NCBI GenBank assembly: GCA_965235115.1 | Contig: OZ249436.1 | Span: 29,204,001 to 29,268,000, forward strand | Source of the DNA: Laetmonice hystrix | Taxonomy: Eukaryota | Reading direction: 5' to 3' | Length of the DNA stretch: 64,000 bases | Shown: piece after piece, positions 1 to 64,000 of the stretch | How positions within the stretch are numbered: the stretch's first letter is position 1 | Layout: every line of letters starts with the position of its first letter | Translations under genes and position numbers: made by a program | The notes under the pieces: model-generated | Seen by the model: the letters and a program-made list of their open reading frames with translations, nothing else | The model's database searches: none | What the model was told of the DNA's origin: nothing

Positions 1-426
1 GTAATTTTATTCAAATCAGAATCTCTGATCATCTTTGTGTTTGGTAACGCCAATATTTCCAGAAACTGAATACAGCCTTGGGGAAAATAATTGTTACGTA
101 TATACCTACAAGGTAGCTTTGGCAAAGCAGAGCACCTGATGCAGCCTTCACCGTGGAGGCAAGAATCGATCTGCCAACTTTTACAGCCAAAAAGCAAGTA
201 AATTGAGGTGCCGTGAGGTATTGCATATACGTTAAAGTAAGGGATATAGACATCCATCACCACACAAAGAAAACAACCAGTGTCTAAATGGTAGCCCTGA
301 ACTTGCGAAATACACGGATTCCCTGGACATTAAGTTTGAAATGGTTCAGAGGAAGAGGTCAGTGTCTGTACATATTACTGGTGAGGGAGAGTGCGTATTC
401 TGATAAAGATTTCCGTCTGTTTGCAG

Positions 427-675
427 ATCATGTACAGTATGCAATCCACGCCACTCTTCAGTTCCATACCTGTCTCCCAGCATGTCCTGAGCAGTATGCA
501 GAAGGACAGAAAGACATGTGACGTTTGTGGCAAACAATTCCAGTGCCCGGCCGAACTTAAAAGGCACCTGCTTGTACACACTGGAGAAAGACCCTTTTTG
601 TGTGGCATATGTGGAAAGGCCTTTAATAGGAAATACACTTTAAAAATCCACAAGAATACACATATTAATCATTAA
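427..675 (+). CDS. ZF exon 1: terminal exon, C2H2 pair
   Basis: gtctgtttgcag|ATC; CDVCGKQFQCPAELKRHLLVH-TGERPF-LCGICGKAFNRKYTLKIHKNTH; TAA. Confidence 0.85.
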   Translation: MMYSMQSTPLFSSIPVSQHVLSSMQKDRKTCDVCGKQFQCPAELKRHLLVHTGERPFLCGICGKAFNRKYTLKIHKNTHINH

Positions 676-901
676 TATAAGCATGCGGCATACTGTTTGT
701 AGATTTAAAACCGACTTGTAGTTTGACAAATTCGTGGTTACTGTGAAAACCTGTGGCTTTTGATGTGTAAGACAGTCAGTTATTGTGCCCGTGAACTAGT
801 GTTGGACTTGAGGCAGAATTACTGGAAGCGAAGATTGTGGAACACAAAACACACCAAGTTCAGACTCCTTATCAGGCTTGTTTTGTTTTTCATGTTTCCA
901 G

Positions 902-1126
902 GAAGGATTTTTGCCGTGCGGCTTGCTCATAGCCTCCTCTAAAGATCAGACAATGAAGAGGCCAGATTTGGTCTGCCAGTACTGTGGTAAAGATTTCCTT
1001 GGACCTGCTCACTTGAGAAGACACATGCTGATCCACACAGGAGAGAAACCATTCTCATGTGAAATTTGTGGCAAAAGTTTCAATCGGAAGGGAAACATGG
1101 TGCAACACCGCCAAATCCATAAATGA
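902..1126 (+). CDS. ZF exon 2: terminal exon, C2H2 pair
   Basis: catgtttccag|[42 protein letters not shown] at 1135. Confidence 0.85.
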   Translation, partial: EGFLPCGLLIASSKDQTMKRPDLVCQYCGKDFLGPAHLRRHMLIHTGEKPFSCEICGKSFNRKGNMVQHRQIHK

Positions 1127-1231
1127 CTTTTAAGAATAAAGTCGGGGGTAAAGGTTTACCTCAAAGACACTGGCGATGTCTTTTGAAATTTAAACTAAAA
1201 ATCCTGACAAGATCTTTTTTTCTGCTTGCAG

Positions 1232-1444
1232 AAAAATTATTCACAACTCATAAGAGGAACTGCGAACTTCATGAGGCAAGATTTGATTTGCCAGTACTGT
1301 GGGAAGGCAAATTTTTATAATGCGAGCGACTTGAGAAGACACTTGCGTATTCATACTGGAGAGAAACCATTCTCCTGTGAAATTTGTGGAAAAAGTTTCA
1401 ATCGAAAGGGAAACATGTTACAACACCGCCAGATCCATAAATGA
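1232..1444 (+). CDS. ZF exon 3: terminal exon, chimeric C2H2 pair (finger 1 like exon 4, finger 2 like exon 2)
   Basis: tttttctgcttgcag|[39 protein letters not shown]. Confidence 0.85.
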
Positions 1445-1545
1445 GCAGAATGAAGTCAGGAGTAAAGGTTTTTCTAAAAGACACTGGGGATGTCTTTTGA
1501 AAATGAAAGTGAAAATCCTGACCAGATTTTTTTTTCTGCTTGCAG

Positions 1546-1776
1546 AAAAAATATTTACATCCCGTAGGAGGAACTTCGAACTTCATGAGGCAAGATTTGG
1601 TTTGCCAGTGCTGTGGGAAGGCAAATTTTTATAATGCAAGCGACTTGAGAAGACACATGCGTATTCATACTGGAGAAAAACCCTTTTGCTGTCATATATG
1701 TGGAAAGAATTTTAATCTCAAGTCGAACTTGAAACGACATTGCCAACTGCACAAGAACCCGATGGACTCCATTTAA
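1546..1776 (+). CDS. ZF exon 4: terminal exon, C2H2 pair
   Basis: tttttctgcttgcag|[33 protein letters not shown]. Confidence 0.85.
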
Positions 1777-1840
1777 TTTGAATTATTTTGGCAGCAAAAG
1801 ATGAACTGAAATCTTACAAAGTGTTCAACTCTGCTTGCAG

Positions 1841-2113
1841 ATATACTCCTGGCAACCCAAGCCCAGGCAGACCAAGGATACGAGCTCAGCCCAGAAATTA
1901 GATGGTACATTGTTACAAAGGCAGGAAGACAAAAACTGTTCTTTTTGTTTCAGGCCTTTCCCAAATCGCAAAGATCTAATGCGTCATATCTTGACTCACA
2001 CTGGAGAGAAACCTTACCAGTGCGATATTTGTGGTAGGGATTTTAATCGTAAAGGGAACATGCAGCAACACAGGCAGAGACATTTGAATGAGTTTATTGA
2101 TAATCCAAAGTAA
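1841..2113 (+). CDS. ZF exon 5: terminal exon, C2H2 pair
   Basis: ctctgcttgcag|ATA; CSFC..NRKDLMRH-TGEKPY-CDIC..RKGNMQQH; no Met before finger 1. Confidence 0.85.
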   Translation: MYSWQPKPRQTKDTSSAQKLDGTLLQRQEDKNCSFCFRPFPNRKDLMRHILTHTGEKPYQCDICGRDFNRKGNMQQHRQRHLNEFIDNPK

Positions 2114-2485
2114 AGTATAGCCGTGTCAGGTTTGCATAGGACTTGAGCAAAGATTCTTAATATGGTAATACGGTAATGAAAAAACAGTATGTTTTGTTGC
2201 ATACTGTTCTATTTAAAAACTAATTAACATAGAAGATTCAAAGAAGTTATACTTATGACGCTGCGAGTATACCAACTAGTACTTATTACATGTGCCAGAC
2301 TTTGAAGCATCAATTTCAAGCCTGAAGAATAGTTTGTGCCACTTGAAACTGTGTTTTGGTAACATTTTATAGTGATCTGATTGTTGCCACCCCAAGGTCA
2401 AGTGAAAATAAAGTGTACCCAAAAATGTTTTGCTTCTCTTCATTAGATTTAACTTCTGACCAAGTGTTTTCCACTTTGTTTACAG

Positions 2486-2737
2486 ATTCACCCCTTCCTA
2501 CAAATAATGCCTGGAAACTTAAGTTCCCGTCAGTGTGCTGTTGATACAACAAGAAAGCCAAAAGATGGCGCTACATGTGTTTTATGTGGAAAAGTCTTTC
2601 AAAGTGCTAAAGACCTGGGGCGACATGTTCGAATTCACACAGGAGAAAAGCCTTACAGATGTGATGTTTGTGGGCGTGCATTTGCAACCAAAGGGAACAT
2701 GGTTGTTCACAAAAAGCGGCACTTTCAGGAGATATAA
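2486..2737 (+). CDS. ZF exon 6: terminal exon, C2H2 pair
   Basis: ccactttgtttacag|ATT in frame with ORF 2507-2737; [30 protein letters not shown]. Confidence 0.85.
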
Positions 2738-3004
2738 ATAGTTAAATAATTATCTGTGAAAATGACAGAAGAAACCATTTCGGAGAACAGTTTCTGTTTT
2801 ACCTCTTGATTTTATTAGAACCGAATGTTTTTGTTAATTTCGTAGGCAGCCTTTATGACTTGCCTTTTAATGCATGTAGTTCTGTTTTGTGAAGAATAGT
2901 CGGGACATTTGGCTTCGTTGTACTTGATTATCTGGAAATAAAGAAAGTCAAATACAGCAGAAAGAAGCAACTACCAGTAAACTAGGCTTTCTTTTTATTT
3001 GCAG

Positions 3005-3238
3005 ACGCCATGTCTGTTATATTCGTCACCAGCACTGCTCGTTCCGTCTCGTCCCCGAACAGGACCATGCGAGATCTGTGGGAAAAGCTTCACCAAACCC
3101 AGTGACCTACAGAGACACTTTCGAACCCACACAGGGGAAAAACCCTTTTTTTGCGATTTTTGTGGCAAGAACTTTAGTCTAAAATCAAACATGGTAAAAC
3201 ACATGAGAACCCATAGAAATCATTACTCACGGAAGTAA
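3005..3238 (+). CDS. ZF exon 7: terminal exon, C2H2 pair
   Basis: ctttttatttgcag|[33 protein letters not shown]. Confidence 0.85.
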
Positions 3239-3406
3239 ATGCATTTGGGTTTTTTTTACACACTGAAGGACGGGCAAAAGCAGTGACTGTCAGTAGTTTA
3301 CTGTGCCAATGTTTCCTCAAAAATGGCTGCAGCACGGAGTGGGAAGAAATACCTAAGTTCCAGATGTAAGATGTATGCTGCCATTAAATCTGCAATAAAG
3401 ATCTGA

Positions 3407-3652
<246 letters not shown>

Positions 3653-3685
3653 AAGTTGAGCACATTAACAGACAGGTGTTTCTGA

Positions 3686-3916
<231 letters not shown>

Positions 3917-5014
3917 GAAGTTGAGCACGTTAAACACTACACTTGTAATTTGTAGCGAAATTTATTATGTAAGGGCCTATACATAGATAGGCCACACCAA
4001 GTGGGGGACTAGAAGGTTAAAAACGCTCAATATTGAAAATAAAATTTAAAATGATTGATACGAATGCCTTTTTAATGGATAAAAAAATCGAAACTAGATT
4101 CATACGATTTTTGATGATGGCTTTAACATCAAAGGTAAAATATGAAATGTTCTAATTATCTTCATCCAAGATAATGTATTTTTTATAGCTGGATGATTGG
4201 TTATTGTCTGCCAACTCTCCTGCAGAATTATACGCATGTATAAATTATACATAGACATGTATCTTCATAAAGTTATACATGCGTATTACAGATGTATAAT
4301 TTTATAAGGATACATGTTGAGCTTAAATCATAAATTTGTCTTGAAGAAATTTTATGGTATGAAGTGACAAGCCGGTTGAGGTGCCTTTTATAATGGAAAT
4401 GACACAAAAAAAAGAACAGCTTCCCATTGGTCAATAAACTTAGTCAGTGGTTGGGCGTAGAAGGGACATATGGCTAATATGCCCGACAGTTGGGCATTAT
4501 GCCCGACAGTTGGGCGTATAGCCACTCCATCATCCAATACATGTCTACATGAATCTGTTAAAAAGCAGCGCAATATTTCAATACGTACCATGCTGTGAAA
4601 TAACCGTATCGAATGCTATAAGAGCGAAAGGGGCAAGTGTTCTGCAGTACTTTTAGGAAGATAGTGCTGCTTTGCCTTGTACATTAAGTTTTTGGATAAA
4701 AATATATCATCATTTAGGGATTAGGTGTTTCTGATTTCTTTTCATAAATCTGTTTGGTGGGGGAAAGAGTAGTAGCTGTATGCACGTGTGGCTTTAATCC
4801 AGTGTTACATGTTTTTAATCCTATTGCAACATATTTTGTTTGAAGCCAGACTGTAGATGTATCTTATTAAGAACATTTCAAATGCAAGTTCTTCTGGAAG
4901 GCCCTGCATTCCATTTTTAATGGGCTATGGAAATGCTGCAACTAGTTGAATGAAAGCTTGAGGAAATTTAACAGCAGCTACCATTGAACAGGTGCTCTTT
5001 TCTTCCATTTGCAG

Positions 5015-5227
5015 ATGGTATACCAATTGCAAACCTCAGCAATGGAAGCTCCTGGTCAGCCGAAAAGGCAGTGTCAGATATGTGGCAAAGGTTTCATCAG
5101 AGCTGCTGATCTCAGGAGACATATTCTTATACACACGGGGGAGAAGCCTTTTCATTGCGACATTTGTGGGAGAAAATTCAACAGAAAGTCAACAATGACA
5201 TGTCATATAAAAACTCACACAAAATGA
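5015..5227 (+). CDS. ZF exon 10: terminal exon, C2H2 pair
   Basis: tcttccatttgcag|[33 protein letters not shown]. Confidence 0.85.
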
Positions 5228-5426
5228 GTTAATATGGGCCTGCCTCATTTTTAGCGATGGTAGTAGAATAGGTCAGGCATTTCGATGATCATCAGATTAC
5301 TGCATGAGGGAAAACAAGTCTCGGATTGTTAGAACAGATGGTCAAGGAATATAAGTCCCGAGGTACCATAGGTGATGGACAGAGCTCTGGTTTTGATCAA
5401 GCCTGAATTTTTTTTTTCATTTTCAG

Positions 5427-5654
5427 ATGGCATTTCAATCGCAATATGAGCTAATGGCATCCCCAGGACAGTCAAAGTACGGATGCCACATGTGTGGGAA
5501 AATATTTACAAGGACTGGTCACCTGAAGAGACATTTCCTAATTCACACGGGAGAGAAGCCTTTTGATTGTTCCATTTGTGGTAAAAGGTTCAACCAGAAG
5601 GCTATTTTGACAAAGCATCTCAAAACTCATTCTAAACAAGCTCTTGATTCATAA
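5427..5654 (+). CDS. ZF exon 11: terminal exon, C2H2 pair
   Basis: tttttcattttcag|[33 protein letters not shown]. Confidence 0.85.
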   Translation: MAFQSQYELMASPGQSKYGCHMCGKIFTRTGHLKRHFLIHTGEKPFDCSICGKRFNQKAILTKHLKTHSKQALDS

Positions 5655-5714
5655 ACAAGGGATATGAAGAGTGTGAGGAAATTAAAAAGTTGCTGGTTTT
5701 TTGATCTGCAATAG

Positions 5715-6026
<312 letters not shown>

Positions 6027-6646
6027 GTGTATTGGTACTTGAATCGGAAATGAGTATTCACAACCTCGACTCGAAGGCCCAGAAAAAACTTTTTTGGAGT
6101 ATAAATGAAGAGACACAGAGACGGAGTGGTTTAAATACATCCGTACAGCAGACCATCTCAGAATTTCAGTAAATTAGAGTATAGGGGCCGTCTACTAAAA
6201 TATGAGATAACTTTAGTAGAAATCTTTGCTAAACAAACATTTATATTAAATTCCTACTGGTATTCGGCCAATGAGGCTTTTAGTGAGCAGATCATAGGGA
6301 CAAACTGATAGGAGGGAAGCCGATTTCATTGTTCGAAAAAGCGCACAACAGTGTGCGGTGTCACTTTCCCAGGCAGGGTTTCCTGGAGATTTTGGGTTGG
6401 GGGGGGGGGGTCTCCAAGAAAAAGGGCCTGCAGGAAACCCTCAGGAATCTAGCCGTTGGTTGGAATGGAAGAAAAAATTAAACGTTGGTTGCAAAGGAAG
6501 AAAACAGTTAGGAAAGTAAGGAAATTTTGCCTGTCACTTGGAAGAAAGAATGCTGCCATCATATTGCAAAATATATCCTCCCCTCTGATTTTCTGAAATA
6601 GTCCGAAGGGTCGCAAAATATAGCTGCTGTTTTCTTTCATTTGCAG

Positions 6647-6889
6647 ATGGCATACCAGGTGCAGCCATCAGAAATGGAAGCCTCCTCTTGTCAGCGAAAA
6701 GTGCAGTGTCAGATATGTTGCAAAAAGTTCACACAACCGTATAGCCTAAAGCGACATTTGCTAGTCCATACTGGTGAAAAACCCTTCTTTTGTAATATTT
6801 GTGGCAGGAGTTTCAATCAGAAGTCGATTTTGAAAACGCACTTGAAAGTGCACATGAAATGGGATATGAGGGAGAATACTGTGACGTGA
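6647..6889 (+). CDS. ZF exon 13: terminal exon, C2H2 pair
   Basis: ttctttcatttgcag|[33 protein letters not shown]. Confidence 0.85.
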   Translation: MAYQVQPSEMEASSCQRKVQCQICCKKFTQPYSLKRHLLVHTGEKPFFCNICGRSFNQKSILKTHLKVHMKWDMRENTVT

Positions 6890-7011
6890 TGAGTGAAGGG
6901 CAACCATGTCTGCGAAACCGGAAGCTCTAGGGAGCATTGCATCTTCCCTACATTACTACTAAGCAGTGCAATGGTGGATGCCTCTAAAAAAAGACCTACT
7001 TTCAATTTCAG

Positions 7012-7236
7012 ATGGCATTTATGTTAAATTCCTCATGGAATTCGGTCATCGAGGCTTCTAGTGAGCAGAAAAAACACCGGTGCAAGATATGTGGCAAAGT
7101 CTTTACAAAATTACATAGCTTGAAGAGACATACACGCACACACACCGGAGAAAAACCCTTTCACTGCAACATTTGTGGCAGAAATTTTAACCAGAAGTCA
7201 ACATTGAAGACACATAGCAAAACCCATAATTCATGA
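7012..7236 (+). CDS. ZF exon 14: terminal exon, C2H2 pair
   Basis: ctttcaatttcag|[33 protein letters not shown]. Confidence 0.85.
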   Translation: MAFMLNSSWNSVIEASSEQKKHRCKICGKVFTKLHSLKRHTRTHTGEKPFHCNICGRNFNQKSTLKTHSKTHNS

Positions 7237-7968
7237 GCGATGGTTCCTGGTCTCGTCGTTTTGTGGGCCCTTTCCATCTGGTACCATCCATTGATTTAAA
7301 CGACAGTGGTTGTTTTTTTTTTACTCGCATTTAACCTAGAAAAGGAAGGCGAGTTATTTATTTTAGTGATAGATGGCAGGCCCATGTTGAGGTTTCACAT
7401 GAGGGTTATTTTTAGTTCTTAGGTTTATTTGAAAGGTAAAACAAATGATCATATACATGTAACGGTACTCGACTTTGAATGGGATGGCGAGGTATTCTCA
7501 ACTGTAAGGCATCATGCATGATCTAGAACTGTTGGTCCTGCACTGATCGATCTCTGGCTTTGAGGATCAATACAGAATTCCTCGGAATGACAAGTGAAAG
7601 TTCACATTTCTACGCTTTTAGTGTGAAGCTTTGAGGATACATATCGTTATCCCTGACATAATCTTAAGAAGTCTGATTAAAAATCTGTTGGTTTAGATTG
7701 ATGGAAGTTAGGCAATACGATTGTATATGTGAACGTTTTGGTCTTCAAGATCAAGGTTACTGACATGTAAACCGTTGTGTAAATAAAGACGGCGTTTCAA
7801 TAACAATGAATGGATATGACTTGGAGTGAGATTATGTATGTAGGCAGATGTATGCTCACTTGATTTTTAAGTTTTCTTTTAGCCGTGTAACATACCTGCC
7901 TGTCTAAAGGGTTAAACGGAGGTGTTTTGGAAAGATATCTCTTGACACAAGATTTTCTGTATTTGCAG

Positions 7969-8295
7969 GTGGTAGGTCTTGGAAATAGACAGCCAGAAAA
8001 CTTAGAAAGTGATCTGTTTGAAGCAGAGTTGGGATCAAGCTCACAGGCCGGACATGTTTGCCAGATATGTGGGAAATCTTTCACTGGAGCATGGGCCATC
8101 AACCGACACATGCGCTCCCATACCGGAGAGAAACCTTTCAAATGCGAAGTGTGCAATAAACGTTTTGCTGAAAAGGGAAACTTGAAGCAGCACATCAAAA
8201 TCCATCTGAAACTTGATCGAATGGAGTCACAGGTTCCTCCAATCGGAACGTCCGAGGTCATTTCATTTCCGGTTCAGAAATACCCTCGGATGTAA
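7969..8295 (+). CDS. ZF exon 15: terminal exon, C2H2 pair
   Basis: ttttctgtatttgcag|[33 protein letters not shown]; no Met before finger 1. Confidence 0.85.
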   Translation: MVGLGNRQPENLESDLFEAELGSSSQAGHVCQICGKSFTGAWAINRHMRSHTGEKPFKCEVCNKRFAEKGNLKQHIKIHLKLDRMESQVPPIGTSEVISFPVQKYPRM

Positions 8296-8619
8296 GACAG
8301 GCCCAAAGCCCTGCCAAGTAGTTCCAGCAGATTGCGGAAACTTATAAATCTGACGCAAATTTAGTGCATTTTGGTTTATCCGTTAGTATTGAAGTGGGAT
8401 TTTGACACAAATTTCAGTCTTCTACTTGTGCAGTGAAGGCCTACATTTTGAACACTCATCTGTCACACGTCCTCCACTAAACATCAGTGTGAAAGAGTTC
8501 ACCATCTAAGATTCATATAACGTGCGGAAACTACTGGTAATGCTCAATCTTTAATCAACATTTACAATGGCTTGAGGGAAATAATTACTTCAGACGACAT
8601 CTAAAATGAAAAGCCGCTG

Positions 8620-9450
8620 ATGGCATCCAATGTTTTTAGACCTGCTTGAAAAGAGTTGAGGGAGGTAATGGCTCTAATATTGGGTGATAGAGAGTTCCCC
8701 TCAGTGACTCCTTGGTAAAACACATATGCCAGAATTAATTTTCTTTTGTTACACCTTAAACATAATACCAGTGCCCTGGTTAGTTTGTAGATCGCGATGA
8801 TCTGTCAGGCTTGTATCCTCTATACCACAACATAAAGTTTCAGAGATGTTATATGAACCTGAAGGCAAACATTCTGTAACCTTTTAATTTTGTTTAGTAG
8901 ATCTCTTGATCGATTGATGAAGCCTATGTCCCCAGAGTTCAAGTATGGAACAGTGGTGGTTGTTGTAAATATACCGGTAGTTGTGATTCGCTGATGTACG
9001 GTGGAGGTGAGCCTGGGAACTTATTTGATGACAATATGGCAGTATCGTCCTCAAGAAGGTGCCAGATTCCTTCGCTGCATTTTAGCTATTGTATCAATGC
9101 TTGACCTAATCGGTATGAAGCCACCTTGATTGCACGCTTTTAGAACATCTTATTGCCTTGTAGAAATTGCAGAATATGATGGACTATTTCTTTCTAACCG
9201 TTCACCTGGTAATGGAAGAAGAAATACTGGTCTTAAATTGCTGACAGACTTGTCTCCATCTTTCTGTAATGGGACTACCACAGACATTTTTTAATTTGGA
9301 AACTTCCCACTATTGAGAGATAGATTGAAGAGGGTCGTTTAGTTTATAAGTAAGTGATATGAAGGCATCATTTAATATTCTACCAGATAGATTGTTTATA
9401 ACGGATGAGTTACTTATATGGATGGCTTCACACACATCCATCACCTCGTT
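8620..9450 (-). mobile_element. Degenerate, internally deleted LINE (CR1/L2-type ORF2 reverse transcriptase remnant)
   Basis: Minus-strand translation near 9180-9340 gives FNLSLNSGKFP..KMSVVVPLQKDGDKSVSNLRPVFLLPLPGERLER (typical pre-RT motif of these LINEs); near 8630-8700 gives NSL..IRAITSLNSFQAGLK (ORF2 C-terminal motif); stops and frameshifts. Confidence 0.7.
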
Positions 9451-10649
9451 TCCACCTTGTGAGATACACCATCTCATGTCGCTGACACTATATTAGACAT
9501 GTATGCCCATACCGACCGCCTGCTGTCAACACAACTGCCATACCATCAGACGGACCCCCTGCTGTTATATTAGTTATTCATCAGTCACATATCCTAAGTT
9601 ACGAGTGTCCATAGGACCATCAGCTGGAATTAATTTAGACCATACACACCAAATAAACAAGTGTCCTTCCGGACTACCTGCTGTATCACTAGGGTTCTTA
9701 TCCGTACAGTTGTTGATACCTTTTACTACTTGTTCGAGTTACGGTTTATGGGGAGAAAGATAGATGGATTCTGTATCGGTATGACATTATGTCTGTGCAT
9801 TCAAAAAAAGGATTTACTACTTAGTTGTCAGGTGAGAGGTGATAAATAAGATTAGCCCTTGAAAATGTAGAGAGAGAAACCATAGAGAGAAGCCCTCTAA
9901 AACAATTGAACTGTTCAACTGACAGTGTGCCTTTCTGAATGGATCTGAGCCCAAATTTATTGAGTAAAACTTGTGTTATGTGTCGAATTATAAATCATGC
10001 AACACACTTTACTGGCCCATGGCCATTCCGATACTTCTTTAGATTTTAAAGTAGTGCATTGCACTATAAGTTATCATGCCCTTTGATAATTGCCCAATTT
10101 TTCTTCACCATATCAGAACATGAGGTCTGATACAATAATTTTACCAAATAATGGGATAATCCCAAAGAAATGCATCGTAGGAATATAGGAGTAAATTAAC
10201 CTAGATTTTAATTATTTCGAATCCAGAGTGACCTACTATCTTCGATATAACTGAAGTGTTTGGACCACGTGCATCGATGTAAACGTTGCCAAAGATAACC
10301 ATACCATATTGATGATGACTTGTTACAAAAAAAGGTTGCAGTTGTTCTGATTGTTAACTTGAGGGTCACATTCCACTGTTGTAATAGAGCGAAATAAAAA
10401 CAGAACTTTGAACCATTTCTTGGTTACTAATTTAATTACACAATTTTCCTCACTTAGACAGCCAAATGGGGAGCCTTTCAGTGTATTTAGCATTTGTGTT
10501 GTGTAGGGATAAAAAGATCAAAGAGAAAAGCTGATCTATTAAGGCCTACGTATATACAGCGAAAACGGAGGTTTTAAGTAGGAAATCGCCCTCTGTCACC
10601 AAAGCGACATGAAGTTAGAAATAGGACAAAGTGGACATTGTTACTTTGC

Positions 10650-10700
10650 ACTCTGCGGTCACACATGAGAGAAACCCTTTAGGCGAATGTCGTGTGCCAG
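10650..10700 (+). pseudogene. Decayed ZF cassette fragment
   Basis: ggt cac aca TGA gag aaa ccc ttt = GHT*EKPF, matching RGHTGEKPF of neighbouring exons 16/17 with a stop at the Gly codon. Confidence 0.5.
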
Positions 10701-10751
10701 ACAAAAAGGATTGCCAAGTAAAAGTGATGGAAATTCTATGCTTGCTTCCAG

Positions 10752-11006
10752 GTTACGCTTAGTCAAGTCCTACAAAATCTTCATGCACAGCCTCAGATTC
10801 TACCCAAGCACATTGCATCTGAAGGAAACAAAACATTTTCCTGTCAATTTTGTGGAAAAGCATTTAGGGCGCCATCCTGGCTGGCAATACATATGCGTGG
10901 TCACACAGGGGAAAAACCATTTGCATGTGATATCTGTGGGAAATGCTTTGCAGAAAAAGGGAACATGAAGAAACATCGGAACCTGCATAATAAGTATAAC
11001 ACTTGA
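10752..11006 (+). CDS. ZF exon 16: terminal exon, C2H2 pair (finger frame not in ORF track)
   Basis: tgcttgcttccag|[87 protein letters not shown]. Confidence 0.85.
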
Positions 11007-11152
11007 GTCAAAATACACCATGAAAACGCTGGTCCACAAGATGAACATTGACTGTGGTAAATGTGATAGTGGCCCCTATATCACCAGCTCATCTTTGGCC
11101 AGGGAGGACAGCATATGACCTGTACAATGATATTGAAAAGTAGGAAAAGAAA

Positions 11153-11230
11153 TCGCTTACTTGCAAGTTTGAGATAAAAAACATTCCCAACTGCTGCAAA
11201 ACTGAAGATCGACATCAAGGAACTATTTAG
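11153..11230 (+). pseudogene. Decayed ZF finger remnant
   Basis: SLTCKFEIKTFPTAAKLKIDIK resembles the ..C..CGK.FPTPSKL..H fingers of the array with ligands lost. Confidence 0.4.
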
Positions 11231-11488
11231 CAGGGTTGTATGCCCACTGAGCTCTACTACCAAGGATAGTAATTGTCGCACAGAAGGAATGGTCATAAAA
11301 GAACCAAACAAGTGATGGCTCTTCGAGTGGATTCTGTGAGAATCTGATGAAATTTTAGTGTTGCAAACTCTTAGAGAATAGAAACAGGGTACATTGTCCC
11401 TTTGCCGACTGCAAAGTGTGCAAGGCAAAAAGTTTCCATGAGTAGGATTGCCAAGTAAAAGTGATGGAAATTTTATGTTTGCTTCCAG

Positions 11489-11731
11489 GTTTGCCATAGT
11501 GAGGTCCTACAAAATCTCCATGCACAGCCTCAGGTTCTACGCTCTGCACGTGACCGAGACAGAACATATCCCTGTCAGTTTTGTGGGAAAGTATTTAGGG
11601 CACCATCTTTGTTGGCTCCACACGTACGTGGTCACACAGGGGAAAAACCGTTTACATGTGATGGCTGTGGGAAATGCTTTGCAGAAAAAGGAAACATGAA
11701 GAAGCATCGCCGATTGCATTGTGTAAAATAA
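11489..11731 (+). CDS. ZF exon 17: terminal exon, C2H2 pair (finger frame not in ORF track; paralog of exon 16)
   Basis: tgtttgcttccag|[83 protein letters not shown]; stop overlaps AATAAA. Confidence 0.85.
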
Positions 11732-12240
11732 ATAAAATAACTGACTTAGTATTGGCTCTCAGAAAATACTTTATTTTGTAAAAGTTTAAAGTTATGTAGA
11801 AATGGACAGAGAGGGCATAATGGACAAAGTTGGCATTGCCACTTTGCAGTGTGTATGTATTTGGAGAAATAATTGCACAGTTTCATAATTAAAGAGCTTA
11901 GTGCTATTGGAACCTTTTAGTTTTAAGGTGCCGTGCACAAAGTGATCAATAACCATTATTCTGAAAACCTTCCGTTCAACACAGTACGAAGACATTGTGG
12001 TCATATTGTGGCAGTCTGTGGACTGTAAACAATGTTTTCCAAAGGAAAGGTTTGGATGCGCCAGAATACCTGTTCAATGTATACCGGTAGTCGGTTTTAT
12101 TATAGGGGTTCATAGGTGCCAAAGCCAAAATGTACCAGTATTATGATGCGCCCAACTGAATATCTTGCCGAATGGAACCATCACTCTAGTGAGAGGGGCA
12201 TGCAGAACTTAATTTGACCCAAAATGTTCTGTATTTGCAG

Positions 12241-12510
12241 GTTGTATGTCTCCCAAATATATTGCCATTGCCTACAAGTGGACAAGCAAGAAACTTTGAG
12301 AGTGATATGGTTGCATCAGAATTTGGACCAAGAGCAAGTGGAAGAAACAGTGAATGTGAAATATGTGGGAAATCCTTCCGATCATCATGGGATGTAAACC
12401 GGCACATGCGCATTCACACAGGAGAAAAACCATACAAATGTGATATCTGTCTAATGGCATTTTCAACCAAGGGGAATATGTTGTCACACAAAAGGAATCG
12501 GCATAAATAG
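12241..12510 (+). CDS. ZF exon 18: terminal exon, C2H2 pair
   Basis: gttctgtatttgcag|[33 protein letters not shown]. Confidence 0.85.
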
Positions 12511-12806
12511 TTGGCTCCAAAAGCACGAGTCTTCAGTCACTTAGAGGACGTATACATTGGTCTGAGAAAAATGATGTTTCTGCAGTCTGTATATCTGCAC
12601 CCTGTCCAGTTTTCAGTTGCAAGTCACACCACTTGAGATTTTATTAGGATTAGGAGGAAATCGGAACAAAGTCTAGTCTGTGTTAAAAAGACAGCCTTTA
12701 GTTGAGGATATCCATTCGTCATCCAGTGCCCTCGCTATAATTAACAATCTGTGCTTAATGAGTTCTGCAGACGTTATACTTGACACGGAATTTTCTGTAT
12801 TTGCAG

Positions 12807-13079
12807 GTGGTAGGTCTCCAGTATATATTATCGAGTGGGCACGCAGGGAACCTTGAAAATGATGATCTGGTTGCAACTGAATTCAGATCCAGAGGACCAG
12901 CAAGATGTATAGAATGCGAAATATGTGGGAAATCCTTACGGGCAGCATGGGATTTGAATAGGCACATGCGTATTCACACAGGGGAAAAGCCTTTCAAATG
13001 TGAAGTCTGTGGGAAAGGATTTGCTGAAAAAGGAAATATGAAGACGCATCGCAAAGTTCATGAAAAATTAGATCAATAG
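12807..13079 (+). CDS. ZF exon 19: terminal exon, C2H2 pair
   Basis: ttttctgtatttgcag|[33 protein letters not shown]. Confidence 0.85.
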   Translation: MVGLQYILSSGHAGNLENDDLVATEFRSRGPARCIECEICGKSLRAAWDLNRHMRIHTGEKPFKCEVCGKGFAEKGNMKTHRKVHEKLDQ

Positions 13080-13264
13080 TAGTCAGTGGAATCAGATCCA
13101 TCTTAGTGTATTTAGATGAAAGACCAAAAAGGAGAATTTTGTATGGCTGTACAGAAGATCCTCTGAAGCAAAACTTGCCTGAAGTGATGGAGAAAGCCCC
13201 AACAACTTGCAACATTAAAAAAGGGAAGCATCCGAATGATTCTCGGTTTTATGCTTACTTCCAG

Positions 13265-13534
13265 ATGTTGAACATTCTGCCTGTGCTTCACTCGCCGCCC
13301 AAGATAAGGAAGGGCACGGCAAACAAAGGAGAAAGAGGATATTCATGTTACATTTGTGAGAAAATATTTAGGGCTCCATCAGGGTTGGTTCGCCATATGC
13401 GCTGCCACACAGGAGAAAAACCATATGAATGTGACGTGTGTGGGAAACAGTTTGGTGAAAAGGGGAACATGAAGCAGCACCTCAGAGTCCATGATAAACG
13501 CGAGAGATTCTTTCCTGTGGGCTGTACCGACTGA
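13265..13534 (+). CDS. ZF exon 20: terminal exon, C2H2 pair
   Basis: tgcttacttccag|ATG; CYIC..APSGLVRH-TGEKPY-CDVC..EKGNMKQH. Confidence 0.85.
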   Translation: MLNILPVLHSPPKIRKGTANKGERGYSCYICEKIFRAPSGLVRHMRCHTGEKPYECDVCGKQFGEKGNMKQHLRVHDKRERFFPVGCTD

Positions 13535-13783
13535 ACTAACAAGTCACAAACTTCCCGTGTCAGTAATAGCTACAGATGGTTTATTGTTGATCCTAGGTGA
13601 TGTAGAGAAAAAGGATTGCAGTACAAAGGTTCATTTGGTTTTCATGAGTTTAATTGTGCAGTTGATACCTGTAGACCCGAAAAGAAATCCCTCTGACAAG
13701 GTATGGGTCGAAAATGGCTACAGCAGGGAATTTTACATCTAAAGGCAATTTGTTAGATTCAGACTTTTGTACTGTTCTTCCAG

Positions 13784-14032
13784 ATTGCTCAAAGTCTGCC
13801 CCTGCAGTACCTTCATGAAGCATCACACCAGTTAATGAAGAGCACTTCAACCCGGGGAAACAGACGATATCCGTGTTCCATCTGTGGGAAAGCATTTAGG
13901 GCTCCATCTCTATTGGCACCGCATTTCAGAACGCACACAGGAGAAAAACCCTTTGAGTGTGACCTCTGCGGAAAAGGGTTTGCCAAAAAAGAAAACATGA
14001 CAAAACATAGGAAAATACATGAGAGAATTTAG
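13784..14032 (+). CDS. ZF exon 21: terminal exon, C2H2 pair
   Basis: tactgttcttccag|ATT in frame with ORF 13835-14032; [30 protein letters not shown]. Confidence 0.85.
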
Positions 14033-14678
14033 AAACTGTGATGACATCCAGCTGGTTCACAGAACTCAAACTGACTCTATTGTTGTATGTTTTATCAACT
14101 AGAAAAGCCATCAGTGTGATGGAATCCTGATGGAGCCCTATAACTGTATGTCTTGGTCTGATGGCTTCTGGCAGTCGGGAGTTCAGTCCCTTTGCATAGA
14201 TTAGCATGCTTCATTAACCCACTATTAGGTCTGTAAAGTTGATCTGGATTCCCAGGTAAATAAAATTATATTCATATAACAAACCTTTTTATCCTGTTTT
14301 TACCATAGGTGACTGTCTTGGGCTGTTTAATGGATTTTTAGGGTGAAAAAATATAATTTGTTTATGGGATGGGTAAGATCATATACGATACACAATATTA
14401 TATGGAAGAGGTCGTGGAAAAGGCCTTGATTTTAATTAATGAAGTCGCCATAAAGGTTTCTCATACTGGATATTGATATGCACTGCCAAGTGTGCAATAT
14501 TGGAGAGGCATTTACGCGTGATCTTGTCCCTTGTCGCCTCTAAAACATCTGAACAGGCTCGCTGTGCATTAATATCTGCCCGTCTTGTAGGAAGGACGGC
14601 ACATAGTGTAAGTGGAACCGATTTGATACGCACGAAATTGCTTTCATGGCCTCATGGGTACTTGTGCTGTACTTGCAG

Positions 14679-14954
14679 ATCTACCCACGGTATGTCTCTC
14701 AGACTCTGCTACATGATGAACGAACCAAACCACTCCCACCACAGAGGAGGGCCTATTCTTGTCAAGTCTGTGGGAAATTATCTCCAACACCATCTAAATT
14801 GGAAGCTCACATCAGAACCCACACTGGAGAAAAACCCTTTGCCTGCGACCTTTGTGGTCGTGGCTTTGCCAAAAAAGAAAACATGACAAAGCATCGAAAG
14901 CAAACCCATAAAGGGACCTGGCCGCAGGATGATATTATAGGCCCCCAAGTATAA
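14679..14954 (+). CDS. ZF exon 22: terminal exon, C2H2 pair
   Basis: tgctgtacttgcag|[33 protein letters not shown]. Confidence 0.85.
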
Positions 14955-15356
14955 GCTGCCTCCAAGGATAATGTGCTGTTAAAATTTAGGACCAAGGAGA
15001 GGCAGGTTTTTTAGGGTTGCTGCTGACCCTCAGAAGAAAACTGCCATATATGGTCTCCAGGATAGAGTGTCCCTCAGTGATGAATGGGATGGGAGGGTGG
15101 AGCGAAAAGTGTGAACATTTTGATTTGATAAAGTCGTATTAGGTCCATTCTCATAGGTAAAATGGCTATACATGGAGAAGTGTTGGACATAGTATGCAAC
15201 TACAGGACATCGCTCTCTCAGCGCCCATTGCAGAATGTCAAAAGGAAAAACAGAAATAAAGATAGAAGCACTGACTTCAGTCAGTGGTTTTTATTTGATT
15301 TTTACCAGGCGTGGATTGGAGTGCAAGTCATCATCAGTCATTTGCTGTACTTCCAG

Positions 15357-15599
15357 ATTCAACATGGGTTCTTCCTAGACCCAAACACTGAGTGCAAGGC
15401 CCAACCGGGAGTTCTGCCAAACAAGAGGACCTATTGGTGCCAAGTGTGTGGCAGGTGCTTCCAGGTGCCATCCAAACTGAAGATCCACTTCAGAACTCAC
15501 ACTGGAGAAAGACCATTTCGATGTGATCTCTGTGGCAAAGCTTTCGCTAAAAAAGAAGACATGAAAAGACACAGGAAGATTCATGAAAGGAGTCAATAG
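15357..15599 (+). CDS. ZF exon 23: terminal exon, C2H2 pair
   Basis: tgctgtacttccag|ATT; CQVC..VPSKLKIH-TGERPF-CDLC..KKEDMKRH. Confidence 0.85.
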   Translation: MQHGFFLDPNTECKAQPGVLPNKRTYWCQVCGRCFQVPSKLKIHFRTHTGERPFRCDLCGKAFAKKEDMKRHRKIHERSQ

Positions 15600-15904
15600 A
15601 CTAGTGTGATAACTCTTGGGGTGTCCATCCAAGTATCAAGTGAATATATGTGACAGGTGCTTCCCAAAGTCCATTCCGTTTTCACGTTATTAAGAAGAAG
15701 TCGAAATCTGGGTTCTTTCTCTGTTGGCTTGCAGTCTGATGCTGTAACGTTGTTTACATCATAGATATATAGTGTTTTCAAAACTCAAATTATGTTAACC
15801 AAAACTGATTATGTGGCAGGATTGACAAGTTTGATGGAGGGAGCTCACATTTTAATTATTATCTTCTGTTTTGTTTCATCGGAATTTATATGCTGTGATT
15901 CCAG

Positions 15905-16153
15905 ATCCATCATGGTATGGTGTTTAAAACACTCGCATCTGTACCACATGCCAACTGCTCCCGGGTACAACAGCTACAGAAGAGATCATATGCTTGTACA
16001 GTGTGTGGGAAACCTTTTCCAACACCATGGAAACTGGAAGCACACTTCAGAACTCATACTGGTGAAAAACCCTTCACATGTGATTACTGTGGGAAAGCTT
16101 TTGCTGAAAAAGGCAACATGATTGCACATCGTAGGATCCATGGAAGGATCTAG
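15905..16153 (+). CDS. ZF exon 24: terminal exon, C2H2 pair
   Basis: tgctgtgattccag|[33 protein letters not shown]. Confidence 0.85.
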
Positions 16154-16543
16154 GCCAGCGAAAGAAAAACAAAACTGGGATGCATGGAGCTCCGGTTGAA
16201 ATATTGAAGTTATGCATTGTTATCGTTTTTTTATGAATGGATTGGCAAGAGTTTCAAAACAGTAGTTACCTTTTTTATAGATGATCTTAGTTTTCTCTTT
16301 CTTTAACGCAGAATAGTGAAGTGTTTTATCTAACCCACACTAAACTTCAATAAAACATGGCATGACTTCTTGTTTCATGCCTGAAATCCAAGTTGTGTAT
16401 CACCCGTGATTTTCTGTATTGGCATCGGAAGTGACTCACAGAGTGGCAAGAATAGATTGTGAGCAGGGCCTGGAAGAAAACGTGCTTGAAAATCGAGGTT
16501 ATGCAACACAGCTGAATGTTTTCCAAACGGTTTCTGCTTCCAG

Positions 16544-16822
16544 GTCCAGGGCCAACATTCCTTTGGGGAACAGGCAGGGTCAGTCCAGCCACAGAAAAGG
16601 TCAGCTGGGCTGCTGAAGAAAATCTACACTTGTAAGGTGTGCGGCAAAGAATTTAGCTGGCCTTCAACATTAGAATGTCACTTCAGAATTCACACAGGAG
16701 AGGCTCCATTCAAATGTGATATTTGTGGGAGGGCATTTAATAGAAACCAGAATATGACAAGGCATCGGAGGAGTCGGCATCCAACCATAAAGGATAATAG
16801 ACAAAAAGATTTTTCTTGCTAG
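16544..16822 (+). CDS. ZF exon 25: terminal exon, C2H2 pair
   Basis: gtttctgcttccag|[62 protein letters not shown]; no Met before finger 1. Confidence 0.85.
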
Positions 16823-16988
16823 CTCTATCAATCAAACAAACACCTTGCAGGATCAATATTTTTGTGCAGAGCCATCTGGAAAGACGGGAACATATCGTAC
16901 CAAGCGAGAACTAAAAGAAGCAATTGACTACCTTGCATAGCTATAAAGAAATGAGTTGTGCTATATAGGCTATCTCCTCTGCTTCCAG

Positions 16989-17240
16989 ATCCCCGGCCCT
17001 GTTGCAAGTCAAACTTTGCGAACAAACCCAAACAGCCAGAACAACCAAGTGTCAATGTTGCAAAGAAGAATTGCCTACGCATGCATGGTCTGTGGGAAAG
17101 AATTGCCATCACCTTCAAAATTAGAATGTCACTTCAGAACGCACACAGGAGAGGCCCCATTCAAATGTGATATTTGTGGGAGGGCATTCAGTAGAAGCCA
17201 GAACATGACAAGACATCGGAAGAGTCAGCATCATGTGTAA
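16989..17240 (+). CDS. ZF exon 26: terminal exon, chimeric (5' like exon 27, 3' like exon 25)
   Basis: ctcctctgcttccag|ATC; CMVC..SPSKLECH-TGEAPF-CDIC..RSQNMTRH. Confidence 0.85.
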   Translation: MPGPVASQTLRTNPNSQNNQVSMLQRRIAYACMVCGKELPSPSKLECHFRTHTGEAPFKCDICGRAFSRSQNMTRHRKSQHHV

Positions 17241-17514
17241 ACAGACAATAGATCAACTATCTCCAATGTGAAACTGTCCTAGAGCAGTCGTTATGACTTC
17301 ACTAGCGGTGTCTTTCAGAGATTGATAGTTGTTTCTGGCTCTGTCAATCAAACGAACATGAGAGCACTTCGCAGCATCAAAAGTTCTGTACACAGTCCTG
17401 GAAGTCAGGAGCGTTTCACATAAAGCCAGTACTGAAACAAGAAATTGACTTCCTTGCGATGGTTTAGAAAAATGAGTTGCAATGTGCTATATAGGCTATC
17501 TCCTATGCTTCCAG

Positions 17515-17769
17515 ATCCCCGGTCCTGTTGCAAGTCAAACTTTGCCAACAATCCCAAACCGCCAGAACAAGGAAGTGTCCATGTTGCAAAGAAGATTTGT
17601 CTACAGGTGCATGGTCTGTGGGAAAGAATTTCCAACACCTTCAAAATTAGATGTTCACTTCAGAACTCACACAGGAGAAAAGCCTTACAGATGTCAACTG
17701 TGCGAAAAGTTGTTTTCTGAAAAAGGATCAATGCTTAGACATTGTAGGAATCTTCATGGAATACTGTGA
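17515..17769 (+). CDS. ZF exon 27: terminal exon, C2H2 pair
   Basis: ctcctatgcttccag|[33 protein letters not shown]. Confidence 0.85.
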
Positions 17770-18116
17770 TCAAAGAGTGTTCAATGCCCAAATTTGAACT
17801 TTACTATAAATGGATCAACTCTGGTGGTTGCAAACTCTCGGTGGCTGAAGCAAACATGATGTTTTTCTTTGAAGGAATGATACCAGTGTTCAATTTGAAT
17901 GAACTTATCCCGTATGGCAGTGGGATAAGGCTGTGACTTTATCAAGACATGTCTTTTTCACTGCAGTGGGTATTCGTGGCAAGCAATATTTGAGAAGCTT
18001 TGATCGATGTGTAGGAACTGTGTATTGTGAGAAAAATAAGAATAAAGTAAGAAGTGCTGAACATGATCACGTCATTATAATTAATCTATAGTTAATAGGG
18101 TTTTCTGATTTTTCAG

Positions 18117-18362
18117 GTGCACCAGGAATTCCACTTCCAAAACATATCGTCACTTCAACTTTTTAAATCCTACAAGATGCAGTCGTCACAGATGAAAAGT
18201 TATCAATGTCAAATTTGTGGGAAAGAATTCCCAACACCCTCTAAGTTAGAGGTGCATGGAAGGAGTCATTCGGGAGAAAGGCCTTACAAATGTGATTTGT
18301 GTGATAAAGGATTCACAACAAAACAGAACATGCAGCAGCATCGTAGAATCCATAGGAAATAG
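18117..18362 (+). CDS. ZF exon 28: terminal exon, C2H2 pair
   Basis: ttctgatttttcag|GTG; CQIC..TPSKLEVH-SGERPY-CDLC..TKQNMQQH. Confidence 0.85.
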   Translation: MHQEFHFQNISSLQLFKSYKMQSSQMKSYQCQICGKEFPTPSKLEVHGRSHSGERPYKCDLCDKGFTTKQNMQQHRRIHRK

Positions 18363-18581
18363 GTCAACCACAGTACATTTTCCTCTTTATAGATTCAAGA
18401 GGATCTGTCTTCATGCAGAAAGTTTTAAGTTCTTTGTGGGGAGGTAACAACAGGCAAGCACCCATCACAGCACACATCCCCATGGGTTGGCGCAAGTTTG
18501 TTCAAGTATTGACATCTGGTAATGCCATCCCGGCGACGACTTAACATTATCACTATTAGGTATTTTCTGCTGTGCTTGCAG

Positions 18582-18722
18582 ATGTTAGGCTATCCACAGG
18601 AGACAGCTGGTCATTCCGGCAGTACCACTGCTCAGTATAGATTTTGTCTCATGCTTGTCACTCAAGCATTGCCCTTTCTTTTTGCAGATATGGACACGCA
18701 ATACTTGGAGCTCATTGCATGA
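18582..18722 (+). pseudogene. Internally deleted copy of ZF exon 30 (acceptor intact, fingers deleted)
   Basis: tgtgcttgcag|ATGTTAGGCTATCC..ACCACT matches 19249-19296, then joins directly to sequence matching 19562 onward; frame closes at 18722 without fingers. Confidence 0.75.
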
Positions 18723-18933
18723 CAGTGTACCAATTAAACAGAGCAGGGAAAGCAAGTCAAATAAGAAGACTATTGTGTGTCAAGTCTGTGGAAAAGAATT
18801 TCTCTACCCGTCTAAATACCAACAGCATTTAAGGATACATACAGGCGAAAAGCCATTCAAATGTGATTTGTGCGACAGAGGATTCACAACAAAACAGAAC
18901 ATGCAGCAGCATCGTAGACTCCATAGAAAATAG
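18688..18933 (+). CDS. ZF exon 29: terminal exon, chimeric (finger 1 like exon 31, finger 2 like exon 28)
   Basis: tttctttttgcag|[33 protein letters not shown]. Confidence 0.85.
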   Translation: MWTRNTWSSLHDSVPIKQSRESKSNKKTIVCQVCGKEFLYPSKYQQHLRIHTGEKPFKCDLCDRGFTTKQNMQQHRRLHRK

Positions 18934-19248
18934 GTCAACCACAGTACATTTTCCTAGCTGGCTATAGATTCAAGAGGACTCAAAATGAAAGTCTGGTCTG
19001 TCTTGATGCAGAAAGTTTTTTTGCTTTTTTTAATGTTTTGTTTTTGTGGGGAGGTAACAACAGACAAGCACCCGTGTACAGCAGTTTGTGGGCAGGTATT
19101 GGGACGGTGTCGCAGTTTCTTGTTTTAATCACAGCAGACGTCCCGATGGGTTGGCGCAGGTTTGTTCATGTATTGACATCTGGTAATGCCATCTCGGTGA
19201 CAACTTAACATTATCACTATTGGGTAATTTCTTCTGCTGTGCTTGCAG

Positions 19249-19506
19249 ATGTTAGGCTATCCACAGGAGACAGCTGGTCATTCCGGCAGTACCACTACTC
19301 TGCCAAAAAGGACCTCCTCCGTATGTCTGGTCTGTGGGAAGCAGTTCCAGTTCCCATCCAAACTTGCGGCACACATGCGAATTCACACTGGAGAGAAACC
19401 CTTCAACTGCAGTGTTTGTGGGAGGGCTTTCAATATCAAGTCAAACATGCAACAGCATTATCTAAGGCATCAAAACTACACAGGACAGAAAAGGGACTCT
19501 TGTTGA
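19249..19506 (+). CDS. ZF exon 30: terminal exon, C2H2 pair
   Basis: ctgtgcttgcag|[33 protein letters not shown]. Confidence 0.85.
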
Positions 19507-19622
19507 AAATCACTGGCCTATTGTTTATTAAATTGATTTAATGTTATTCCTACAGAGCGGTCTGCTCAGTATAGATTTTGTCTCATGCTTGTCACTCAAG
19601 CATTGCCCTTTCTTTTTTGCAG

Positions 19623-19871
19623 ATATGGACACGCAATACTTGGAGCTCATTGCATGGCAGTGTACCAATTAAACAAAGCATGGAAAGCAAGTCAAATAAG
19701 ACTATTGTGTGTCAAGTCTGTGGAAAAGAATTTCTCTACCCGTCTAAATACCAACAGCATTTTAGGATGCATACAGGCGAAAAGCCATTCAAATGTCCTG
19801 TGTGTTTTCGGCAGTTCTCCGATAAGGGAAACTTGAAGAAACATCACCAGCAGGTTCATCAGGTTAGATGA
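19623..19871 (+). CDS. ZF exon 31: terminal exon, C2H2 pair
   Basis: ttcttttttgcag|[33 protein letters not shown]. Confidence 0.85.
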   Translation: MWTRNTWSSLHGSVPIKQSMESKSNKTIVCQVCGKEFLYPSKYQQHFRMHTGEKPFKCPVCFRQFSDKGNLKKHHQQVHQVR

Positions 19872-19930
19872 GAGTAGAAAAGATTTTTAATTATCCCAAG
19901 GTTTCATAGTAGATATTCTACTGTTTTCAG

Positions 19931-20164
19931 ATGCAGGGAGTACAGGCCAAGCACATACAACCTAGTTTTGCAATGAGAGGCCAGGGGGTACGTAAGCACC
20001 ACCAGCACCAGTGTCCTATTTGTGGGAAGTTCAACCTGACTCAATCAAGATATGAAAACCACATGAGAACGCATACAGGAGAAAAACCCTTCTCTTGCCA
20101 TATCTGTGGCAAAGCTTTCAATGATAGCTCCAACAGAAATAGACACCTCAAACTTCATCAGTGA
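19931..20164 (+). CDS. ZF exon 32: terminal exon, C2H2 pair
   Basis: ctactgttttcag|[39 protein letters not shown] at 20212. Confidence 0.85.
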   Translation: MQGVQAKHIQPSFAMRGQGVRKHHQHQCPICGKFNLTQSRYENHMRTHTGEKPFSCHICGKAFNDSSNRNRHLKLHQ

Positions 20165-20621
20165 GAGAGCAGAATATATTGGGAGATATGCTGTTTTAGA
20201 CGGTTAAAAGTAATAAAAGGAAACCAATGCACATTACATACCATAATTATCTCAAGATATTGCATTTGACTTTAATAAAACGGCTTTAGGGAAGATGTAA
20301 AGCGATTGCAGAACCAGAATCGAGGGGCAAGTTTGACTTCTTATTTGCTGAAGGCATGAACCACTATAGGATTTGAGTGCTTATGGAGAATTGAATGTGA
20401 AAGCTACTTCTGCCGACCAACCTTCAAAAAGGGTGTGACAGGATGCCAATCAAACGTCAGGTCTAGGAGATCTAGATCCTTCGTACAATATCGTGAGACT
20501 TTGTACAGAGCACTTAGCTGAACTTATGAAGGGCTGCATTCTGAGAATAACATAAGATTAGAGGTATCCCATTCTATCTCTGCAGGTGGTGCCTTCAAAG
20601 GTTTAACTATTGTACTTTCAG

Positions 20622-20894
20622 GTCATGATGCAAATGGACCCACACGAGCTGGAAAAGTGGCAAGTTTCTAAGGTGGTAGAGTGTAGTATGATGGGAGGTT
20701 CTACTCAAGTGCACAGCTGTCAATTTTGCGGAAAACAATTTCCGACTCGTTGGAAGTTAGAAACGCATAATAGAACACACACTGGCGAAAAACCTTTTCA
20801 GTGTTTAACATGTCAGAAGTATTTTAGACAAAAAGGAACTTTAAAAAGACATATGGTGTCTGTGCACAAAGAAGACATTTCAGACAGTACATGA
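20622..20894 (+). CDS. ZF exon 33: terminal exon, C2H2 pair
   Basis: tattgtactttcag|[33 protein letters not shown]. Confidence 0.85.
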   Translation, partial: VMMQMDPHELEKWQVSKVVECSMMGGSTQVHSCQFCGKQFPTRWKLETHNRTHTGEKPFQCLTCQKYFRQKGTLKRHMVSVHKEDISDST

Positions 20895-22665
20895 TGAATC
20901 ACTTAGGGTGCGTGGTACAGATAAAACTACTTAGTAGCCCTGCATTATGAGGACAGGTATATATCAGCCCCCCCCCCCCCAAAAAAAAAACGAGCGGTGA
21001 CCTCGTAGCTATATTTTAGTGGTCAGACGTGGATGTATAAGAGTTTTGTTTCACTCTGTTGACGGGAAGTATGCATTTGTGGACCAGCAAGCAACCTACA
21101 GGTGTTTTTATTTTAAGAAAAAAAAACATCGTTTGTTACTCATTACTTGATTACCATGTTGCCAGTCCCCTGAAGCGAACTCTTATTTTCTGTTTCATGT
21201 CATGTTCGAGTTCATTATAATAAAGAATTAACAAAGAAACATTTCTCTTGTTATAAGTGCATCTCCCTTGTTTCGACTGGCTTCATTAGCTGTAACAGAT
21301 TTCATCATTATTCAGAGTCTTAAACCGGAGCCCTGGCTATATATAGGGCCAACATGGCACCTTCCCCAGTAGCCCAACCGATTTGAAATGTGACAGGTCT
21401 CCACCCCATTTTTCAAATGTTTGCAAAATAACCAGAGACGGAGAACTTACATACACTTTCAAACTGTTCTATCAAAAGCAGAAGATACGGGAACGATAAT
21501 ATACACTTGACATGAACATCAACCAAACCCCTTTTCTGAAATATGTGACAGAAAATGTATGTTCTCTGTGTGTTTGCCAATTTGAATTTACCAGTAAGTG
21601 GTCATGTGACCCAACGCGTCATTCAGTGGGAGGAGCATAATGAGTTTGTAATGAGCCCTCTACCATGTGGGTGCTCTTGGGGGCTGGACCTTGGTCAGTG
21701 ATTTATTACCCTCGAACGGTCGGTAGGTCCCACTGCAGGTTCCCCTTTAAATTAAGATGCAAACAAATACCTATTAAAGAGAGATTGATCCGATGTTTAA
21801 AAAGTTTAAAAAAAATTGTTTTTAAAAAGGTCCGGAGCTCAACAGTTTGTAATTGTAAACCCCTCCTTCAATGTTACAGGCTTAATATTGTGCGAATAGG
21901 ATTTGTCCTGCATGGAATGAAAGGGTTAATTGGTAAAAGGTACCTTTAAAATCTTCAAATGTAAATATTTCCCTATTTAAGGCCATGTCATGAGATAAGC
22001 CCATTTCATTCTCGATTGTATATTTTATAAGGAATACAGGGGAGGACCTTAAAATGCACCTTTAAAATGATTTAAAATGAAGAAATCCAACTATTTCCGA
22101 TATAGTTGCCTACATGTTTGCAAATTCACCTCAGACCAGACGCCAATCATGTTTGCTAGAATATCACTTTGTAACCTGTCGTATAAAAAACGGGTTCGGT
22201 ACATCGGGGTCATGTTTGGTTTCTGTATGCGAAGGTGTGCTCGAGGGGGCGACTAAACACTGAAACCCAGCCAATTTACCGAAAACGACCTTGGTATATC
22301 GATACCGACCTCCAGATGGCAATGAGGTCGTCACCTTCGGCCAGTTTTGGTTGCTTTCATTGTTTAGTCGGGCCGTGCGGGGTAAAACGTGATTACATTT
22401 TTCACATCCAAGTAAAGAATGGCACCTTTGCTCATCCAGTTTCGCTATTGTTGAAGGTGGACACTTGATGAGGTAGATCATTGTAATATGATATATTTCT
22501 GTGCAGAGAAGACAGCGGGTTATCTCTGGGAAAGTTGATGTAATTGGATCCCTTTAACTCGTAGCCGTCAAGCAATGTCTTGTCAGAGGTTGCTTTAAAT
22601 TATGTTGAATTACGAACATATCATGAAGCCATTATTATTGGTTTTGGCTTCTGGTGTACTTGCAG

Positions 22666-22995
22666 GTTTGCCTCAGTCAGTTGCATACCGCCTGCAGCAT
22701 ACAGACATCCTCTAAAGACAGTCAGCCAAGGTCAACCCCTCTCCTCGTACTGCCTTCGCATACCGCCAGTCTAGCTCTTGGGCCCCAAATTGATGCACAG
22801 TCCGCTGAGAGGAAATTGTCGTGTAAGACTTGTGGCAAGAGGTTTGCTTTTATGTCACACCTTGAGATTCACATGCGAAGCCACACAGGGGAAAAGCCGT
22901 TCTCATGTGACATTTGTGGAAAGTATTTTACAACCAAAGGCAATATGCATCAGCATCGAATGACGCATAGAAATTCCCGATCTGGCCAGGATTAA
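22666..22995 (+). CDS. ZF exon 34: terminal exon, C2H2 pair
   Basis: ggtgtacttgcag|[39 protein letters not shown] at 23081. Confidence 0.85.
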
Positions 22996-23449
22996 CAAAT
23001 ATGTGAATAGGCCTCTGCATCATTCAACATCTGTTATTGAAGAAGAAAAGAAAATGTTTTAGTGCTGGGCAGAGCTTATAAATAAATGTACGCGTGGTTA
23101 TCAGACTGGTGACATATTCGTCTGACTGGTCATGTTTAGATGAAGTTACATGTAATGTCATCGTTGGGTGCATGTGGATTATTTGAGTTCAGTGGTGGCA
23201 GGATCGAAGGCAGAAAATTCTTGGGTCCTGGCCCTGCTTTTTAGTTTGCAAACCCAGTCTTAAGATTTAAATCATTTTAGACTAACCTCTTTTAGAGCTT
23301 CTGATTGGTCCTTCAAATGAAGTCAGCCAATGAGAGACCATAACAGAAGTCAGTCTTAAAATTCTTAAGATTGGTAAAATAACAAACTAAAAACCGGGCC
23401 CAGGGAGGGGGCCACACTCAAAATGGAACACGGGTCCTCCCAGCTCCGA

Positions 23450-23790
23450 TATATATACTACTCACAATTTGCTAAGGATCACCCTCCTGCACCCTCAGTG
23501 GCGGCACCAGGATTCACAAACTGGAGTGGGCAAATGGAGGGCGAGCAAACAGTTTGGGGGCTAACTGCTTAATGTACCGGTATGCTTCAGTTTTACATTT
23601 TTTTACTAGAGAGGCAAGCATCATGAAAAATGCCCCCCATGCCCGACGTTGTAGTGAAAATGATCGACTTAATTTCAAATGCTCCCCGTGGTGCCGCCAC
23701 TGGTCACAACCGTTTTTGGATCTCACCTTAATCCGATAGAGCATGCATGGGACAGGCGCCAGGCTACAGTGGCAAATTGTGAGTATATAT
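23450..23790. mobile_element. Nested MITEs: inner element 23496-23702 inside an outer inverted-repeat element
   Basis: Inner TIRs cagtggcggcacca / tggtgccgccactg; outer inverted pair ctcacaatttgc (~23461) / gcaaattgtgag (~23772). Confidence 0.55.
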
Positions 23791-24493
23791 TGAAGAGCTT
23801 AGAGGTCATCTAAAGTTAGTAGAGGGGCCTCTCCCCCTCCAGCAATGTACAAACCGTCAATTTTTGGCTAGAAACAAAACAGTGTGTTTTCTCGGTAAGG
23901 ACTTAGACTAGAAATTGGACTGCCATTTTTTAAATCTTTATACATGATCTTATACTGACTTCGAGTCTTGTCTTGGGAGAATAATAAACATGACACTCTC
24001 CTAATTTTCTGTCCACTTATTTGTCTAATTGCATACAAAAATTAAAGCTAATGAGGTCATGGTACATGTACTTATTTTTCGAGAGGAATGGCAGCCTACG
24101 ATTCTTTAATTAATACCAAACTAAAATGTTTCGCATACACTCTGGTCTAATGAATATGTAAAACACAGGAGGGACAGACACACATAATTCATCACAAGTT
24201 TTGAAAGTAAAGGTTGTTCGTCGACACTCTGCTATATGCATCAGTATTCCCCATACAGTAATTTCTGAAAGTACAGATTTCTCACGATCATACTGAACAA
24301 ACTCTGGTCGAAAAATGGATCTTAAAACTCGTGATAGAATGACTCGAAATCGACCTTTCAGATTGATAAAAGTGATGATAGTTCAGTAAAATGCAGGACA
24401 GTAAGGTACTTTAGATTGTAACTCTATGCCGACACCCAACTGTCAGACGTAGCGACATTTGTGGACAAACAGAAAACCTTTATCAAGTCTGAT

Positions 24494-24616
24494 GTAAGCT
24501 GTCAAGTGTGTGTGAGGAACCTTCACAATATGAAAGTCTATATGAGGAGTTGCACTGGTGAAAACACTGTTCAAGTTTGAAAAGTGTGAAACAAACATTC
24601 ACAACCAGAGGCAGTC
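24494..24616 (+). pseudogene. Decayed ZF cassette
   Basis: VSCQVCVRNLHNMKVYMRSCTGEN then frameshifted ..FTTRGS; resembles exons 35/36 (NLKVHMR.HTGE.P..C..C...FTTK.N). Confidence 0.6.
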
Positions 24617-24998
24617 AGTCTAAAGCAACGTCCAATTTGTTTCTCTCACGGAAAGATATAAATTCTGATGCTTTGCAGCGGGATAGTGTGGTGATCATGT
24701 GCATCTTTGGCAGTTTTCCACCTGGAGTAGAGTCTGTTTTGCCAGTGCAGTCGTACTCGACTGCTGGACCTTTAGGTTAGAGTACGTTATAGTGAAAATG
24801 ATCGACTTCGCAAATGGTACATCTACCAGTGAGGTATTGAGACGAGTTCCTTCAGTCTCCTTCAATCAGGCAGTTCATGTAAAATCCTGGTATCTAGAAA
24901 TAAATTCGTCTTAGAACTAATTCTAAAAACTAGTTAAGTTCTTTATTTAAACCACAAGAAGTTAAAATGACCCAGAACTGGTTAAAATATATTTGCAG

Positions 24999-25346
24999 AT
25001 TGGCCAGCTGGAGTCGCAAGCTATGGGACAGGGAGGGCTGGCAAGAGCAGTTCTGTGGAACCAGCCGCCCCCAGTACTCGCCTGGCACAGTTTCCAAAGT
25101 CCAGTGCCCAAGGCGCAGGATGGCCCTATGGGGAACCCTGACACAGCGTCTAAAGCTGGTCTGCGGGCGGTTTTCTGCAAGGAATGTGGGAAAGTTTTTT
25201 ACCACAAATCGAACCTTAAGGTCCACATGAGAATGCACACAGGAGAGAAGCCGTACCCCTGTGACGTTTGTGACAAACGTTTCACTACCAAAGGCAATAT
25301 GCAGCAGCACCAGCGATCTATCCATTCTCGAGTTAGCAAAGACTGA
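24999..25346 (+). CDS. ZF exon 35: terminal exon, C2H2 pair
   Basis: atatatttgcag|ATT; CKEC..HKSNLKVH-TGEKPY-CDVC..TKGNMQQH. Confidence 0.8.
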   Translation: MGQLESQAMGQGGLARAVLWNQPPPVLAWHSFQSPVPKAQDGPMGNPDTASKAGLRAVFCKECGKVFYHKSNLKVHMRMHTGEKPYPCDVCDKRFTTKGNMQQHQRSIHSRVSKD

Positions 25347-25597
25347 ACCATCTCTACGTTTTCTGTACTGCTGAAGGAAGAGGCAGGTGTACTGTACATT
25401 ATTACAGCCGTCTTCTTATAGGTTGGCGCTAGATGTTGTCTCAGATAAAGGTCTGCACAGTATTTTCCTAACAAATAGCCTCTAACTATTTTTGATCCTG
25501 TTAGGGTAATAGCCCAAAATGGCATCGCTATGAAGCAGACAGGGATGATGTAATTCCAACGTATTTGTACTGCTATTCAAGTGTTATATCCTCTTTT

Positions 25598-27657
25598 TTA
25601 GCCCCCACAACGGGGGGCTTATAATTCGACCTCCGTCCGTCCGTGCGTCCGTCCGTCCGTACGGCCGTCCGTCCCTCCGTATGTCCGTAGACAGCGATTT
25701 CTCAGAAGTGTATGGGTCGATTTCTTTGAAACTTCACACAAGGATCAGGGATGAACTGCGGATGATGCACGTCAAACAGATTTTTGATATCATTCAAAAT
25801 GGCCGCTTGGCGGCCATCTTAAGTGTAAACACATTTTGAGCAGTAACTCAGCCAAAACAATCACGATTTCTTTCAAACATGGTGCAGGGATGAGGCATAA
25901 TGAGGGCCAATATGCATCACAATAAAATTTCAATTCAGATCCAAAATGGCGAGATGGCGGCCATATTTGTTTCTTGACCCCCACAATGACACTGTTTTGG
26001 CTTATATCTCGAAAACGGTGCAAGATGACGCAATAGTTCCTATTATTGATAGATAGGAAGTCATATATGACGTTTCATTTGGCGCCATTTTCGATGACCT
26101 TGAGCGACCTTGAAAGGTCAATCAAGGTCATGCATATTTTCAATAGCCTGGATCTTCAAAACAGTTAAAGATAACGACATAATCTTGCATGAAACATTAC
26201 ATAATGATCCGGGAAAGTCCACGGATAAGGCAGGTCAAAGATATTTTTGACATCAGTCAAAATGGCCGCGTGGTGGCCATCTTGGATGTAAACACATTTG
26301 GAGTAATAACTCACACAAAACGATCCCGATTTCTTTCAAATTTGGTGGAAAGAAGGCGTATATGAGGGGCAATGTATATGCCAATGTATTGCCAGATCAG
26401 AGCAAATATGGCGACATGGCGGCCATATTAATATTTTTACCTCCCCCCTATAACACTGCTTTGGCTCATATCTCCAAAATGGTGCAAGATAAGGCAATAG
26501 TTATTATTATTGACAGATAGGAAGTCATATAATTATGACGTTTCATTTGGCGCCGTTTTCGATGACCTTGAGCGACCTTGAAAGGTCAATCAAGGTCATG
26601 CATATTTGCAATAGCCTGGATCTTCAAAACAGTTAAAGATAACGACATAATCTTGCATGAAACATTACATAATGATCCGGGACAGTCCACGGATGAGGCA
26701 GGTCAAATATATTTTAGACATCAGTCAAAATGGCCGCGTGGTGGCCATCTTGGATGTAAACACATTTAGAACAATAATTCAGACAAAAAGATCCCGATTT
26801 CTTTCAAATTTGGTGGAAAGAAGGTGTATATGAGGGGCAATGTATATGCCAATGTATTTCTAGATCAGAGGAAATATGGCGACATGGCGGCCATATTAAT
26901 ATTTTACTCCCCCCCCCCCCCATAACACTGCTTTGACTCATATCTCGAAAACGGTGCAAGATAAGGCAACAGTTATTATTATTGATAGATAGGAAGTTAT
27001 ATATGAAGTTTCATTTGGCGTCATTTTCCATGACCTTGAGCGACCTTGAAAGGTCAATTAAGGTCATGCATATTTTAATGGCCTGTACCTCCAAACCAGT
27101 TGAAAATAACAACATCTAATCTTGCATGAAACATTACATAATAACCAGGGACAGTCTAAGGAGGACACAGGTCAAATATATCATTAAAAATGGCTGCTTG
27201 GTGGCCATCTTGGATTTAAAGAAATTCGAAGCAATAACATTTTCTGGATTTCATTCTTGCTGACAGAAGGCATGAGGGGCAACAAGCGTGCCAAAAGTAT
27301 GCATAGTTCCTGGACCCACAGATAATTTGTCCCTACTCAGTTGGTTCACGCCAGACAAGGCTATTAAACTGTACATAACTGACCTCTAAAGGTCAATCGA
27401 GGTCAAGCATGTCTACAACACTTCATGTCGGATAACACTATCAAACTGTACATAACTGCATAGTTATTGCAGACACATGCATCTTTATGCCGGATAACGC
27501 CATCAAGCTGTACATATAACTGCATAGAACTTTACTAAGTTTACAAAGTTTCATTTGACAATATTTCCTTTGCCCTTCAAAGATCAATTGAAGTCGTGCA
27601 TCGTTTTTTCAAGAATCCATAGTTCGTGGTGGGGGCTATAAGCTTCACAAGCTTGTT
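25598..27657 (+). mobile_element. Non-autonomous Helentron/HINE-like element with internal ~470-480 bp tandem repeats
   Basis: Starts in T-run with hairpin agcccccacaacggggggct then (CCGT)n microsatellite; ends gtgggggct + hairpin aagcttcacaagctt + T-run; internal motif gataggaagt(c/t)atat recurs at ~26050, ~26520, ~26990. Confidence 0.65.
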
Positions 27658-28831
27658 TTTCGTGGTTCAGGGGGCATTAATGGACATTTTTCTGCTTCTG
27701 TTTCATCCTTGCAAACCTGAGGAAAAACTGTTGATAACTGATCCTTTGGCCACACCTGAAACAAGAACAGTCACCAACAATCGGCCTAAACTGTGCTTTC
27801 AGACATTTGCAGTCCTCTGCTCAGTCAGCAAAGGAGCAAGGAGAGATTGCTGGAGCGCAGTTTTGGAACCCGCAAATATACCATTCATCAGGATTGTGGC
27901 AACCTTTACGAGTCTCTGTTGAAATAGATCAAAATAAATAAATAGATAACAGAACACACAAGTGTCTTTTGGAATGTTGAACACCAGTTTTCGGACTAAA
28001 TTTTTGTCCAGTATGTGTATGTGTCAACTACAGCCGAATTTTGCAGGTGTCTCCAAGATAAGAGGCCGGCTTATGACAACAAAGAAGCAAATTTAATAAT
28101 CTTTGGTTGCTATGGGATACAATGACTGTGACCATATGCAAATGACCTTGATAGTTTCCGATCTAGATCCTGTCCATAAAGAATAAGACTAGAACAGAAG
28201 CAAGATCTATCAGCTTCCCTGCTAAGCATATCTATGAAAGATTTGATACATTCTGCATGGTTGTCATGGTAACCAGCAACGGGGACAGTAAATATTGTGG
28301 GGAAAAACTTGATGATCATACTGAATGACAGCGTCCATATTTGGTTACTTAAATCCACCCTGAAATTTCAAGGGCCTATGCAAGTATATGAAAAATATGT
28401 ATTATATGTGATATTCATCACTTTTTGAACTCTAAGTACCTTTGGTTGCTAAGGGGATTTATCATAGTAACCAGGTCCTGATAGTCAGGATTGTTGGCAG
28501 CAGCTTAAAGAATCTGTACCCATCTTCACGGTAAGAAATTCTTGACCTTTTAACAGAAAGTTTTGGTTCAAATGACCTTGACTGTGGGGTCAAAGGTCAA
28601 CAAAATAGGGTTGTTTTGGAACGCCCCTTAACCTGTTGCAGATCTATATCCTCATTAAGCCAAGAATGAGAATCCCTAATTTTTTTTACCTTTAACCCTT
28701 GAGGTCAAGGCCGTCATTTTGGACTTTTAGTTGGCTAGCACTATTTTTTTTAAAAAGACGCATCAGAATCACCCCTGTCCAAAATATGTTGCTTTATCAC
28801 AAAGTGAACGATTCCGCCCCTTTTTTTACAG

Positions 28832-29035
28832 ATGGCTGCCCAGCTACACTGGAAGTTGCCGCCTTCTTGCAGAGTATGTGGAAAGCGTTTTCGCAACAAC
28901 CAGAACCTGAAGGTCCACATGAGGACCCACACTGGAGAAAATCCTTTTAAGTGCGATATTTGTGGGAGAGGCTTTACCACAAAGGCAAACATGCAGCGGC
29001 ACCGTGAAAAAAAGCATAGGTCCCTGAGTGAATGA
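28832..29035 (+). CDS. ZF exon 36: terminal exon, C2H2 pair
   Basis: cccctttttttacag|[33 protein letters not shown]. Confidence 0.85.
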
Positions 29036-29277
29036 TTGAAAATTGAAAGAAACCTTTCTCTTGGCTGCCTCACTGGAGGCTTGTTGATGACATACAGCAG
29101 TTTACGAGTGATGATGAAGGTCAAGACAAGGCTGATAGTTGCCTAATTGAAGGGTACAGGAGTGGGTCGTTTCGGTGTGATTACTGAACGGTAAAAAGAA
29201 CTGCAGGTGCGAATCTTCCTGTAGATATACGCATGGAAAGCCCACGACCGCTCAGCCCACTCGTTTTCTCCTTTCAG

Positions 29278-29529
29278 ACGATCATGCTTGCTGTGCCACA
29301 AGGGAACATCCAAATTAGGCGGACAGGAAAGGCCCATGGTTGTGATCGGTGTGGCAAGTTGTTTCTAGGCCCACAGAAACTAAAGAGACATATGAGGACG
29401 CATACGGGCGAGAGGCCGTTTCCATGTCCAGTGTGTGGAAAAGCCTTCAGGCAGAAGGAACATCTCTTGAGCCATAAAGCCACCCACAACATGCAGATAC
29501 AGATACCGCCGTTTATTGGACAAAAATGA
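29278..29529 (+). CDS. ZF exon 37: terminal exon, C2H2 pair
   Basis: ttttctcctttcag|[33 protein letters not shown]. Confidence 0.85.
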
Positions 29530-30260
29530 TAGCCTTTTTTAACCTTTGTCTTTTACAAGTCGTTGTACGACATGGTTTTTTTTCATGACTTCAATATGGC
29601 ATATATGGAATCTCTAAATTTCCTTAATAACCATTTATGGTTTCTTGCGGTTAAGATTGTGCCATGTTTACGAGTGACCAGGTGAGGAGTACATAATTAT
29701 GTATCTCATTTGACCAGCAAGGGGTGTTCCTGTTTTATGTTAACACTCAATTATTTAGCACATACTGGCGCCGCTGAAAGTTACATTATGGCCCGATAAA
29801 AGTGACATTGTAAAAGCATAAAGCACTTTTAGCGACTGGGTACAAATTTAGATTTCCAGCAGTCATTCTATTGCTCCATGCCTTTAATTTTGCCTGAACT
29901 GCGCCTCGAGCCTCTCGGGGTATGCCACATTGGAGAATTCCCTCCGGCTTGCGTTATACACGACATAAGATAAAGCTAAAGTGGATCGGTCCATTCTCTG
30001 CAAGGTAGGGATGGATCTCGTTGTGTGTGGCATCAACTCAATCTTGGACAAGCCACAACCTGATGTCCCTGGGTTTGGTAAGGGACGGATAGCGGCCGAC
30101 GGATGTGGCCAAGCCAAGACTGCCGTGGCATGCCTATAGCTTTATGCCAACATTCTATCTGTGGAGCAACGGTCGAAAGGTGGACCCGTGAAGCACCGTC
30201 TGATGGATGTACTATGAATGGGAAGGATTATCGCTTAGTCCACTCCTTTTCTCCTTTCAG

Positions 30261-30485
30261 ATGATCTTGTGTGCTGTGCCACAAGGGAGACTCCGAGGTC
30301 AGCGGCCATTGAAGGTGTTTACTTGTGAAGTGTGTGGCAAGGTGTTCCCGGACTGTACTAAGCTAAAGAGACATATCAGATCACACACAGGGGAACGGCC
30401 ATTTTCGTGCCCGGTGTGTGGAAAGGCTTTCAGGCAAAAGGAGCATATGTTGGGCCATAGAGCCACCCACAAAATGCAGATATAG
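30261..30485 (+). CDS. ZF exon 38: terminal exon, C2H2 pair
   Basis: ttttctcctttcag|ATG; CEVC..DCTKLKRH-TGERPF-CPVC..QKEHMLGH. Confidence 0.85.
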   Translation: MILCAVPQGRLRGQRPLKVFTCEVCGKVFPDCTKLKRHIRSHTGERPFSCPVCGKAFRQKEHMLGHRATHKMQI

Positions 30486-31231
30486 CCAGGTAACGGCTAA
30501 GGACTTGTTTTTTGTAACTAACTATATATTGAATAAATCTGTATAAACTATTCCCGTTATGGAATGGAAATAATTAAGTTTCTTCCGTGTTTTAATAAAT
30601 GAAGTAGAGACGGAAGGCTTCAAGTTTTTAGTTATGGCCCATATTCTGTCGTTGAAACTCTGGCAGGTGGTCAAATATGAGACCAGTGAGATGGTAGGTG
30701 ACATTTTTGTCCAAGGATGAACTCTAGAAGCAAGTGGGAGGTATGTGATTTAACCAGCAAAGTATATGTTTCTCTATGAAACTACGTAGGCTTCTTGCTT
30801 TATGTTAATTATTAATATTTAGCACACACTGGCGCCGGTGTGCAATAATGTCCAATTGCATTTGTAGGTCACGTTCCAGTGTTCCATGTCCTCCATGTCC
30901 TTTTAGATACACCCTCCCCTACAACATGCAATGCCCCCTAAATATAATCACTAAGGTGGGTCAATGTTCTGCTAGTTAGGTCTTAGGATCGATTTGCATG
31001 TACGGCGTGAGCCCATTCATGGACTGGCCACAACCTGACGGGAGGTGGCCAAGCCTACTGCCGGTACACTACTATACCATTTCGCTGTTACCATTCTATT
31101 ACGCTGATATTCTACAAGTTGTCTTCTTCCATCTGTGGAGCAAAAGGCGAAAGGTGGACCCATTATGCACCTTCCGATGGATGTATGAATGGGAAGGATT
31201 ATCGCTTAGTGCACTCCTTTTCTCCTTTCAG

Positions 31232-31450
31232 ATGATCTTTTGTGCTGTGCCACAAGGGAGACTCCCAAATCGGCGGCAAAGGAAGGTGTTGGCTTGTGAA
31301 GTGTGTGGCAAGTCGTTCACGGACTCTACTAAACTAAAGAGGCACATAAGAACACACACAGGGGAGAGACCATTTCCATGCCCACAGTGTGGCAAAGCCT
31401 TTAGGCGCAAGGAGCATATGTTGGGTCATTTAGAAATCCACAAAAAGTAA
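31232..31450 (+). CDS. ZF exon 39: terminal exon, C2H2 pair
   Basis: ttttctcctttcag|ATG; CEVC..DSTKLKRH-TGERPF-CPQC..RKEHMLGH. Confidence 0.85.
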   Translation: MIFCAVPQGRLPNRRQRKVLACEVCGKSFTDSTKLKRHIRTHTGERPFPCPQCGKAFRRKEHMLGHLEIHKK

Positions 31451-31754
31451 ATTTTGAAGACCAGCCAAATACAGTGTTTAATATTGCACAGAAACGATTT
31501 CATCGCGTCAGGTGTATGCTTAGTATGGAATGCAATATTGCGATTTCTTTCGACGAACATTATTGATACTAGGCAGTCGCGACTCCGCGACTTGACATTA
31601 CATCGCTTTGCCTCGCATCATGCGTGATTTTAGCTTAACTTCGACTGCCTTGCTGTGGCCGGCTGTCTGTGCTGAATAAAAGTCGAGTGTTGTTCTGCAA
31701 TCAACCCATGCATTTCAGCAAAAGGTAATATCTTAAGGTTGAAGAAAAACTTAA

Positions 31755-32195
31755 AGGCAGGGTAAATACCCACGGCAAATAAGGTTTCATAGACCAAATG
31801 AAACACCAGTATTTAACTCAGGGCAATAAATGCCACAATTACGTTGTCTGAATGAAGTAATTAACGTGTAACTGCCCGTTGTGTGACGTTACTGGTTCTT
31901 ACCTTGACCTTCTTGTGTGTTCATCAGAGCCGAATGCTGCACACCGCGGCGTATTGCGTAACATTACGTGTTACTCTGCTCGTAGACCTTGTCTACACGA
32001 TGTTTGGAGTCCCAACGTTTGTAAACGTCCGAGGTGTTGAACACACAAGCAGAGCCAGTTGCGTCACACATCGGGCAGTTACACGTTAATTACTTCATTC
32101 AGACAATGTAATTGTGTCATTTATTGCCCTGAGGTAAATGCTGGCGTTTCATTTGGTCTACGAAACCTTATTTGCCGTGGGTGTTCACCCTGCCT
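31755..32195. mobile_element. MITE with ~125-bp terminal inverted repeats and TTAA target duplication (Kolobok/piggyBac-type target)
   Basis: ttaa|aggcagggtaaatacccacggcaaataagg...ccttatttgccgtgggtgttcaccctgcct|ttaa; arms pair inward to gtgtaactgcccg / cgggcagttacac. Confidence 0.8.
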
Positions 32196-32894
32196 TTAAA
32201 TACCATTACCTTAAGGTTGAAGAAAAACTTAAATATCATTTGAGATGGTTTACATTACGTTTACACTACCACATGTTTATATTAGTTTTCGATGTAAGAA
32301 TTGAATGTAGGCCTAAAGTTTTAGGAATCTTTCAATATCGTAAATACCATTTCCTTAGTAGAAAGTCAATCAGATTTGATGCATCATAGTGAATAGTATT
32401 AGGCATATTTATGCATATTTATGCATACCTCTACAAATGATGAAAGTTAGTAATGAGGAAATAAAGAGAAGCCGTGAAAGGATGTTGTTTTTTTGGTGCT
32501 CGTTATAGTTGGCTATGGTTTCACATGCATCAGGTGTATTCAAGACTACAACAGCAAACGCATTATATATACCGGTAATGCATATGTTACATGTAGTTTA
32601 CATGCATCTTACAAAGCAAGAATTCCACGAATTGTATTACTCCATGCATGCCCCAAAATGCGTGTACAAACACTTGCAATGTCAAATATACAATATACAT
32701 TAGTGTTACCGGTTAGAAATCGAAAATTACTATTGATAAAACGTCGTTCGACAGTATTCCCCCCTTGCACCCTCCGATTTAAACAGGAAGGGGGTCAAGT
32801 GACCTTTTCCTGCACAGTGAGGCAACCAGGGCGGCTCCGCCATTAAAAGGGCAATGAGATTCGTTACATTCCAAAGTAGACTTTCATAAAACTC

Positions 32895-33080
32895 ATGTGG
32901 TGTGATACATGCAGTCTTACCGGGATACTGAACTTACAAAAAGAGTATCTCATCTGTAGCATGTTTGCTACAACCGGGTGGTCAGATTATTATGTAGGGG
33001 AGTCTTCTCGAAACTGTCGTACTCGCAAAAGAGGACATAAAAAAAATCTATTTTTATGCTCTTTGCTCGCACCTATTTAA
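32895..33080 (+). mobile_element. Penelope-like element remnant (GIY-YIG endonuclease fragment)
   Basis: CDTC...YYVGESSRNCRTRKRGH resembles the YVGET.R.L..R...H motif of Penelope GIY-YIG domains; degenerate. Confidence 0.45.
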
Positions 33081-33411
33081 ACAAATAGCATTACGCGGTT
33101 TCTGTCTTAGACCAGGCAATAATTGAACGGGGGCTTGTTGACCCAACTTGGCCGTTATTATGAGTCAACTGAGGTATACGGAGGTAAACCGTTTACAGAA
33201 TATTTTAGGACTGGAATATGAGATATCTGGCCAATACCTTAAGAAAGAGCTAGGTTATAGACTCAACAAGAGTCCTATATATCATGGTTTCAAAGTTTCC
33301 CAAAATGTGCTTAAGGAAGCCTAAGTTCCATCATGAAGTCCCCAAGCCAGGGATGACCACCCACATGACATGCAAGGATTATTGCTCAGTCCACTCCTTT
33401 TCTCCTTTCAG

Positions 33412-33630
33412 ATGGTCTTGTACCCTGTGCCACGAGGAAACTTCCCAACACGGCGGCCAAGAAAAGTGTTGGCTTGTAGTGTGTGTGGCAAATTGTTTAC
33501 AAACTCTTGTAAGCTGAAGATACATATAAGAACACACACAGGGGAGAGGCCATTCCCTTGCCCAGAGTGTGACAAAGCCTTCAGGCGCAAGGAGCATATG
33601 TTGTGTCATCTAAACACCCATAGAAAATGA
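33412..33630 (+). CDS. ZF exon 40: terminal exon, C2H2 pair
   Basis: ttttctcctttcag|ATG; CSVC..NSCKLKIH-TGERPF-CPEC..RKEHMLCH. Confidence 0.85.
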   Translation: MVLYPVPRGNFPTRRPRKVLACSVCGKLFTNSCKLKIHIRTHTGERPFPCPECDKAFRRKEHMLCHLNTHRK

Positions 33631-34098
33631 GCTGGCATTTTCAAAAAGAAATAGCCGTGGCAATGTGTCATGAAAGGCACACATGTTATTAACAGGGAAT
33701 ATTTGGAGTTAGAAAAATGGAGGTGTGGTATTTGCATTGAGACAAGTGGCAGTTGTCCGGATTGAATCCAAAAATCCACAAGAAGCCTCGGTCACCTTAA
33801 TTTCTGCCCTATTGAAGGTTTGTAAGTAAATTCGCCAATCCATTAGTTGCAGTAGAATACTGGACTGAGATGGTGTCAGTCATCAGATCTCATCTCCTGG
33901 CGTGGCTCTCTCTATTTCAGCATTTGGTCAAACAAAAGAGACGACCAATATCGCAGGATTCGTATGCGTGTGCATTATCTGACAACACCCGGGGACATGA
34001 TTCGATTCCGACAACATAGAGGATTAATATTTGCTCCTTCTATGTCACACAAGACATACGAAACGCGCCTCATAGTGGTAACACACTTTATCTTGCAG

Positions 34099-34353
34099 AC
34101 GTTCGGTGCCAGGGAGTTGGGATTCCTAGGTCCGGGGCATTCGGGATTTTGGACTTCTAGCCGGAAAGCTCAGAGTCCTGTCCGGTCCTGTCAGATATGT
34201 GGAAAGGAATTCAAGTTTACATCACTACTGACAAGACACCTGCGTGTTCACACAGGAGAACGGCCATTCCTGTGTCCAGTCTGCAAGCGGACCTTTACAC
34301 AGAAAGCTCACCTGGATATGCATTCCAAGTTACATCGTAAAGACAACATGTGA
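34099..34353 (+). CDS. ZF exon 41: terminal exon, C2H2 pair
   Basis: actttatcttgcag|ACG; CQIC..FTSLLTRH-TGERPF-CPVC..QKAHLDMH. Confidence 0.85.
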   Translation, partial: TFGARELGFLGPGHSGFWTSSRKAQSPVRSCQICGKEFKFTSLLTRHLRVHTGERPFLCPVCKRTFTQKAHLDMHSKLHRKDNM

Positions 34354-34508
34354 TCAGTACAGAAGGAGTATTAGTAATGTCATTTGCATTACGAAAGGAA
34401 CTGACTGGTATTATCTTGTAATAAGTGTAAACTGTTAAAATACAACAGATATAAAATTATAAAAGAAGAAATCAAAGTCCATATCGAGGATTTTTTTTAT
34501 ACTTCCAG

Positions 34509-34766
34509 ATGATGCAACCTTGTGTGATACAACCCATAGTGGTACCATGTAAAAGGACCCTGACGCCAGGTTCAAGGTCGCGGCGTCAAGATGAGGGCAT
34601 CCCGTGCAAAATTTGCGGAAAATATTTCCGGGGTACTTTTGAAGTAAAAAGGCATGAAAGAATACACACAGGAGAGAAACCGTACGAGTGTCCACACTGT
34701 GGGCGAAGATTTAGTCAACATTATAACATGATTATGCATACCCGTACGCATAATAAACAGTCTTGA
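34509..34766 (+). CDS. ZF exon 42: terminal exon, C2H2 pair
   Basis: tttttatacttccag|[33 protein letters not shown]. Confidence 0.85.
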
Positions 34767-34910
34767 GTTTTTAAGTGTGCAAACTAACATTGACTGTTTG
34801 CTAGGAATCTCCACATGGAAGCTGGTGGCCCAGTTTGGGCAGAAGGTGCAGATTTAAGGTGGCCGGGATGGCAGTTCGCCTGACACTGACCTGGCTGTGT
34901 GATTTTCCAG

Positions 34911-35165
34911 GTGAACGGGTCGTGGGCCTGGCCGCAGGGCGAGGCGCGCCGTCAGGTCGGTTACCAAGGGACCACCCAGCCAGGACAACTAGGCCTAAAG
35001 AACTCGTGTTCTTTGTGCGGTAAACAGTTCAGAGACGTGTACAACATGATGCGCCATGTCCGAACACATACCGGAGAAAGACCATACAGTTGTCACATTT
35101 GTGGGAAGAGATTCAGACAAAAAGTGCATGTCGATGTTCATATGACATTACATAAAACAAGTTGA
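34911..35165 (+). CDS. ZF exon 43: terminal exon, C2H2 pair
   Basis: gtgtgattttccag|[33 protein letters not shown]. Confidence 0.85.
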
Positions 35166-36994
35166 AATGAAAGAAATTACAGATATAGGTGTCTTGTACC
35201 CTGGTTGGTAGTTTATGCCATTGATTACGAAAGTGATTAAAATATATTATTTCTTTTTGGTCAAACAAATGTACATTACCTTAAATTAGGAAACTATATA
35301 GTACTTAAGACTAGCCGTTGGAGCTTCAGTTCAGGCGCCAGGAATAGAAACCTCGTCTCCTATGGCGTCAGGTATTTTCTGTGGGATATGCACATACCAG
35401 TCAAAATGAGAATGCAATGGACAATGCGAGTACACGCTGGGTTAAACCGGTATTAGGTCTAGAATTAAACAACAGCAACTCGTTCAGCATCCATGAAATT
35501 TTACCTTTATGTTTTTATCCATTTTATCCATAATAAACAAGAATCCAATTCTCATCTTCTTTCGTCTGGTCCATCTCTGCCGCCTTTTCTGTGGGTGGAT
35601 CCTTCCCCATACCCCGGCCATATTGGCGACGCCTATATTATAGTCATGTCAGCTGGTCCATATTCTGTATGCCCAACACTCTTAATGGATGCATGGCTGT
35701 TCCTTAAAGCCAAATGCAACAATCCAGCTACCTTATACCTTCCCATATGCCTTATACAATAAAGAATAACATCAACAATAAATGCAGGTCAATAGGTTTT
35801 ACATAAACGAGAATGCCAACCTTAAACTACGAGTACCGTACCTCTAGCCGAGAAATGAACTCGGCGCCATTTTACATCACATTATCACATGGGAGATTGA
35901 TTCAGCCAATCAAAAACAGTCAGGTCATCCGGAAGTGTGACGTCGCCAGAGCCGCGAGTTTCCACCAGCTGTCAGATCGGGTGAGGATTACAAGGTAGTC
36001 AGAGAGTCTAGACTGAGAGCTGCGAGTAAGATTATCCGTGTCATAGTACTAGGAGACCGATCAGCAGGTCTAACCACACCACTGACTTGGTGCTGATCCT
36101 TCGTGAAGATATGCCTGGGTGTGCTAGCTGAACGGTAGCCCGACGCTTTGACAGTGGCAGTGCACGCCATGTCCCCGGCCGTAGACTGCCGTAGTCTGTC
36201 ACTACTGTCAGACTCCATCCATGACCCAACCAGTGTACATTTCATTCTCTAGTTGACAATTCTCCGTATAAATAATAGCTTTCAGCCACCATTTCATGCG
36301 TTGGAGGGTATTGTGACGAATTTCTGTTCGTTTAAGCGCCCGGTAAGAGATTTTTCAATACGTTGTCGATCGACCAAATTGGCATGTCTGGCCCCGTCCA
36401 ACCACCAGTGCACGCCCGTCGGGAGCACCGTGCTGCCCCGTTGTTGACTTCACCACCTGACTCGGGTGTCGGGGTGAGTGAGGCATGGAGCCTGGGACAG
36501 GGCACGCATGAAGGGGACATGAAGTCATGTAATCGACATGGGCCGAGATAACCATGGTCCGAGTTCACCAGTAACCATTATTGTACATAGTGTCCGTGAA
36601 GATGGTTGACCAACACAGTGATGGGGGAATGGGGTAGGCTCTAGGGACGCCATTTTTTAAGGTCTCACGGCAGTGAATTTCGGCAAGATGGACGCCGTGA
36701 GCAAACGGTCAACTGTCAGTTTCTATCGGGGATTACTTTTAACACACAGACTTTGTGGGAATTAGATGGTGGCAGGTAAAAGACACTATACCATGGTTAT
36801 CCATGGGCCCTATTGCTAGTGGCGGTTTCGGATCGCTTTAAATGTAAGCTAAGTCAAAGAAATCGTAAAGAAAACTTGATTTTCTGGAGTGACCATTTCA
36901 TTTCTTTAATCGTATTCTACTTTACCTCTGTCCGAATTGTCTGTGTAATTACGATGAAGTCTCGTCGCATTCCCGTGTCTTCTCCCGGTTCTTC

Positions 36995-37178
36995 CCCCAT
37001 GATAACTTTCCACGAAATGTTTGGGCAGGGGTTAGGGTTAAGGTCAGGGATAGGGATAGGGATAGGGTAGGGATATGTTTTGGGGAGGTGTAGGGACTGG
37101 GGTTAGGGGTTAGGGATAAGGTCAGGGCCATGGATCTTTACTTTCCACCAAATTTCGTGGAGTTTAAGTTATCATGGG
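36995..37178. mobile_element. Small MITE-like element with internal degenerate (TTAGGG/ATAGGG)n
   Basis: Inverted ends cccatgataactttccacgaaat / atttcgtggagtttaagttatcatggg enclosing ggttagggttaaggtcagggatagggatagggataggg. Confidence 0.5.
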
Positions 37179-37668
37179 CGATATACCCTTCTCCCACATT
37201 ACCAAACAGTGTATTTTAATGTGGTTTTGGTTAAAGGGACACAATTTTTCGACTAACTTTGCGTTTTTCTTATATGGTAGCGATAAGAGGTCCGGAGTAT
37301 TGTTACCCTGAAAATAGCGTTAATTGGCCTATAATCAACCACAGGCAGCCCCCAAAGTGATTTTAGTTAAGCGTTGTAGAGGGGCCTCAAGTGACCCATT
37401 TGAGGTAACACTATTTCTTGGCCAAGACAACGGTTTCCGCCGAATTTGTTTATGTTTTAAATTTAACTATAGTATGACTCACAAAATATTCAAAACATTC
37501 AAAAAAATGCCATTCCTCAAATTGTGCCCCTTGAAGGTCTGCTTCTATGCATATTATATAGAGCTGGATGATGATGTATAACGCAGTGCCGTGAAATTTT
37601 ACAGCATTCTAAACCAAATGTTCTGCCTAAGGCGAGGTATGACAGCCATCCATCAATTGTTCTTGCAG

Positions 37669-37971
37669 ATTGTTTATTGGCCCTCAGCAGTGGAGCCACC
37701 CGAACATGAGATTGATAAACAGGCCCAAAGGTGGCCGAAAATGGCTTCGGGACGTCATGGACCTAAAACGTGTTCCATGTGTGGCAGAACGTTCCGATTT
37801 CAGTGGATGCTACGGAGGCACTACTCGACACACACGGGCGAGAAAGGCTTTGTGTGCCCTGAATGTGGCATGGCATTTAATCGAAGCGATAGGCTGAAAC
37901 TGCACTACAAAGCTAAGCATCCAACAAAAGCCAGGGCCGAGGAGGCTACACTGAACAAGTCGGATCTTTAG
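37669..37971 (+). CDS. ZF exon 44: terminal exon, C2H2 pair
   Basis: attgttcttgcag|ATT; CSMC..FQWMLRRH-TGEKGF-CPEC..RSDRLKLH. Confidence 0.85.
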   Translation: MVYWPSAVEPPEHEIDKQAQRWPKMASGRHGPKTCSMCGRTFRFQWMLRRHYSTHTGEKGFVCPECGMAFNRSDRLKLHYKAKHPTKARAEEATLNKSDL

Positions 37972-38734
37972 TAGCAAAGCTAATCATATGAGTGTTTCCA
38001 CATGCAAGTCATTTGGTGGATAAAGCTGAGGTCTATGGCGTGTATTTATTACGATCTCTACCCATAAGTATTATTATAAGGTTGTCCTAAATACTACTTG
38101 TCGATCACAAACCAATTGTGCTTTTACATTGAAATGGCTTGTGAGAGTATACTTCAAGAGCAGCAATCGGACTTAAGCAAGGATGTAAAATATTCTGCAA
38201 ATAGAGACTACACATATTTTTAGGTTGTAAATATAAGGTGTTGAGAAAGGAGAACCACAACAGCCTACTATGTCTTCGAGCAAGGACTGGTGCACAGGAG
38301 ACAGATCGATATTTCCGGATTTTACCATGTCACAGAACAAATTGACAGGGAGGTTGATGTTAGGGTGATGTAGTATTGTCAACTGCGTCCGAATGACTTT
38401 AAGGGCGATTGTGAACTGATGACGATTAGACAGATGTCACTTGGATGAGTAGGTCATTCCAGATTCTTCAAATTTGGGTCGCTTGCCTATAGTTCTCGGA
38501 AACCTGGCCGATTTTCTTTCTTTCTGTGTGTTTGTTTGTTTCTAAGAGGTAAATCTTAACCGAGGAGTTGTTTACATCGTGTCAGCCCTCAAAACACAGT
38601 TTGTTGTAATGGATTATCAAAACCTTGTTTCTAAATATAACACAATTTAGATGAAAGATTTCATTTTGTGTAGAATGTCGTTCTCTGCGAGGTTATCTAC
38701 TGACGAGCGAGGCTTAATACTGGTTTACTTGCAG

Positions 38735-39040
38735 ATGGATGTCTACAACCCGGGTGTCATGGCGGCCGCCCCTCGAACTCCCCTCGCAGGCCACCAGCGG
38801 TCGGCGCCATTGGCTACCACTGGCTCACTTACAAACAAACAGTGTACGCTGTGTGGCAAGGTCTTTCGGGATTCTTACCTGCTTAAAAGACACTTCAGAA
38901 GTCACACTGGGGAACGGCCTTTTAAATGTCCCAAGTGCGATAAAGGTTTTGTCCGCAAAGATAACATGCAGTCTCACCTACTGCTTCATGGAATCACCGA
39001 GTCCGGAGTGACTTCGATGTTCTCACAAGACACTGATTAA
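38735..39040 (+). CDS. ZF exon 45: terminal exon, C2H2 pair
   Basis: ggtttacttgcag|ATG; CTLC..DSYLLKRH-TGERPF-CPKC..RKDNMQSH. Confidence 0.85.
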   Translation: MDVYNPGVMAAAPRTPLAGHQRSAPLATTGSLTNKQCTLCGKVFRDSYLLKRHFRSHTGERPFKCPKCDKGFVRKDNMQSHLLLHGITESGVTSMFSQDTD

Positions 39041-39169
39041 AGATCAGTTCATTGGGCCATGAACGGACCCCATGAATTGCCCCCCCCCCCCCCCCCCCCC
39101 GAACAACGGGTGGATGAACATGGATGTATTTCAAGTTTACGATTGACCTTATCTTCTGTGTTCTTCCAG

Positions 39170-39436
39170 ATGCCTGTGTGGGATCAGAACCCTGGCCCCT
39201 CCTCAGTGGGCCGTGCTGGCGGCCGATCGGCTCGGATAAAGGAGTATAAAACGCGATTTACGTGCTCAGTGTGTGGGATCAGTTTTCGCGATTCTTACTG
39301 CCTTGAGCGACACGTGCGGTGCCACACGGGGGAGAGACCGTTTGGCTGTTCAGAGTGTGAAAAGACATACAAACGATCAGACCATTTGATTGCTCATATG
39401 GCCAGGATCCATGGCAAAACTAAATCTGCTCGGTGA
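39170..39436 (+). CDS. ZF exon 46: terminal exon, C2H2 pair
   Basis: ctgtgttcttccag|ATG; CSVC..DSYCLERH-TGERPF-CSEC..RSDHLIAH. Confidence 0.85.
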   Translation: MPVWDQNPGPSSVGRAGGRSARIKEYKTRFTCSVCGISFRDSYCLERHVRCHTGERPFGCSECEKTYKRSDHLIAHMARIHGKTKSAR

Positions 39437-40353
39437 TTGACAAGTATCTGTGGGTACTTCAGAAAGTCCGCAATATCATAGAGGTGGGACTTATGCCTGC
39501 CCACCCTGGCGCATTGTAGTGCATGGCTCTTTTGGTTCAGAAGCAGGTTGCTGATAATCTAGACACAAGAAATAAAATGTTCAATGATAAACAGTATCTT
39601 TTATGTACAAAACAGTAGTGTACATTTGTAGTTTGAAATTTCAGTGATTCCCGAAACCGTGGCACTCCTTCACCGAAAACAATTTTACTTGCACATCAGT
39701 AGACTTGAGAATCCGTAATAAACTTCAAGATTGTAAACAATATATCTCCTGCTTTCCTTTACATGAAAATCGACTGACAGATTGGGACTTGAATTTCTCT
39801 GAATTCAGTCTTGTGTGTTGACACTGAGAAAACGTAGTCTGGGTGGCCTGGAGGTGACGACGAGGAGGTTGAAGATTGTGATATCGATATGTGGCAGCCT
39901 TCTAGGTCTGGTTCATGTGATATAGGAAATATTGTGGTTGCAGGAACAACTGATGTTAGAGGTTACTGGTTGTGTTGCCTGTGGTGAGAATTTTTGTAAG
40001 GAGCATTACACATGAACCTCATCGATGGAAGCAGTTATTACGCTACCTTGAAATATCCATCTTTGGATCCAGCATTGGGTTTGGATAGGAATGTGACATG
40101 TTTATCGATATCATTCCGTATGGCAGAGGTTCTTGAGTTATGTCGACGCAACGAGATCATTTTTCTCACCTACCCTTTTCCCCTGGGGGCCCCATACAGA
40201 GATTCTTGTATCATGCGAGGTTCCCTTTCATCATAGGGACCTGTCGATGACAATCTAACCCCAAACACACGCAGGAACCCCGCCGAGGACACCAATTGCT
40301 GATTATCGCTTGCAGAATGATCTGAAGTTAATGATTCTTCTGTGTTCTTCCAG

Positions 40354-40641
40354 ATCCCCGCATGGGATAACGATGCTATCCCTGCAGCTGTGGGGAGGTC
40401 CACTCACGCGCTTGGCCAGAGAGTTTGGGCAGGTTCATCGAAACCTCAGTTCTTTTGCACTGTCTGTGGAAAGTCGTTCCGAGATAGTTATCATCTAACG
40501 AGACACATGAGGAAACACACAGGGGAGAGGCCGTACGTCTGCTCGCTGTGTAAAAGAACCTTTACCAGGAAGGAATACCTAGCATCTCATGTATCGGGAG
40601 TGCATTCGGTTCCCACTGGTCCCTCGTCGAACATAAAGTGA
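40354..40641 (+). CDS. ZF exon 47: terminal exon, C2H2 pair
   Basis: ctgtgttcttccag|ATC; CTVC..DSYHLTRH-TGERPY-CSLC..RKEYLASH. Confidence 0.85.
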   Translation: MPAWDNDAIPAAVGRSTHALGQRVWAGSSKPQFFCTVCGKSFRDSYHLTRHMRKHTGERPYVCSLCKRTFTRKEYLASHVSGVHSVPTGPSSNIK

Positions 40642-42649
40642 CATTTTTTGTAGCTTAACTGGAGAGAATATGAGAAAGGTGGCACTGGTAAGGTGGAAGG
40701 TTACGCAGCCGTTATGGGCAGCTGTGTGTGTGTGGAGTTGTTACTGGCTGGAGTTTGTGGGGAGCTCTACTTGAATACCGCAGGCAAGGTCGGGCCTTTT
40801 TCTTTTCTTTTCGTTTCTCCGTGCGTTTTTCCCGGGTTGCCGGAACGTCCGCCACCTTGGGAGGTGGGGCCTATGCTGTTTCCCAGTCATTTAGATGGAT
40901 GTTAATTTTTATTAGGTTATTCGCTGCTCTTCTTAGTACTTTTATGTTGTTTGAGAATAATTGTGTGGTCAGGGTTTTCGTACTGCCGTCCCGGGGCATT
41001 CCTCCATTACGTGTTGTTGGGTCTCATCCTCATGGCCACACACCCTACATTGGATATTTATATATTTGTTTTTATAGTTGGCATTGGTTTTCATCATTCT
41101 CGTCCTTGCCATGAATAGTGCACTTGCTTGGTTCCTTGGTAGTTTCTGTAGGTATTCCGGAATATTCTTTTCCTCTTTGTTTTTGTTCGTTATTAGGAAT
41201 GTGTATTTGGATTTGTGTTGTCCTTCCGTTCTTGTTTTCTCCTGCCGTACGTATTCAAGCGAAGTTCGTGGTTTTAACCTGTAGTGATAATCTCGAATGT
41301 TTGATTTAAACAGTGTGGAGACATAATTTCTGTGGATATAAGTATTGATACTGTTCCTCTTTAGGTTCCAGTGCTATCCCGAAGGGAAGCACTCAGGATA
41401 AGTTAAATAACTCATGACCGAAAATGGATACAGTGCCCATTCTTGGAAATGTATTTCCTTCGTCATGGATGGGTTACTACGATGTAAAATATACTAATTA
41501 GAGAAGACGTTTCACCATGCAGTTACATGGTATACACACCATGACAGGATAAACATGCAGAGTGTGCATATAAGTTCACGGTAAATAGTTCAAGGCCGAA
41601 AACCTATACACCGTGACGATACTTTGTCATTTATTTTCCCTTGTCATGGTTCGCCAGTGGCCTATTTATATTCACACAGACAGAGACTGTTACAGGTTTA
41701 TTACGACGCTAGAGTGCAGCCAAGTGTGTTATAGACATGTAACTATCATACCAGAGTGGGTTTACCAGGGGTTTTCCCAAAACGGAATGATGAACACAGA
41801 ATCGTGACCAGGTAACTATTACACAGCTCTCCAACGATCATCTCATAATACTGGACCGTTTGAACCAAAACAAGCATCGGTCCAGGCTGGGTTCTTGTGC
41901 ACGAAGGGGCAGGTTCTTACAGAAAACACGGTTATATATAGGCCACGTATGCCAAATGCAACATGCCGGAAACTAAAATAGCATCTTGTATACGCATTGT
42001 GAAAAAGTAAGTAAACTGTCAATAAATCTGTTCGCAATTCGAAGGAGGATGATCAAAATGAAGAAGATGATTACATATACTGTGAAATTTTAATGATGTT
42101 AAGAAATAAATGTTTATTAACCTTGACTTTAATTATGGAGGTCTACATTTTTGTCGCTTATAGAACTATTAGGTATCATTGCCTGACATATTAAACGGGA
42201 CTTGAATATTGATGACAAAGATCAGGGACACAGGGGGGAATTCAGTTTGAAGTCAGCGGTTAGGATTGCCCTGGGCCTCGAGTGGGACGGGTGGAGAAAC
42301 CAATGGGTAAGGACAGGGTGACCGTAAGAGGGCACGCATCAGGCAAATATTAACATATCCGTCGTTCCCGGCAGAAAGACCACCAGCTTTTGTTAGCCCG
42401 ATCGAAGCTTTAAACGTCAAAATATATCCATTTAGAAGCCTGTTCGGAAACCAATAAAAAAACGTCTTCGTTGTTGCTTTGTGTTACTTTTACGATACGC
42501 ATAAATTTCGTATGAAAAAAGAAAACCTCGCATAACACGGAAAACATTACTCTTACTCAAGTGGATTTCGTTGAAGGAGAATGTAAACATTGGCATTGGT
42601 AGGCGCCACTTTGATTTGCCCCACCCCAAATAATTCAGCGACTCTAACG

Positions 42650-43020
42650 CAATAGTTACTGTTATCAACAGATAGGAAGTCATATATGAAGTTTCATTTA
42701 GCGCCATTTTCCATGACCTTGAGTGACCTTGAAAGGTCAATCAAGGTCGTGCATATTTTTATTGGCCTGTACCTCCAAGCCAGTTGAAGATAATATCTAA
42801 TATTGCATGGAATATTACATAATAACCAGAGACAGTCTAAGGAGGACACAGGTCAAACATATCATTAAAAATGGCCGCTTGGTGGCCATCTTGGATATAA
42901 AGAAATTTGAAGCAATAACTCCGACAACATTTTCTGGATTTCGTTCTTGGTGACAGAAGACATATATATGAGGGGCAACAAGCATGCCAAAAGTATGCAT
43001 AGTTTCTGGACGCACAGTTA
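42650..43020 (+). mobile_element. Fragment related to the internal repeat of the 25598-27657 element
   Basis: gataggaagtcatatatgaagtttcattt..gaccttgaaaggtcaatcaaggtc..aaaatggccgcttggtggccatcttgga closely matches ~26980-27320. Confidence 0.7.
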
Positions 43021-45003
43021 AAGCAACGAAAAATAATTATATCACATAGGGCTGCACTGGTAGTCTAGACCAATCCTATACCTTGCACCTTGGACCTCTT
43101 AAAAAAATCAGAAAAAAATGATCAAAAAAGTAATCGTTAAAAATCCACCGCTACTCCTCAGCGGCCCTTCTCTGCCATCTTGTGCCAAGAACATGGGCTT
43201 CCCCACTTGGCAAATGACGTCACTTGTGCGTATCCCATTCCATGTGGCAGGACAAGGTGTCCAAGCAGTGACGCGGCAGCAGCAGCGACCGAGAGCCGCC
43301 AACATAGTTATTTATAGCGCTGGTCTTCGACAGCCGACAGCCACACCCTGGCATGTTGACTCAGTCGACAGTCCCTACCAGGGACGGATCCAGAGACAAG
43401 GCCTGACTGTAGCTCAGGACTGACAGTCTCAGACTGCAGCTGAGGGTGACGGTCAGCCGCGAACAGCCCCCAAAGCAATGCTGGGGTGGGGGCTGACTGC
43501 GTGTCGCTCAAGCTGCCTGAGCGACAGTCTAGATCCGCCACTGCCTACTACCTCGTCTGTAGGCCTACACATTATTACGAACCTCTCCCTGTCTCGACCC
43601 CACTAGACTCCAGTACTGTTAAAACTTGGACTAAAGTCGACTTGTAAAGTTGTATAGGAGGCCTGTAGACGCGTATGAAGGATACCAAGTTTTACCCTGA
43701 ATGAATGGCAGCAGACTTAGTGACGTCATTAGTCCTGGAATTCCGCTCTTTTTTGATTGGTTAATACGATGGGCGTGGCAAAAATGGCGGTCTACTCCAA
43801 TATTCGGGCCTTCTATAGAGCATACCTCTTTCTATTATCGAATTCTCTATTCTGAACAGCCTATTGGGTTCAATTTTGGGCTGGAAAGAAGCTTTAAGGT
43901 AAGAAGCACATGTACAGACAGCTGAAAAGCTAATATTTTGCCTTTCTTTAATATAGTCCCTACTCAGCTGCTGGGGCTGTGACTCCGACGGTGTCTTGTT
44001 TTAAAGAGGCAGGCAAGATTCCTTTGAACACCAGCAATACCATGAGAAGTGTCTAAGGTCGCGCCGATAAGTGGAACACTGTCTAAGGCGACTTTTAAAA
44101 ATACCGTATGGGTCATTCACTGGTTTCATGGGACTCTCACTCACTCACTACGACTGCACTACTGACTGTGTACTCTTACCGGTGACAGCAGACACCTTTT
44201 TCTCTCTCTTGACACCCTTATTGGGGCATGTTAACAAATACAGAGTTTGTGTGCGGCTATCGTTTGCAACCCTCTCTGAAATCGTCAATGAATCTGTTGC
44301 CATCATGGACATGTTTCTGGTAAAAGTAGAATCGCGGCGGTACTTGAATAGCGGCAGTCTGGCTGGGAATCTGCGTGGTTCGTTCCGCCTGGCGGCCACA
44401 TAACAATTCGTGGACAAGTAGGGCAGACAAGCAGACGAAGCCAGCGGGAGAATGTCTAGCTACATTTCAGTTGACTATTTATTAAAGATCAGACCATCAC
44501 ATGATTGTAGGTAGGAACAAGCTTGTTCATGCTGAACACCCTTATATTGATAGTTTGAACTTTTCGGTGACCTTTAACGTAAAGCGGTATATAAGATACC
44601 ACGCGAGTCAAGTTCAGGTGCTGTGGAAGTTTCTTGGGTGGACGAGACAGGATGGGCTGGCGATGTCAACTTGACATGTCAGGGTCAGGTCCCCTCCCCC
44701 ACTTCACCGACACTATGTATCTGTGATATGAAAAGTCCTAGACATGTCCTTCCCTTACTGCTACTTTTGTTGATTTTGATCTAATTACTGCCTTTATCCA
44801 CAAGTTTCTGAACCGCACAAGCAAAATGAGGGGAGGAATCACATGTACACAAAGGTCCAGTCACATTCACAAGATCGGCCTAGAGAGATCTATGCATGGT
44901 CTACAGGCCATGTCTGTCCATCCCCCGGTTCAACGCCCGTTCGTATACTCTAATCGGATCGGCGGTGTCGACCCTCTCAGTTGATGCACCTTTTTGTTTT
45001 CAG

Positions 45004-45267
45004 GGGGCGCTTCAAATGCGACGTCGGTACTTCGGCTCGGCGCCAGGTGACAGCCGGAAGGAATGCCATACATGCCAGATCTGCGGGCGGTTGATGGCAG
45101 ACAGGGCCAAACTGAAGCGCCACCTGTTAACACACACAGGAGACAAACCGTACATCTGTCCAAGGTGTGGCCGCGGGTTTTCGCAAAAGTGCAACATGGA
45201 ACGTCACCACCAACGAATGTTGTGCACGGACCCTGATCCGAAGACTTCCGCGAGCGACATCCCTTAG
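45004..45267 (+). CDS. ZF exon 48: terminal exon, C2H2 + C2HC-like finger
   Basis: tttttgttttcag|GGG; CQIC..DRAKLKRH-TGDKPY-CPRC..QKCNMERHHQRMLC. Confidence 0.85.
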   Translation, partial: GALQMRRRYFGSAPGDSRKECHTCQICGRLMADRAKLKRHLLTHTGDKPYICPRCGRGFSQKCNMERHHQRMLCTDPDPKTSASDIP

Positions 45268-45334
45268 AGTTAGAATATAGGCATTACAATCGGTCTTCTG
45301 GACATGACTGATGGCTGCATCTTTGTACTTTCAG

Positions 45335-45592
45335 ATGGTCACACCACTTGGCCAGACGGACAACACCTTTGAGCAGCCTCGAACTGGCAGTAGTATGGGG
45401 CGAGCTCCGGGTCATACTGGATTCACATGTACGACGTGTGGTCAGAAGTTTGCCTATCTGTCGTACTTGAAAAGACACATAGTGCAACATACCGGAGAAA
45501 AACCATTCGTGTGCCATGTGTGTTCCCAGGGTTTCACCCGAAAATCTACTCTGGCGAAGCACATGAAATTTCACTATACGCCCACTCCTTAA
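45335..45592 (+). CDS. ZF exon 49: terminal exon, C2H2 pair
   Basis: ctttgtactttcag|[33 protein letters not shown]. Confidence 0.85.
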   Translation: MVTPLGQTDNTFEQPRTGSSMGRAPGHTGFTCTTCGQKFAYLSYLKRHIVQHTGEKPFVCHVCSQGFTRKSTLAKHMKFHYTPTP

Positions 45593-45805
45593 ATTAATGA
45601 CGGCGAAGTTACCATAAAACTAGCTGTTTCAATGATCTGCCACCCGACGCGGCGTATAGAACACATGTTGGAGGGAACCAACAACTTTTTTGACCCGTTT
45701 TCACTCAGAGGGCTGTTAACAAGGAGCAAACGTGATGCCGTCTCGACTCTACCATGTGACCAACTTTGAACCGTCGCTTACTGTCATGGCCGTTTGTGTT
45801 TGCAG

Positions 45806-46027
45806 GGGACGGACCAGCTGCGAACGACCACCAGCAGTGACAGAGGTGATACGTCAAAGAAAGGATCTCAGTGTAAGATCTGTGGTCGCATAATTGTCAC
45901 TAAACTGAAGCGCCACCTGCTAACACACACTGGAGACAAACCGTACACCTGCCAAATGTGTGGCCGGGGGTTTTCGCAAAAATGTAACATGGACCGACAC
46001 CAGCAACTGTGTGGACGTCGTCAGTGA
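45806..46027 (+). CDS. ZF exon 50: terminal exon, shortened C2H2 + C2HC finger
   Basis: gtttgtgtttgcag|GGG; CKICGRIIVTKLKRHLLTH-TGDKPY-CQMC..QKCNMDRHQQLC. Confidence 0.8.
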   Translation, partial: GTDQLRTTTSSDRGDTSKKGSQCKICGRIIVTKLKRHLLTHTGDKPYTCQMCGRGFSQKCNMDRHQQLCGRRQ

Positions 46028-46514
46028 GTGACTGGTGGATCTTTGTGTCTTTGACGACCACAGGAGTACGGCTTCTTCAGGCTCGTTTATGAAACTAGAA
46101 AGTGCCCTACACTTTCAGAGGATTTGTGATGTCGTTTGCTTTCGTTGACTGCGGGCTTTACTAATTGTTTTACTCACGCTCGGAGGTCAGGGGCTGAGGT
46201 ATTGTCAAGGGTTTCAAACTATATATCTGTCAAACCAAACAAGGTTAATTCTATTGTTAGCACTGGCATGTCAATAATACATATTTCAAATTAATACATC
46301 TGTTCTGATTCTCGACGAAAGTTTCTTAAAAATATGTAGATCTAGGTCGTAATTGTGAAGAAGTTGAGGTCAGACTCGGTGTGTGCAGAGAACGGCCACT
46401 TACTGGCACACGTGAACTACAACAACTATCGAGTGACGTGTTTTATCTGTCGTCCTGGATCTTCATCAGTATGTACGTGACCAGGCATACAATCTACGTC
46501 TCTCAATCCCCACC

Positions 46515-46839
46515 AGGCACGTAGCTTCCATTAGGCAATGTAGGCACGTGCCTACACATTTCCCCCCAGAAATGAAAAGATATAAATAAAAATATAAAAC
46601 AAACAATAAGATGAGATGGCGGTTATTATGTCTAGGGTATGTGTAAAATTAAATTTAAAGTAGATTCTATAGCGTACCGGAATTTCCTTTTCCTAAACGC
46701 GAGTTCCTTACTCCGAACGCTGGCGTTTTTATTGAGCCTCAAAGTCCTACCTGGATTGACAGTCATGTGCCAACACAGACTGCCCCAGAGCCCCATGTAA
46801 AAAGTGCCGACACATTTATTTCAGCCAAGCTACGCCCCT
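46515..46839. mobile_element. Probable MITE
   Basis: Imperfect inverted ends caggcacgtagct / agctacgcccctg; no clear target duplication. Confidence 0.35.
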
Positions 46840-47548
46840 GCCCATTGACAAAGAAAGGAAGACCCTCCTGGCGAGGAGAAACACTTTGAAATTCTGCTGA
46901 TCTTATCTACTTACCATTGTATATGATGTGAAAATAAACGATATTTAAAATAAAATAACATTATGATCGACAGTTGTATACCTGTACTCAGTTCAAACTG
47001 TCCAAAGAATTCAGCATGGGATATTACCCAGGTTACTTTGGATGGGGTCAGTCGCAGTGTCCGTTCAAATGCTCCGATATATTTCAAAAGGCGTACGTTA
47101 CAGCGAGTTGCCGACTTTCTTTTTTCATCACCCCCCTTGGTTTTCTTTAGGGGATGGCAAAACACGTGTCTGTTGGTACGCTCGTCCATTCGTATCCATA
47201 CCATACAAAATGAACAACTCTATAGAGGCTCTGACTCTTCGGCTTCTTTTGTCCAGTAAAGTAGAACACTCCTCCGGCATCCTAGAGATTGCTTTACAAT
47301 TTTTGTTATGGCCGTATTGGTTTTGCTGATAATGGTGCAATTTTCCCTGTCTTGCAGCGTACAGAAGTATTACTCTTTTGCTCATAATATTATGTACGAT
47401 GGTGTCTGCATTTACAGGTAAACCAGCACACACTTTTTATTGGTGTGTGTGTGGGGGGGGGGGGGAGGGGGGATCGGCCCTAGAACTAGATTATCCGGTT
47501 GAACGCTCTGTAACTAAGTGAATAAGTTGCATTCCTTCTCTATTACAG

Positions 47549-47842
47549 ATCTGTGGGAACTTTACCCAAGGTTCTCAGTCGGAACCTGCTGGACTGGGTT
47601 CACAGCATCAGTCAGTTCAAGGGTCAGGAAGAATCGTACACTCAGGAGGCTCACTGATAACCAAGCAGGCGCCGATTGTTTGCAAGGTCTGCAGTAGGGT
47701 CTGTAGGTGTCCCTCACAACTGAAGGTCCATCTCCGCTCTCACACAGGCGACCGTCCTCATGTTTGTCCAATTTGTGGCCGATCGTTCACTCAGATTGGG
47801 AATATGTCGCGTCATCTTAAACAACTGCATCATGCAAATTAA
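47549..47842 (+). CDS. ZF exon 51: terminal exon, C2H2 pair (not in ORF track)
   Basis: ttctctattacag|ATC; ICGNFTQGSQSEPAGLGSQHQSVQGSGRIVHSGGSLITKQAPIVCKVCSRVCRCPSQLKVHLRSHTGDRPHVCPICGRSFTQIGNMSRHLKQLHHAN*. Confidence 0.85.
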   Translation: MCGNFTQGSQSEPAGLGSQHQSVQGSGRIVHSGGSLITKQAPIVCKVCSRVCRCPSQLKVHLRSHTGDRPHVCPICGRSFTQIGNMSRHLKQLHHAN

Positions 47843-48913
47843 TTCATGGATATATTCAAGAGAGGAAAGAAGAAATCGTTTGCTGTGACAGGGCTTTCAA
47901 AATAAGCCGGCGGCCGGATCCGGGCAACCGGCGCAGGTTACTTTAACGGAATCCCTGGCATGCATGGATTGTGATGGCGCCTATACTTTAACCGAATCCC
48001 CGCCTACTCAAAAAACAGTGATCTTATTCGTTCGTTTTTGTACTTAGTTGACAAGTTGTGCTGTACTTTGCCGAATGTGGATGATTAGTATTCGCGGAAT
48101 GTAATACACAGAATCGGACATTATGTACGTGGAGAACCCGCCATTCCTCAATTGCGTTTCTATTAAAACAAGTTAAGCATTAAACTTTGTTGCAGACACC
48201 ACTATAATTGTATGGCGTCGAGTAATTTTACCACTCATGTCTAATGAACTTTGTATATGTTTTTAGATTAGATACAGCGTTAGATATTTACGCCCAGCTA
48301 GTAATATAGATATTGGCCAAGTTCAGTGTGTGCAAACTCCTTGAATTCTCTTCATTCCTTCACTCAGGAGATTTTTCATCATCAGGAGACCTACATTCAC
48401 CGGTGGACATCAGTGTTTCTCAAAGTGGTTATGCCTTCCTTTTATCATGCATTGAATTAAGGGAAAAAAGGTTTGTCTGCGAGGGTGTGTCCTTGGCTTC
48501 TGGCATCACCTAAAGTATTGGGTGAAAGTAGCAGTGGGGGATCCATGACTTTGATAAGGGGGGCACCCAAAATATTTTTAGCTTCGCTACGCCCTACGAT
48601 TGTGCCTGTATTACGCACACAAAATAATTGCTATTAAATGTTTTATTTTATTCAAATACTATATATATATATATTATTCAAATATAGTAACATCTTCATA
48701 AAAAAAGAAAGAAAACCTCAGGGGGACCCTGCCCCCCCCCTGCATGGAGTCCCGGGGAATAGTGATATCAGTTGGGCAGCGTGTATTACCTTCGTGTCAT
48801 CAGGAGGCAGACGATCGATCAAGATGAGCCGTAATTTGATGAGAAGATTTGTTTTTCGGTCTCTTTCAGACCTTCTTGACCGTGAAATATATATCTCGAC
48901 CGTTATCTTGCAG

Positions 48914-49111
48914 CAGCCCGTGGCTGGGAGCTCGCCGAGCGGCCGCTTCGCATGCCCCACGTGCGGTAAGGTGTACTTCTTTCGCTCCAAACTGGAGGCT
49001 CATCTGATCACCCACACCGGCGAACGACCATACATCTGTCCAATCTGCGGCGCTGGCTTCAGTCAGTCTGGCTCCATGCGGCGGCATATCAAGACGACAC
49101 ACACCAAGTGA
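48914..49111 (+). CDS. ZF exon 52: last terminal exon of the array, C2H2 pair
   Basis: cgttatcttgcag|CAG (tandem CAGCAG acceptor); CPTC..FRSKLEAH-TGERPY-CPIC..QSGSMRRH; ATTAAA at 49161. Confidence 0.8.
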   Translation, partial: QPVAGSSPSGRFACPTCGKVYFFRSKLEAHLITHTGERPYICPICGAGFSQSGSMRRHIKTTHTK

Positions 49112-49528
49112 TATACAATATATACGGCCATATTACAACCCGTACGGCACTCCCATTCCCATTAAACTTCGACTTGGTATCTACTGAATACTGTAAATCA
49201 CTTTAATTTGGCGTTTTTTTTCATTTTGGGCTGGTTTCGCGTTTCTTAAATTCGCGTTTAGGCAATTGGCATCCCCATCTAAAAGTAAAGACGTATTAAA
49301 TTCAAAAGTTTTACTTCCCCCACCACGCAAATACAGCAAGAGCTAGTAAGCAACTGCCAAGTTAAAGAAGGTAATGAAGTGTTGTTTTGTTTTGTAATTA
49401 TCCCATTTCCCTGACGGGGAAATGGGATTTTGATTTTGTATGGTTTCGTCTACACTATTATTATTATCCCATTTCCCTGACGGGGAAATGGGATTTTGAT
49501 TTTGTATGGTTTCGTCTACACTATTATT

Positions 49529-52500
49529 ATCCCATCCCCCCTGAAGGGGATGGGATCTTGAAGTTGTATGGTTTCATCTTCCCTATTATTATTATACATG
49601 TAGGGTGTAGTAGTAGTAGTAGTAGTCGTTAACCCATGGTCGTATTTTGGTCATTTTTTAAGATATCTTAATGAAACTTGGTGGGGAGATAGGTACTGGG
49701 ATTCTCTACTATGCAAATGAGTTATGACGTCATATGACGTAACGTCATGGAGTTATGACGTACTAATGGTTCCATGTATAAAGGCCAATATTTCATTGAA
49801 AATGGAGATTTTTTTTAAACAACTCATAGCATTGTTATTGGGACATGATCCCCTAAATTTTGTTTGGTCAATTTGACCTTTGACCTTTGACCTATATGAC
49901 ACTAAGGTCAAAATGTTGCAGTTACTTAAATCCCTACTAGTCCCACAAATTTTGAAGAAATTCCATAAAACTGAACTCAAGCAAGGACATTAGTGGCCTC
50001 AGTACAGGAACGTTTTGGGATGAGCGATTTGACCTATATTAAGGGAGTCACGTGACCTCAAAGATGAGTAAAATTGCAAGAAAGGAGTATTACTCAATTT
50101 ACAAGCTAAAAAAGCCTGATATCATTCACCATTTGTAGGTACTACTCACAAAAGTACGATGGCCCAAAATTACAATTTGTGGTACAGACTACTAAAATGC
50201 TTTCTTCACGGGTAACAACTGAAAATAGAGTGAAGGTGATATCTTTCGGAATTTTACCATTGGGTTCAGGATTTGACCGATTTCCCACGAATTTGAAAAA
50301 TCCAAGATGGCGGCCAAGTTGACCTAATTTCCGATTTCAGCACCATTGAATTGGGTAATAGGTCAACTGTCTCTGACTCCGAGATGGCTCCCCTAAATTC
50401 AGTAGTTTCTATGTTATGGGCCCTCAAAGTTGGCCCTTTTGGGTCATTTTCAACTAAAAATCAGTGATATCTCGAAAACGGTTAAAGATATCAATGTCTG
50501 GTTTTCACCATTAGGTTAAGGATGAAAACCTTGACCCATTTCCCCCGAATTTGAAAAATCCAAGATGGCGGCCAAGTTGACCTAATTTCCGATTTCAGCA
50601 CCATTGGATTGCATAATAGGTCAACTGTCTCTGACTCCGAGATGGCTCCCCTAAATTCAGTAGTTTCCATGTTATGGCCCCTCAAAGTTGGCCCTTTTAG
50701 GTCATTTTCAACCAAAAATCAGTGATATCTCGAAAACGGCTAAAGATATCAATGTCTGATTTGCACCATTAGGTTTAGGATGAAAAATATGACCCATTTT
50801 TCCTGAATTTAAAAAATCCAAGATGGCGGCCAAGTTGACCTAATTTCCGATTTCAGCACCATTGGATTCCATAATAGGTCAACTGTCTCTGACTCCGAGA
50901 TGGCTCCCCTAAATTCAGTAGTTTCCATGTTATGGCCCCTCAAAGTTGGCCCTTTTAGGTCATTTTCAACTAAAAATCAGTGATATCTCGAAAACGGCTA
51001 AAGATATCAATGTCTGGTTTGCACCATTAGGTTTAGGATGAAAAACATGACCCATTTTTCCTGAATTTAAAAAATCCAAGATGGCGGCCAAGTTGACCTA
51101 ATTTCCGATTTCAGCAGCATTGGATTGCATAATAGGTGAACTGTCTCTGACTCCGAGATGGCCCCCCTAAATTCAGTAGTTTTCATGTTATGGCCCCTCA
51201 AAGTTGGCCCTTTTAGGTCATTTTCAACCAAAAATCAGTGATATCTCGAAAACGGCTAAGGATATCAATGTCTGGTTTGCACCATAGGGTTTAGGATGAA
51301 AAACATGACCCATTTTCCCTGAATTTGAAAAATCCAAGATGGCGGCCAAGTTGACCTAATTTCCGATTTCAGCACCATTGGATTCCATAATAGGTCAACT
51401 GTCTCTGACTCCGAGATGGCTCCCCTAAATTCAGTAGTTTCCATGTTATGGCCCCTCAAAGTTGGCCCTTTTAGGTCATTTTCAACTAAAAATCAGTGAT
51501 ATCTCGAAAACGGCTAAAGATATCAATGTCTGGTTTGCACCATTAGGTTTAGGATGAAAAACATGACCCATTTTTCCTGAATTAAAAAAATCCAAGATGG
51601 CGGCCAAGTTGACCTAATTTCCGATTTCAGCAGCATTGGATTGCATAATAGGTGAACTGTCTCTGACTCCGAGATGGCCCCCCTAAATTCAGTAGTTTTC
51701 ATGTTATGGCCCCTCAAAGTTGGCTCTTTTAGGTCATTTTCAACCAAAAATCAGTGATATCTCGAAAACGGCTAAGGATATCAATGTCTGGTTTGCACCA
51801 TAGGGTTTAGGATGAAAAACATGACCCATTTTCCCTGAATTTGAAAAATCCAAGATGGCGGCCAAGTTGACCTAATTTCCGATTTCAGCACCATTGGATT
51901 CCATAATAGGTCAACTGTCTCTGACTCCGAGATGGCTCCCCTAAATTCAGTAGTTTCCATGTTATGGCCCCTCAAAGTTGGCCCTTTTAGGTCATTTTCA
52001 ACTAAAAATCAGTGATATCTCGAAAACGGCTAAAGATATCAATGTCTGGTTTGCACCATTAGGTTTAGGATGAAAAACATGACCCATTTTTCCTGAATTT
52101 AAAAAATCCAAGATGGCGGCCAAGTTGACCTAATTTCCGATTTCAGCACCATTGAATTCCATAATAGGTCAACTGTCTCTGACTCCGAGATGGCTCCCCT
52201 AAATTCAGTAGTTTCCATGTTATGGCCCCTCAAAGTTGGCCCTTTTAGGTCATTTTCAACTAAAAATCAGTGATATCTCGAAAACGGCTAAAGATATCAA
52301 TGTCTGGTTTGCACCATTAGGTTTAGGATGAAAAACATGACCCATTTTTCCTGAATTAAAAAAATCCAAGATGGCGGCCAAGTTGACCTAATTTCCGATT
52401 TCAGCAGCATTGGATTGCATAATAGGTGAACTGTCTCTGACTCCGAGATGGCCCCCCTAAATTCAGTAGTTTTCATGTTATGGCCCCTCAAAGTTGGCCC

Positions 52501-54184
52501 TTTTAGGTCATTTTCAACCAAAAATCAGTGATATCTCGAAAACGGCTAAGGATATCAATGTCTGGTTTGCACCATAGGGTTTAGGATGAAAAACATGACC
52601 CATTTTCCCTGAATTTGAAAAATCCAAGATGGCGGCCAAGTTGACCTAATTTCCGATTTCAGCACCATTGGATTCCATAATAGGTCAACTGTCTCTGACT
52701 CCGAGATGGCTCCCCTAAATTCAGTAGTTTCCATGTTATGGCCCCTCAAAGTTGGCCCTTTTAGGTCATTTTCAACTAAAAATCAGTGATATCTCGAAAA
52801 CGGCTAAAGATATCAATGTCTGGTTTGCACCATTAGGTTTAGGATGAAAAACATGACCCATTTCCCCCGAATTTGAAAAATCCAAGATGGCGGCCAAGTT
52901 GACCTAATTTCCGATTTTAGCACCATTGGATTCCATAATAGGTCAACTGTCTCTGACTCCGAGATGGCTCCCCTAAATTCAGTAATTTCCATGTTATGGC
53001 CCCTCAAAGTTGGCCCTTTTGGGTCATTTTCAACCAGAAATCAGTGAAAACTTGACCCATTTCCCCCGAATTTGAAAAATCCAAGATGGCGGCCAATTTG
53101 ACCTAATTTCCGATTTCAGCACCATTCGATTGCATAATAGGTCAACTGTCCCTGACTCCGAGATGGCTCCCCTAAATTCAGTAGTTTCCATGTTATGGCC
53201 CCTCAAAGTTGGCCCTATTGGGTCATTTTCAACCAAAAATCAGTGATATCTCGAAAACGGTTAAAGATATCAATGTCTGGTTTTCACCATTAGGTTTAGG
53301 ATGATTGACCCATTTCCCCCGAATTTGAAAAATCCAAGATGGCGGCAAAGTTGACCTAATTTCCGGTTTCAGCACCATTCGATTCCATAATAGGTCAACT
53401 GTCTCTGACTCCGAGATGCCTCCCCTAAATTCAGTAGTTTCCATGTTATGGCCCCTCAAAGTTGGCCCTATTGGGTCATTTTCAACCAAAAATCAGTGAT
53501 ATCTCGAAAACGGTTAAAGATATCAATGCTTGGTTTTGACCATTGGGTTTATGAGGAAGTCATACATCTTTGGTTTGACACGATTATTTTTTAGGTCACA
53601 TGACCTATGACGGCATAAAGATTTCAATATTATCTCAGGACTATAAATGGTAAATGGTTGAATTTAGAGGCATAGCTACTATTAATGTCAAATAGGAAGT
53701 GATATATATGCTCTTTCATTTCGCACAATATTATTTTAGGTCACGTGACCGATGATGTCATAATAATGTCATCAATATTTTCTCAGGGCTATAACTTGTA
53801 AATGGTTCAAGTTAGAGCCATAGTTACTATTAAACACTAATAGGAAATCATACATTCTCTTTCGTCTGACACCACTATAATTCAGGTCACGTGAACTATG
53901 ACGTCATAATGGTGCTATCTATATTTTCTCAGGGTTATAACTTGTAACTGGTGGAAGATAGAGTCAGTAATGGGACATATGACGTCATAATGATGTCATT
54001 GCCATCTTCTAAGGCTCATAACTCAGAAACGATGCAAGATAAAGCCCTACTTCTTAAAAGGAAAAGAAAAGGTACATAGCAAATGACATAAAAAGGCCCT
54101 TGCTACATAGGCTATGTAAATATGCATGCCTATCCTTCCTAGAGGGGATGGGATCTCATGTGGCCCCTGCCACATGGCGTCTAG
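49529..54184 (+). mobile_element. Family B CTAG-terminated element carrying a satellite array
   Basis: Head hairpin atcccatccccctgaaggggatgggat; tail ggggatgggat + hairpin catgtggcccctgccacatg + gcgtctag. Confidence 0.7.
50230..53545. repeat. Tandem satellite, 258-bp unit, about 13 copies
   Basis: ccaagatggcggc at 50302, 50560, 50818, 51076, 51334, 51592, 51850, 52108, 52366, 52624, 52882 (258 spacing), then shorter units at ~53081 and ~53334. Confidence 0.95.
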
Positions 54185-54848
54185 TTATTATTATTATTAT
54201 TCCTGTTGTAAGACAAAGTGTATATCTCGGTCACTTTTTAAGATAGCAGGTTGAAACTTGCAGGGAGGGTTCATCATGGGATGAAGATCTGTGCATATGA
54301 AGCAGGACTTCATGCGACGTCATGTCTTGGTTTTATGACGTCTCAAACACGTCACATGGAGCATCAATTTATCAACTCCCAACACAAAACTACTGTTACT
54401 TGGGGAAATATTGGTTATAGATCCTCTTCGTGGATGGTTCTCTAAGATACTTGTTCCATAACTTGACCTTGGATCATTACCCTTTCTGAGATTCGGGTCA
54501 AAGGTCACAATATGGTTAAATCCTTACTACTCTCTCATTTTTTTGAAAATCTTGACCAAACCACTTCTGGATGTTCCTAGTGGATAGCTTAAAATTGTGG
54601 GGCCGTTGTTTAGCGATCGGACCTTTTTTCACTGAATCACGTGACATCAAAGTTTGATTCTTTGGTCAGTTTACCAGAAATCGGTCATATCTCTGGCAGT
54701 TTTTAACAGATCTTAATGAAACTTGGTAGGCTGAAAGAGGATGGGATGCTGAGCTAGATTTATGCAAACTTTTTTCTGTGACGTCACTCTTTTGTGTCAT
54801 GAGGTCATCCACCTATTTCAAATAGCACCCAGGTACCTCAATACCCGT

Positions 54849-54919
54849 GAGTCTCAATAGCTGAGTGGGTAGCATGCCCGACCTAAAGGCTGGAGATCAT
54901 CGGTTCGAATCCCACCAAG
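54849..54919 (+). other. tRNA-derived segment (SINE-head-like) inside family A element; further copies ~55221, ~56347, ~56741, ~57799, ~58171
   Basis: A box-like tagctgagtgggtagca and B box ggttcgaatccc; acceptor stem does not pair, so not a functional tRNA. Confidence 0.65.
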
Positions 54920-57900
54920 TACTAAAATTTTTTTCTAATTTTTCACACTCTGAAAACCAAAACACCACCAGGCAGGATATGAGGCCTTGTCACAGTCATA
55001 GTTATGAAATGTTTTGACATACATGGTTCTCAAATATAAAGTTTACCAGAAATCGGTCATATCTCTGGCCGTTTTTAACAGATCTTAACGAAACTTAATA
55101 GGCTTAAAGAGGATGGGATGCTGAGCTAGATTTATGCAAACTTTTTTCTGTGACGTCACTCTTTTGTGTCATGACGTCATCCACCTATTTCAAATAGGAC
55201 CTAGGTACCTCTACAGGCGTGAGTCTCAATAGATGAGTTGGTAGCATGCCCGACCAAAAGGCCGGAGATCATGGGTTCGAATCCCACCAAATACGGAATT
55301 TTTTTTTCTCATTTTTCAGACTCTGAATACCAAAACACCACCAGGCAGGATATGAGGCCTTGTCAAAATCATAGTTATGAAATATTTTGACATACATGGT
55401 TTTCAGAGATAATTTTCCCATAACTTGACCTCTGTCAATTACCCTTTCTGAGATTTGGGACAAAGGTTCCAGGACTGACAGTAAAACCAAGATGGCAGAG
55501 TGGTAAGGCTATGGGCCACTTTAGTTACTTGATAGCATACGAATGGCACCTGGCGTTTTCCTCATGACGTCCGGAGGAAATGGGATTAGTGTATTGCTTG
55601 CAATCATGATGTCTAGTTATTATTATCCCATTTCCCTGACGGGGAAATGGGATTTTGATTTTGTATGGTTTCGTCTACACTATTATTATTATTATTATTC
55701 CTGTTGTAAGACAAAGTGTATATCTCGGTCACTTTTTAAGATATCAGGTTGAAACTTGCACGGAAGTTCCATCATGGGATGAAGATCTATGCATATGAAG
55801 CAGGACGTCATGCGACGTCATGTCTTGGTTTTATGACGTCTCAAACACGTCACATGGAGCATCACTTCATCAACTCCCAACACAAAACTACTGTTACTTG
55901 GGGAAATATTGGTTATAGATCCTCTTCGTGGATGGTTCTCTAAGATACTTGTTCCATAACTTGACCTTGGATCATTACCCTTTCTGAGATTCGGGTCAAA
56001 GGTCACAATATGGTTAAATCCTTACTACTCTCTCATTTTTTTGAAAATCTTGACCAAGCCACTTCTGGATGTTCCTAGTGGATAGCTTAAAATTGTGGGG
56101 CCGTTGTTTAGCGATCGGATCTTTTTTCACTGAATCACGTGACATCAAAGTTTGATTCTTTGGTCAGTTTACCAGAAATCGGTCATATCTCTGGCAGTTT
56201 TTAACAGATCTTAATGAAACTTGGTAGGCTTAAAGAGGATGGGATGCTGAGCTAGATTTATGCAAACTTTTTTCTGTGACGTCACTCTTTTGTGTCATGA
56301 AGTCATCCACCTATTTGTAATAGGACCTAGGTACCTCTACAATCATGAGTCTCAATAGCTGAGTGGGTAGCATGCCCGACCTAAAGGCTGGAGATCATCG
56401 GTTCGAATCCCACCAAGTACGAAAACTTTTTTCTCATTTTTCACACTCTGAAAACCAAAACACCACCAGGCAGGATATGAGGCCTTGTCACAGTCATAGT
56501 TATGAAATGTTTTGACATACATGGTTCTCAAAGATAAAGTTTACCAGAAATCGGTCATATCCCTGGCAGTTTTTAACAGATCTTAATGAATCATTCATAG
56601 GTCTTTGATGAAACTTAGTAGGCTTAAAGAGGATGGGATGCTGAGCTAGATTTATGCAAACTTTTTTCTGTGACGTCACTCTTTTGTGTCATGACGTCAT
56701 CCACCTACTTCAAATAGGACCTAGGTACCTCTACAAGCATGAGTCTCAATAGCTGAGTGGGTAGCATGCCCGACCTAAAGGCTAGAGATCATGGGTTCGA
56801 ATCCCACCAAATACGGAATTTTTTTTTTCTCATTTTTCAGACTCTGAATACCAAAACACCACCAGGCAGGATATGAGACCTTGTCAAAATCATAGTTATG
56901 AAATATTTTGACATACATGGTTTTCAGAGATAATTTTCCCATAACTTGACCTCTGTCAATTACCCTTTCTGAGATTTGGGACAAAGGTTCCAGGACTGAC
57001 AGTAAAACCAAGATGGCAGAGTGGTAAGGCTATGGGCCACTTTAGTTACTTGATAGCATACGAATGGCACCTGGCGTTTTCCTCATGACGTCCGGAGGAA
57101 ATGGGATTAGTGTATTGCTTGCAATCATGATGTCTAGTTATTATTATTATTCCTGTTGTAAGACAAAGTGTATATCTCGGTCACTTTTTAAGATAGCAGG
57201 TTGAAACTTGCAGGGAGGGTTCATCATGGGATGAAGATCTGTGCATATGAAGCAGGACTTCATGCGACGTCATGTCTTGGTTTTATGACGTCTCAAACAC
57301 GGCACATGGAGCATCAATTTATCAACTCCCAACACAAAACAACTGTTACTTGGGGAAATATTGGTTATAGATCCTCTTCGTGGATGGTTCTCTAAGATAC
57401 TTGTTCCATAACTTGACCTTCGATCATTACCTTTTCTGAGATTCGGGTCAAAGGTCACAATATGGTTAATTCCTTACTACTCTCTCATTTTTATGAAAAT
57501 CTTGACCAAACCACTTCTGGATGTTCCTAGTGGATAGCTTAAAATTGTGGGGCCGTTGTTTAGCGATCGGACCTTTTTTCACTGAATCACGTGACATCAA
57601 AGTTTGATTTTTTGGTCAGTTTACCAGAAATCGGTCATATCTCTGGCAGTTTTTAACTGATCTTAATGAAACTTGGTAGACTTAAAGAGGATGGGATGCT
57701 GAGCTAGATTTATGCAAACTTTTTTCTGTGACGTCACTCTTTTGTGTCATGAAGTCATCCACCTATTTCAAATAGGACCCAGGTACCTCTATACCCGTGA
57801 GTCTCAATAGCTGAGTGGGTAGCATGCCCGACCTAAAGGCTGGAGATCATCGGTTCGAATCCCACCAAGTACAAAAACTTTTTTCTCATTTTTCACACTC

Positions 57901-59214
57901 TGAAAACCAAAGCACCACCAGGCAGCATATGAGGCCTTGTCACAGTCATAGTTATGAAATGTTTTGACATACATGGTTCTCAAAGATAAAGTTTACCAGA
58001 AATCGGTCATATCTCTGGCAGTTTTTAACAGATCTTAACGAAACTTAATAGGCTTAAAGAGGATGGGATGCTGAGCTAGATTTATGCAAACTTTTTTCTG
58101 TGACGTCACTCTTTTGTGTCATGACGTCATCCACCTATTTCAAATAGGACCTAGGTACCTCTACAAGCGTGAGTCTCAATAGCTGAGTTGGTAGCATGCC
58201 CGACCTAAAGGCCGGAGATCATGGGTTCGAATCCCACCAAATACGGAATTTTTTTTCTCATTTTTCAGACTCTGAATACCAAAACACCACCAGGCAGGAT
58301 ATGAGGCCTTGTCAAAATCATAGTTATGAAATATTTTGACATACATGGTTTTCAGAGATAATTTTCCCATAACTTGACCTCTGTCAATTACCCTTTCTGA
58401 GATTTGGGACAAAGGTTCCAGGACTGACAGTGACAGTAAAACCAAGATGGCAGAGTGGTAAGGCTATGGGCCACTTTAGTTACTTGATAGCATACGAATG
58501 GCACCTGGCGTTTTCCTCATGACGTCCGGAGGAAATGGGATTAGTGTATTGCTTGCAATCATGATGTCTAGTTTTGTAATTGAGATTACTGGAAATGCGC
58601 CGTTCCAAGTGTTTATTTCGCGTTCCTGAAAATCGCGAAATTAAAACACACGCGAAAAATACCTGATTTACAGTATCGGGAAGATAGGATCGTCCCCCTC
58701 CTTCATGACGATACATGTGTTTGCTTATTATCGTGCGTGATAAAGGGATGTTGACAAAGCGAATACCCATGGCAGACAAACGCGTGGACAAACATAACCA
58801 TAATGCCTATTTGCAGGTGCCTGCATATGAATATCTCGTTCAAGAATCATTGACAGTAGCTCTATCCTAAAATACGTTCATGTCTAGGGAAAAGTGGGGC
58901 GTTAAGCCACAGGGGGTAGGAACAACTCGCAAAGCAATAGTCCTTTCTCGACCCTTCAACTTTTTGTGGAGAAGATCACACTTCATGCAAAAATGTGTGG
59001 AGACTCAACAAGTGAATTCTGGCTGAGAGCCGTGTGTGACAAGTATGCCTATACATAGGGAGTACTGCAACATGGGCAGACTGGAGAGACATCAACGTTT
59101 AGTGTGAAATGACATTTTAACAGTCTGTTTTTGTTTGTTTTGACTTTTATCCAGTACTTACACAATGTTAACCAATACTATATATTCAAATGATGAGACT
59201 CAAGTCATTTAGTA

Positions 59215-59490
59215 TTATTTAGGGTAGCCACGTGACCGGACTATGGCGGCCATCCTTGTATGGATTATCCTGAGGAGATGTCGATCTTTTTTCGCTGTAG
59301 ATTTTCTCAGCCGACCACTTCTGTAAAACCTTTTCTTATCTTCAGTTTCTTGGTACCTCGCCCATACCCGGTAAACTGTTTCGGCCGAAACACGATTTCT
59401 TCCCGTTCTGCATTTGTAAGACCTCGTACTTTTGGCATGGTGACACCAAAGCGAACGTCCTTCTGCACTCTGACTAAGCTTTCCATACAA
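59215..59490 (-). mobile_element. Internally deleted Tc1/mariner transposase remnant
   Basis: VSAETVYRVWARYQETEDKKRFYRSGRLRKSTAKKDRHLLR (Tc1 N-terminal HTH with GRPR-like motif) fused directly to RMAAIVRSRGYPK (Tc1 C-terminal motif); DDE core missing. Confidence 0.7.
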
Positions 59491-60534
59491 ATTTATACAA
59501 CAAACGTCGACATCAAATATCTAATATGAAAGTGAAAGGACACGGTTGAATTCGGGCATGTTGCAATACTTTTGTTCAGTGAGTGTATACCACATAAACT
59601 GGTGGACTCGCTGGTCACTGGCCGTAGTCCATGCAGTCTGCTGATTGGGATGGGGAACTTCTTTGATACCATTTTGCCCACACGTGTATGCATGGCCGAG
59701 ATGGTTGGCCAACAGTTCACAACTCAGCAGCGTGTCTTTATGGCCAAAACAGGTTGAAGAACAGGTAGGTGGTGAATGAAATGTCATCAAAAATTAATGT
59801 TAATGTTGATAATAAAAAGAGACAACGAAAATTAGTAAATGATAATCGTAATTACAAATAAAGCAAAAAGAATAAAGAATAAATAAAGAATAAGAATAAA
59901 CAATAAAGGAAAGAAAATGCAATGGAGAAAAAGAAGAAAAGATATAAATCTGTTGAGAAAAGAAGACTTTTCGCATGTTTATGATAATGCATTCGTGCAT
60001 TTTGAAGCATAAAATAACTTTTAATTTAGAGAAAGCTTGGACTGTCGAGTGTGTGTGTGCACTGTAGGCCTAGTCCAGTGAGTGCTTGCAACTTTTTGAA
60101 GTTAGGGGAGCTTGGGCTCTGGGGGAGGGGGGTGTACGGACCCTGCGCAACCCCCCCCCCCTCGCGGTATAGGTTTTGAAAACACGGGACAAAAAGCTTA
60201 GGGGTGCCATTTTGCCCCATCTTCCCCTATGGACGTCTGATGACTGCCCAGTCGATTAAAACATGTTAATTAGGCACCATATTTTGGACTGGGGCTTAAT
60301 ACATGATACTTTTTTTCTAAAAGTGATTTTTTTCCAAAGCGTAACATCGTAGATCTATCCACAACATCCCCCAACATCTGAATAGTCTAGGTTAGGATTT
60401 CCATGGTAAGGCCTAGAATTCGTAAAGAAAGTGTGGTACCTAATGTCCCCTTTGCCCTATACCTGGAGAACGAAAAAGACAAATAAAACCGAAATGAAAT
60501 AAGTTTGGCCTTGATTTTCTGTCTGTCGGAGTAC

Positions 60535-62015
60535 AGGTGTACTAAGCCCAAACCACTCTACCCTCAAACCACTATGGTAGTAGTTTGAGCGTACGCCCAA
60601 ACTACTCTAGAGTGCTTTGGGCGTACACTCAGACTACTCTAGAGTGGTTTGAGCGTAAGTCAGCCTACGCTCAGATGACTACCCTGCCAACGCCCACTAC
60701 ACTACTGTTATGCTCAGAACACTCTACCCACTCCCAAAACACTACCCTCGCTTAATTTAGCTACAACTCCCGGGATTGGTTCAAAAACCTTCTTCTCCTT
60801 CTCCTTCTCCTTCCTCTCCTCCTCCCTTTTCTTCTTGTTCTTGTTCTTCTTTCTTCTAGACATTGATAATACCGAAATCCCGCCTAATTTTCAACGGTGA
60901 TTTCGGTATTTAGATTGGATTTCGGTATTTGTCTGGGGTGATTTCGGTCTATAGTTTATAATCACGTAGGCCGATAGTGGGAATCCCTCGTCGCGGCAGA
61001 TCAAACGCGTATCGGCCTAATAATTATGAGGGGGGGCTTGCGCAGTGCCGTGCGCAGGATTTTTTGAGCCGGGGGGTGTTTACACTTTTACACTTAGGCC
61101 GTGGAACTGGGTGAGCGCCGAAGGCACGAAGCCATGCTGGGGGGGGGGGCCCTCTGGAAAATTTTGAAATTTAAGTTGTTATTTGGCAAGACGCCCCCTT
61201 TAAGGGTCAAAGCATTACCAGGCCGTCCCGTGTTATCAGAATGAGTAGTTTTCGTGTGGAAAGAAACCTAGGCCTACATATATTTTAGCTACTCATTGCT
61301 AGTAAGCTTTGGTTGTATCCTTTTTACAAAATTAAAAAATGAAATATTTCGAATACAATTGCAAAGGGGCCCCCCTGGATGCGTCTTGCCCCACCCACAG
61401 GGGGGGGCGTCTTCTCCGAAAGGGGCGTCTCGCCCCACTCGACTCTTAGAGCACAAAATAAGGTCTGATATGACATGTCAAAGGTGATAATTTTCAAGAA
61501 TTTTTGTGAATGGGGGATTACAGACACCCCGACCCCCCCTGCACACGGCCCGGGGGAATCCCTCCTTTTTCACCAAAGAAAAAGTTTGTTTCTGTTATTT
61601 GACATGAAGTGTAATTTTTGACCTTCACAATTGCACTCAAAGTGCAACAGATCACTCCATAGAGGGAGTCTAGTCCTAAAATCTATTTCTGAACTATGCG
61701 TCAGAGCCCCTAACTTTACCTGATTCCTCTGTCACGAACACCCGCTGCAAACATTAAAATAAAAGTCAGACAAGTTTCAGGACTCCCCCCTCCCCCTCCA
61801 CTTTCAGAATCCCCCCTTTCAAAAGGAATTGACGGCCGTGGGTGGGGTAGTGTTTTAAGCGTGGGTAGTGTTTTGAGATTTCTAGGGGTAGTGCTTTGAA
61901 CGTGACAGTAGTGCTTTGGGCGTATCCCCAAACCACTACGGTAGTGGTTTGAGCTTACGCTCAAAACACTACCGTAGTGGTTTGAGCGGGGTAGTCATTT
62001 GAGGGTGTTACACCG
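60535..62015. mobile_element. Inverted-repeat element with repeated subterminal motifs, containing nested smaller MITEs
   Basis: Left ggtgtac..ctcaaaccactatggtagtagtttgagcgta pairs with right tacgctcaaaacactaccgtagtggtttgag..ttacacc. Confidence 0.55.
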
Positions 62016-62066
62016 GCGCCGTTAAATAGGCATGCGTTTCACAATGATATCAGGAATAATATTCAC

Positions 62067-62692
62067 GTAGAGTAGCGTGGGGCAAGGCGTAAGACGCCCT
62101 GCAGATGGCATGTCTCGCTTGTAATTGCTTCAAATCTCCACCTAGCGTCTCTAGAAGCTTTATGCGGGACCGGAAGACGTCACGTCCGACCAGCTACACG
62201 CCAAGCCAGTTTTCCGGCGAGTAGATCCAAAAAATTGTTTTTGTCCCTTTTTGAGTACAGTCTGAACTCAACATTATCTATCTGAAAAAGGGAGACTATG
62301 TTGATCCCTTGAAAAACTATCAGATGTCGATTAAAATGTCAGACGTACCCTTGAATTCGCGGTCCAGCTTGCTTGGGGGATAGATAACGTGATGGCTGGG
62401 ACAAGACATCTTCATCAGCATGGGGCAAGACGCCCCATACTAAAACATGATTAAACACTCAAAATTGATGTGGAGCAGGACGCCCGAATCATGGGACAAA
62501 ACGCCGTTTTCGATTTTTTAAAAATAAAAAGTATTTTTAAACATTCTTTCAGAGACTGAAGTTAATTAAATTTACCCTTCATAGGTGCATCGGTACTGCT
62601 TCGATACCTGAGAGAGTTGGCCTGTTTGTGAGTATTATGAAGGATATATGGGGTGATAAATTAGGGGTGCGCCTTGCTCCAAGCTACTCTAC
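62067..62692. mobile_element. MITE
   Basis: TIRs gtagagtagcgtggggcaaggcg / cgccttgctccaagctactctac; internal ggggcaagacgccc repeats. Confidence 0.6.
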
Positions 62693-63542
62693 CAGAACCG
62701 TATTAAGCGGCTTCAGTGAAGCCTGTAGGAAGATATAGACCTGCTGAGCTTCCTATTCACAAATATTTCTGAAGACAAAGTCGGCCCTTCAAATTCTATG
62801 CTGGTGACGTGTGAAGACCGATGTGTGGGATATTGAAGGCAGGATGTAGTCAGTGCCCCGTGGTGCTGTCGCTGTATGAATGTTTTTTTTTTTTGTTAAA
62901 AAAAAAACATTATTGGACAATCATGTTGCAATAACGATCTTCCGATACATCCAGTATTTCGGTCGACGAAAAACAATGTCACATGTCACATGTCACAGCG
63001 GCAATGTTGGCTATGACGCATGCACTAAAATACCGAAGACCAAGCAAATCGTTGAATAGGACGTTACCTGAAGGCCGTGAACAATTCTGTACACAATGAA
63101 GATCCAAATGGGATATATAGGTAAGCTTTTATGTCACCTGTCAGACGCCATAATTCAAGTTTGACGTTTTGTCTGGCACCGAGACGTTGACCTTTTGTTC
63201 GACCCAACTCGTTCTTCATCGTTTTCCATATGGCGCGAAGTGGCAGCTTGAGACCTACATTCGTTGTTTACGTTTTCACAATGACGTAGAATAATGACGT
63301 GAAGTGGAGCAATAACGCAGTGACTTGGGGTCGGAGCAGCCACCCACACAGTTTTTATTCCCTAGTTTCTGTGTTCCCCAAGTCCCAGCGAAGGAATCGC
63401 TTCTGCTGTCCCAATCTAAGAGGACGGTGCATGCATGGCTGCAGACTCCCCGAAAAGAGTAGGCCTATTACAGGCCTAGGCCCTACTAGGTAACAGCACT
63501 TCTTAAAATGGTAAATGTGACATTGGCGTATGACTGAAGATG

Positions 63543-63820
63543 CACTGTTAAAAATAACTCCGTAAATTTACGGTAAAAAGCCTGTGCAGCACCAGTTGCC
63601 AACTTTTTACAGTATATTTACGGGTACCGAAAAAGATAAGCACCGTAAATTTACGGTTCCTTACTTACGGTTTTCACCGTTAATTACGATTCACGGTTTT
63701 GTACCGTAAAAAAACCCCGATAAAACCGTAATTTAAAAAAAACCTGAAACCGTTAAATAACGGTAAAACCGTAAACGTTTTCAGGTTTAAGTCAGGGGGC
63801 AATCATATTAATTTAGTGTA
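63543..63820. repeat. Short element rich in accgtaa/ttacggt palindromic motifs (probable MITE fragment)
   Basis: Starts cactgttaaaaat; repeated ccgtaaatttacgg and aaaccgtaa. Confidence 0.4.
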
Positions 63821-64000
63821 GAGCCAGTCTTAGTCCGAACCGTACGCCTATCCAGTTCAAACAGGTCAATCCGTATAATTGTTCAAACATCTGGAGCCAA
63901 TGGGCTACTTAGCTTGAAATTATGGAATTTCCAAGCCAAGGAGTACATAAATACATCCTCTAGCCTCTAAAGATGGTGTTTCCAAAAGCTGTTGATGAAT

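Follow-up and report, generated by a model that had tools for sequence, protein, structure and literature searches.

The window, the whole 64,000-nucleotide stretch of Laetmonice hystrix DNA analysed here, carries 52 zinc-finger-pair cassettes at 427..49111, all on the + strand; no finger pairs were found on the - strand of that interval. They belong to an array of 87 such cassettes, all on the + strand and occupying 76 kb in total. The other 35 lie upstream at C1:29177096-29203520 (loci L004, L003 and L002) and extend the array by 26.9 kb; one of them is cut by a locus border, and most cassette counts given here use n = 86. The 170 kb preceding the array yielded no fingers. The 3′ limit of the array is 49111, and continuation past that point was rejected because the next linker match lies 98 kb beyond. 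Locally born repeats are abundant here. The features are as follows (window coordinates, first exon base to stop, with acceptors predicted except where RNA-like support is noted).

1..426, + strand: spacer ahead of cassette 427; the 5′ parts of the gene lie upstream of the window
427-675, 902-1126, 1841-2113, 3005-3238, 5015-5227, 5427-5654, 5790-6026, + strand: terminal exons
6647-6889, 7012-7236, 10752-11006, 11489-11731, 12241-12510, 12807-13079, 13265-13534, + strand: terminal exons
13784-14032, 14679-14954, 15357(or 15309)-15599, 15905-16153, 17515-17769, 18117-18362, + strand: terminal exons
19249-19506, 19623-19871, 20622-20894, 22666-22995, 24999-25346, 28832-29035, 29278-29529, + strand: terminal exons
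30261-30485, 31232-31450, 33412-33630, 34099-34353, 34509-34766, 34911-35165, 37669-37971, + strand: terminal exons
38735-39040, 39170-39436, 40354-40641, 45004-45267, 45335-45592, 47549-47842, 48914-49111, + strand: terminal exons
1546-1776, + strand: terminal exon with an irregular finger 1 (two residues longer)
45806-46027, + strand: terminal exon with an irregular finger 1 (two residues shorter)
2486..2737, + strand: cassette with RNA-like support; an X4 contig matches 2485-2902, with 27 unmatched letters before 2485
7969..8295, + strand: cassette with RNA-like support; an X4 contig matches from 7968, after 11 unmatched letters
19931..20164, + strand: cassette with RNA-like support; an X4 contig matches from 19930, after 27 unmatched letters
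16544..16822, + strand: cassette at whose acceptor an X4-only joint lands (16207 to 16542; a shift of 2 places it at 16544)
1232..1444, + strand: chimeric cassette; acceptor, linker and finger 1 resemble 1546, finger 2 and 3′ flank resemble 902 (p 3.4e-9)
16989..17240, + strand: chimeric cassette; 5′ half resembles 17515, finger 2 resembles 16544 (p 7.0e-8)
18688..18933, + strand: chimeric cassette; 5′ half resembles 19623, 3′ half resembles 18117 (p 5.3e-11)
3422..3933, + strand: tandem duplication of 264 bp with 97% matches (cassettes 3437-3652 and 3701-3916)
C1:29171960-29172865 of G000 (L005:7960-8865), upstream of the window: candidate constant coding exon

Each cassette follows one blueprint, a short linker followed by two C2H2 fingers and a stop, and in every complete cassette the stop falls 1-48 codons past finger 2. 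TTNCAG precedes 84 of the 86 chosen acceptors, finger spacing is canonical in 79/86 cassettes, and the two fingers are joined by TGE[KR]P in 68/87. Irregular first fingers are few: those of cassettes 1232 and 1546 are two residues longer and that of 45806 is two shorter. The recognition-helix pairs are all different, across the array (87/87) as within the window (52/52). An earlier note, made from the window alone, had described 52 same-strand cassettes with this blueprint and with differing helices, and had suspected that the array continued upstream; all of this was borne out. When the highest-scoring AG was picked regardless of frame, such that about one third would be in phase 0 by chance, it fell in phase 0 in 82/86 cassettes of the whole array. 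Within the window the linker pattern caught 48 cassettes, with the top AG in phase 0 in 45 and the second-best acceptor in phase 0 in the remaining three; the acceptors of the four cassettes that the pattern missed are also in phase 0. AATAAA or ATTAAA is present in 28 of the 51 gaps between cassettes. Despite the divergence of the spacers, nearly every cassette keeps its acceptor, its frame and its fingers intact.

A likely partner for these acceptors, judged from sequence, lies 32.0-31.1 kb before the window and 4.2 kb before the first cassette of the array. This candidate constant exon has the acceptor TTTCAG, an ATG at C1:29172071, 265 codons and an otherwise orphan donor, TCG|GTAGGT, in phase 0. 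The cassette acceptors and the donor at codon 265 are both in phase 0, so the phases match. Residues 1-55 of the exon form a conserved box, and a long flexible region follows. AlphaFold2 predicts a helix at 3-23 and strands at 29-40 and 44-55, with a mean pLDDT of 92-95 over residues 1-50. An upstream scan of the kind that the earlier note proposed, for constant exons with BTB/POZ, ZAD, SCAN or similar domains, did recover an exon, but one that matches no Pfam family at E <= 1. A BTB identity for the constant domain was rejected on the grounds that Pfam gave no match and that none of the 150 of 151 BTB matches listed falls on C1 20.6-31.4 Mb. Sequence search of the PDB yielded no match to the box (best E 1.9, outside the box), Foldseek with the box model returned nothing at E <= 0.001, and the ESM Atlas held no usable match. 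VIA-align gave a best Z of 4.6 (rmsd 2.6, 58 aligned, pseudopilin) and Z of 3.0-3.5 for MADS-box chains, both in the range of chance likeness. These structure searches do not show that the box is a new fold.

We propose, with a probability of roughly 85%, that the locus is one gene in which any one of 87 alternative last exons can follow the constant exon, joined to it in phase 0. The products would be up to 87 proteins of about 330-415 residues with a common front end, box and flexible region included, and with finger pairs that would bind DNA and read different short words. Strong donors between finger 2 and the stop occur in 3/85 cassettes, with 4.65 expected; together with the stops, these missing donors imply mutually exclusive use, one pair per protein, as far as sequence can indicate. 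One cassette per mRNA could be selected by competition between 3′ splice sites and 3′-end formation on a single long pre-mRNA.

Evidence on splicing comes from run X4, contigs of one sample that were called RNA from size and pattern only; the comparison covered 201-20200 of the window. X4 is patchy (23 of 30 bins covered, the other seven being uninformative on expression), and X1 is near-flat at about 60 except for repeat spikes. Three of the eight X4 pieces listed, out of 31, begin one base before a predicted acceptor, after 27, 11 and 27 unmatched letters. At all three the match reaches the G at -1 and then stops, as an exon ending in TCG predicts. Of the words in L005:7900-8950, a fraction of 0.82 also occurs in X4, roughly what the constant exon accounts for. 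We conclude that splicing occurs at three predicted acceptors and infer that the upstream partner is the constant exon. Three X4 joints with short sides of 20-21 letters and non-canonical ends, two of them also in X1, were discarded as matches between similar fingers. The earlier note had suggested looking for spliced reads at the acceptors; X4 breaks at three of them, and three other listed pieces, at 5779-6156, 6666-7316 and 11147-11546, span an acceptor unspliced. The latter may be pre-mRNA, read-through 3′ ends or separate transcripts of the array.

These data bear on two other ways of using the cassettes. If they were internal exons spliced in series into one poly-zinc-finger protein, the annelid gene model KAK2144882.1, with a box exon and three finger blocks in series, would be a precedent, and an X4-only joint, 16207->16542, does connect sequence 3′ of one cassette with the acceptor of the following one. 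That joint, however, starts after a stop, in the 3′ untranslated stretch of the previous cassette, and its donor side is non-canonical in the reference; no GT-AG joint between cassettes is among the X4 joints listed; and the annelid model is a prediction that may be stitched. With a stop soon after finger 2 in each complete cassette and pre-stop donors no commoner than chance, serial splicing, which the earlier note had named as refuting its reading, is exceedingly improbable and largely refuted. Alternatively, the array could be an operon-like row of tiny two-finger genes, each with a spliced leader or a private first exon. Two X4 contigs do have foreign 5′ parts of equal length (27 letters plus G), as a leader could give, 30/86 cassettes start with ATG, and in 60/86 an in-frame Met precedes the first Cys. 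Phase 0, too, could be explained by a leader that ends in ATG, as flatworms have. Yet 26/86 cassettes have no Met ahead of the fingers, the equal overhangs would equally be expected from a 31-letter assembly where exons branch off a shared exon, and the box exon with its conserved phase-0 donor would be left partnerless, although a homologue splices the same box-exon donor to a finger pair. We regard a row of tiny genes as very unlikely. The claim of a single gene with alternative terminal exons is supported by the constant exon, the breaks at acceptors in X4 and the missing serial donors.

Whether the constant exon and the cassettes are joined within one transcript is a separate question. The same proteins could be made partly or wholly by trans-splicing, with one transcript for the constant exon and others, started at promoters within the array, for groups of cassettes. 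Between the donor and the last acceptor lie 80 kb and 86 competing acceptors, and X4 pieces cross acceptors unspliced, both of which favour trans-splicing. Against it, the 87 cassettes are all downstream and share one strand, an arrangement needed in cis but not in trans, and the sequence following the donors of 29 box exons shows no shared motif beyond A/T runs. Among exact 8-mers of the intron that follows the donor, none has complements in more than 8/86 cassette-upstream stretches, equal to the same-sense control; such a search could miss weak or degenerate pairings. Upstream of the acceptors no motif is enriched beyond A/T runs. Drosophila mod(mdg4) is described as relying on trans-splicing only, with independent promoters and without complementary sequences (PMC13490949), so missing pairing motifs here are compatible with trans-splicing. 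We consider it a serious but minority possibility, and joining is probably in cis.

The array itself appears to be evolving by local exchange. The nearest relative lies within three places for 45/79 cassettes, compared with 7% by chance. The 264-bp duplicates at 3422..3933, which are very recent, differ at one helix position (QKSNLKN versus QKSTLKN). Three chimeras pass Bonferroni correction among 1264 tests, and in all three finger 1 comes from a downstream cassette and finger 2 from an upstream one. The switch point of chimera 1232 lies in the HTGEKP linker; for chimera 16989, the best-scoring upstream comparison in the p-value test was 15309. The three chimeras having crossed over in the TGEKP linker, the array gains new finger pairs by recombination. 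We suggest that it grows by local duplication and by unequal crossing-over in this conserved linker, which joins finger 1 of one cassette to finger 2 of another. A tree of the 86 cassettes is poorly resolved (23/83 inner branches starred) and gives a rough view only.

Such turnover could also mean that most cassettes are idle by-products of tandem duplication and that few isoforms matter. Recent duplicates and chimeras, the few irregular first fingers and the abundance of locally born repeats fit that view. However, dN/dS among close cassette pairs (eight independent) is 0.26, no helix pairs are identical among the 87, and acceptor, frame and fingers have jointly persisted despite spacer divergence, so that we find it unlikely. 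At helix positions -1, 2, 3 and 6 dN/dS is 0.32 versus 0.24 elsewhere; the sample is small, and nothing in it points to positive selection.

The locus is one of about 39 box genes and not a lone case: the box was found 39 times in this genome, and 1553 representatives were recovered at E <= 0.001. For 23 of 30 box exons in this genome, a phase-0 donor scores best near the exon end (three ties, four losses). Among finger-less box proteins, 121/225 end near a donor-like [DEQ][STMQ]V motif, versus 17 in a control stretch. One homologue cluster contains both a read-through form (three members) and a form with two fingers spliced on at the same residue (seven members); those seven share a single 3′ end, and alternative ends are not directly visible in any species. 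Linker matches number 1806 genome-wide; among the first 100 listed, same-strand spaced single linkers follow three other boxes (coordinates only), and none shows the 84-bp spacing of a poly-finger exon. Some family members have one finger in the box-containing chain, and in two HTH_psq (PF05225) takes the place of fingers, so an array may not be used by all members. Of the homologues of the constant exon, just one has a named source, the annelid Paralvinella palmiformis, which fits the earlier note's hint of a non-insect genome. SNRNP35, a neighbouring gene taken as a marker, gave no placement of this genome.

Like Drosophila lola, this locus combines a constant N-terminal part with one of many 3′ exons bearing their own zinc fingers. 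By cis- and trans-splicing lola makes 20 protein isoforms, 17 of which each have a C-terminal finger motif of their own (10.1101/132027; PMC11426971). Here there are 87 ends rather than 20, many of them TGE[KR]P-linked pairs, and about 39 box genes in one genome. The inference in the earlier note of a larger system of the lola design held for the constant front and alternative ends but not for membership of the lola group, the constant exon having no BTB domain, unlike lola and the TTK-group BTB-ZF proteins. TTK-type BTB domains were not found in annelids or molluscs (PMC11426971), so that the design is most likely convergent. They carry an FxLRWN motif (PMC11426971); F.LRW occurs in 0/242 box proteins and is absent from the constant exon. 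Common front exons followed by a choice of many 3′ variable exons also recall mod(mdg4), with more than 30 isoforms (PMC13490949) and mostly FLYWCH ends (PMC11426971), in contrast to the one-strand C2H2 pairs here. The TTK group (BTB-C2H2, BTB-Pipsqueak) unites one protein-interaction front with C2H2 or Pipsqueak DNA-binding ends in many isoforms (PMC11426971), much as the box is found with fingers or HTH_psq, but the front domain here has 55 residues with a predicted helix and beta hairpin. Poly-zinc-finger genes (KRAB/SCAN/ZAD-ZF), in which a KRAB, SCAN or ZAD domain is followed by a single exon with many fingers spaced 84 bp apart, differ in that each cassette here has two fingers then a stop and the constant exon no Pfam domain.

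The box may be an oligomerisation module, comparable to the TTK-type BTB of insects, that would bring together the two-finger heads of different isoforms and paralogues. The TTK BTB forms hexamers, and by analogy we hypothesize that the box could do so too; a two-copy complex prediction of box residues 1-60 without an alignment gave a score of 0.02 and a mark of 0.32.

'Lophotrochozoan Zinc Finger' (Lzf) genes of annelids, molluscs, flatworms and kin reportedly combine a box conserved at the N-terminus with exons that encode one zinc-finger pair each, stand in tandem and are used in a mutually exclusive way. The array of 87 exons with one C2H2 pair each fits that description, the conserved non-BTB box may correspond to the Lzf box, and we take the family of this locus to be, quite probably, this already published design. 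A literature search, with most subscription papers outside its reach, found no paper on an Lzf-type family, which does not show that none was published. If the family is unpublished, the locus would be a new form of the lola design. It is conceivable, if doubtful, that it represents an undescribed lophotrochozoan system convergent with the insect BTB genes, in which about 39 genes share an uncatalogued interaction domain, many feed two-finger last-exon arrays and linker crossover creates DNA specificities.

Annotation drops or stitches cassette ends, and the only named homologue looks stitched; at such loci, transcription-factor counts for annelids and kin would be badly wrong, one gene standing for up to 87 DNA-binding proteins. 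Oligomerisation of the box across isoforms and paralogues, if it occurs, would yield a combinatorial transcription-factor repertoire with hundreds to thousands of heads missed by gene counts. With its different front domain, the locus would be a clear example of convergence on the design of insect lola and mod(mdg4). It would also be a ready-made collection of two-finger specificities carried on one fixed scaffold, and because that collection includes young duplicates and chimeras, the origin of DNA-binding specificities and the choice of last exon become directly testable.

A six-frame scan of the window found C2H2 fingers in pairs throughout 427-49111, on the + strand. A linker pattern caught 48 cassettes, that is, candidate alternative last exons made of an acceptor, a linker, two fingers joined by a TGEKP-type linker and a stop, each named here by its first base. 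Every AG lying 66-330 bases upstream of the linker was scored as an acceptor, irrespective of frame, and for 45 of these 48 the top-scoring one fell in phase 0; in the other three the second-best acceptor did, and phase-0 acceptors were also present in the four cassettes that the linker pattern had missed. A wider pattern recovered 52 cassettes in the window, all of them on the + strand and none on the opposite one, the same-strand count that the earlier note had proposed. That note had also supposed that the array might continue upstream. The window spans G000:C1:29204001-29268000 in a 627-Mb assembly, and in the 200 kb scanned upstream of it fingers were confined to the final 27 kb. These contain 35 additional cassettes, of which one is interrupted by a locus border. 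The array is thus real and larger than first seen, with 87 cassettes across 76 kb.

Across the whole array, 82 of the 86 scorable cassettes have a top-scoring acceptor in phase 0, and the acceptor ends in TTNCAG in 84 of 86. The linker before the first Cys runs to 12-77 residues and the tail to 1-48. The recognition helices differ, as had been claimed for the window: all 87 helix pairs are distinct over the seven helix residues, and still distinct (87/87) at positions −1, 2, 3 and 6 alone, numbered by the usual C2H2 convention. Downstream of the last cassette, the next linker match among those listed lies 98 kb away. The window from 49.1 to 64 kb is mostly repeats, with no frame of 150 codons, and a block of tandem and dispersed repeats (49397-58600) stands directly behind the array. 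The end of cassette 7969 (8238-8309) is highly repeated genome-wide, with a depth of 3433 in its bin in sequencing run X1 and many loose ends, and a mobile repeat may be the source of the cassette's long tail.

Tandem repeats in and behind the array
50274-53047: 258-bp tandem unit, 10.8 copies, 95% matches
within 49397-58600: repeat units of 372-394 bp and 66 bp
25759-27181: three copies of a 468-bp unit, within one of the widest gaps of the array

The earlier note had predicted a constant upstream part. An exon that could serve as one sits 4.2 kb before the first cassette, at C1:29171960-29172865 (L005:7960-8865), with the acceptor TTTCAG, an ATG at C1:29172071, 265 codons and then the donor TCG|GTAGGT. 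The BTB domain offered as an example did not appear: this constant exon has neither fingers nor a Pfam match, and among 150 of 151 listed matches there is no BTB match within 2 Mb. Its residues 1-55, which we call the box, are strongly conserved among homologues, and a fold of one helix with two long strands is predicted for them at high confidence, the remainder of the exon being predicted at low confidence. A probable non-coding first exon was read by eye near L005:5900-6100; beyond it lie unrelated genes and transposon-like frames.

Upstream neighbours, by locus of this genome
L009:6104-6970, − strand: SNRNP35, single exon, named by matches
L010:6699-7217, + strand: presumably an APC11-like RING exon
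L015: what we take to be a DENN-domain-like gene
L018:321-5786, − strand; L006:1294-7695, − strand; L008-L009: long open frames, presumably LTR-retrotransposon gag-pol-like, with THAP- and Harbinger-like transposon frames

The constant exon is present in four unlabelled runs of one study. One of these, X4, is about one tenth the size of the other three and contains 0.82 of the query words, approximately the exon's share of the query. Over window positions 201-20200, X1 stays nearly level at about 60 except for repeat spikes, whereas X4 is patchy and 46% of placed X4 runs into foreign sequence, so we took X4 to be RNA. Among the eight listed of 31 X4 pieces, three start one base before the predicted acceptors 2486, 7969 and 19931, with 27, 11 and 27 unmatched letters ahead of them, respectively; three others start inside an exon, one starts 11 bases before an acceptor and one in a spacer. 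The match at the acceptors extends to the G at −1 and no further, which fits an upstream exon ending in TCG, and overhangs of equal length (28 bases) are compatible with an assembly that branches where many exons leave one shared exon. X4 pieces thus break at three of the cassette acceptors, at which the earlier note had proposed to look for spliced reads, and we infer both the shared upstream donor and its junction with the cassettes. A further joint, found in X4 only, runs from the 3′ untranslated part of cassette 15905 to acceptor 16544 (16207-16544); its donor is non-canonical in the reference and lies behind the stop codon of that cassette, and it may reflect an allele, a deletion haplotype, template switching or another artefact. 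The array is apparently expressed, at least in part.

We favour a single gene whose constant exon would be joined to one of 87 alternative last exons, the selection most likely depending on 3′ splice sites that compete with one another in coupling with 3′-end formation. Splicing of the cassettes in series is largely ruled out by their stops and by a shortage of donors (3/85 against 4.65 expected), in keeping with the earlier view of one cassette per protein. A poly(A) hexamer occurs in only 28 of 51 gaps between cassettes, so many mRNAs would probably carry later cassettes as an untranslated tail; the three listed X4 pieces that run across an acceptor unspliced suggest likewise. Trans-splicing is a possible route for joining the constant exon to its cassette. 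Because two zinc fingers read only ~6-7 bases, we hypothesize, by analogy with the TTK-type BTB of insects, that the box would bring several two-finger heads together.

The array is under purifying selection, with a dN/dS of 0.26 in close cassette pairs (eight independent pairs). For 45 of 79 cassettes the nearest relative is at most three places away, against 7% by chance, and one 264-bp duplicate is 97% identical. Cassettes 1232, 16989 and 18688 have the acceptor, linker and finger 1 of a downstream neighbour and finger 2 of an upstream neighbour, the switch point being the HTGEKP codons. The five central cassettes that pass Bonferroni correction in triplet tests (n = 1264) are these three chimeras and two of their parents, which give the reverse view. 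The finger order is that expected from unequal crossing-over at the linker, and each chimera is a finger pair absent from both parents. In a tree, some cassettes from near its opposite ends (L003:1317-4008 and window 45004-49111) fall together with weak support, a pattern that would fit growth of the array outward from the middle.

The box has 39 matches in this genome, 31 of them on C1. No finger lies in the box frame in the 30 loci read, one of which was covered for donors only; near the frame end, a phase-0 donor scores best in 23 of 30, ties in three and loses in four. Behind three other boxes, the first 100 of 1806 linker matches include 10, 2 and 19 spaced single linkers, on the strand of the box in each case. 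A profile search returned 1553 representatives at E ≤ 0.001. Box proteins without fingers made up 225 of 242; in 121 of these 225 a donor-like motif lies close to the end, compared with 17 for a control stretch. One homologue cluster comprises three read-through forms and seven spliced to two fingers at that very residue, all seven sharing one 3′ end. The only named homologue, from an annelid gene model, has a box exon followed by three finger blocks, and in some family members the box shares its chain with a finger or an HTH_psq domain. The closest homologue is 85% identical; it, the best match to SNRNP35 and a look-alike of the neighbouring box gene apparently share one contig, pointing to a syntenic locus in a related species. 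In the box gene at L036 (G000:C1:20758653) the frame runs to >550 codons and the locus lacks a good phase-0 donor; 6 kb away, at C1:20752504, there is a weak match to HTH_psq.

Box genes and homologous box proteins
C1:29327427 (+) and 29426852 (−): two box genes in facing orientation, 59 and 159 kb past the end of the window; spaced linkers follow both
C1:47051895/47055023 and C1:20789000/20797294: head-to-head box pairs
P0222, P0223: box and HTH_psq (PF05225) in one chain, a layout that parallels insect BTB-Pipsqueak factors
P0172, P0177: box twice in tandem

In its many alternative ends the array gene resembles Drosophila lola and mod(mdg4), which have 20 isoforms, of which 17 carry fingers of their own (10.1101/132027), and >30 trans-spliced isoforms (PMC13490949), respectively. 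Both are defined by a BTB domain, which the array gene does not have; the TTK type of this domain was detected in neither annelids nor molluscs (PMC11426971). Our literature search retrieved no paper on the Lophotrochozoan Zinc Finger (Lzf) family. The Lzf genes are reportedly a described family of identical design to this array gene, and we consider it probable that the family has already been published. Whether or not it has, novelty may lie in the size of the array, in the crossovers at the linker and in how the box is predicted to fold.

Follow-up and report, generated by a model that had tools for sequence, protein, structure and literature searches.

Vertebrate clustered protocadherins splice tandem variable exons to a constant part. 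Their clusters are the mirror image of the locus described here, with variable 5' exons that have their own promoters and encode cell-surface proteins. In Drosophila, lola yields 20 protein isoforms, 17 of them with a finger motif, through cis- and trans-splicing, according to the accessible text of two reports (bioRxiv 10.1101/132027; PMC11426971). The accessible part of a third describes mod(mdg4) as carrying 31 alternative ends on one common part and cites a silkworm locus with more than 200 isoforms (PMC13490949).

We analyzed 64,000 nucleotides of the lophotrochozoan Laetmonice hystrix (contig OZ249436.1, positions 29,204,001 to 29,268,000), here called the window. With high confidence in the explanation as a whole, we read the window as the downstream 60% of one transcription factor gene, and very probably this gene joins the donor of a single head exon to one or another of 87 alternative last exons with two fingers each. 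Like lola, the gene has a constant N-terminal part and alternative 3' exons that differ in their C2H2 fingers; unlike lola, it has no BTB domain, its head is one coding exon, and its 87 endings are all two-fingered. mod(mdg4) combines BTB with mostly FLYWCH and is solely trans-spliced, with U1-binding intron motifs, whereas this locus has C2H2 fingers and no BTB. No U1-complementary 9-mer was present in the first 1.5 kb of this head's intron, and 19 introns held 5 matches. With the TTK-type BTB-zinc-finger genes (lola, mod(mdg4), fruitless, and broad), the locus shares a constant 5' coding part, one donor, an array of phase-matched alternative 3' exons, and variable exons that encode different predicted DNA-binding modules, but not their N-terminal BTB domain. 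Moreover, the accessible text of PMC11426971 reports TTK-type BTB proteins from arthropods alone, and the locus described here sits in a lophotrochozoan. Since more than 200 isoforms are cited for the silkworm locus, an array of 87 endings is no record for this design. In its design the gene follows lola/mod(mdg4), a scheme known from a few fly genes, here set on an unnamed domain. Titles and abstract openings yielded no description of the head-domain family or of such a layout outside arthropods, in a search that most subscription papers fell outside.

The head exon and its array of cassettes

The first-pass annotation had proposed a shared upstream coding exon ending in a phase-0 donor, and such an exon was found ~31 kb before the window. 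It occupies C1:29171961-29172865 (L004:7961-8865), the start being placed by the acceptor at L004:7960. Its coding part (C1:29172071-29172865; ATG at L004:8071; 265 codons) comprises an unnamed head domain of ~55 residues (L004:8071-8235), then an acidic low-complexity linker, and then the donor, a phase-0 GT at L004:8866, 31,134 nt upstream of the first base of the window. The first acceptor of the array lies 4.2 kb downstream of this donor and the last 80 kb downstream, and no second head domain was found from the head exon to the end of the array. The GT with the highest score in the head open reading frame lies within the head domain, in phase 1 (3.7 vs 2.6). In homologues read from genomic DNA, conservation ends at the donor, and 109 of the 116 with the preceding motif continue as V-G/S/R/C, as expected when a phase-0 GT is read through.

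In the head domain, a structure model of 55 residues shows one helix and two strands. Pfam returned no family at E values up to 5, whether the query was the whole 265-residue head or residues 1 to 60; the best sequence match had an E value of 0.65, a fold search gave nothing under 0.001, and structural comparison reached a Z score of 4.4 at best (rmsd 2.5, 53 aligned), with none at 5 or more. A likeness to the MADS-box helix-hairpin (Z, 3.2 to 3.5) was rejected as within noise. No usable match came from the Atlas search and none from phages, and a homodimer prediction that did not use an alignment scored 0.02 (mark, 0.32). By analogy with the BTB domain of lola, the head may act as an interaction module.

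Continuation of the intron and array from upstream (window 1..420, plus strand) leads into 52 two-finger C2H2 cassettes on the plus strand from 427 to 49111. From first exon base to stop, cassettes 1 to 12 lie at 427-675, 902-1126, 1232-1444, 1546-1776, 1841-2113, 2486-2737, 3005-3238, 3437-3652, 3701-3916, 5015-5227, 5427-5654, and 5790-6026; cassettes 13 to 24 at 6647-6889, 7012-7236, 7969-8295, 10752-11006, 11489-11731, 12241-12510, 12807-13079, 13265-13534, 13784-14032, 14679-14954, 15357-15599, and 15905-16153; cassettes 25 to 36 at 16544-16822, 16989-17240, 17515-17769, 18117-18362, 18688-18933, 19249-19506, 19623-19871, 19931-20164, 20622-20894, 22666-22995, 24999-25346, and 28832-29035; and cassettes 37 to 52 at 29278-29529, 30261-30485, 31232-31450, 33412-33630, 34099-34353, 34509-34766, 34911-35165, 37669-37971, 38735-39040, 39170-39436, 40354-40641, 45004-45267, 45335-45592, 45806-46027, 47549-47842, and 48914-49111. 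Another 35 two-finger last exons precede the window (about C1:29177096-29203520), giving 87 alternative endings in the gene, all on one strand and all with the finger pattern (87/87); zf-C2H2 (Pfam) was above cutoff in the single cassette scanned. The finger pairs probably bind DNA. Between 49111 and the following head, which lies 59 kb beyond the window, there is no plus-strand two-finger cassette, and no convincing non-finger exon lies within the array, where three candidates looked chance-like.

Under the mechanism that we propose, the single coding exon, with its head domain and acidic linker, would be spliced from its one phase-0 donor to one of the 87 last exons, each supplying a short linker followed by two C2H2 fingers and a stop. 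Since there is one donor and every cassette has a stop, the choice would be mutually exclusive by design. Products of ~330 to 420 residues would share their N terminus and differ in their DNA-recognition helices. Polyadenylation signals were not enriched in the gaps between cassettes (44/86, vs 37.8 in shuffles), were equally frequent within 300 nt in sense and antisense (32 vs 32), and were missing from 34 of 48 short gaps; many cassettes may therefore lack a poly(A) site of their own and not be classic last exons.

Acceptor phase and the leader alternative

Our recount agrees with the first-pass annotation that all 52 window acceptors are TTNCAG in phase 0, each within the open frame (TTGCAG, 23; TTCCAG, 14; TTTCAG, 12; TTACAG, 3). 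Upstream of the window, 34 of 35 cassettes have a phase-0 TTNCAG, and one has TTTTAG. Those acceptors had been picked by eye, and the concern that this favored in-frame sites was checked twice with phase-blind tests, in which the excess of phase 0 holds. When the best-scoring AG was taken within 220 nt upstream of finger 1, with a hand-set score that was not species trained, it fell in phase 0 in 47/52 cassettes, compared with 318/830 of all AGs (38%; binomial P = 6e-15); the score fails to choose phase 0 in cassettes 15, 32, 45, 50, and 52. TTNCAG hexamers in the same stretches were in phase 0 in 53 of 58 instances. Across the whole array, the corresponding figures were 75/87 best AGs (vs 545/1471 AGs) and 91/100 hexamers. 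This TTNCAG is stricter than at ordinary introns here: a neighboring DENND4-like gene has it at 6/17 acceptors, with junctions set by homology, of which a few may be off. The best named matches of the neighboring DENND4-like exon are molluscs, mostly at 60 to 67%. As the first-pass annotation had also stated, the linkers vary in length (12 to 59 codons in the window) yet stay open and in frame; read in the two other frames, they contain a stop in 57/87 and 59/87 cases.

A different explanation, raised alongside the shared exon, is that a spliced leader or noncoding leader exon turns each cassette into a tiny stand-alone two-finger protein. We consider it very improbable. The earlier tally of first codons was reproduced (ATG, 18; ATH, 15; GTN, 10; ACG, 3; other, 6), and 30 of all 87 cassettes begin AG|ATG, as this explanation would have it; however, ~26/87 are expected from independent base preferences at exon positions +1 to +3, and Met comes first in only 7/99 cassettes of paralogous arrays. 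The seven exons listed as lacking Met before finger 1 (5, 7, 15, 16, 17, 25, and 51) indeed lack it, but the list was incomplete: 19, 22, 23, 29, 34, 41, 43, 47, 50, and 52 belong to it as well, making 17/52, and the open frames of 13 of these 17 contain no in-frame ATG at all. With 26/87 recipients devoid of Met, a phase that is fixed although it would be irrelevant behind a noncoding leader, and a coding head exon of matching phase at hand, the leader proposal is unsupported. In addition, the accessible text of one report describes an annelid without spliced leaders, "similar to other annelids" (PMC7854359), and the genome studied here is probably that of an annelid.

Acceptor use and maintenance of the array

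Joining evidence came from X4, a run whose kind is not on record and which we judged RNA-like because of its 58 million letters (vs 517 and 599), its word share of 0.87, and its acceptor-anchored ends; no RNA data set was listed as containing the head exon. It was aligned to window positions 401-20400, so the head donor is outside the reference; figures derive from the 8 of 31 records listed, and bins without X4 cover were not counted as evidence. Four acceptors are used in this one run, 33 to 51 kb from the head donor. Contigs align from 2485 at cassette 6 (2486..2737, plus strand), from 7968 at cassette 15 (7969..8295, plus strand, no Met), and from 19930 at cassette 32 (19931..20164, plus strand), with 27, 11, and 27 foreign letters ahead, respectively. 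At cassette 15, the contig favors the 7969 start over the phase-2 site at 7883 preferred by the blind score. The fourth is an X4-only joint from 16207 to 16542 (it may slide by 2) that meets the acceptor of cassette 25 (16544..16822, plus strand, no Met). Each of these three contigs aligns one base into the intron, an overlap that fits a partner ending in CG, as the head exon does, and not in AG. The foreign letters themselves are unread, and their brevity (11 to 27 letters) is compatible with a leader, but two of the acceptors used belong to Met-less cassettes (15 and 25). We infer this head exon to be the partner. In a transcript-like contig from another organism (L076), the head exon continues at the corresponding position into a finger, with a phase-0 finger cassette left unused in the 3' part; an NCBI gene model of the tubeworm Lamellibrachia satsuma (P0200) likewise joins the head to two fingers there. 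We lean toward cis joining of head and cassettes, with trans or mixed joining a substantial possibility.

The joint into cassette 25 leaves from behind cassette 24, as it would if the cassettes were internal exons chained into one long multifinger protein. Yet it departs 54 nt past the stop of cassette 24, a stop ends every cassette, and no coding part among the 87 contains a strong donor (score over 5), leaving that reading with next to no probability.

X4 contigs also pass unspliced through the acceptors at 5790, 7012, and 11489, and the array includes degenerate copies: two decayed remnants and one stub. One remnant (24485..24574, plus strand), outside the 52, has partly lost its zinc ligands and has no acceptor that we could see; the stub (18582..18629, plus strand) duplicates codons 1 to 16 of cassette 30 and has no fingers. 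Such observations would fit an array of small self-standing genes or of duplicates in decay, the head exon serving the first few only. Against this, 87 cassettes are intact, the acceptors used in X4 are distant from the donor, noncoding acceptor positions are conserved although fourfold sites are saturated, and dN/dS is 0.33 over 10 close cassette pairs, so we regard it as a slight possibility at most. Purifying selection keeps the array, and DNA-contact positions change faster: in the same 10 pairs, dN/dS was 0.61 at recognition positions, compared to 0.27 elsewhere, and recognition residues were distinct in 80/80 canonical cassettes. The nearest relative of a cassette was at most three places away in 42/80 (7% expected), consistent with an array that would have expanded by local tandem duplication, its cassettes maintained by purifying selection.

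Paralogous arrays and acceptor signatures

The single-head, many-endings layout recurs at paralogues. The best donor near the end of the open reading frame is phase 0 in 18/20 paralogues examined (39 matches in all), and nine paralogous heads are followed by 51, 27, 15, 9, 4, 2, 2, 2, and 2 finger cassettes in the stretches fetched, at least 114 altogether, the 51 endings belonging to the neighbor of this locus. Among metagenome loci, the best donor was phase 0 in 29/55, and many resemble long single open reading frames. The layout is thus not common to all members of the head family. Named head-domain relatives are siboglinid annelids, including Lamellibrachia and also Ridgeia, which we take to be a siboglinid.

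What is new here is the size of the array together with an acceptor signature that sets it apart from four paralogous arrays despite saturated synonymous sites: T at -11, -9, and exon +2 in this array, and T at -8 in the other four. A docking site matching the signature was sought through 9-mer complements, duplex energies, and reverse-complement matrix scans (ungapped, own versus cross, for two and then five heads, covering the head exon plus 2 to 4.7 kb of intron), and no own-specific site emerged; a complement-like stretch ~65 to 85 nt inside the own intron matched other arrays at scores equal to or higher than those for its own. A coding cause of the signature was also rejected, with in-frame stops at most 20 codons upstream in 61/87 cassettes (54 and 56 in the other frames). 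A broader proposal, which we put forward tentatively and think unlikely to hold in full, is that a system like lola arose independently in lophotrochozoans on the unnamed head domain, one genome containing dozens of heads and hundreds of endings, and that the acceptors of each array carry a gene-specific nucleotide address by which a donor finds its own endings, as trans joining would need.

If the reading of one head donor serving 87 alternative endings is true, arthropods are not alone in multiplying transcription factors in the lola/mod(mdg4) manner, and an unrelated head domain does likewise. Gene counts and annotations would miss such proteins: of 248 proteins that were head-domain matches or cluster members of these, only 5 include a finger. 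These arrays provide natural acceptors by the hundred, bearing array-specific signatures that could be swapped in minigenes; the old question of how a single donor selects from dozens of acceptors far away thereby becomes testable.

Cassettes and acceptors in the window

A six-frame scan of the window found 52 two-finger C2H2 cassettes (alternative last exons, each with an acceptor, a short linker, two fingers and a stop), all on the plus strand, at 427–49111. The first-pass annotation had described every acceptor as TTNCAG in phase 0, and this was borne out: the hexamer lies within an open frame, in frame with the fingers, in 52/52 cassettes. It had also cautioned that choosing acceptors by eye might favor in-frame sites. 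This concern was not upheld by phase-blind scoring of the AG sites before finger 1, in which phase 0 ranked top in 47/52 cassettes versus 318/830 AGs (p = 6e-15). TTNCAG hexamers near finger 1 were in phase 0 in 53/58 instances; the same hexamer occurs at 6/17 ordinary acceptors of a neighboring DENND4-like gene. Recounting first codons reproduced the earlier tally, but the earlier list of Met-less exons proved too short, with Met absent in 17/52 cassettes.

Recent whole-cassette duplications were observed at 3422–3933 (264-nt unit at 97%, cassettes 8 and 9) and 1011–1717 (314-nt unit at 86%, cassettes 2 to 4, with mosaic fingers). Tandem repeats occupy 25759–27181 (468-nt unit, 3 copies), 50274–53551 (258-nt unit, about 11 copies at 95%) and 56226–58361 (372- to 394-nt units, 2 copies). 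A high-copy repeat lies at the end of cassette 15 and immediately beyond it (about 8238–8375; DNA depth >3000 in the bin versus about 60). Within the array, a minus-strand fragment at 40972–41373 that matches zf-RVT weakly (E 1e-5, below the cut-off) is probably a decayed LINE end.

A probable shared head exon

The first-pass annotation was right that the cassettes share an upstream coding exon ending in a phase-0 donor, and its observation is real. In the 627-Mb genome, where the window is G000:C1:29204001-29268000, a 265-codon exon (the head exon), which has an ATG and ends in a phase-0 GT donor, precedes all cassettes. These number 87, including 35 upstream of the window, with 0 on the minus strand; past the array, no plus-strand cassette was found before the next head gene is reached. 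From the donor, the first acceptor lies 4.2 kb and the last 80 kb away. A phase-1 GT inside the head domain scores above this terminal GT. We nevertheless prefer the terminal donor because conservation stops there (25 aligned sequences), in 109/116 homologues that carry the preceding motif the residues at this point are those expected from translating through a phase-0 GT, and the best terminal donor is phase 0 in 18/20 paralogues (other loci with the same head domain).

Short conserved motifs (IKxE-like, AGQRR, EPPxKR and PGCSSW) occur within the variable head linker (L004:8071-8865 and homologues), PGCSSW directly preceding the donor. Our guess is that IKxE is a SUMO site and that the basic motifs are nuclear signals. 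Upstream of the head (L005-L019) are long ORFs of 2134 and 1363 codons, which we take to be retrotransposon-like, pieces that are presumably Harbinger-like, exons resembling DENND4, and exons that we take to resemble an APC11-like RING protein and an snRNP RRM protein.

Contigs from X4, a run that behaves like RNA, were aligned to window 401–20400 alongside two DNA-like runs. Three open with foreign sequence of 27, 11 and 27 letters, respectively, and their match begins at 2485, 7968 and 19930, in each case one base ahead of an acceptor (2486, 7969 and 19931). This overlap of one base is consistent with a partner whose last two bases are CG, as those of the head exon are, and we infer that the partner is the head exon. 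A fourth joint, absent from the DNA-like runs, connects sequence behind cassette 24 to the cassette 25 acceptor (16207–16544, acceptor at 16544); no placement on the assembly sequence gave GT..AG, and the contig may be an artefact or come from an allele that has a donor at this point. Three of the four X4-supported acceptors were not top-ranked by the phase-blind score, and two of the four cassettes lack Met. Other X4 contigs run unspliced across acceptors 5790, 7012 and 11489, which fits either unspliced precursor or 3' UTRs that extend across the cassettes downstream. In a contig from another organism (L076), the head exon leads directly to a finger at the corresponding position, with an unused phase-0 cassette farther along; contig L078 carries head and fingers in a single frame, and a Lamellibrachia gene model joins the head to two fingers.

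A competing model in the first-pass annotation held that a spliced leader or non-coding leader exon yields tiny two-finger proteins, with AG|ATG junctions in its favor. This model is unlikely because 26/87 cassettes are Met-less, acceptor phase is fixed, and the AG|ATG cases are accounted for by base preferences at +1 to +3. Spliced leaders are reported absent from one annelid genome (PMC7854359).

The head-domain family and cassette turnover

Head residues 1–60 matched no Pfam family; their predicted fold is helix-strand-strand (mean pLDDT 84), and no clear structural match to the domain was found. A head profile retrieved 1830 representatives at E up to 0.001, and a second search gave 3 named proteins among the 120 matches listed, from two tubeworm species. 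Dozens of similar head proteins of 350–430 residues (P0177-P0241) score close to the tubeworm entries, with several having an identical longest-contig size; they may stem from a group sampled across many species or individuals, or from tandem duplication of the head. The L. hystrix genome holds 39 head matches, mostly on C1, and in 9/20 paralogues examined the head is followed by two-finger cassettes (most of the rest were viewed over 10 kb only). One paralogue, on the minus strand 110–155 kb past the window and converging on the 87-cassette locus (G000:C1:29377000-29427022; L051-L054, L022), has 51 finger cassettes, some with three fingers; its phase-blind top acceptor was phase 0 in 45/51. 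Another, on the plus strand (G000:C1:29327427-29361000; L031, L047-L049), has a mixed array of 2 finger cassettes and at least 4 exons, each about 220 codons long, that encode a related non-finger domain. The layout is absent from some family members, and the 87-cassette array is the largest among those examined.

No two of the 80 canonical cassettes have the same set of recognition residues; the 7 whose spacing is altered were excluded. Over 10 close pairs, dN/dS was 0.33 (0.61 at recognition positions, 0.27 elsewhere), and for 42/80 the closest relative lies no more than 3 places away. The array also holds two cassette remnants and one stub, and thus undergoes turnover.

Choice of ending and the acceptor signature

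Since there is one donor, the endings are mutually exclusive at no cost; choosing a distal one would mean passing over as many as 86 acceptors. Poly(A) signals were not enriched behind cassettes, which fits either long read-through precursors in which acceptors compete in cis or the joining in trans of transcripts that carry the acceptors separately. The latter is described for mod(mdg4) and partly for lola (PMC13490949, 10.1101/132027). Searching for sequence evidence of trans joining found none here, and we lean toward joining in cis.

With acceptor positions -6, -5 and -3 excluded as part of the selection, T occurs in the 87-cassette array at -11 in 72/87, -9 in 71/87, -8 in 21/87 and exon +2 in 73/87, versus 23, 22, 92 and 20 of 99 acceptors in four paralogous arrays (Fisher p 3e-16 to 3e-23, uncorrected for kinship). 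Fourfold sites are near saturation in the two big arrays, where the share of pairs that differ is 0.70 and 0.69. The difference persists after related linkers are collapsed: T at -11, -9, -8 and +2 is found in 43, 45, 16 and 46 of 54 clusters, versus 6, 6, 23 and 6 of 23 in the 51-cassette neighbor. Leave-one-out assignment returned 78/87 acceptors to their own array; the other four arrays were poorly separated, and therefore there may be two acceptor classes rather than one code per gene. Another paralogue has two near-identical acceptors like those of the 87-cassette array. A coding origin was rejected, the sequence upstream of the acceptors being non-coding, and a search of the head exon and 2–4.7 kb of intron found no complementary docking site. 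Read plainly, the signature reflects two founder acceptors entrenched in different pyrimidine-tract registers; read boldly, it would be an address recognized by a locus-linked factor.

The gene shares its working design with lola (20 isoforms, 17 with fingers; 10.1101/132027, PMC11426971) and mod(mdg4) (31 isoforms, and over 200 in silkworm; PMC13490949). However, it belongs to neither, because BTB was tested for and is absent from the head. The literature searched yielded no description of the head-domain family. The design is a known one, here in a new form, and its acceptor signature poses a new question.

Follow-up and report, generated by a model that had tools for sequence, protein, structure and literature searches.

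This locus raises the question of how exon 3, lying between two similar zinc-finger exons, came to resemble one neighbour at its 5' end and the other at its 3' end, and whether the joint between its two fingers is a place built for such exchange. The window, meaning the whole stretch of 64,000 nucleotides that was analysed, holds an array of such exons. Six-frame searches of the window found 52 cassettes, all on the + strand (52/52); each encodes a pair of C2H2 fingers with a TGEKP-type linker and runs into a stop shortly downstream. The number confirms the count of the original prediction, and all 52 cassette frames are open. The array and the features around exon 3 are as follows.

481..49111, + strand: array of 52 two-finger cassettes, each with a stop, found by six-frame searches
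902..1126, + strand: exon 2 (A1-A2), putative donor of finger 2 and of the downstream spacer; Pfam zf-C2H2 and zf-H2C2_2 above cut-off
1127..1231, + strand: spacer and acceptor of exon 3, apparent copy of 1445-1545 (86/101 aligned bases identical)
1232..1444, + strand: exon 3 (B1-A2), the hybrid, a 70-codon open frame with two C2H2 fingers (alignment, Pfam, model)
1358..1362, + strand: putative crossover interval in the TGEKP codons of exon 3, between the last exon-4-like site (1357) and the first exon-2-like site (1363)
1546..1776, + strand: exon 4 (B1-B2), putative donor of acceptor, leader and finger 1 (alignment)

Exons 2, 3 and 4 share one design: behind a phase-0 acceptor comes a short leader, then a pair of C2H2 fingers with TGEKP between them, and finally a stop. 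The three-way alignment contained 125 informative sites. Left of the break 53/56 sites agreed with exon 4, and right of it 60/69 agreed with exon 2; a single break therefore fits 113/125 sites and is contradicted by 12/125. The best break lay at 1357-1363 with a maximum chi-square of 82.3, a value reached by 0/20000 permutations. A second alignment, made in two halves, gave the same break with 46:1 sites on the left and 5:56 on the right. Under a harsh null, in which a plain copy of one parent was mutated by 2% on one side and 40% on the other, the observed value was reached in 1/2000 and 0/2000 runs.

The segment identities agreed with this break. The acceptor (30/32 to exon 4, 17/32 to exon 2), leader (49/57 and 28/56) and finger 1 (63/66 and 44/63) of exon 3 were 86–96% identical to exon 4 and 50–70% identical to exon 2. 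Finger 2 was 92% identical to exon 2 (69/75) and 69% to exon 4 (50/73), and the downstream spacer was 85% identical to the exon 2 side (86/101) and 46% to the exon 4 side (39/84). The linker matched exon 4 at 13/15 bases and exon 2 at 14/15. The original prediction had placed the switch at about 1358-1363, in the TGEKP codons, with exon 4-like sequence before it, exon 2-like sequence after it and the order A1-A2, B1-A2, B1-B2. All of this was borne out, and the break-point test on exons 2, 3 and 4 with their flanks gave one significant break. The uniform likeness to one neighbour that would speak against a hybrid was not seen.

The likeness extends beyond the exon, as the following two copies of one unit show.

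1042..1359, + strand: first copy of the duplicated unit (finger 2, spacer, acceptor, leader, finger 1), 89.8% identical to 1360-1673 over 314 aligned bases
1360..1673, + strand: second copy of the duplicated unit, aligned to 1042-1359

Tandem Repeats Finder (TRF) gave a period of 314 and 2.2 copies. The whole interval between homologous points is duplicated head to tail as one block, with the stop and the non-coding spacer included. The divergence at relaxed sites in the four parts of the unit was 13/70, 8/57, 5/14 and 1/12, which fits one age (p = 0.22, with low power). Exons 2 and 4 share 36/43 bases around the junction, with a perfect run of 18 bases just upstream of it.

The claim that unequal crossover between neighbouring cassettes both added exon 3 and made a new finger pair is well supported by these alignments: by the duplication of a single block, the fit to one age, the order of the exons and the recurrence at exons 29 and 26 described below. 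As the best explanation, we consider it very probable that the array belongs to an animal gene for a transcription regulator, as a lola-like row of 52 last exons of which one at a time would be spliced in phase 0 to a common upstream head, and that exon 3 is the product of an out-of-register germ-line crossover between cassettes A and B. In the ancestor, cassettes A (exon 2) and B (exon 4) would have been adjacent. In the germ line, B on one chromatid may have mispaired with A on the other along the stretch from the end of the finger 1 helix through TGEKP, which is alike in both. A crossover in this shared stretch would have copied finger A2, the spacer, the acceptor and finger B1 in a single step, leaving A1-A2, B1-A2, B1-B2. 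The new exon would have been usable at once and would have carried a finger pair absent before. Its working acceptor, open frame and correct linker would follow from an exchange in register. We infer from sequence that a crossover was the cause, that exon 3 is spliced and that its DNA target has changed. On its own, the exon 3 event is an ordinary unequal crossover.

A strict screen of all 132600 exon triples returned four hybrids, namely exons 3, 26, 29 and 19. In exons 3, 26 and 29 the donor of finger 2 lies upstream and the donor of finger 1 downstream, and these three also pass correction in the all-triples break-point scan. The two further hybrids of this order, with one remnant, are listed here.

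16544..17769, + strand: exons 25, 26 and 27; exon 26 is a hybrid (5' part like 27, 3' part like 25) with its break at about 17119-17126
18117..19871, + strand: exons 28, 29, 30 and 31; exon 29 is a hybrid (finger 1 of 31, finger 2 of 28) with its break at about 18857-18865
18563..18627, + strand: remnant of exon 30 that keeps the acceptor and the beginning of the leader but no finger, 98% identical to 19230-19294 and cut by a 267-base deletion

The informative sites of exon 29 were divided 73:1 left of the break and 3:57 right of it, and the blocks 18290-18860 and 18861-19792 were 95.6% identical. The parents of exon 29 (28 and 31) stand two cassettes apart, so the crossover should have copied exon 30 too. 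The exon 30 remnant (65 bases) sits beside exon 29, where the crossover model predicts the second copy of exon 30. The remnant has an intact acceptor and 46 open codons, and it could yield a head-only isoform. In exon 26, the blocks 16671-17121 and 17122-17647 were 84.2% identical. Exon 26 groups with exon 25 and not with exon 27 in the finger-1 tree, which argues against a clean finger swap. Exon 26 has the TGEAP linker of exon 25, which identifies the part of the hybrid that resembles exon 25.

Both donors of exon 19 lie upstream of it, an order unlike that of exons 3, 26 and 29. Exons 18 and 19 (12241-13079) have finger 1 in common but differ in finger 2: that of exon 18 groups with exon 6, at a distance of twelve cassettes, and that of exon 19 is similar to exons 16 and 17. 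From the sequence, this pattern looks like an older or conversion-type exchange, or convergence. Exon 38 is borderline: it misses the strict screen and, with exons 39 and 37 as parents, is not significant after correction. Break points were also tested in 16 hand-picked triples, in which exons 38, 19, 23 and 21 had low, uncorrected permutation counts and are possible older events. Exons 9, 31, 38, 40 and 27 were rejected as hybrids. They pass correction, but their third partner is distant or arbitrary, and the signal marks the end of likeness to one relative; exons 31 and 27 are themselves parents of hybrids. Whole-cassette copies also occur in the array (8/9, 16/17 and 39/40). Exons 8/9 (3422-3933) are a very young whole-cassette duplicate with 97.6% identity. 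Ahead of the exon 9 acceptor, 7/9 sites agree with exon 10, and the junction may lie at the acceptor.

Conflict between finger-1 and finger-2 trees had been expected. It was supported for exon 29 (97/97), but the finger-2 tree did not recover exons 2 and 3 as a supported clade. Three supported conflicts besides that of exon 29 involve exons 18 and 21. Across the array, the correlation between finger-1 and finger-2 distances (51 exons, with exon 50 left out and one codon dropped from exons 3 and 4 to keep the register) was r = 0.269, compared with 0.399 ± 0.039 for random codon splits (11/5000), and it was lowest at the split in the linker. Part of this decoupling could come from selection acting on each finger separately. 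Approximately unbiased (AU) tests rejected each finger's tree on the other finger's data. Because trees of about 70 bases would reject each other anyway, this result was not relied on and the random-split control was used instead. Finger 1 of exon 50 (45872-45928) is two residues short.

A stronger claim would be that the linker is a dedicated, selected shuffling device, with crossovers steered to it and the array under diversifying selection. The linker is the most conserved 15-base window (mean identity 0.77), none of the three firm breaks lies before the first recognition residues of finger 1 or beyond the point where finger 2 begins, the residue-code pairs are distinct in 52/52 cassettes, and the histories of the two fingers are decoupled, all of which speak for such a device. 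However, linker conservation follows from protein function, and crossovers in the most conserved stretch are expected as a by-product; the linker would be a natural place for exchange. Counted in bases from the final His codon of finger 1, the firm breaks fall at -23..-16, +5..+11 and +19..+27. They are spread over 54 bases, and only one is inside TGEKP proper. The clustering of breaks (3 of 8) gave p = 0.033 when the median period was taken as the target, 0.31 with the homologous core and 0.61 with only the fingers as target, in a window chosen after the fact and with a denominator (8 recent duplications) that is a rough count. The longest exact match fell in the linker zone in only 38/90 near-neighbour pairs. 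Mid-cassette hybrids are the easiest to detect, and whole-cassette copies exist beside them. We regard a dedicated device as rather unlikely. The original idea of a built-in way to diversify binding stands in that a new finger pair was made; beyond this it exceeds the data, as the clustering is not significant against the fingers and the order of exon 19 deviates. The simplest reading of the shuffling, simpler than a built-in site for it, is that homology between tandem cassettes brings it about as a by-product and that selection retains some of what is made.

The same arrangement could have arisen in two steps. Exon 2 would have been duplicated whole, and the spacer end, acceptor, leader and finger 1 of the copy would then have been overwritten by conversion from exon 4, or the mirror case would have occurred. 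The final sequence would be identical to that left by a crossover, and sequence alone cannot separate the two. The higher synonymous divergence of finger 2 (5/14) than of finger 1 (1/12) favours two steps, and exons 18 and 19 suggest conversion-like events in the array. However, this route needs two events and a tract ending in register, and the divergence of the four parts is compatible with a single age (p = 0.22). In addition, the donor order recurs in three hybrids, and one crossover offset by two cassettes should leave just such a remnant of exon 30. We consider the two-step route improbable and retain the single crossover.

The meaning of the hybrid depends on what the cassettes are. For each cassette, the best acceptor no more than 150 bases from finger 1 was chosen without regard to phase. 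The best acceptor was in phase 0 in 48/52 cassettes, compared with a chance expectation of one third, and 15 of the 48 phase-0 cassettes had no Met before finger 1. The cassettes are therefore read as alternative last exons that would need a coding head upstream, outside the window. By sequence, the array resembles a lola/fruitless-type locus: its last exons have a common phase, and every one carries zinc fingers and closes with a stop. Two protein searches for the identity of the gene or its head gave poly-finger proteins only (among the best 120 of 637 and the best 120 of 3948 matches), and a third search for the gene's identity gave no candidate. A search of the ESM Atlas returned generic C2H2 clusters. 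Amphioxus MBD4/MeCP2 is said to have zinc-finger exons and is a lead in this respect.

In the small and patchy run X4, whose kind is unrecorded, 2 of the 8 listed contigs begin one base before predicted exons 6 and 15, with 27 and 11 unaligned letters, respectively, in front. These starts are no more than a hint of splicing at the predicted acceptors. None of the four public runs is registered as RNA, and no exon 3 transcript turned up. One X4 contig covers exons 13 and 14 and the spacer between them (6666-7316). If X4 is RNA, downstream cassettes would serve as 3' UTR of upstream ones by read-through. PolyA-like hexamers follow 27/52 cassettes, with none after exons 3 and 4, and are uninformative.

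It is very improbable that the cassettes are separate tiny genes or pseudogenes and that the hybrid has no functional meaning. A Met does occur in 33/48 phase-0 leaders, that of exon 3 included, and no head exon lies within the window. Phase 0 in 48/52 cassettes and the 15/48 leaders lacking Met, however, speak against separate genes. The spacers of about 100 bases between exons 2 and 3 and between exons 3 and 4 leave little room for promoters, the frames are open in 52/52 cassettes, the fingers are conserved relative to the spacer, and the contig starts at exons 6 and 15 hint at splicing. Tandem near-repeats are a known source of mis-assembly, but an artefact joining two haplotypes has a negligible probability here: the unit copies differ by about 10%, far above the few allelic differences in this region, and single contigs of public runs X1 and X3 bridge 1-3451 with 0 and 3 other letters at flat depth, with no joint skipping the unit listed among the contigs of the runs. 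These contigs exclude mis-assembly at 1-3451; the four runs are from one sample, possibly the source of the window, and the contigs are for this reason silent on other individuals.

Some further features of the window were recorded. The DNA profile of the cassette had 53 matches in the window, and the extra one is a decayed linker at 10655-10681. This remnant contains a stop, lies upstream of exon 16 (E = 0.031) and is a sign of cassette loss. The linker variants TGEAP, SGERP, TGENP, TGEKG, TGDKP and TGDRP occur at sites 16691, 17142, 18267, 28928, 37831, 45133, 45926 and 47741. A repeat of very high depth (thousands) at 8238-8420 overlaps the 3' tail of the exon 15 frame. A 468-base tandem repeat with 3 copies at 25759-27181 is related to 42645-43021, and a 258-base tandem repeat with 10.8 copies (95%) occupies 50274-53551. 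The frame 59215-59520 on the - strand was considered as a possible transposase piece and was rejected, as no Pfam family matched it.

The product of exon 3 appears to be constrained. Compared with their parents, its fingers differ by 3 non-synonymous changes in 123.5 sites and 6 synonymous changes in 26.5 sites, and the spacer by 15/101 (Fisher p = 0.0009). If exon 3 alone were drifting, 9.2 changes would be expected, and the probability of 3 or fewer is 0.019. From these counts, the fingers look as if they were kept by purifying selection. The leader is not conserved (8 non-synonymous and 0 synonymous changes).

Pfam placed PF00096 and PF13465 above cut-off for exon 3, with PF00096 passing for one stretch only, finger 2. 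The Cys2His2 ligands and the TGEKP linker are present, and Pfam, the predicted model and the fold search agree on a two-finger fold. In finger 1 of exon 3, Cys and His are separated by 13 residues; in both exon 3 (1289-1354) and exon 4 (1603-1668), finger 1 has one extra residue in this stretch. The structure model of exon 3, made from 48/52 cassettes, had a pLDDT of 87.7 and matched the DNA-bound two-finger structure 7y3m with a TM of 0.86. Its best fold matches were the DNA-bound two-finger clusters of SALL4/SALL3 (7y3m, 7y3i, 7y3l and 8a4i; TM 0.84–0.87), a generic fold likeness at 48–54% identity that is evidence of neither orthology nor an AT-rich target.

The helix residues at positions -1, 2, 3 and 6 are GAHR+RGNQ in exon 2, NSDR+RGNQ in exon 3 and NSDR+LSNR in exon 4. 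Exon 3 therefore has a pair of base-contacting residue sets that is new relative to exons 2 and 4. Position 2 of the helix is also one of the usual base contacts. Positions -1, 3 and 6 are given as the usual base contacts of C2H2 fingers in the accessible part of one source (PMC5363842). With a new pair of residue sets at these contact positions, exon 3 likely has a new DNA target. Exon 3 is a clean, datable case in which a new isoform and a new finger pair would arise in one step without point mutations, and exons 2, 3 and 4 form a natural finger-swap experiment on the modularity of two-finger recognition. We speculate, tentatively and with more doubt than confidence, that in a non-arthropod animal the array serves the germ line as a combinatorial library of DNA-reading modules, attached to a head other than BTB. 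Crossovers where the two fingers join would keep combining first and second fingers anew, each product would be a ready-spliced isoform with a new target, and selection would keep new pairs. The number and pairing of cassettes would then vary between individuals and species at a PRDM9-like pace.

The layout of the array has known counterparts. Lola has 20 isoforms with a constant BTB domain, 17 of them with zinc fingers, according to the sections available of 10.1101/132027. Last exons of the lola/fruitless type are gained and lost through duplication, as stated in the available portion of PMC4197022. As far as these excerpts describe them, lola and fruitless resemble the present array in that several last exons stand in a row, every one closed by a stop and bearing a finger module of its own; the array here has 52 cassettes compared with the 20 isoforms of lola. 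The consulted parts of this literature (10.1101/132027, PMC4197022) do not mention hybrids between finger exons. Unlike lola, the array here has a canonical C2H2-TGEKP-C2H2 pair within one exon. Lola has a BTB head, whereas the present array is known from its last exons alone, its head lying outside the window.

Lee et al. 2010 reportedly found that staggered recombination in Dscam yields chimeric exons. Dscam1 exon clusters grow and shrink through staggered, that is out-of-register, homologous recombination (PMC12431208, in a passage citing Lee et al. 2010). As far as that passage goes, Dscam1 is like the present array in that tandem alternative exons are changed by out-of-register recombination. 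One study of Drosophila Dscam, in the portion available, reported no duplication of more than one exon (PMC3364881), and another, likewise in excerpt, reported no gene conversion between paralogous exons of Dscam (PMC3236188). The exon 29 event spans two cassettes, unlike the Drosophila Dscam duplications described in that portion (PMC3364881). The Dscam exons are internal, mutually exclusive Ig halves, whereas those here are last exons with two separable DNA-reading modules.

The mechanism is known from Dscam and PRDM9 and the layout from lola and fruitless; their combination was not found in print. A literature search covering mainly open-access papers turned up no report of fingers being reassorted within alternative last exons of two fingers. 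If the pattern holds at other such loci, alternative last exons and finger recombination would be joined in one locus. The C2H2 arrays of PRDM9 and KRAB proteins are altered by unequal crossover and conversion, according to the parts available of PMC6116924 and PMC5363842. On that partial reading, they are like the present array in the unequal crossover of C2H2 fingers and in the conserved TGEKPY linker. The array is not a PRDM9-type coding minisatellite, having two fingers per exon, a period of at least 264 bases and a mean cassette identity of about 0.54. PRDM9 and KRAB fingers are homogenised 84-base repeats within one exon of one protein, whereas the crossover here joins separate exons with a mean identity of about 54–55% and adds an isoform, not protein length.
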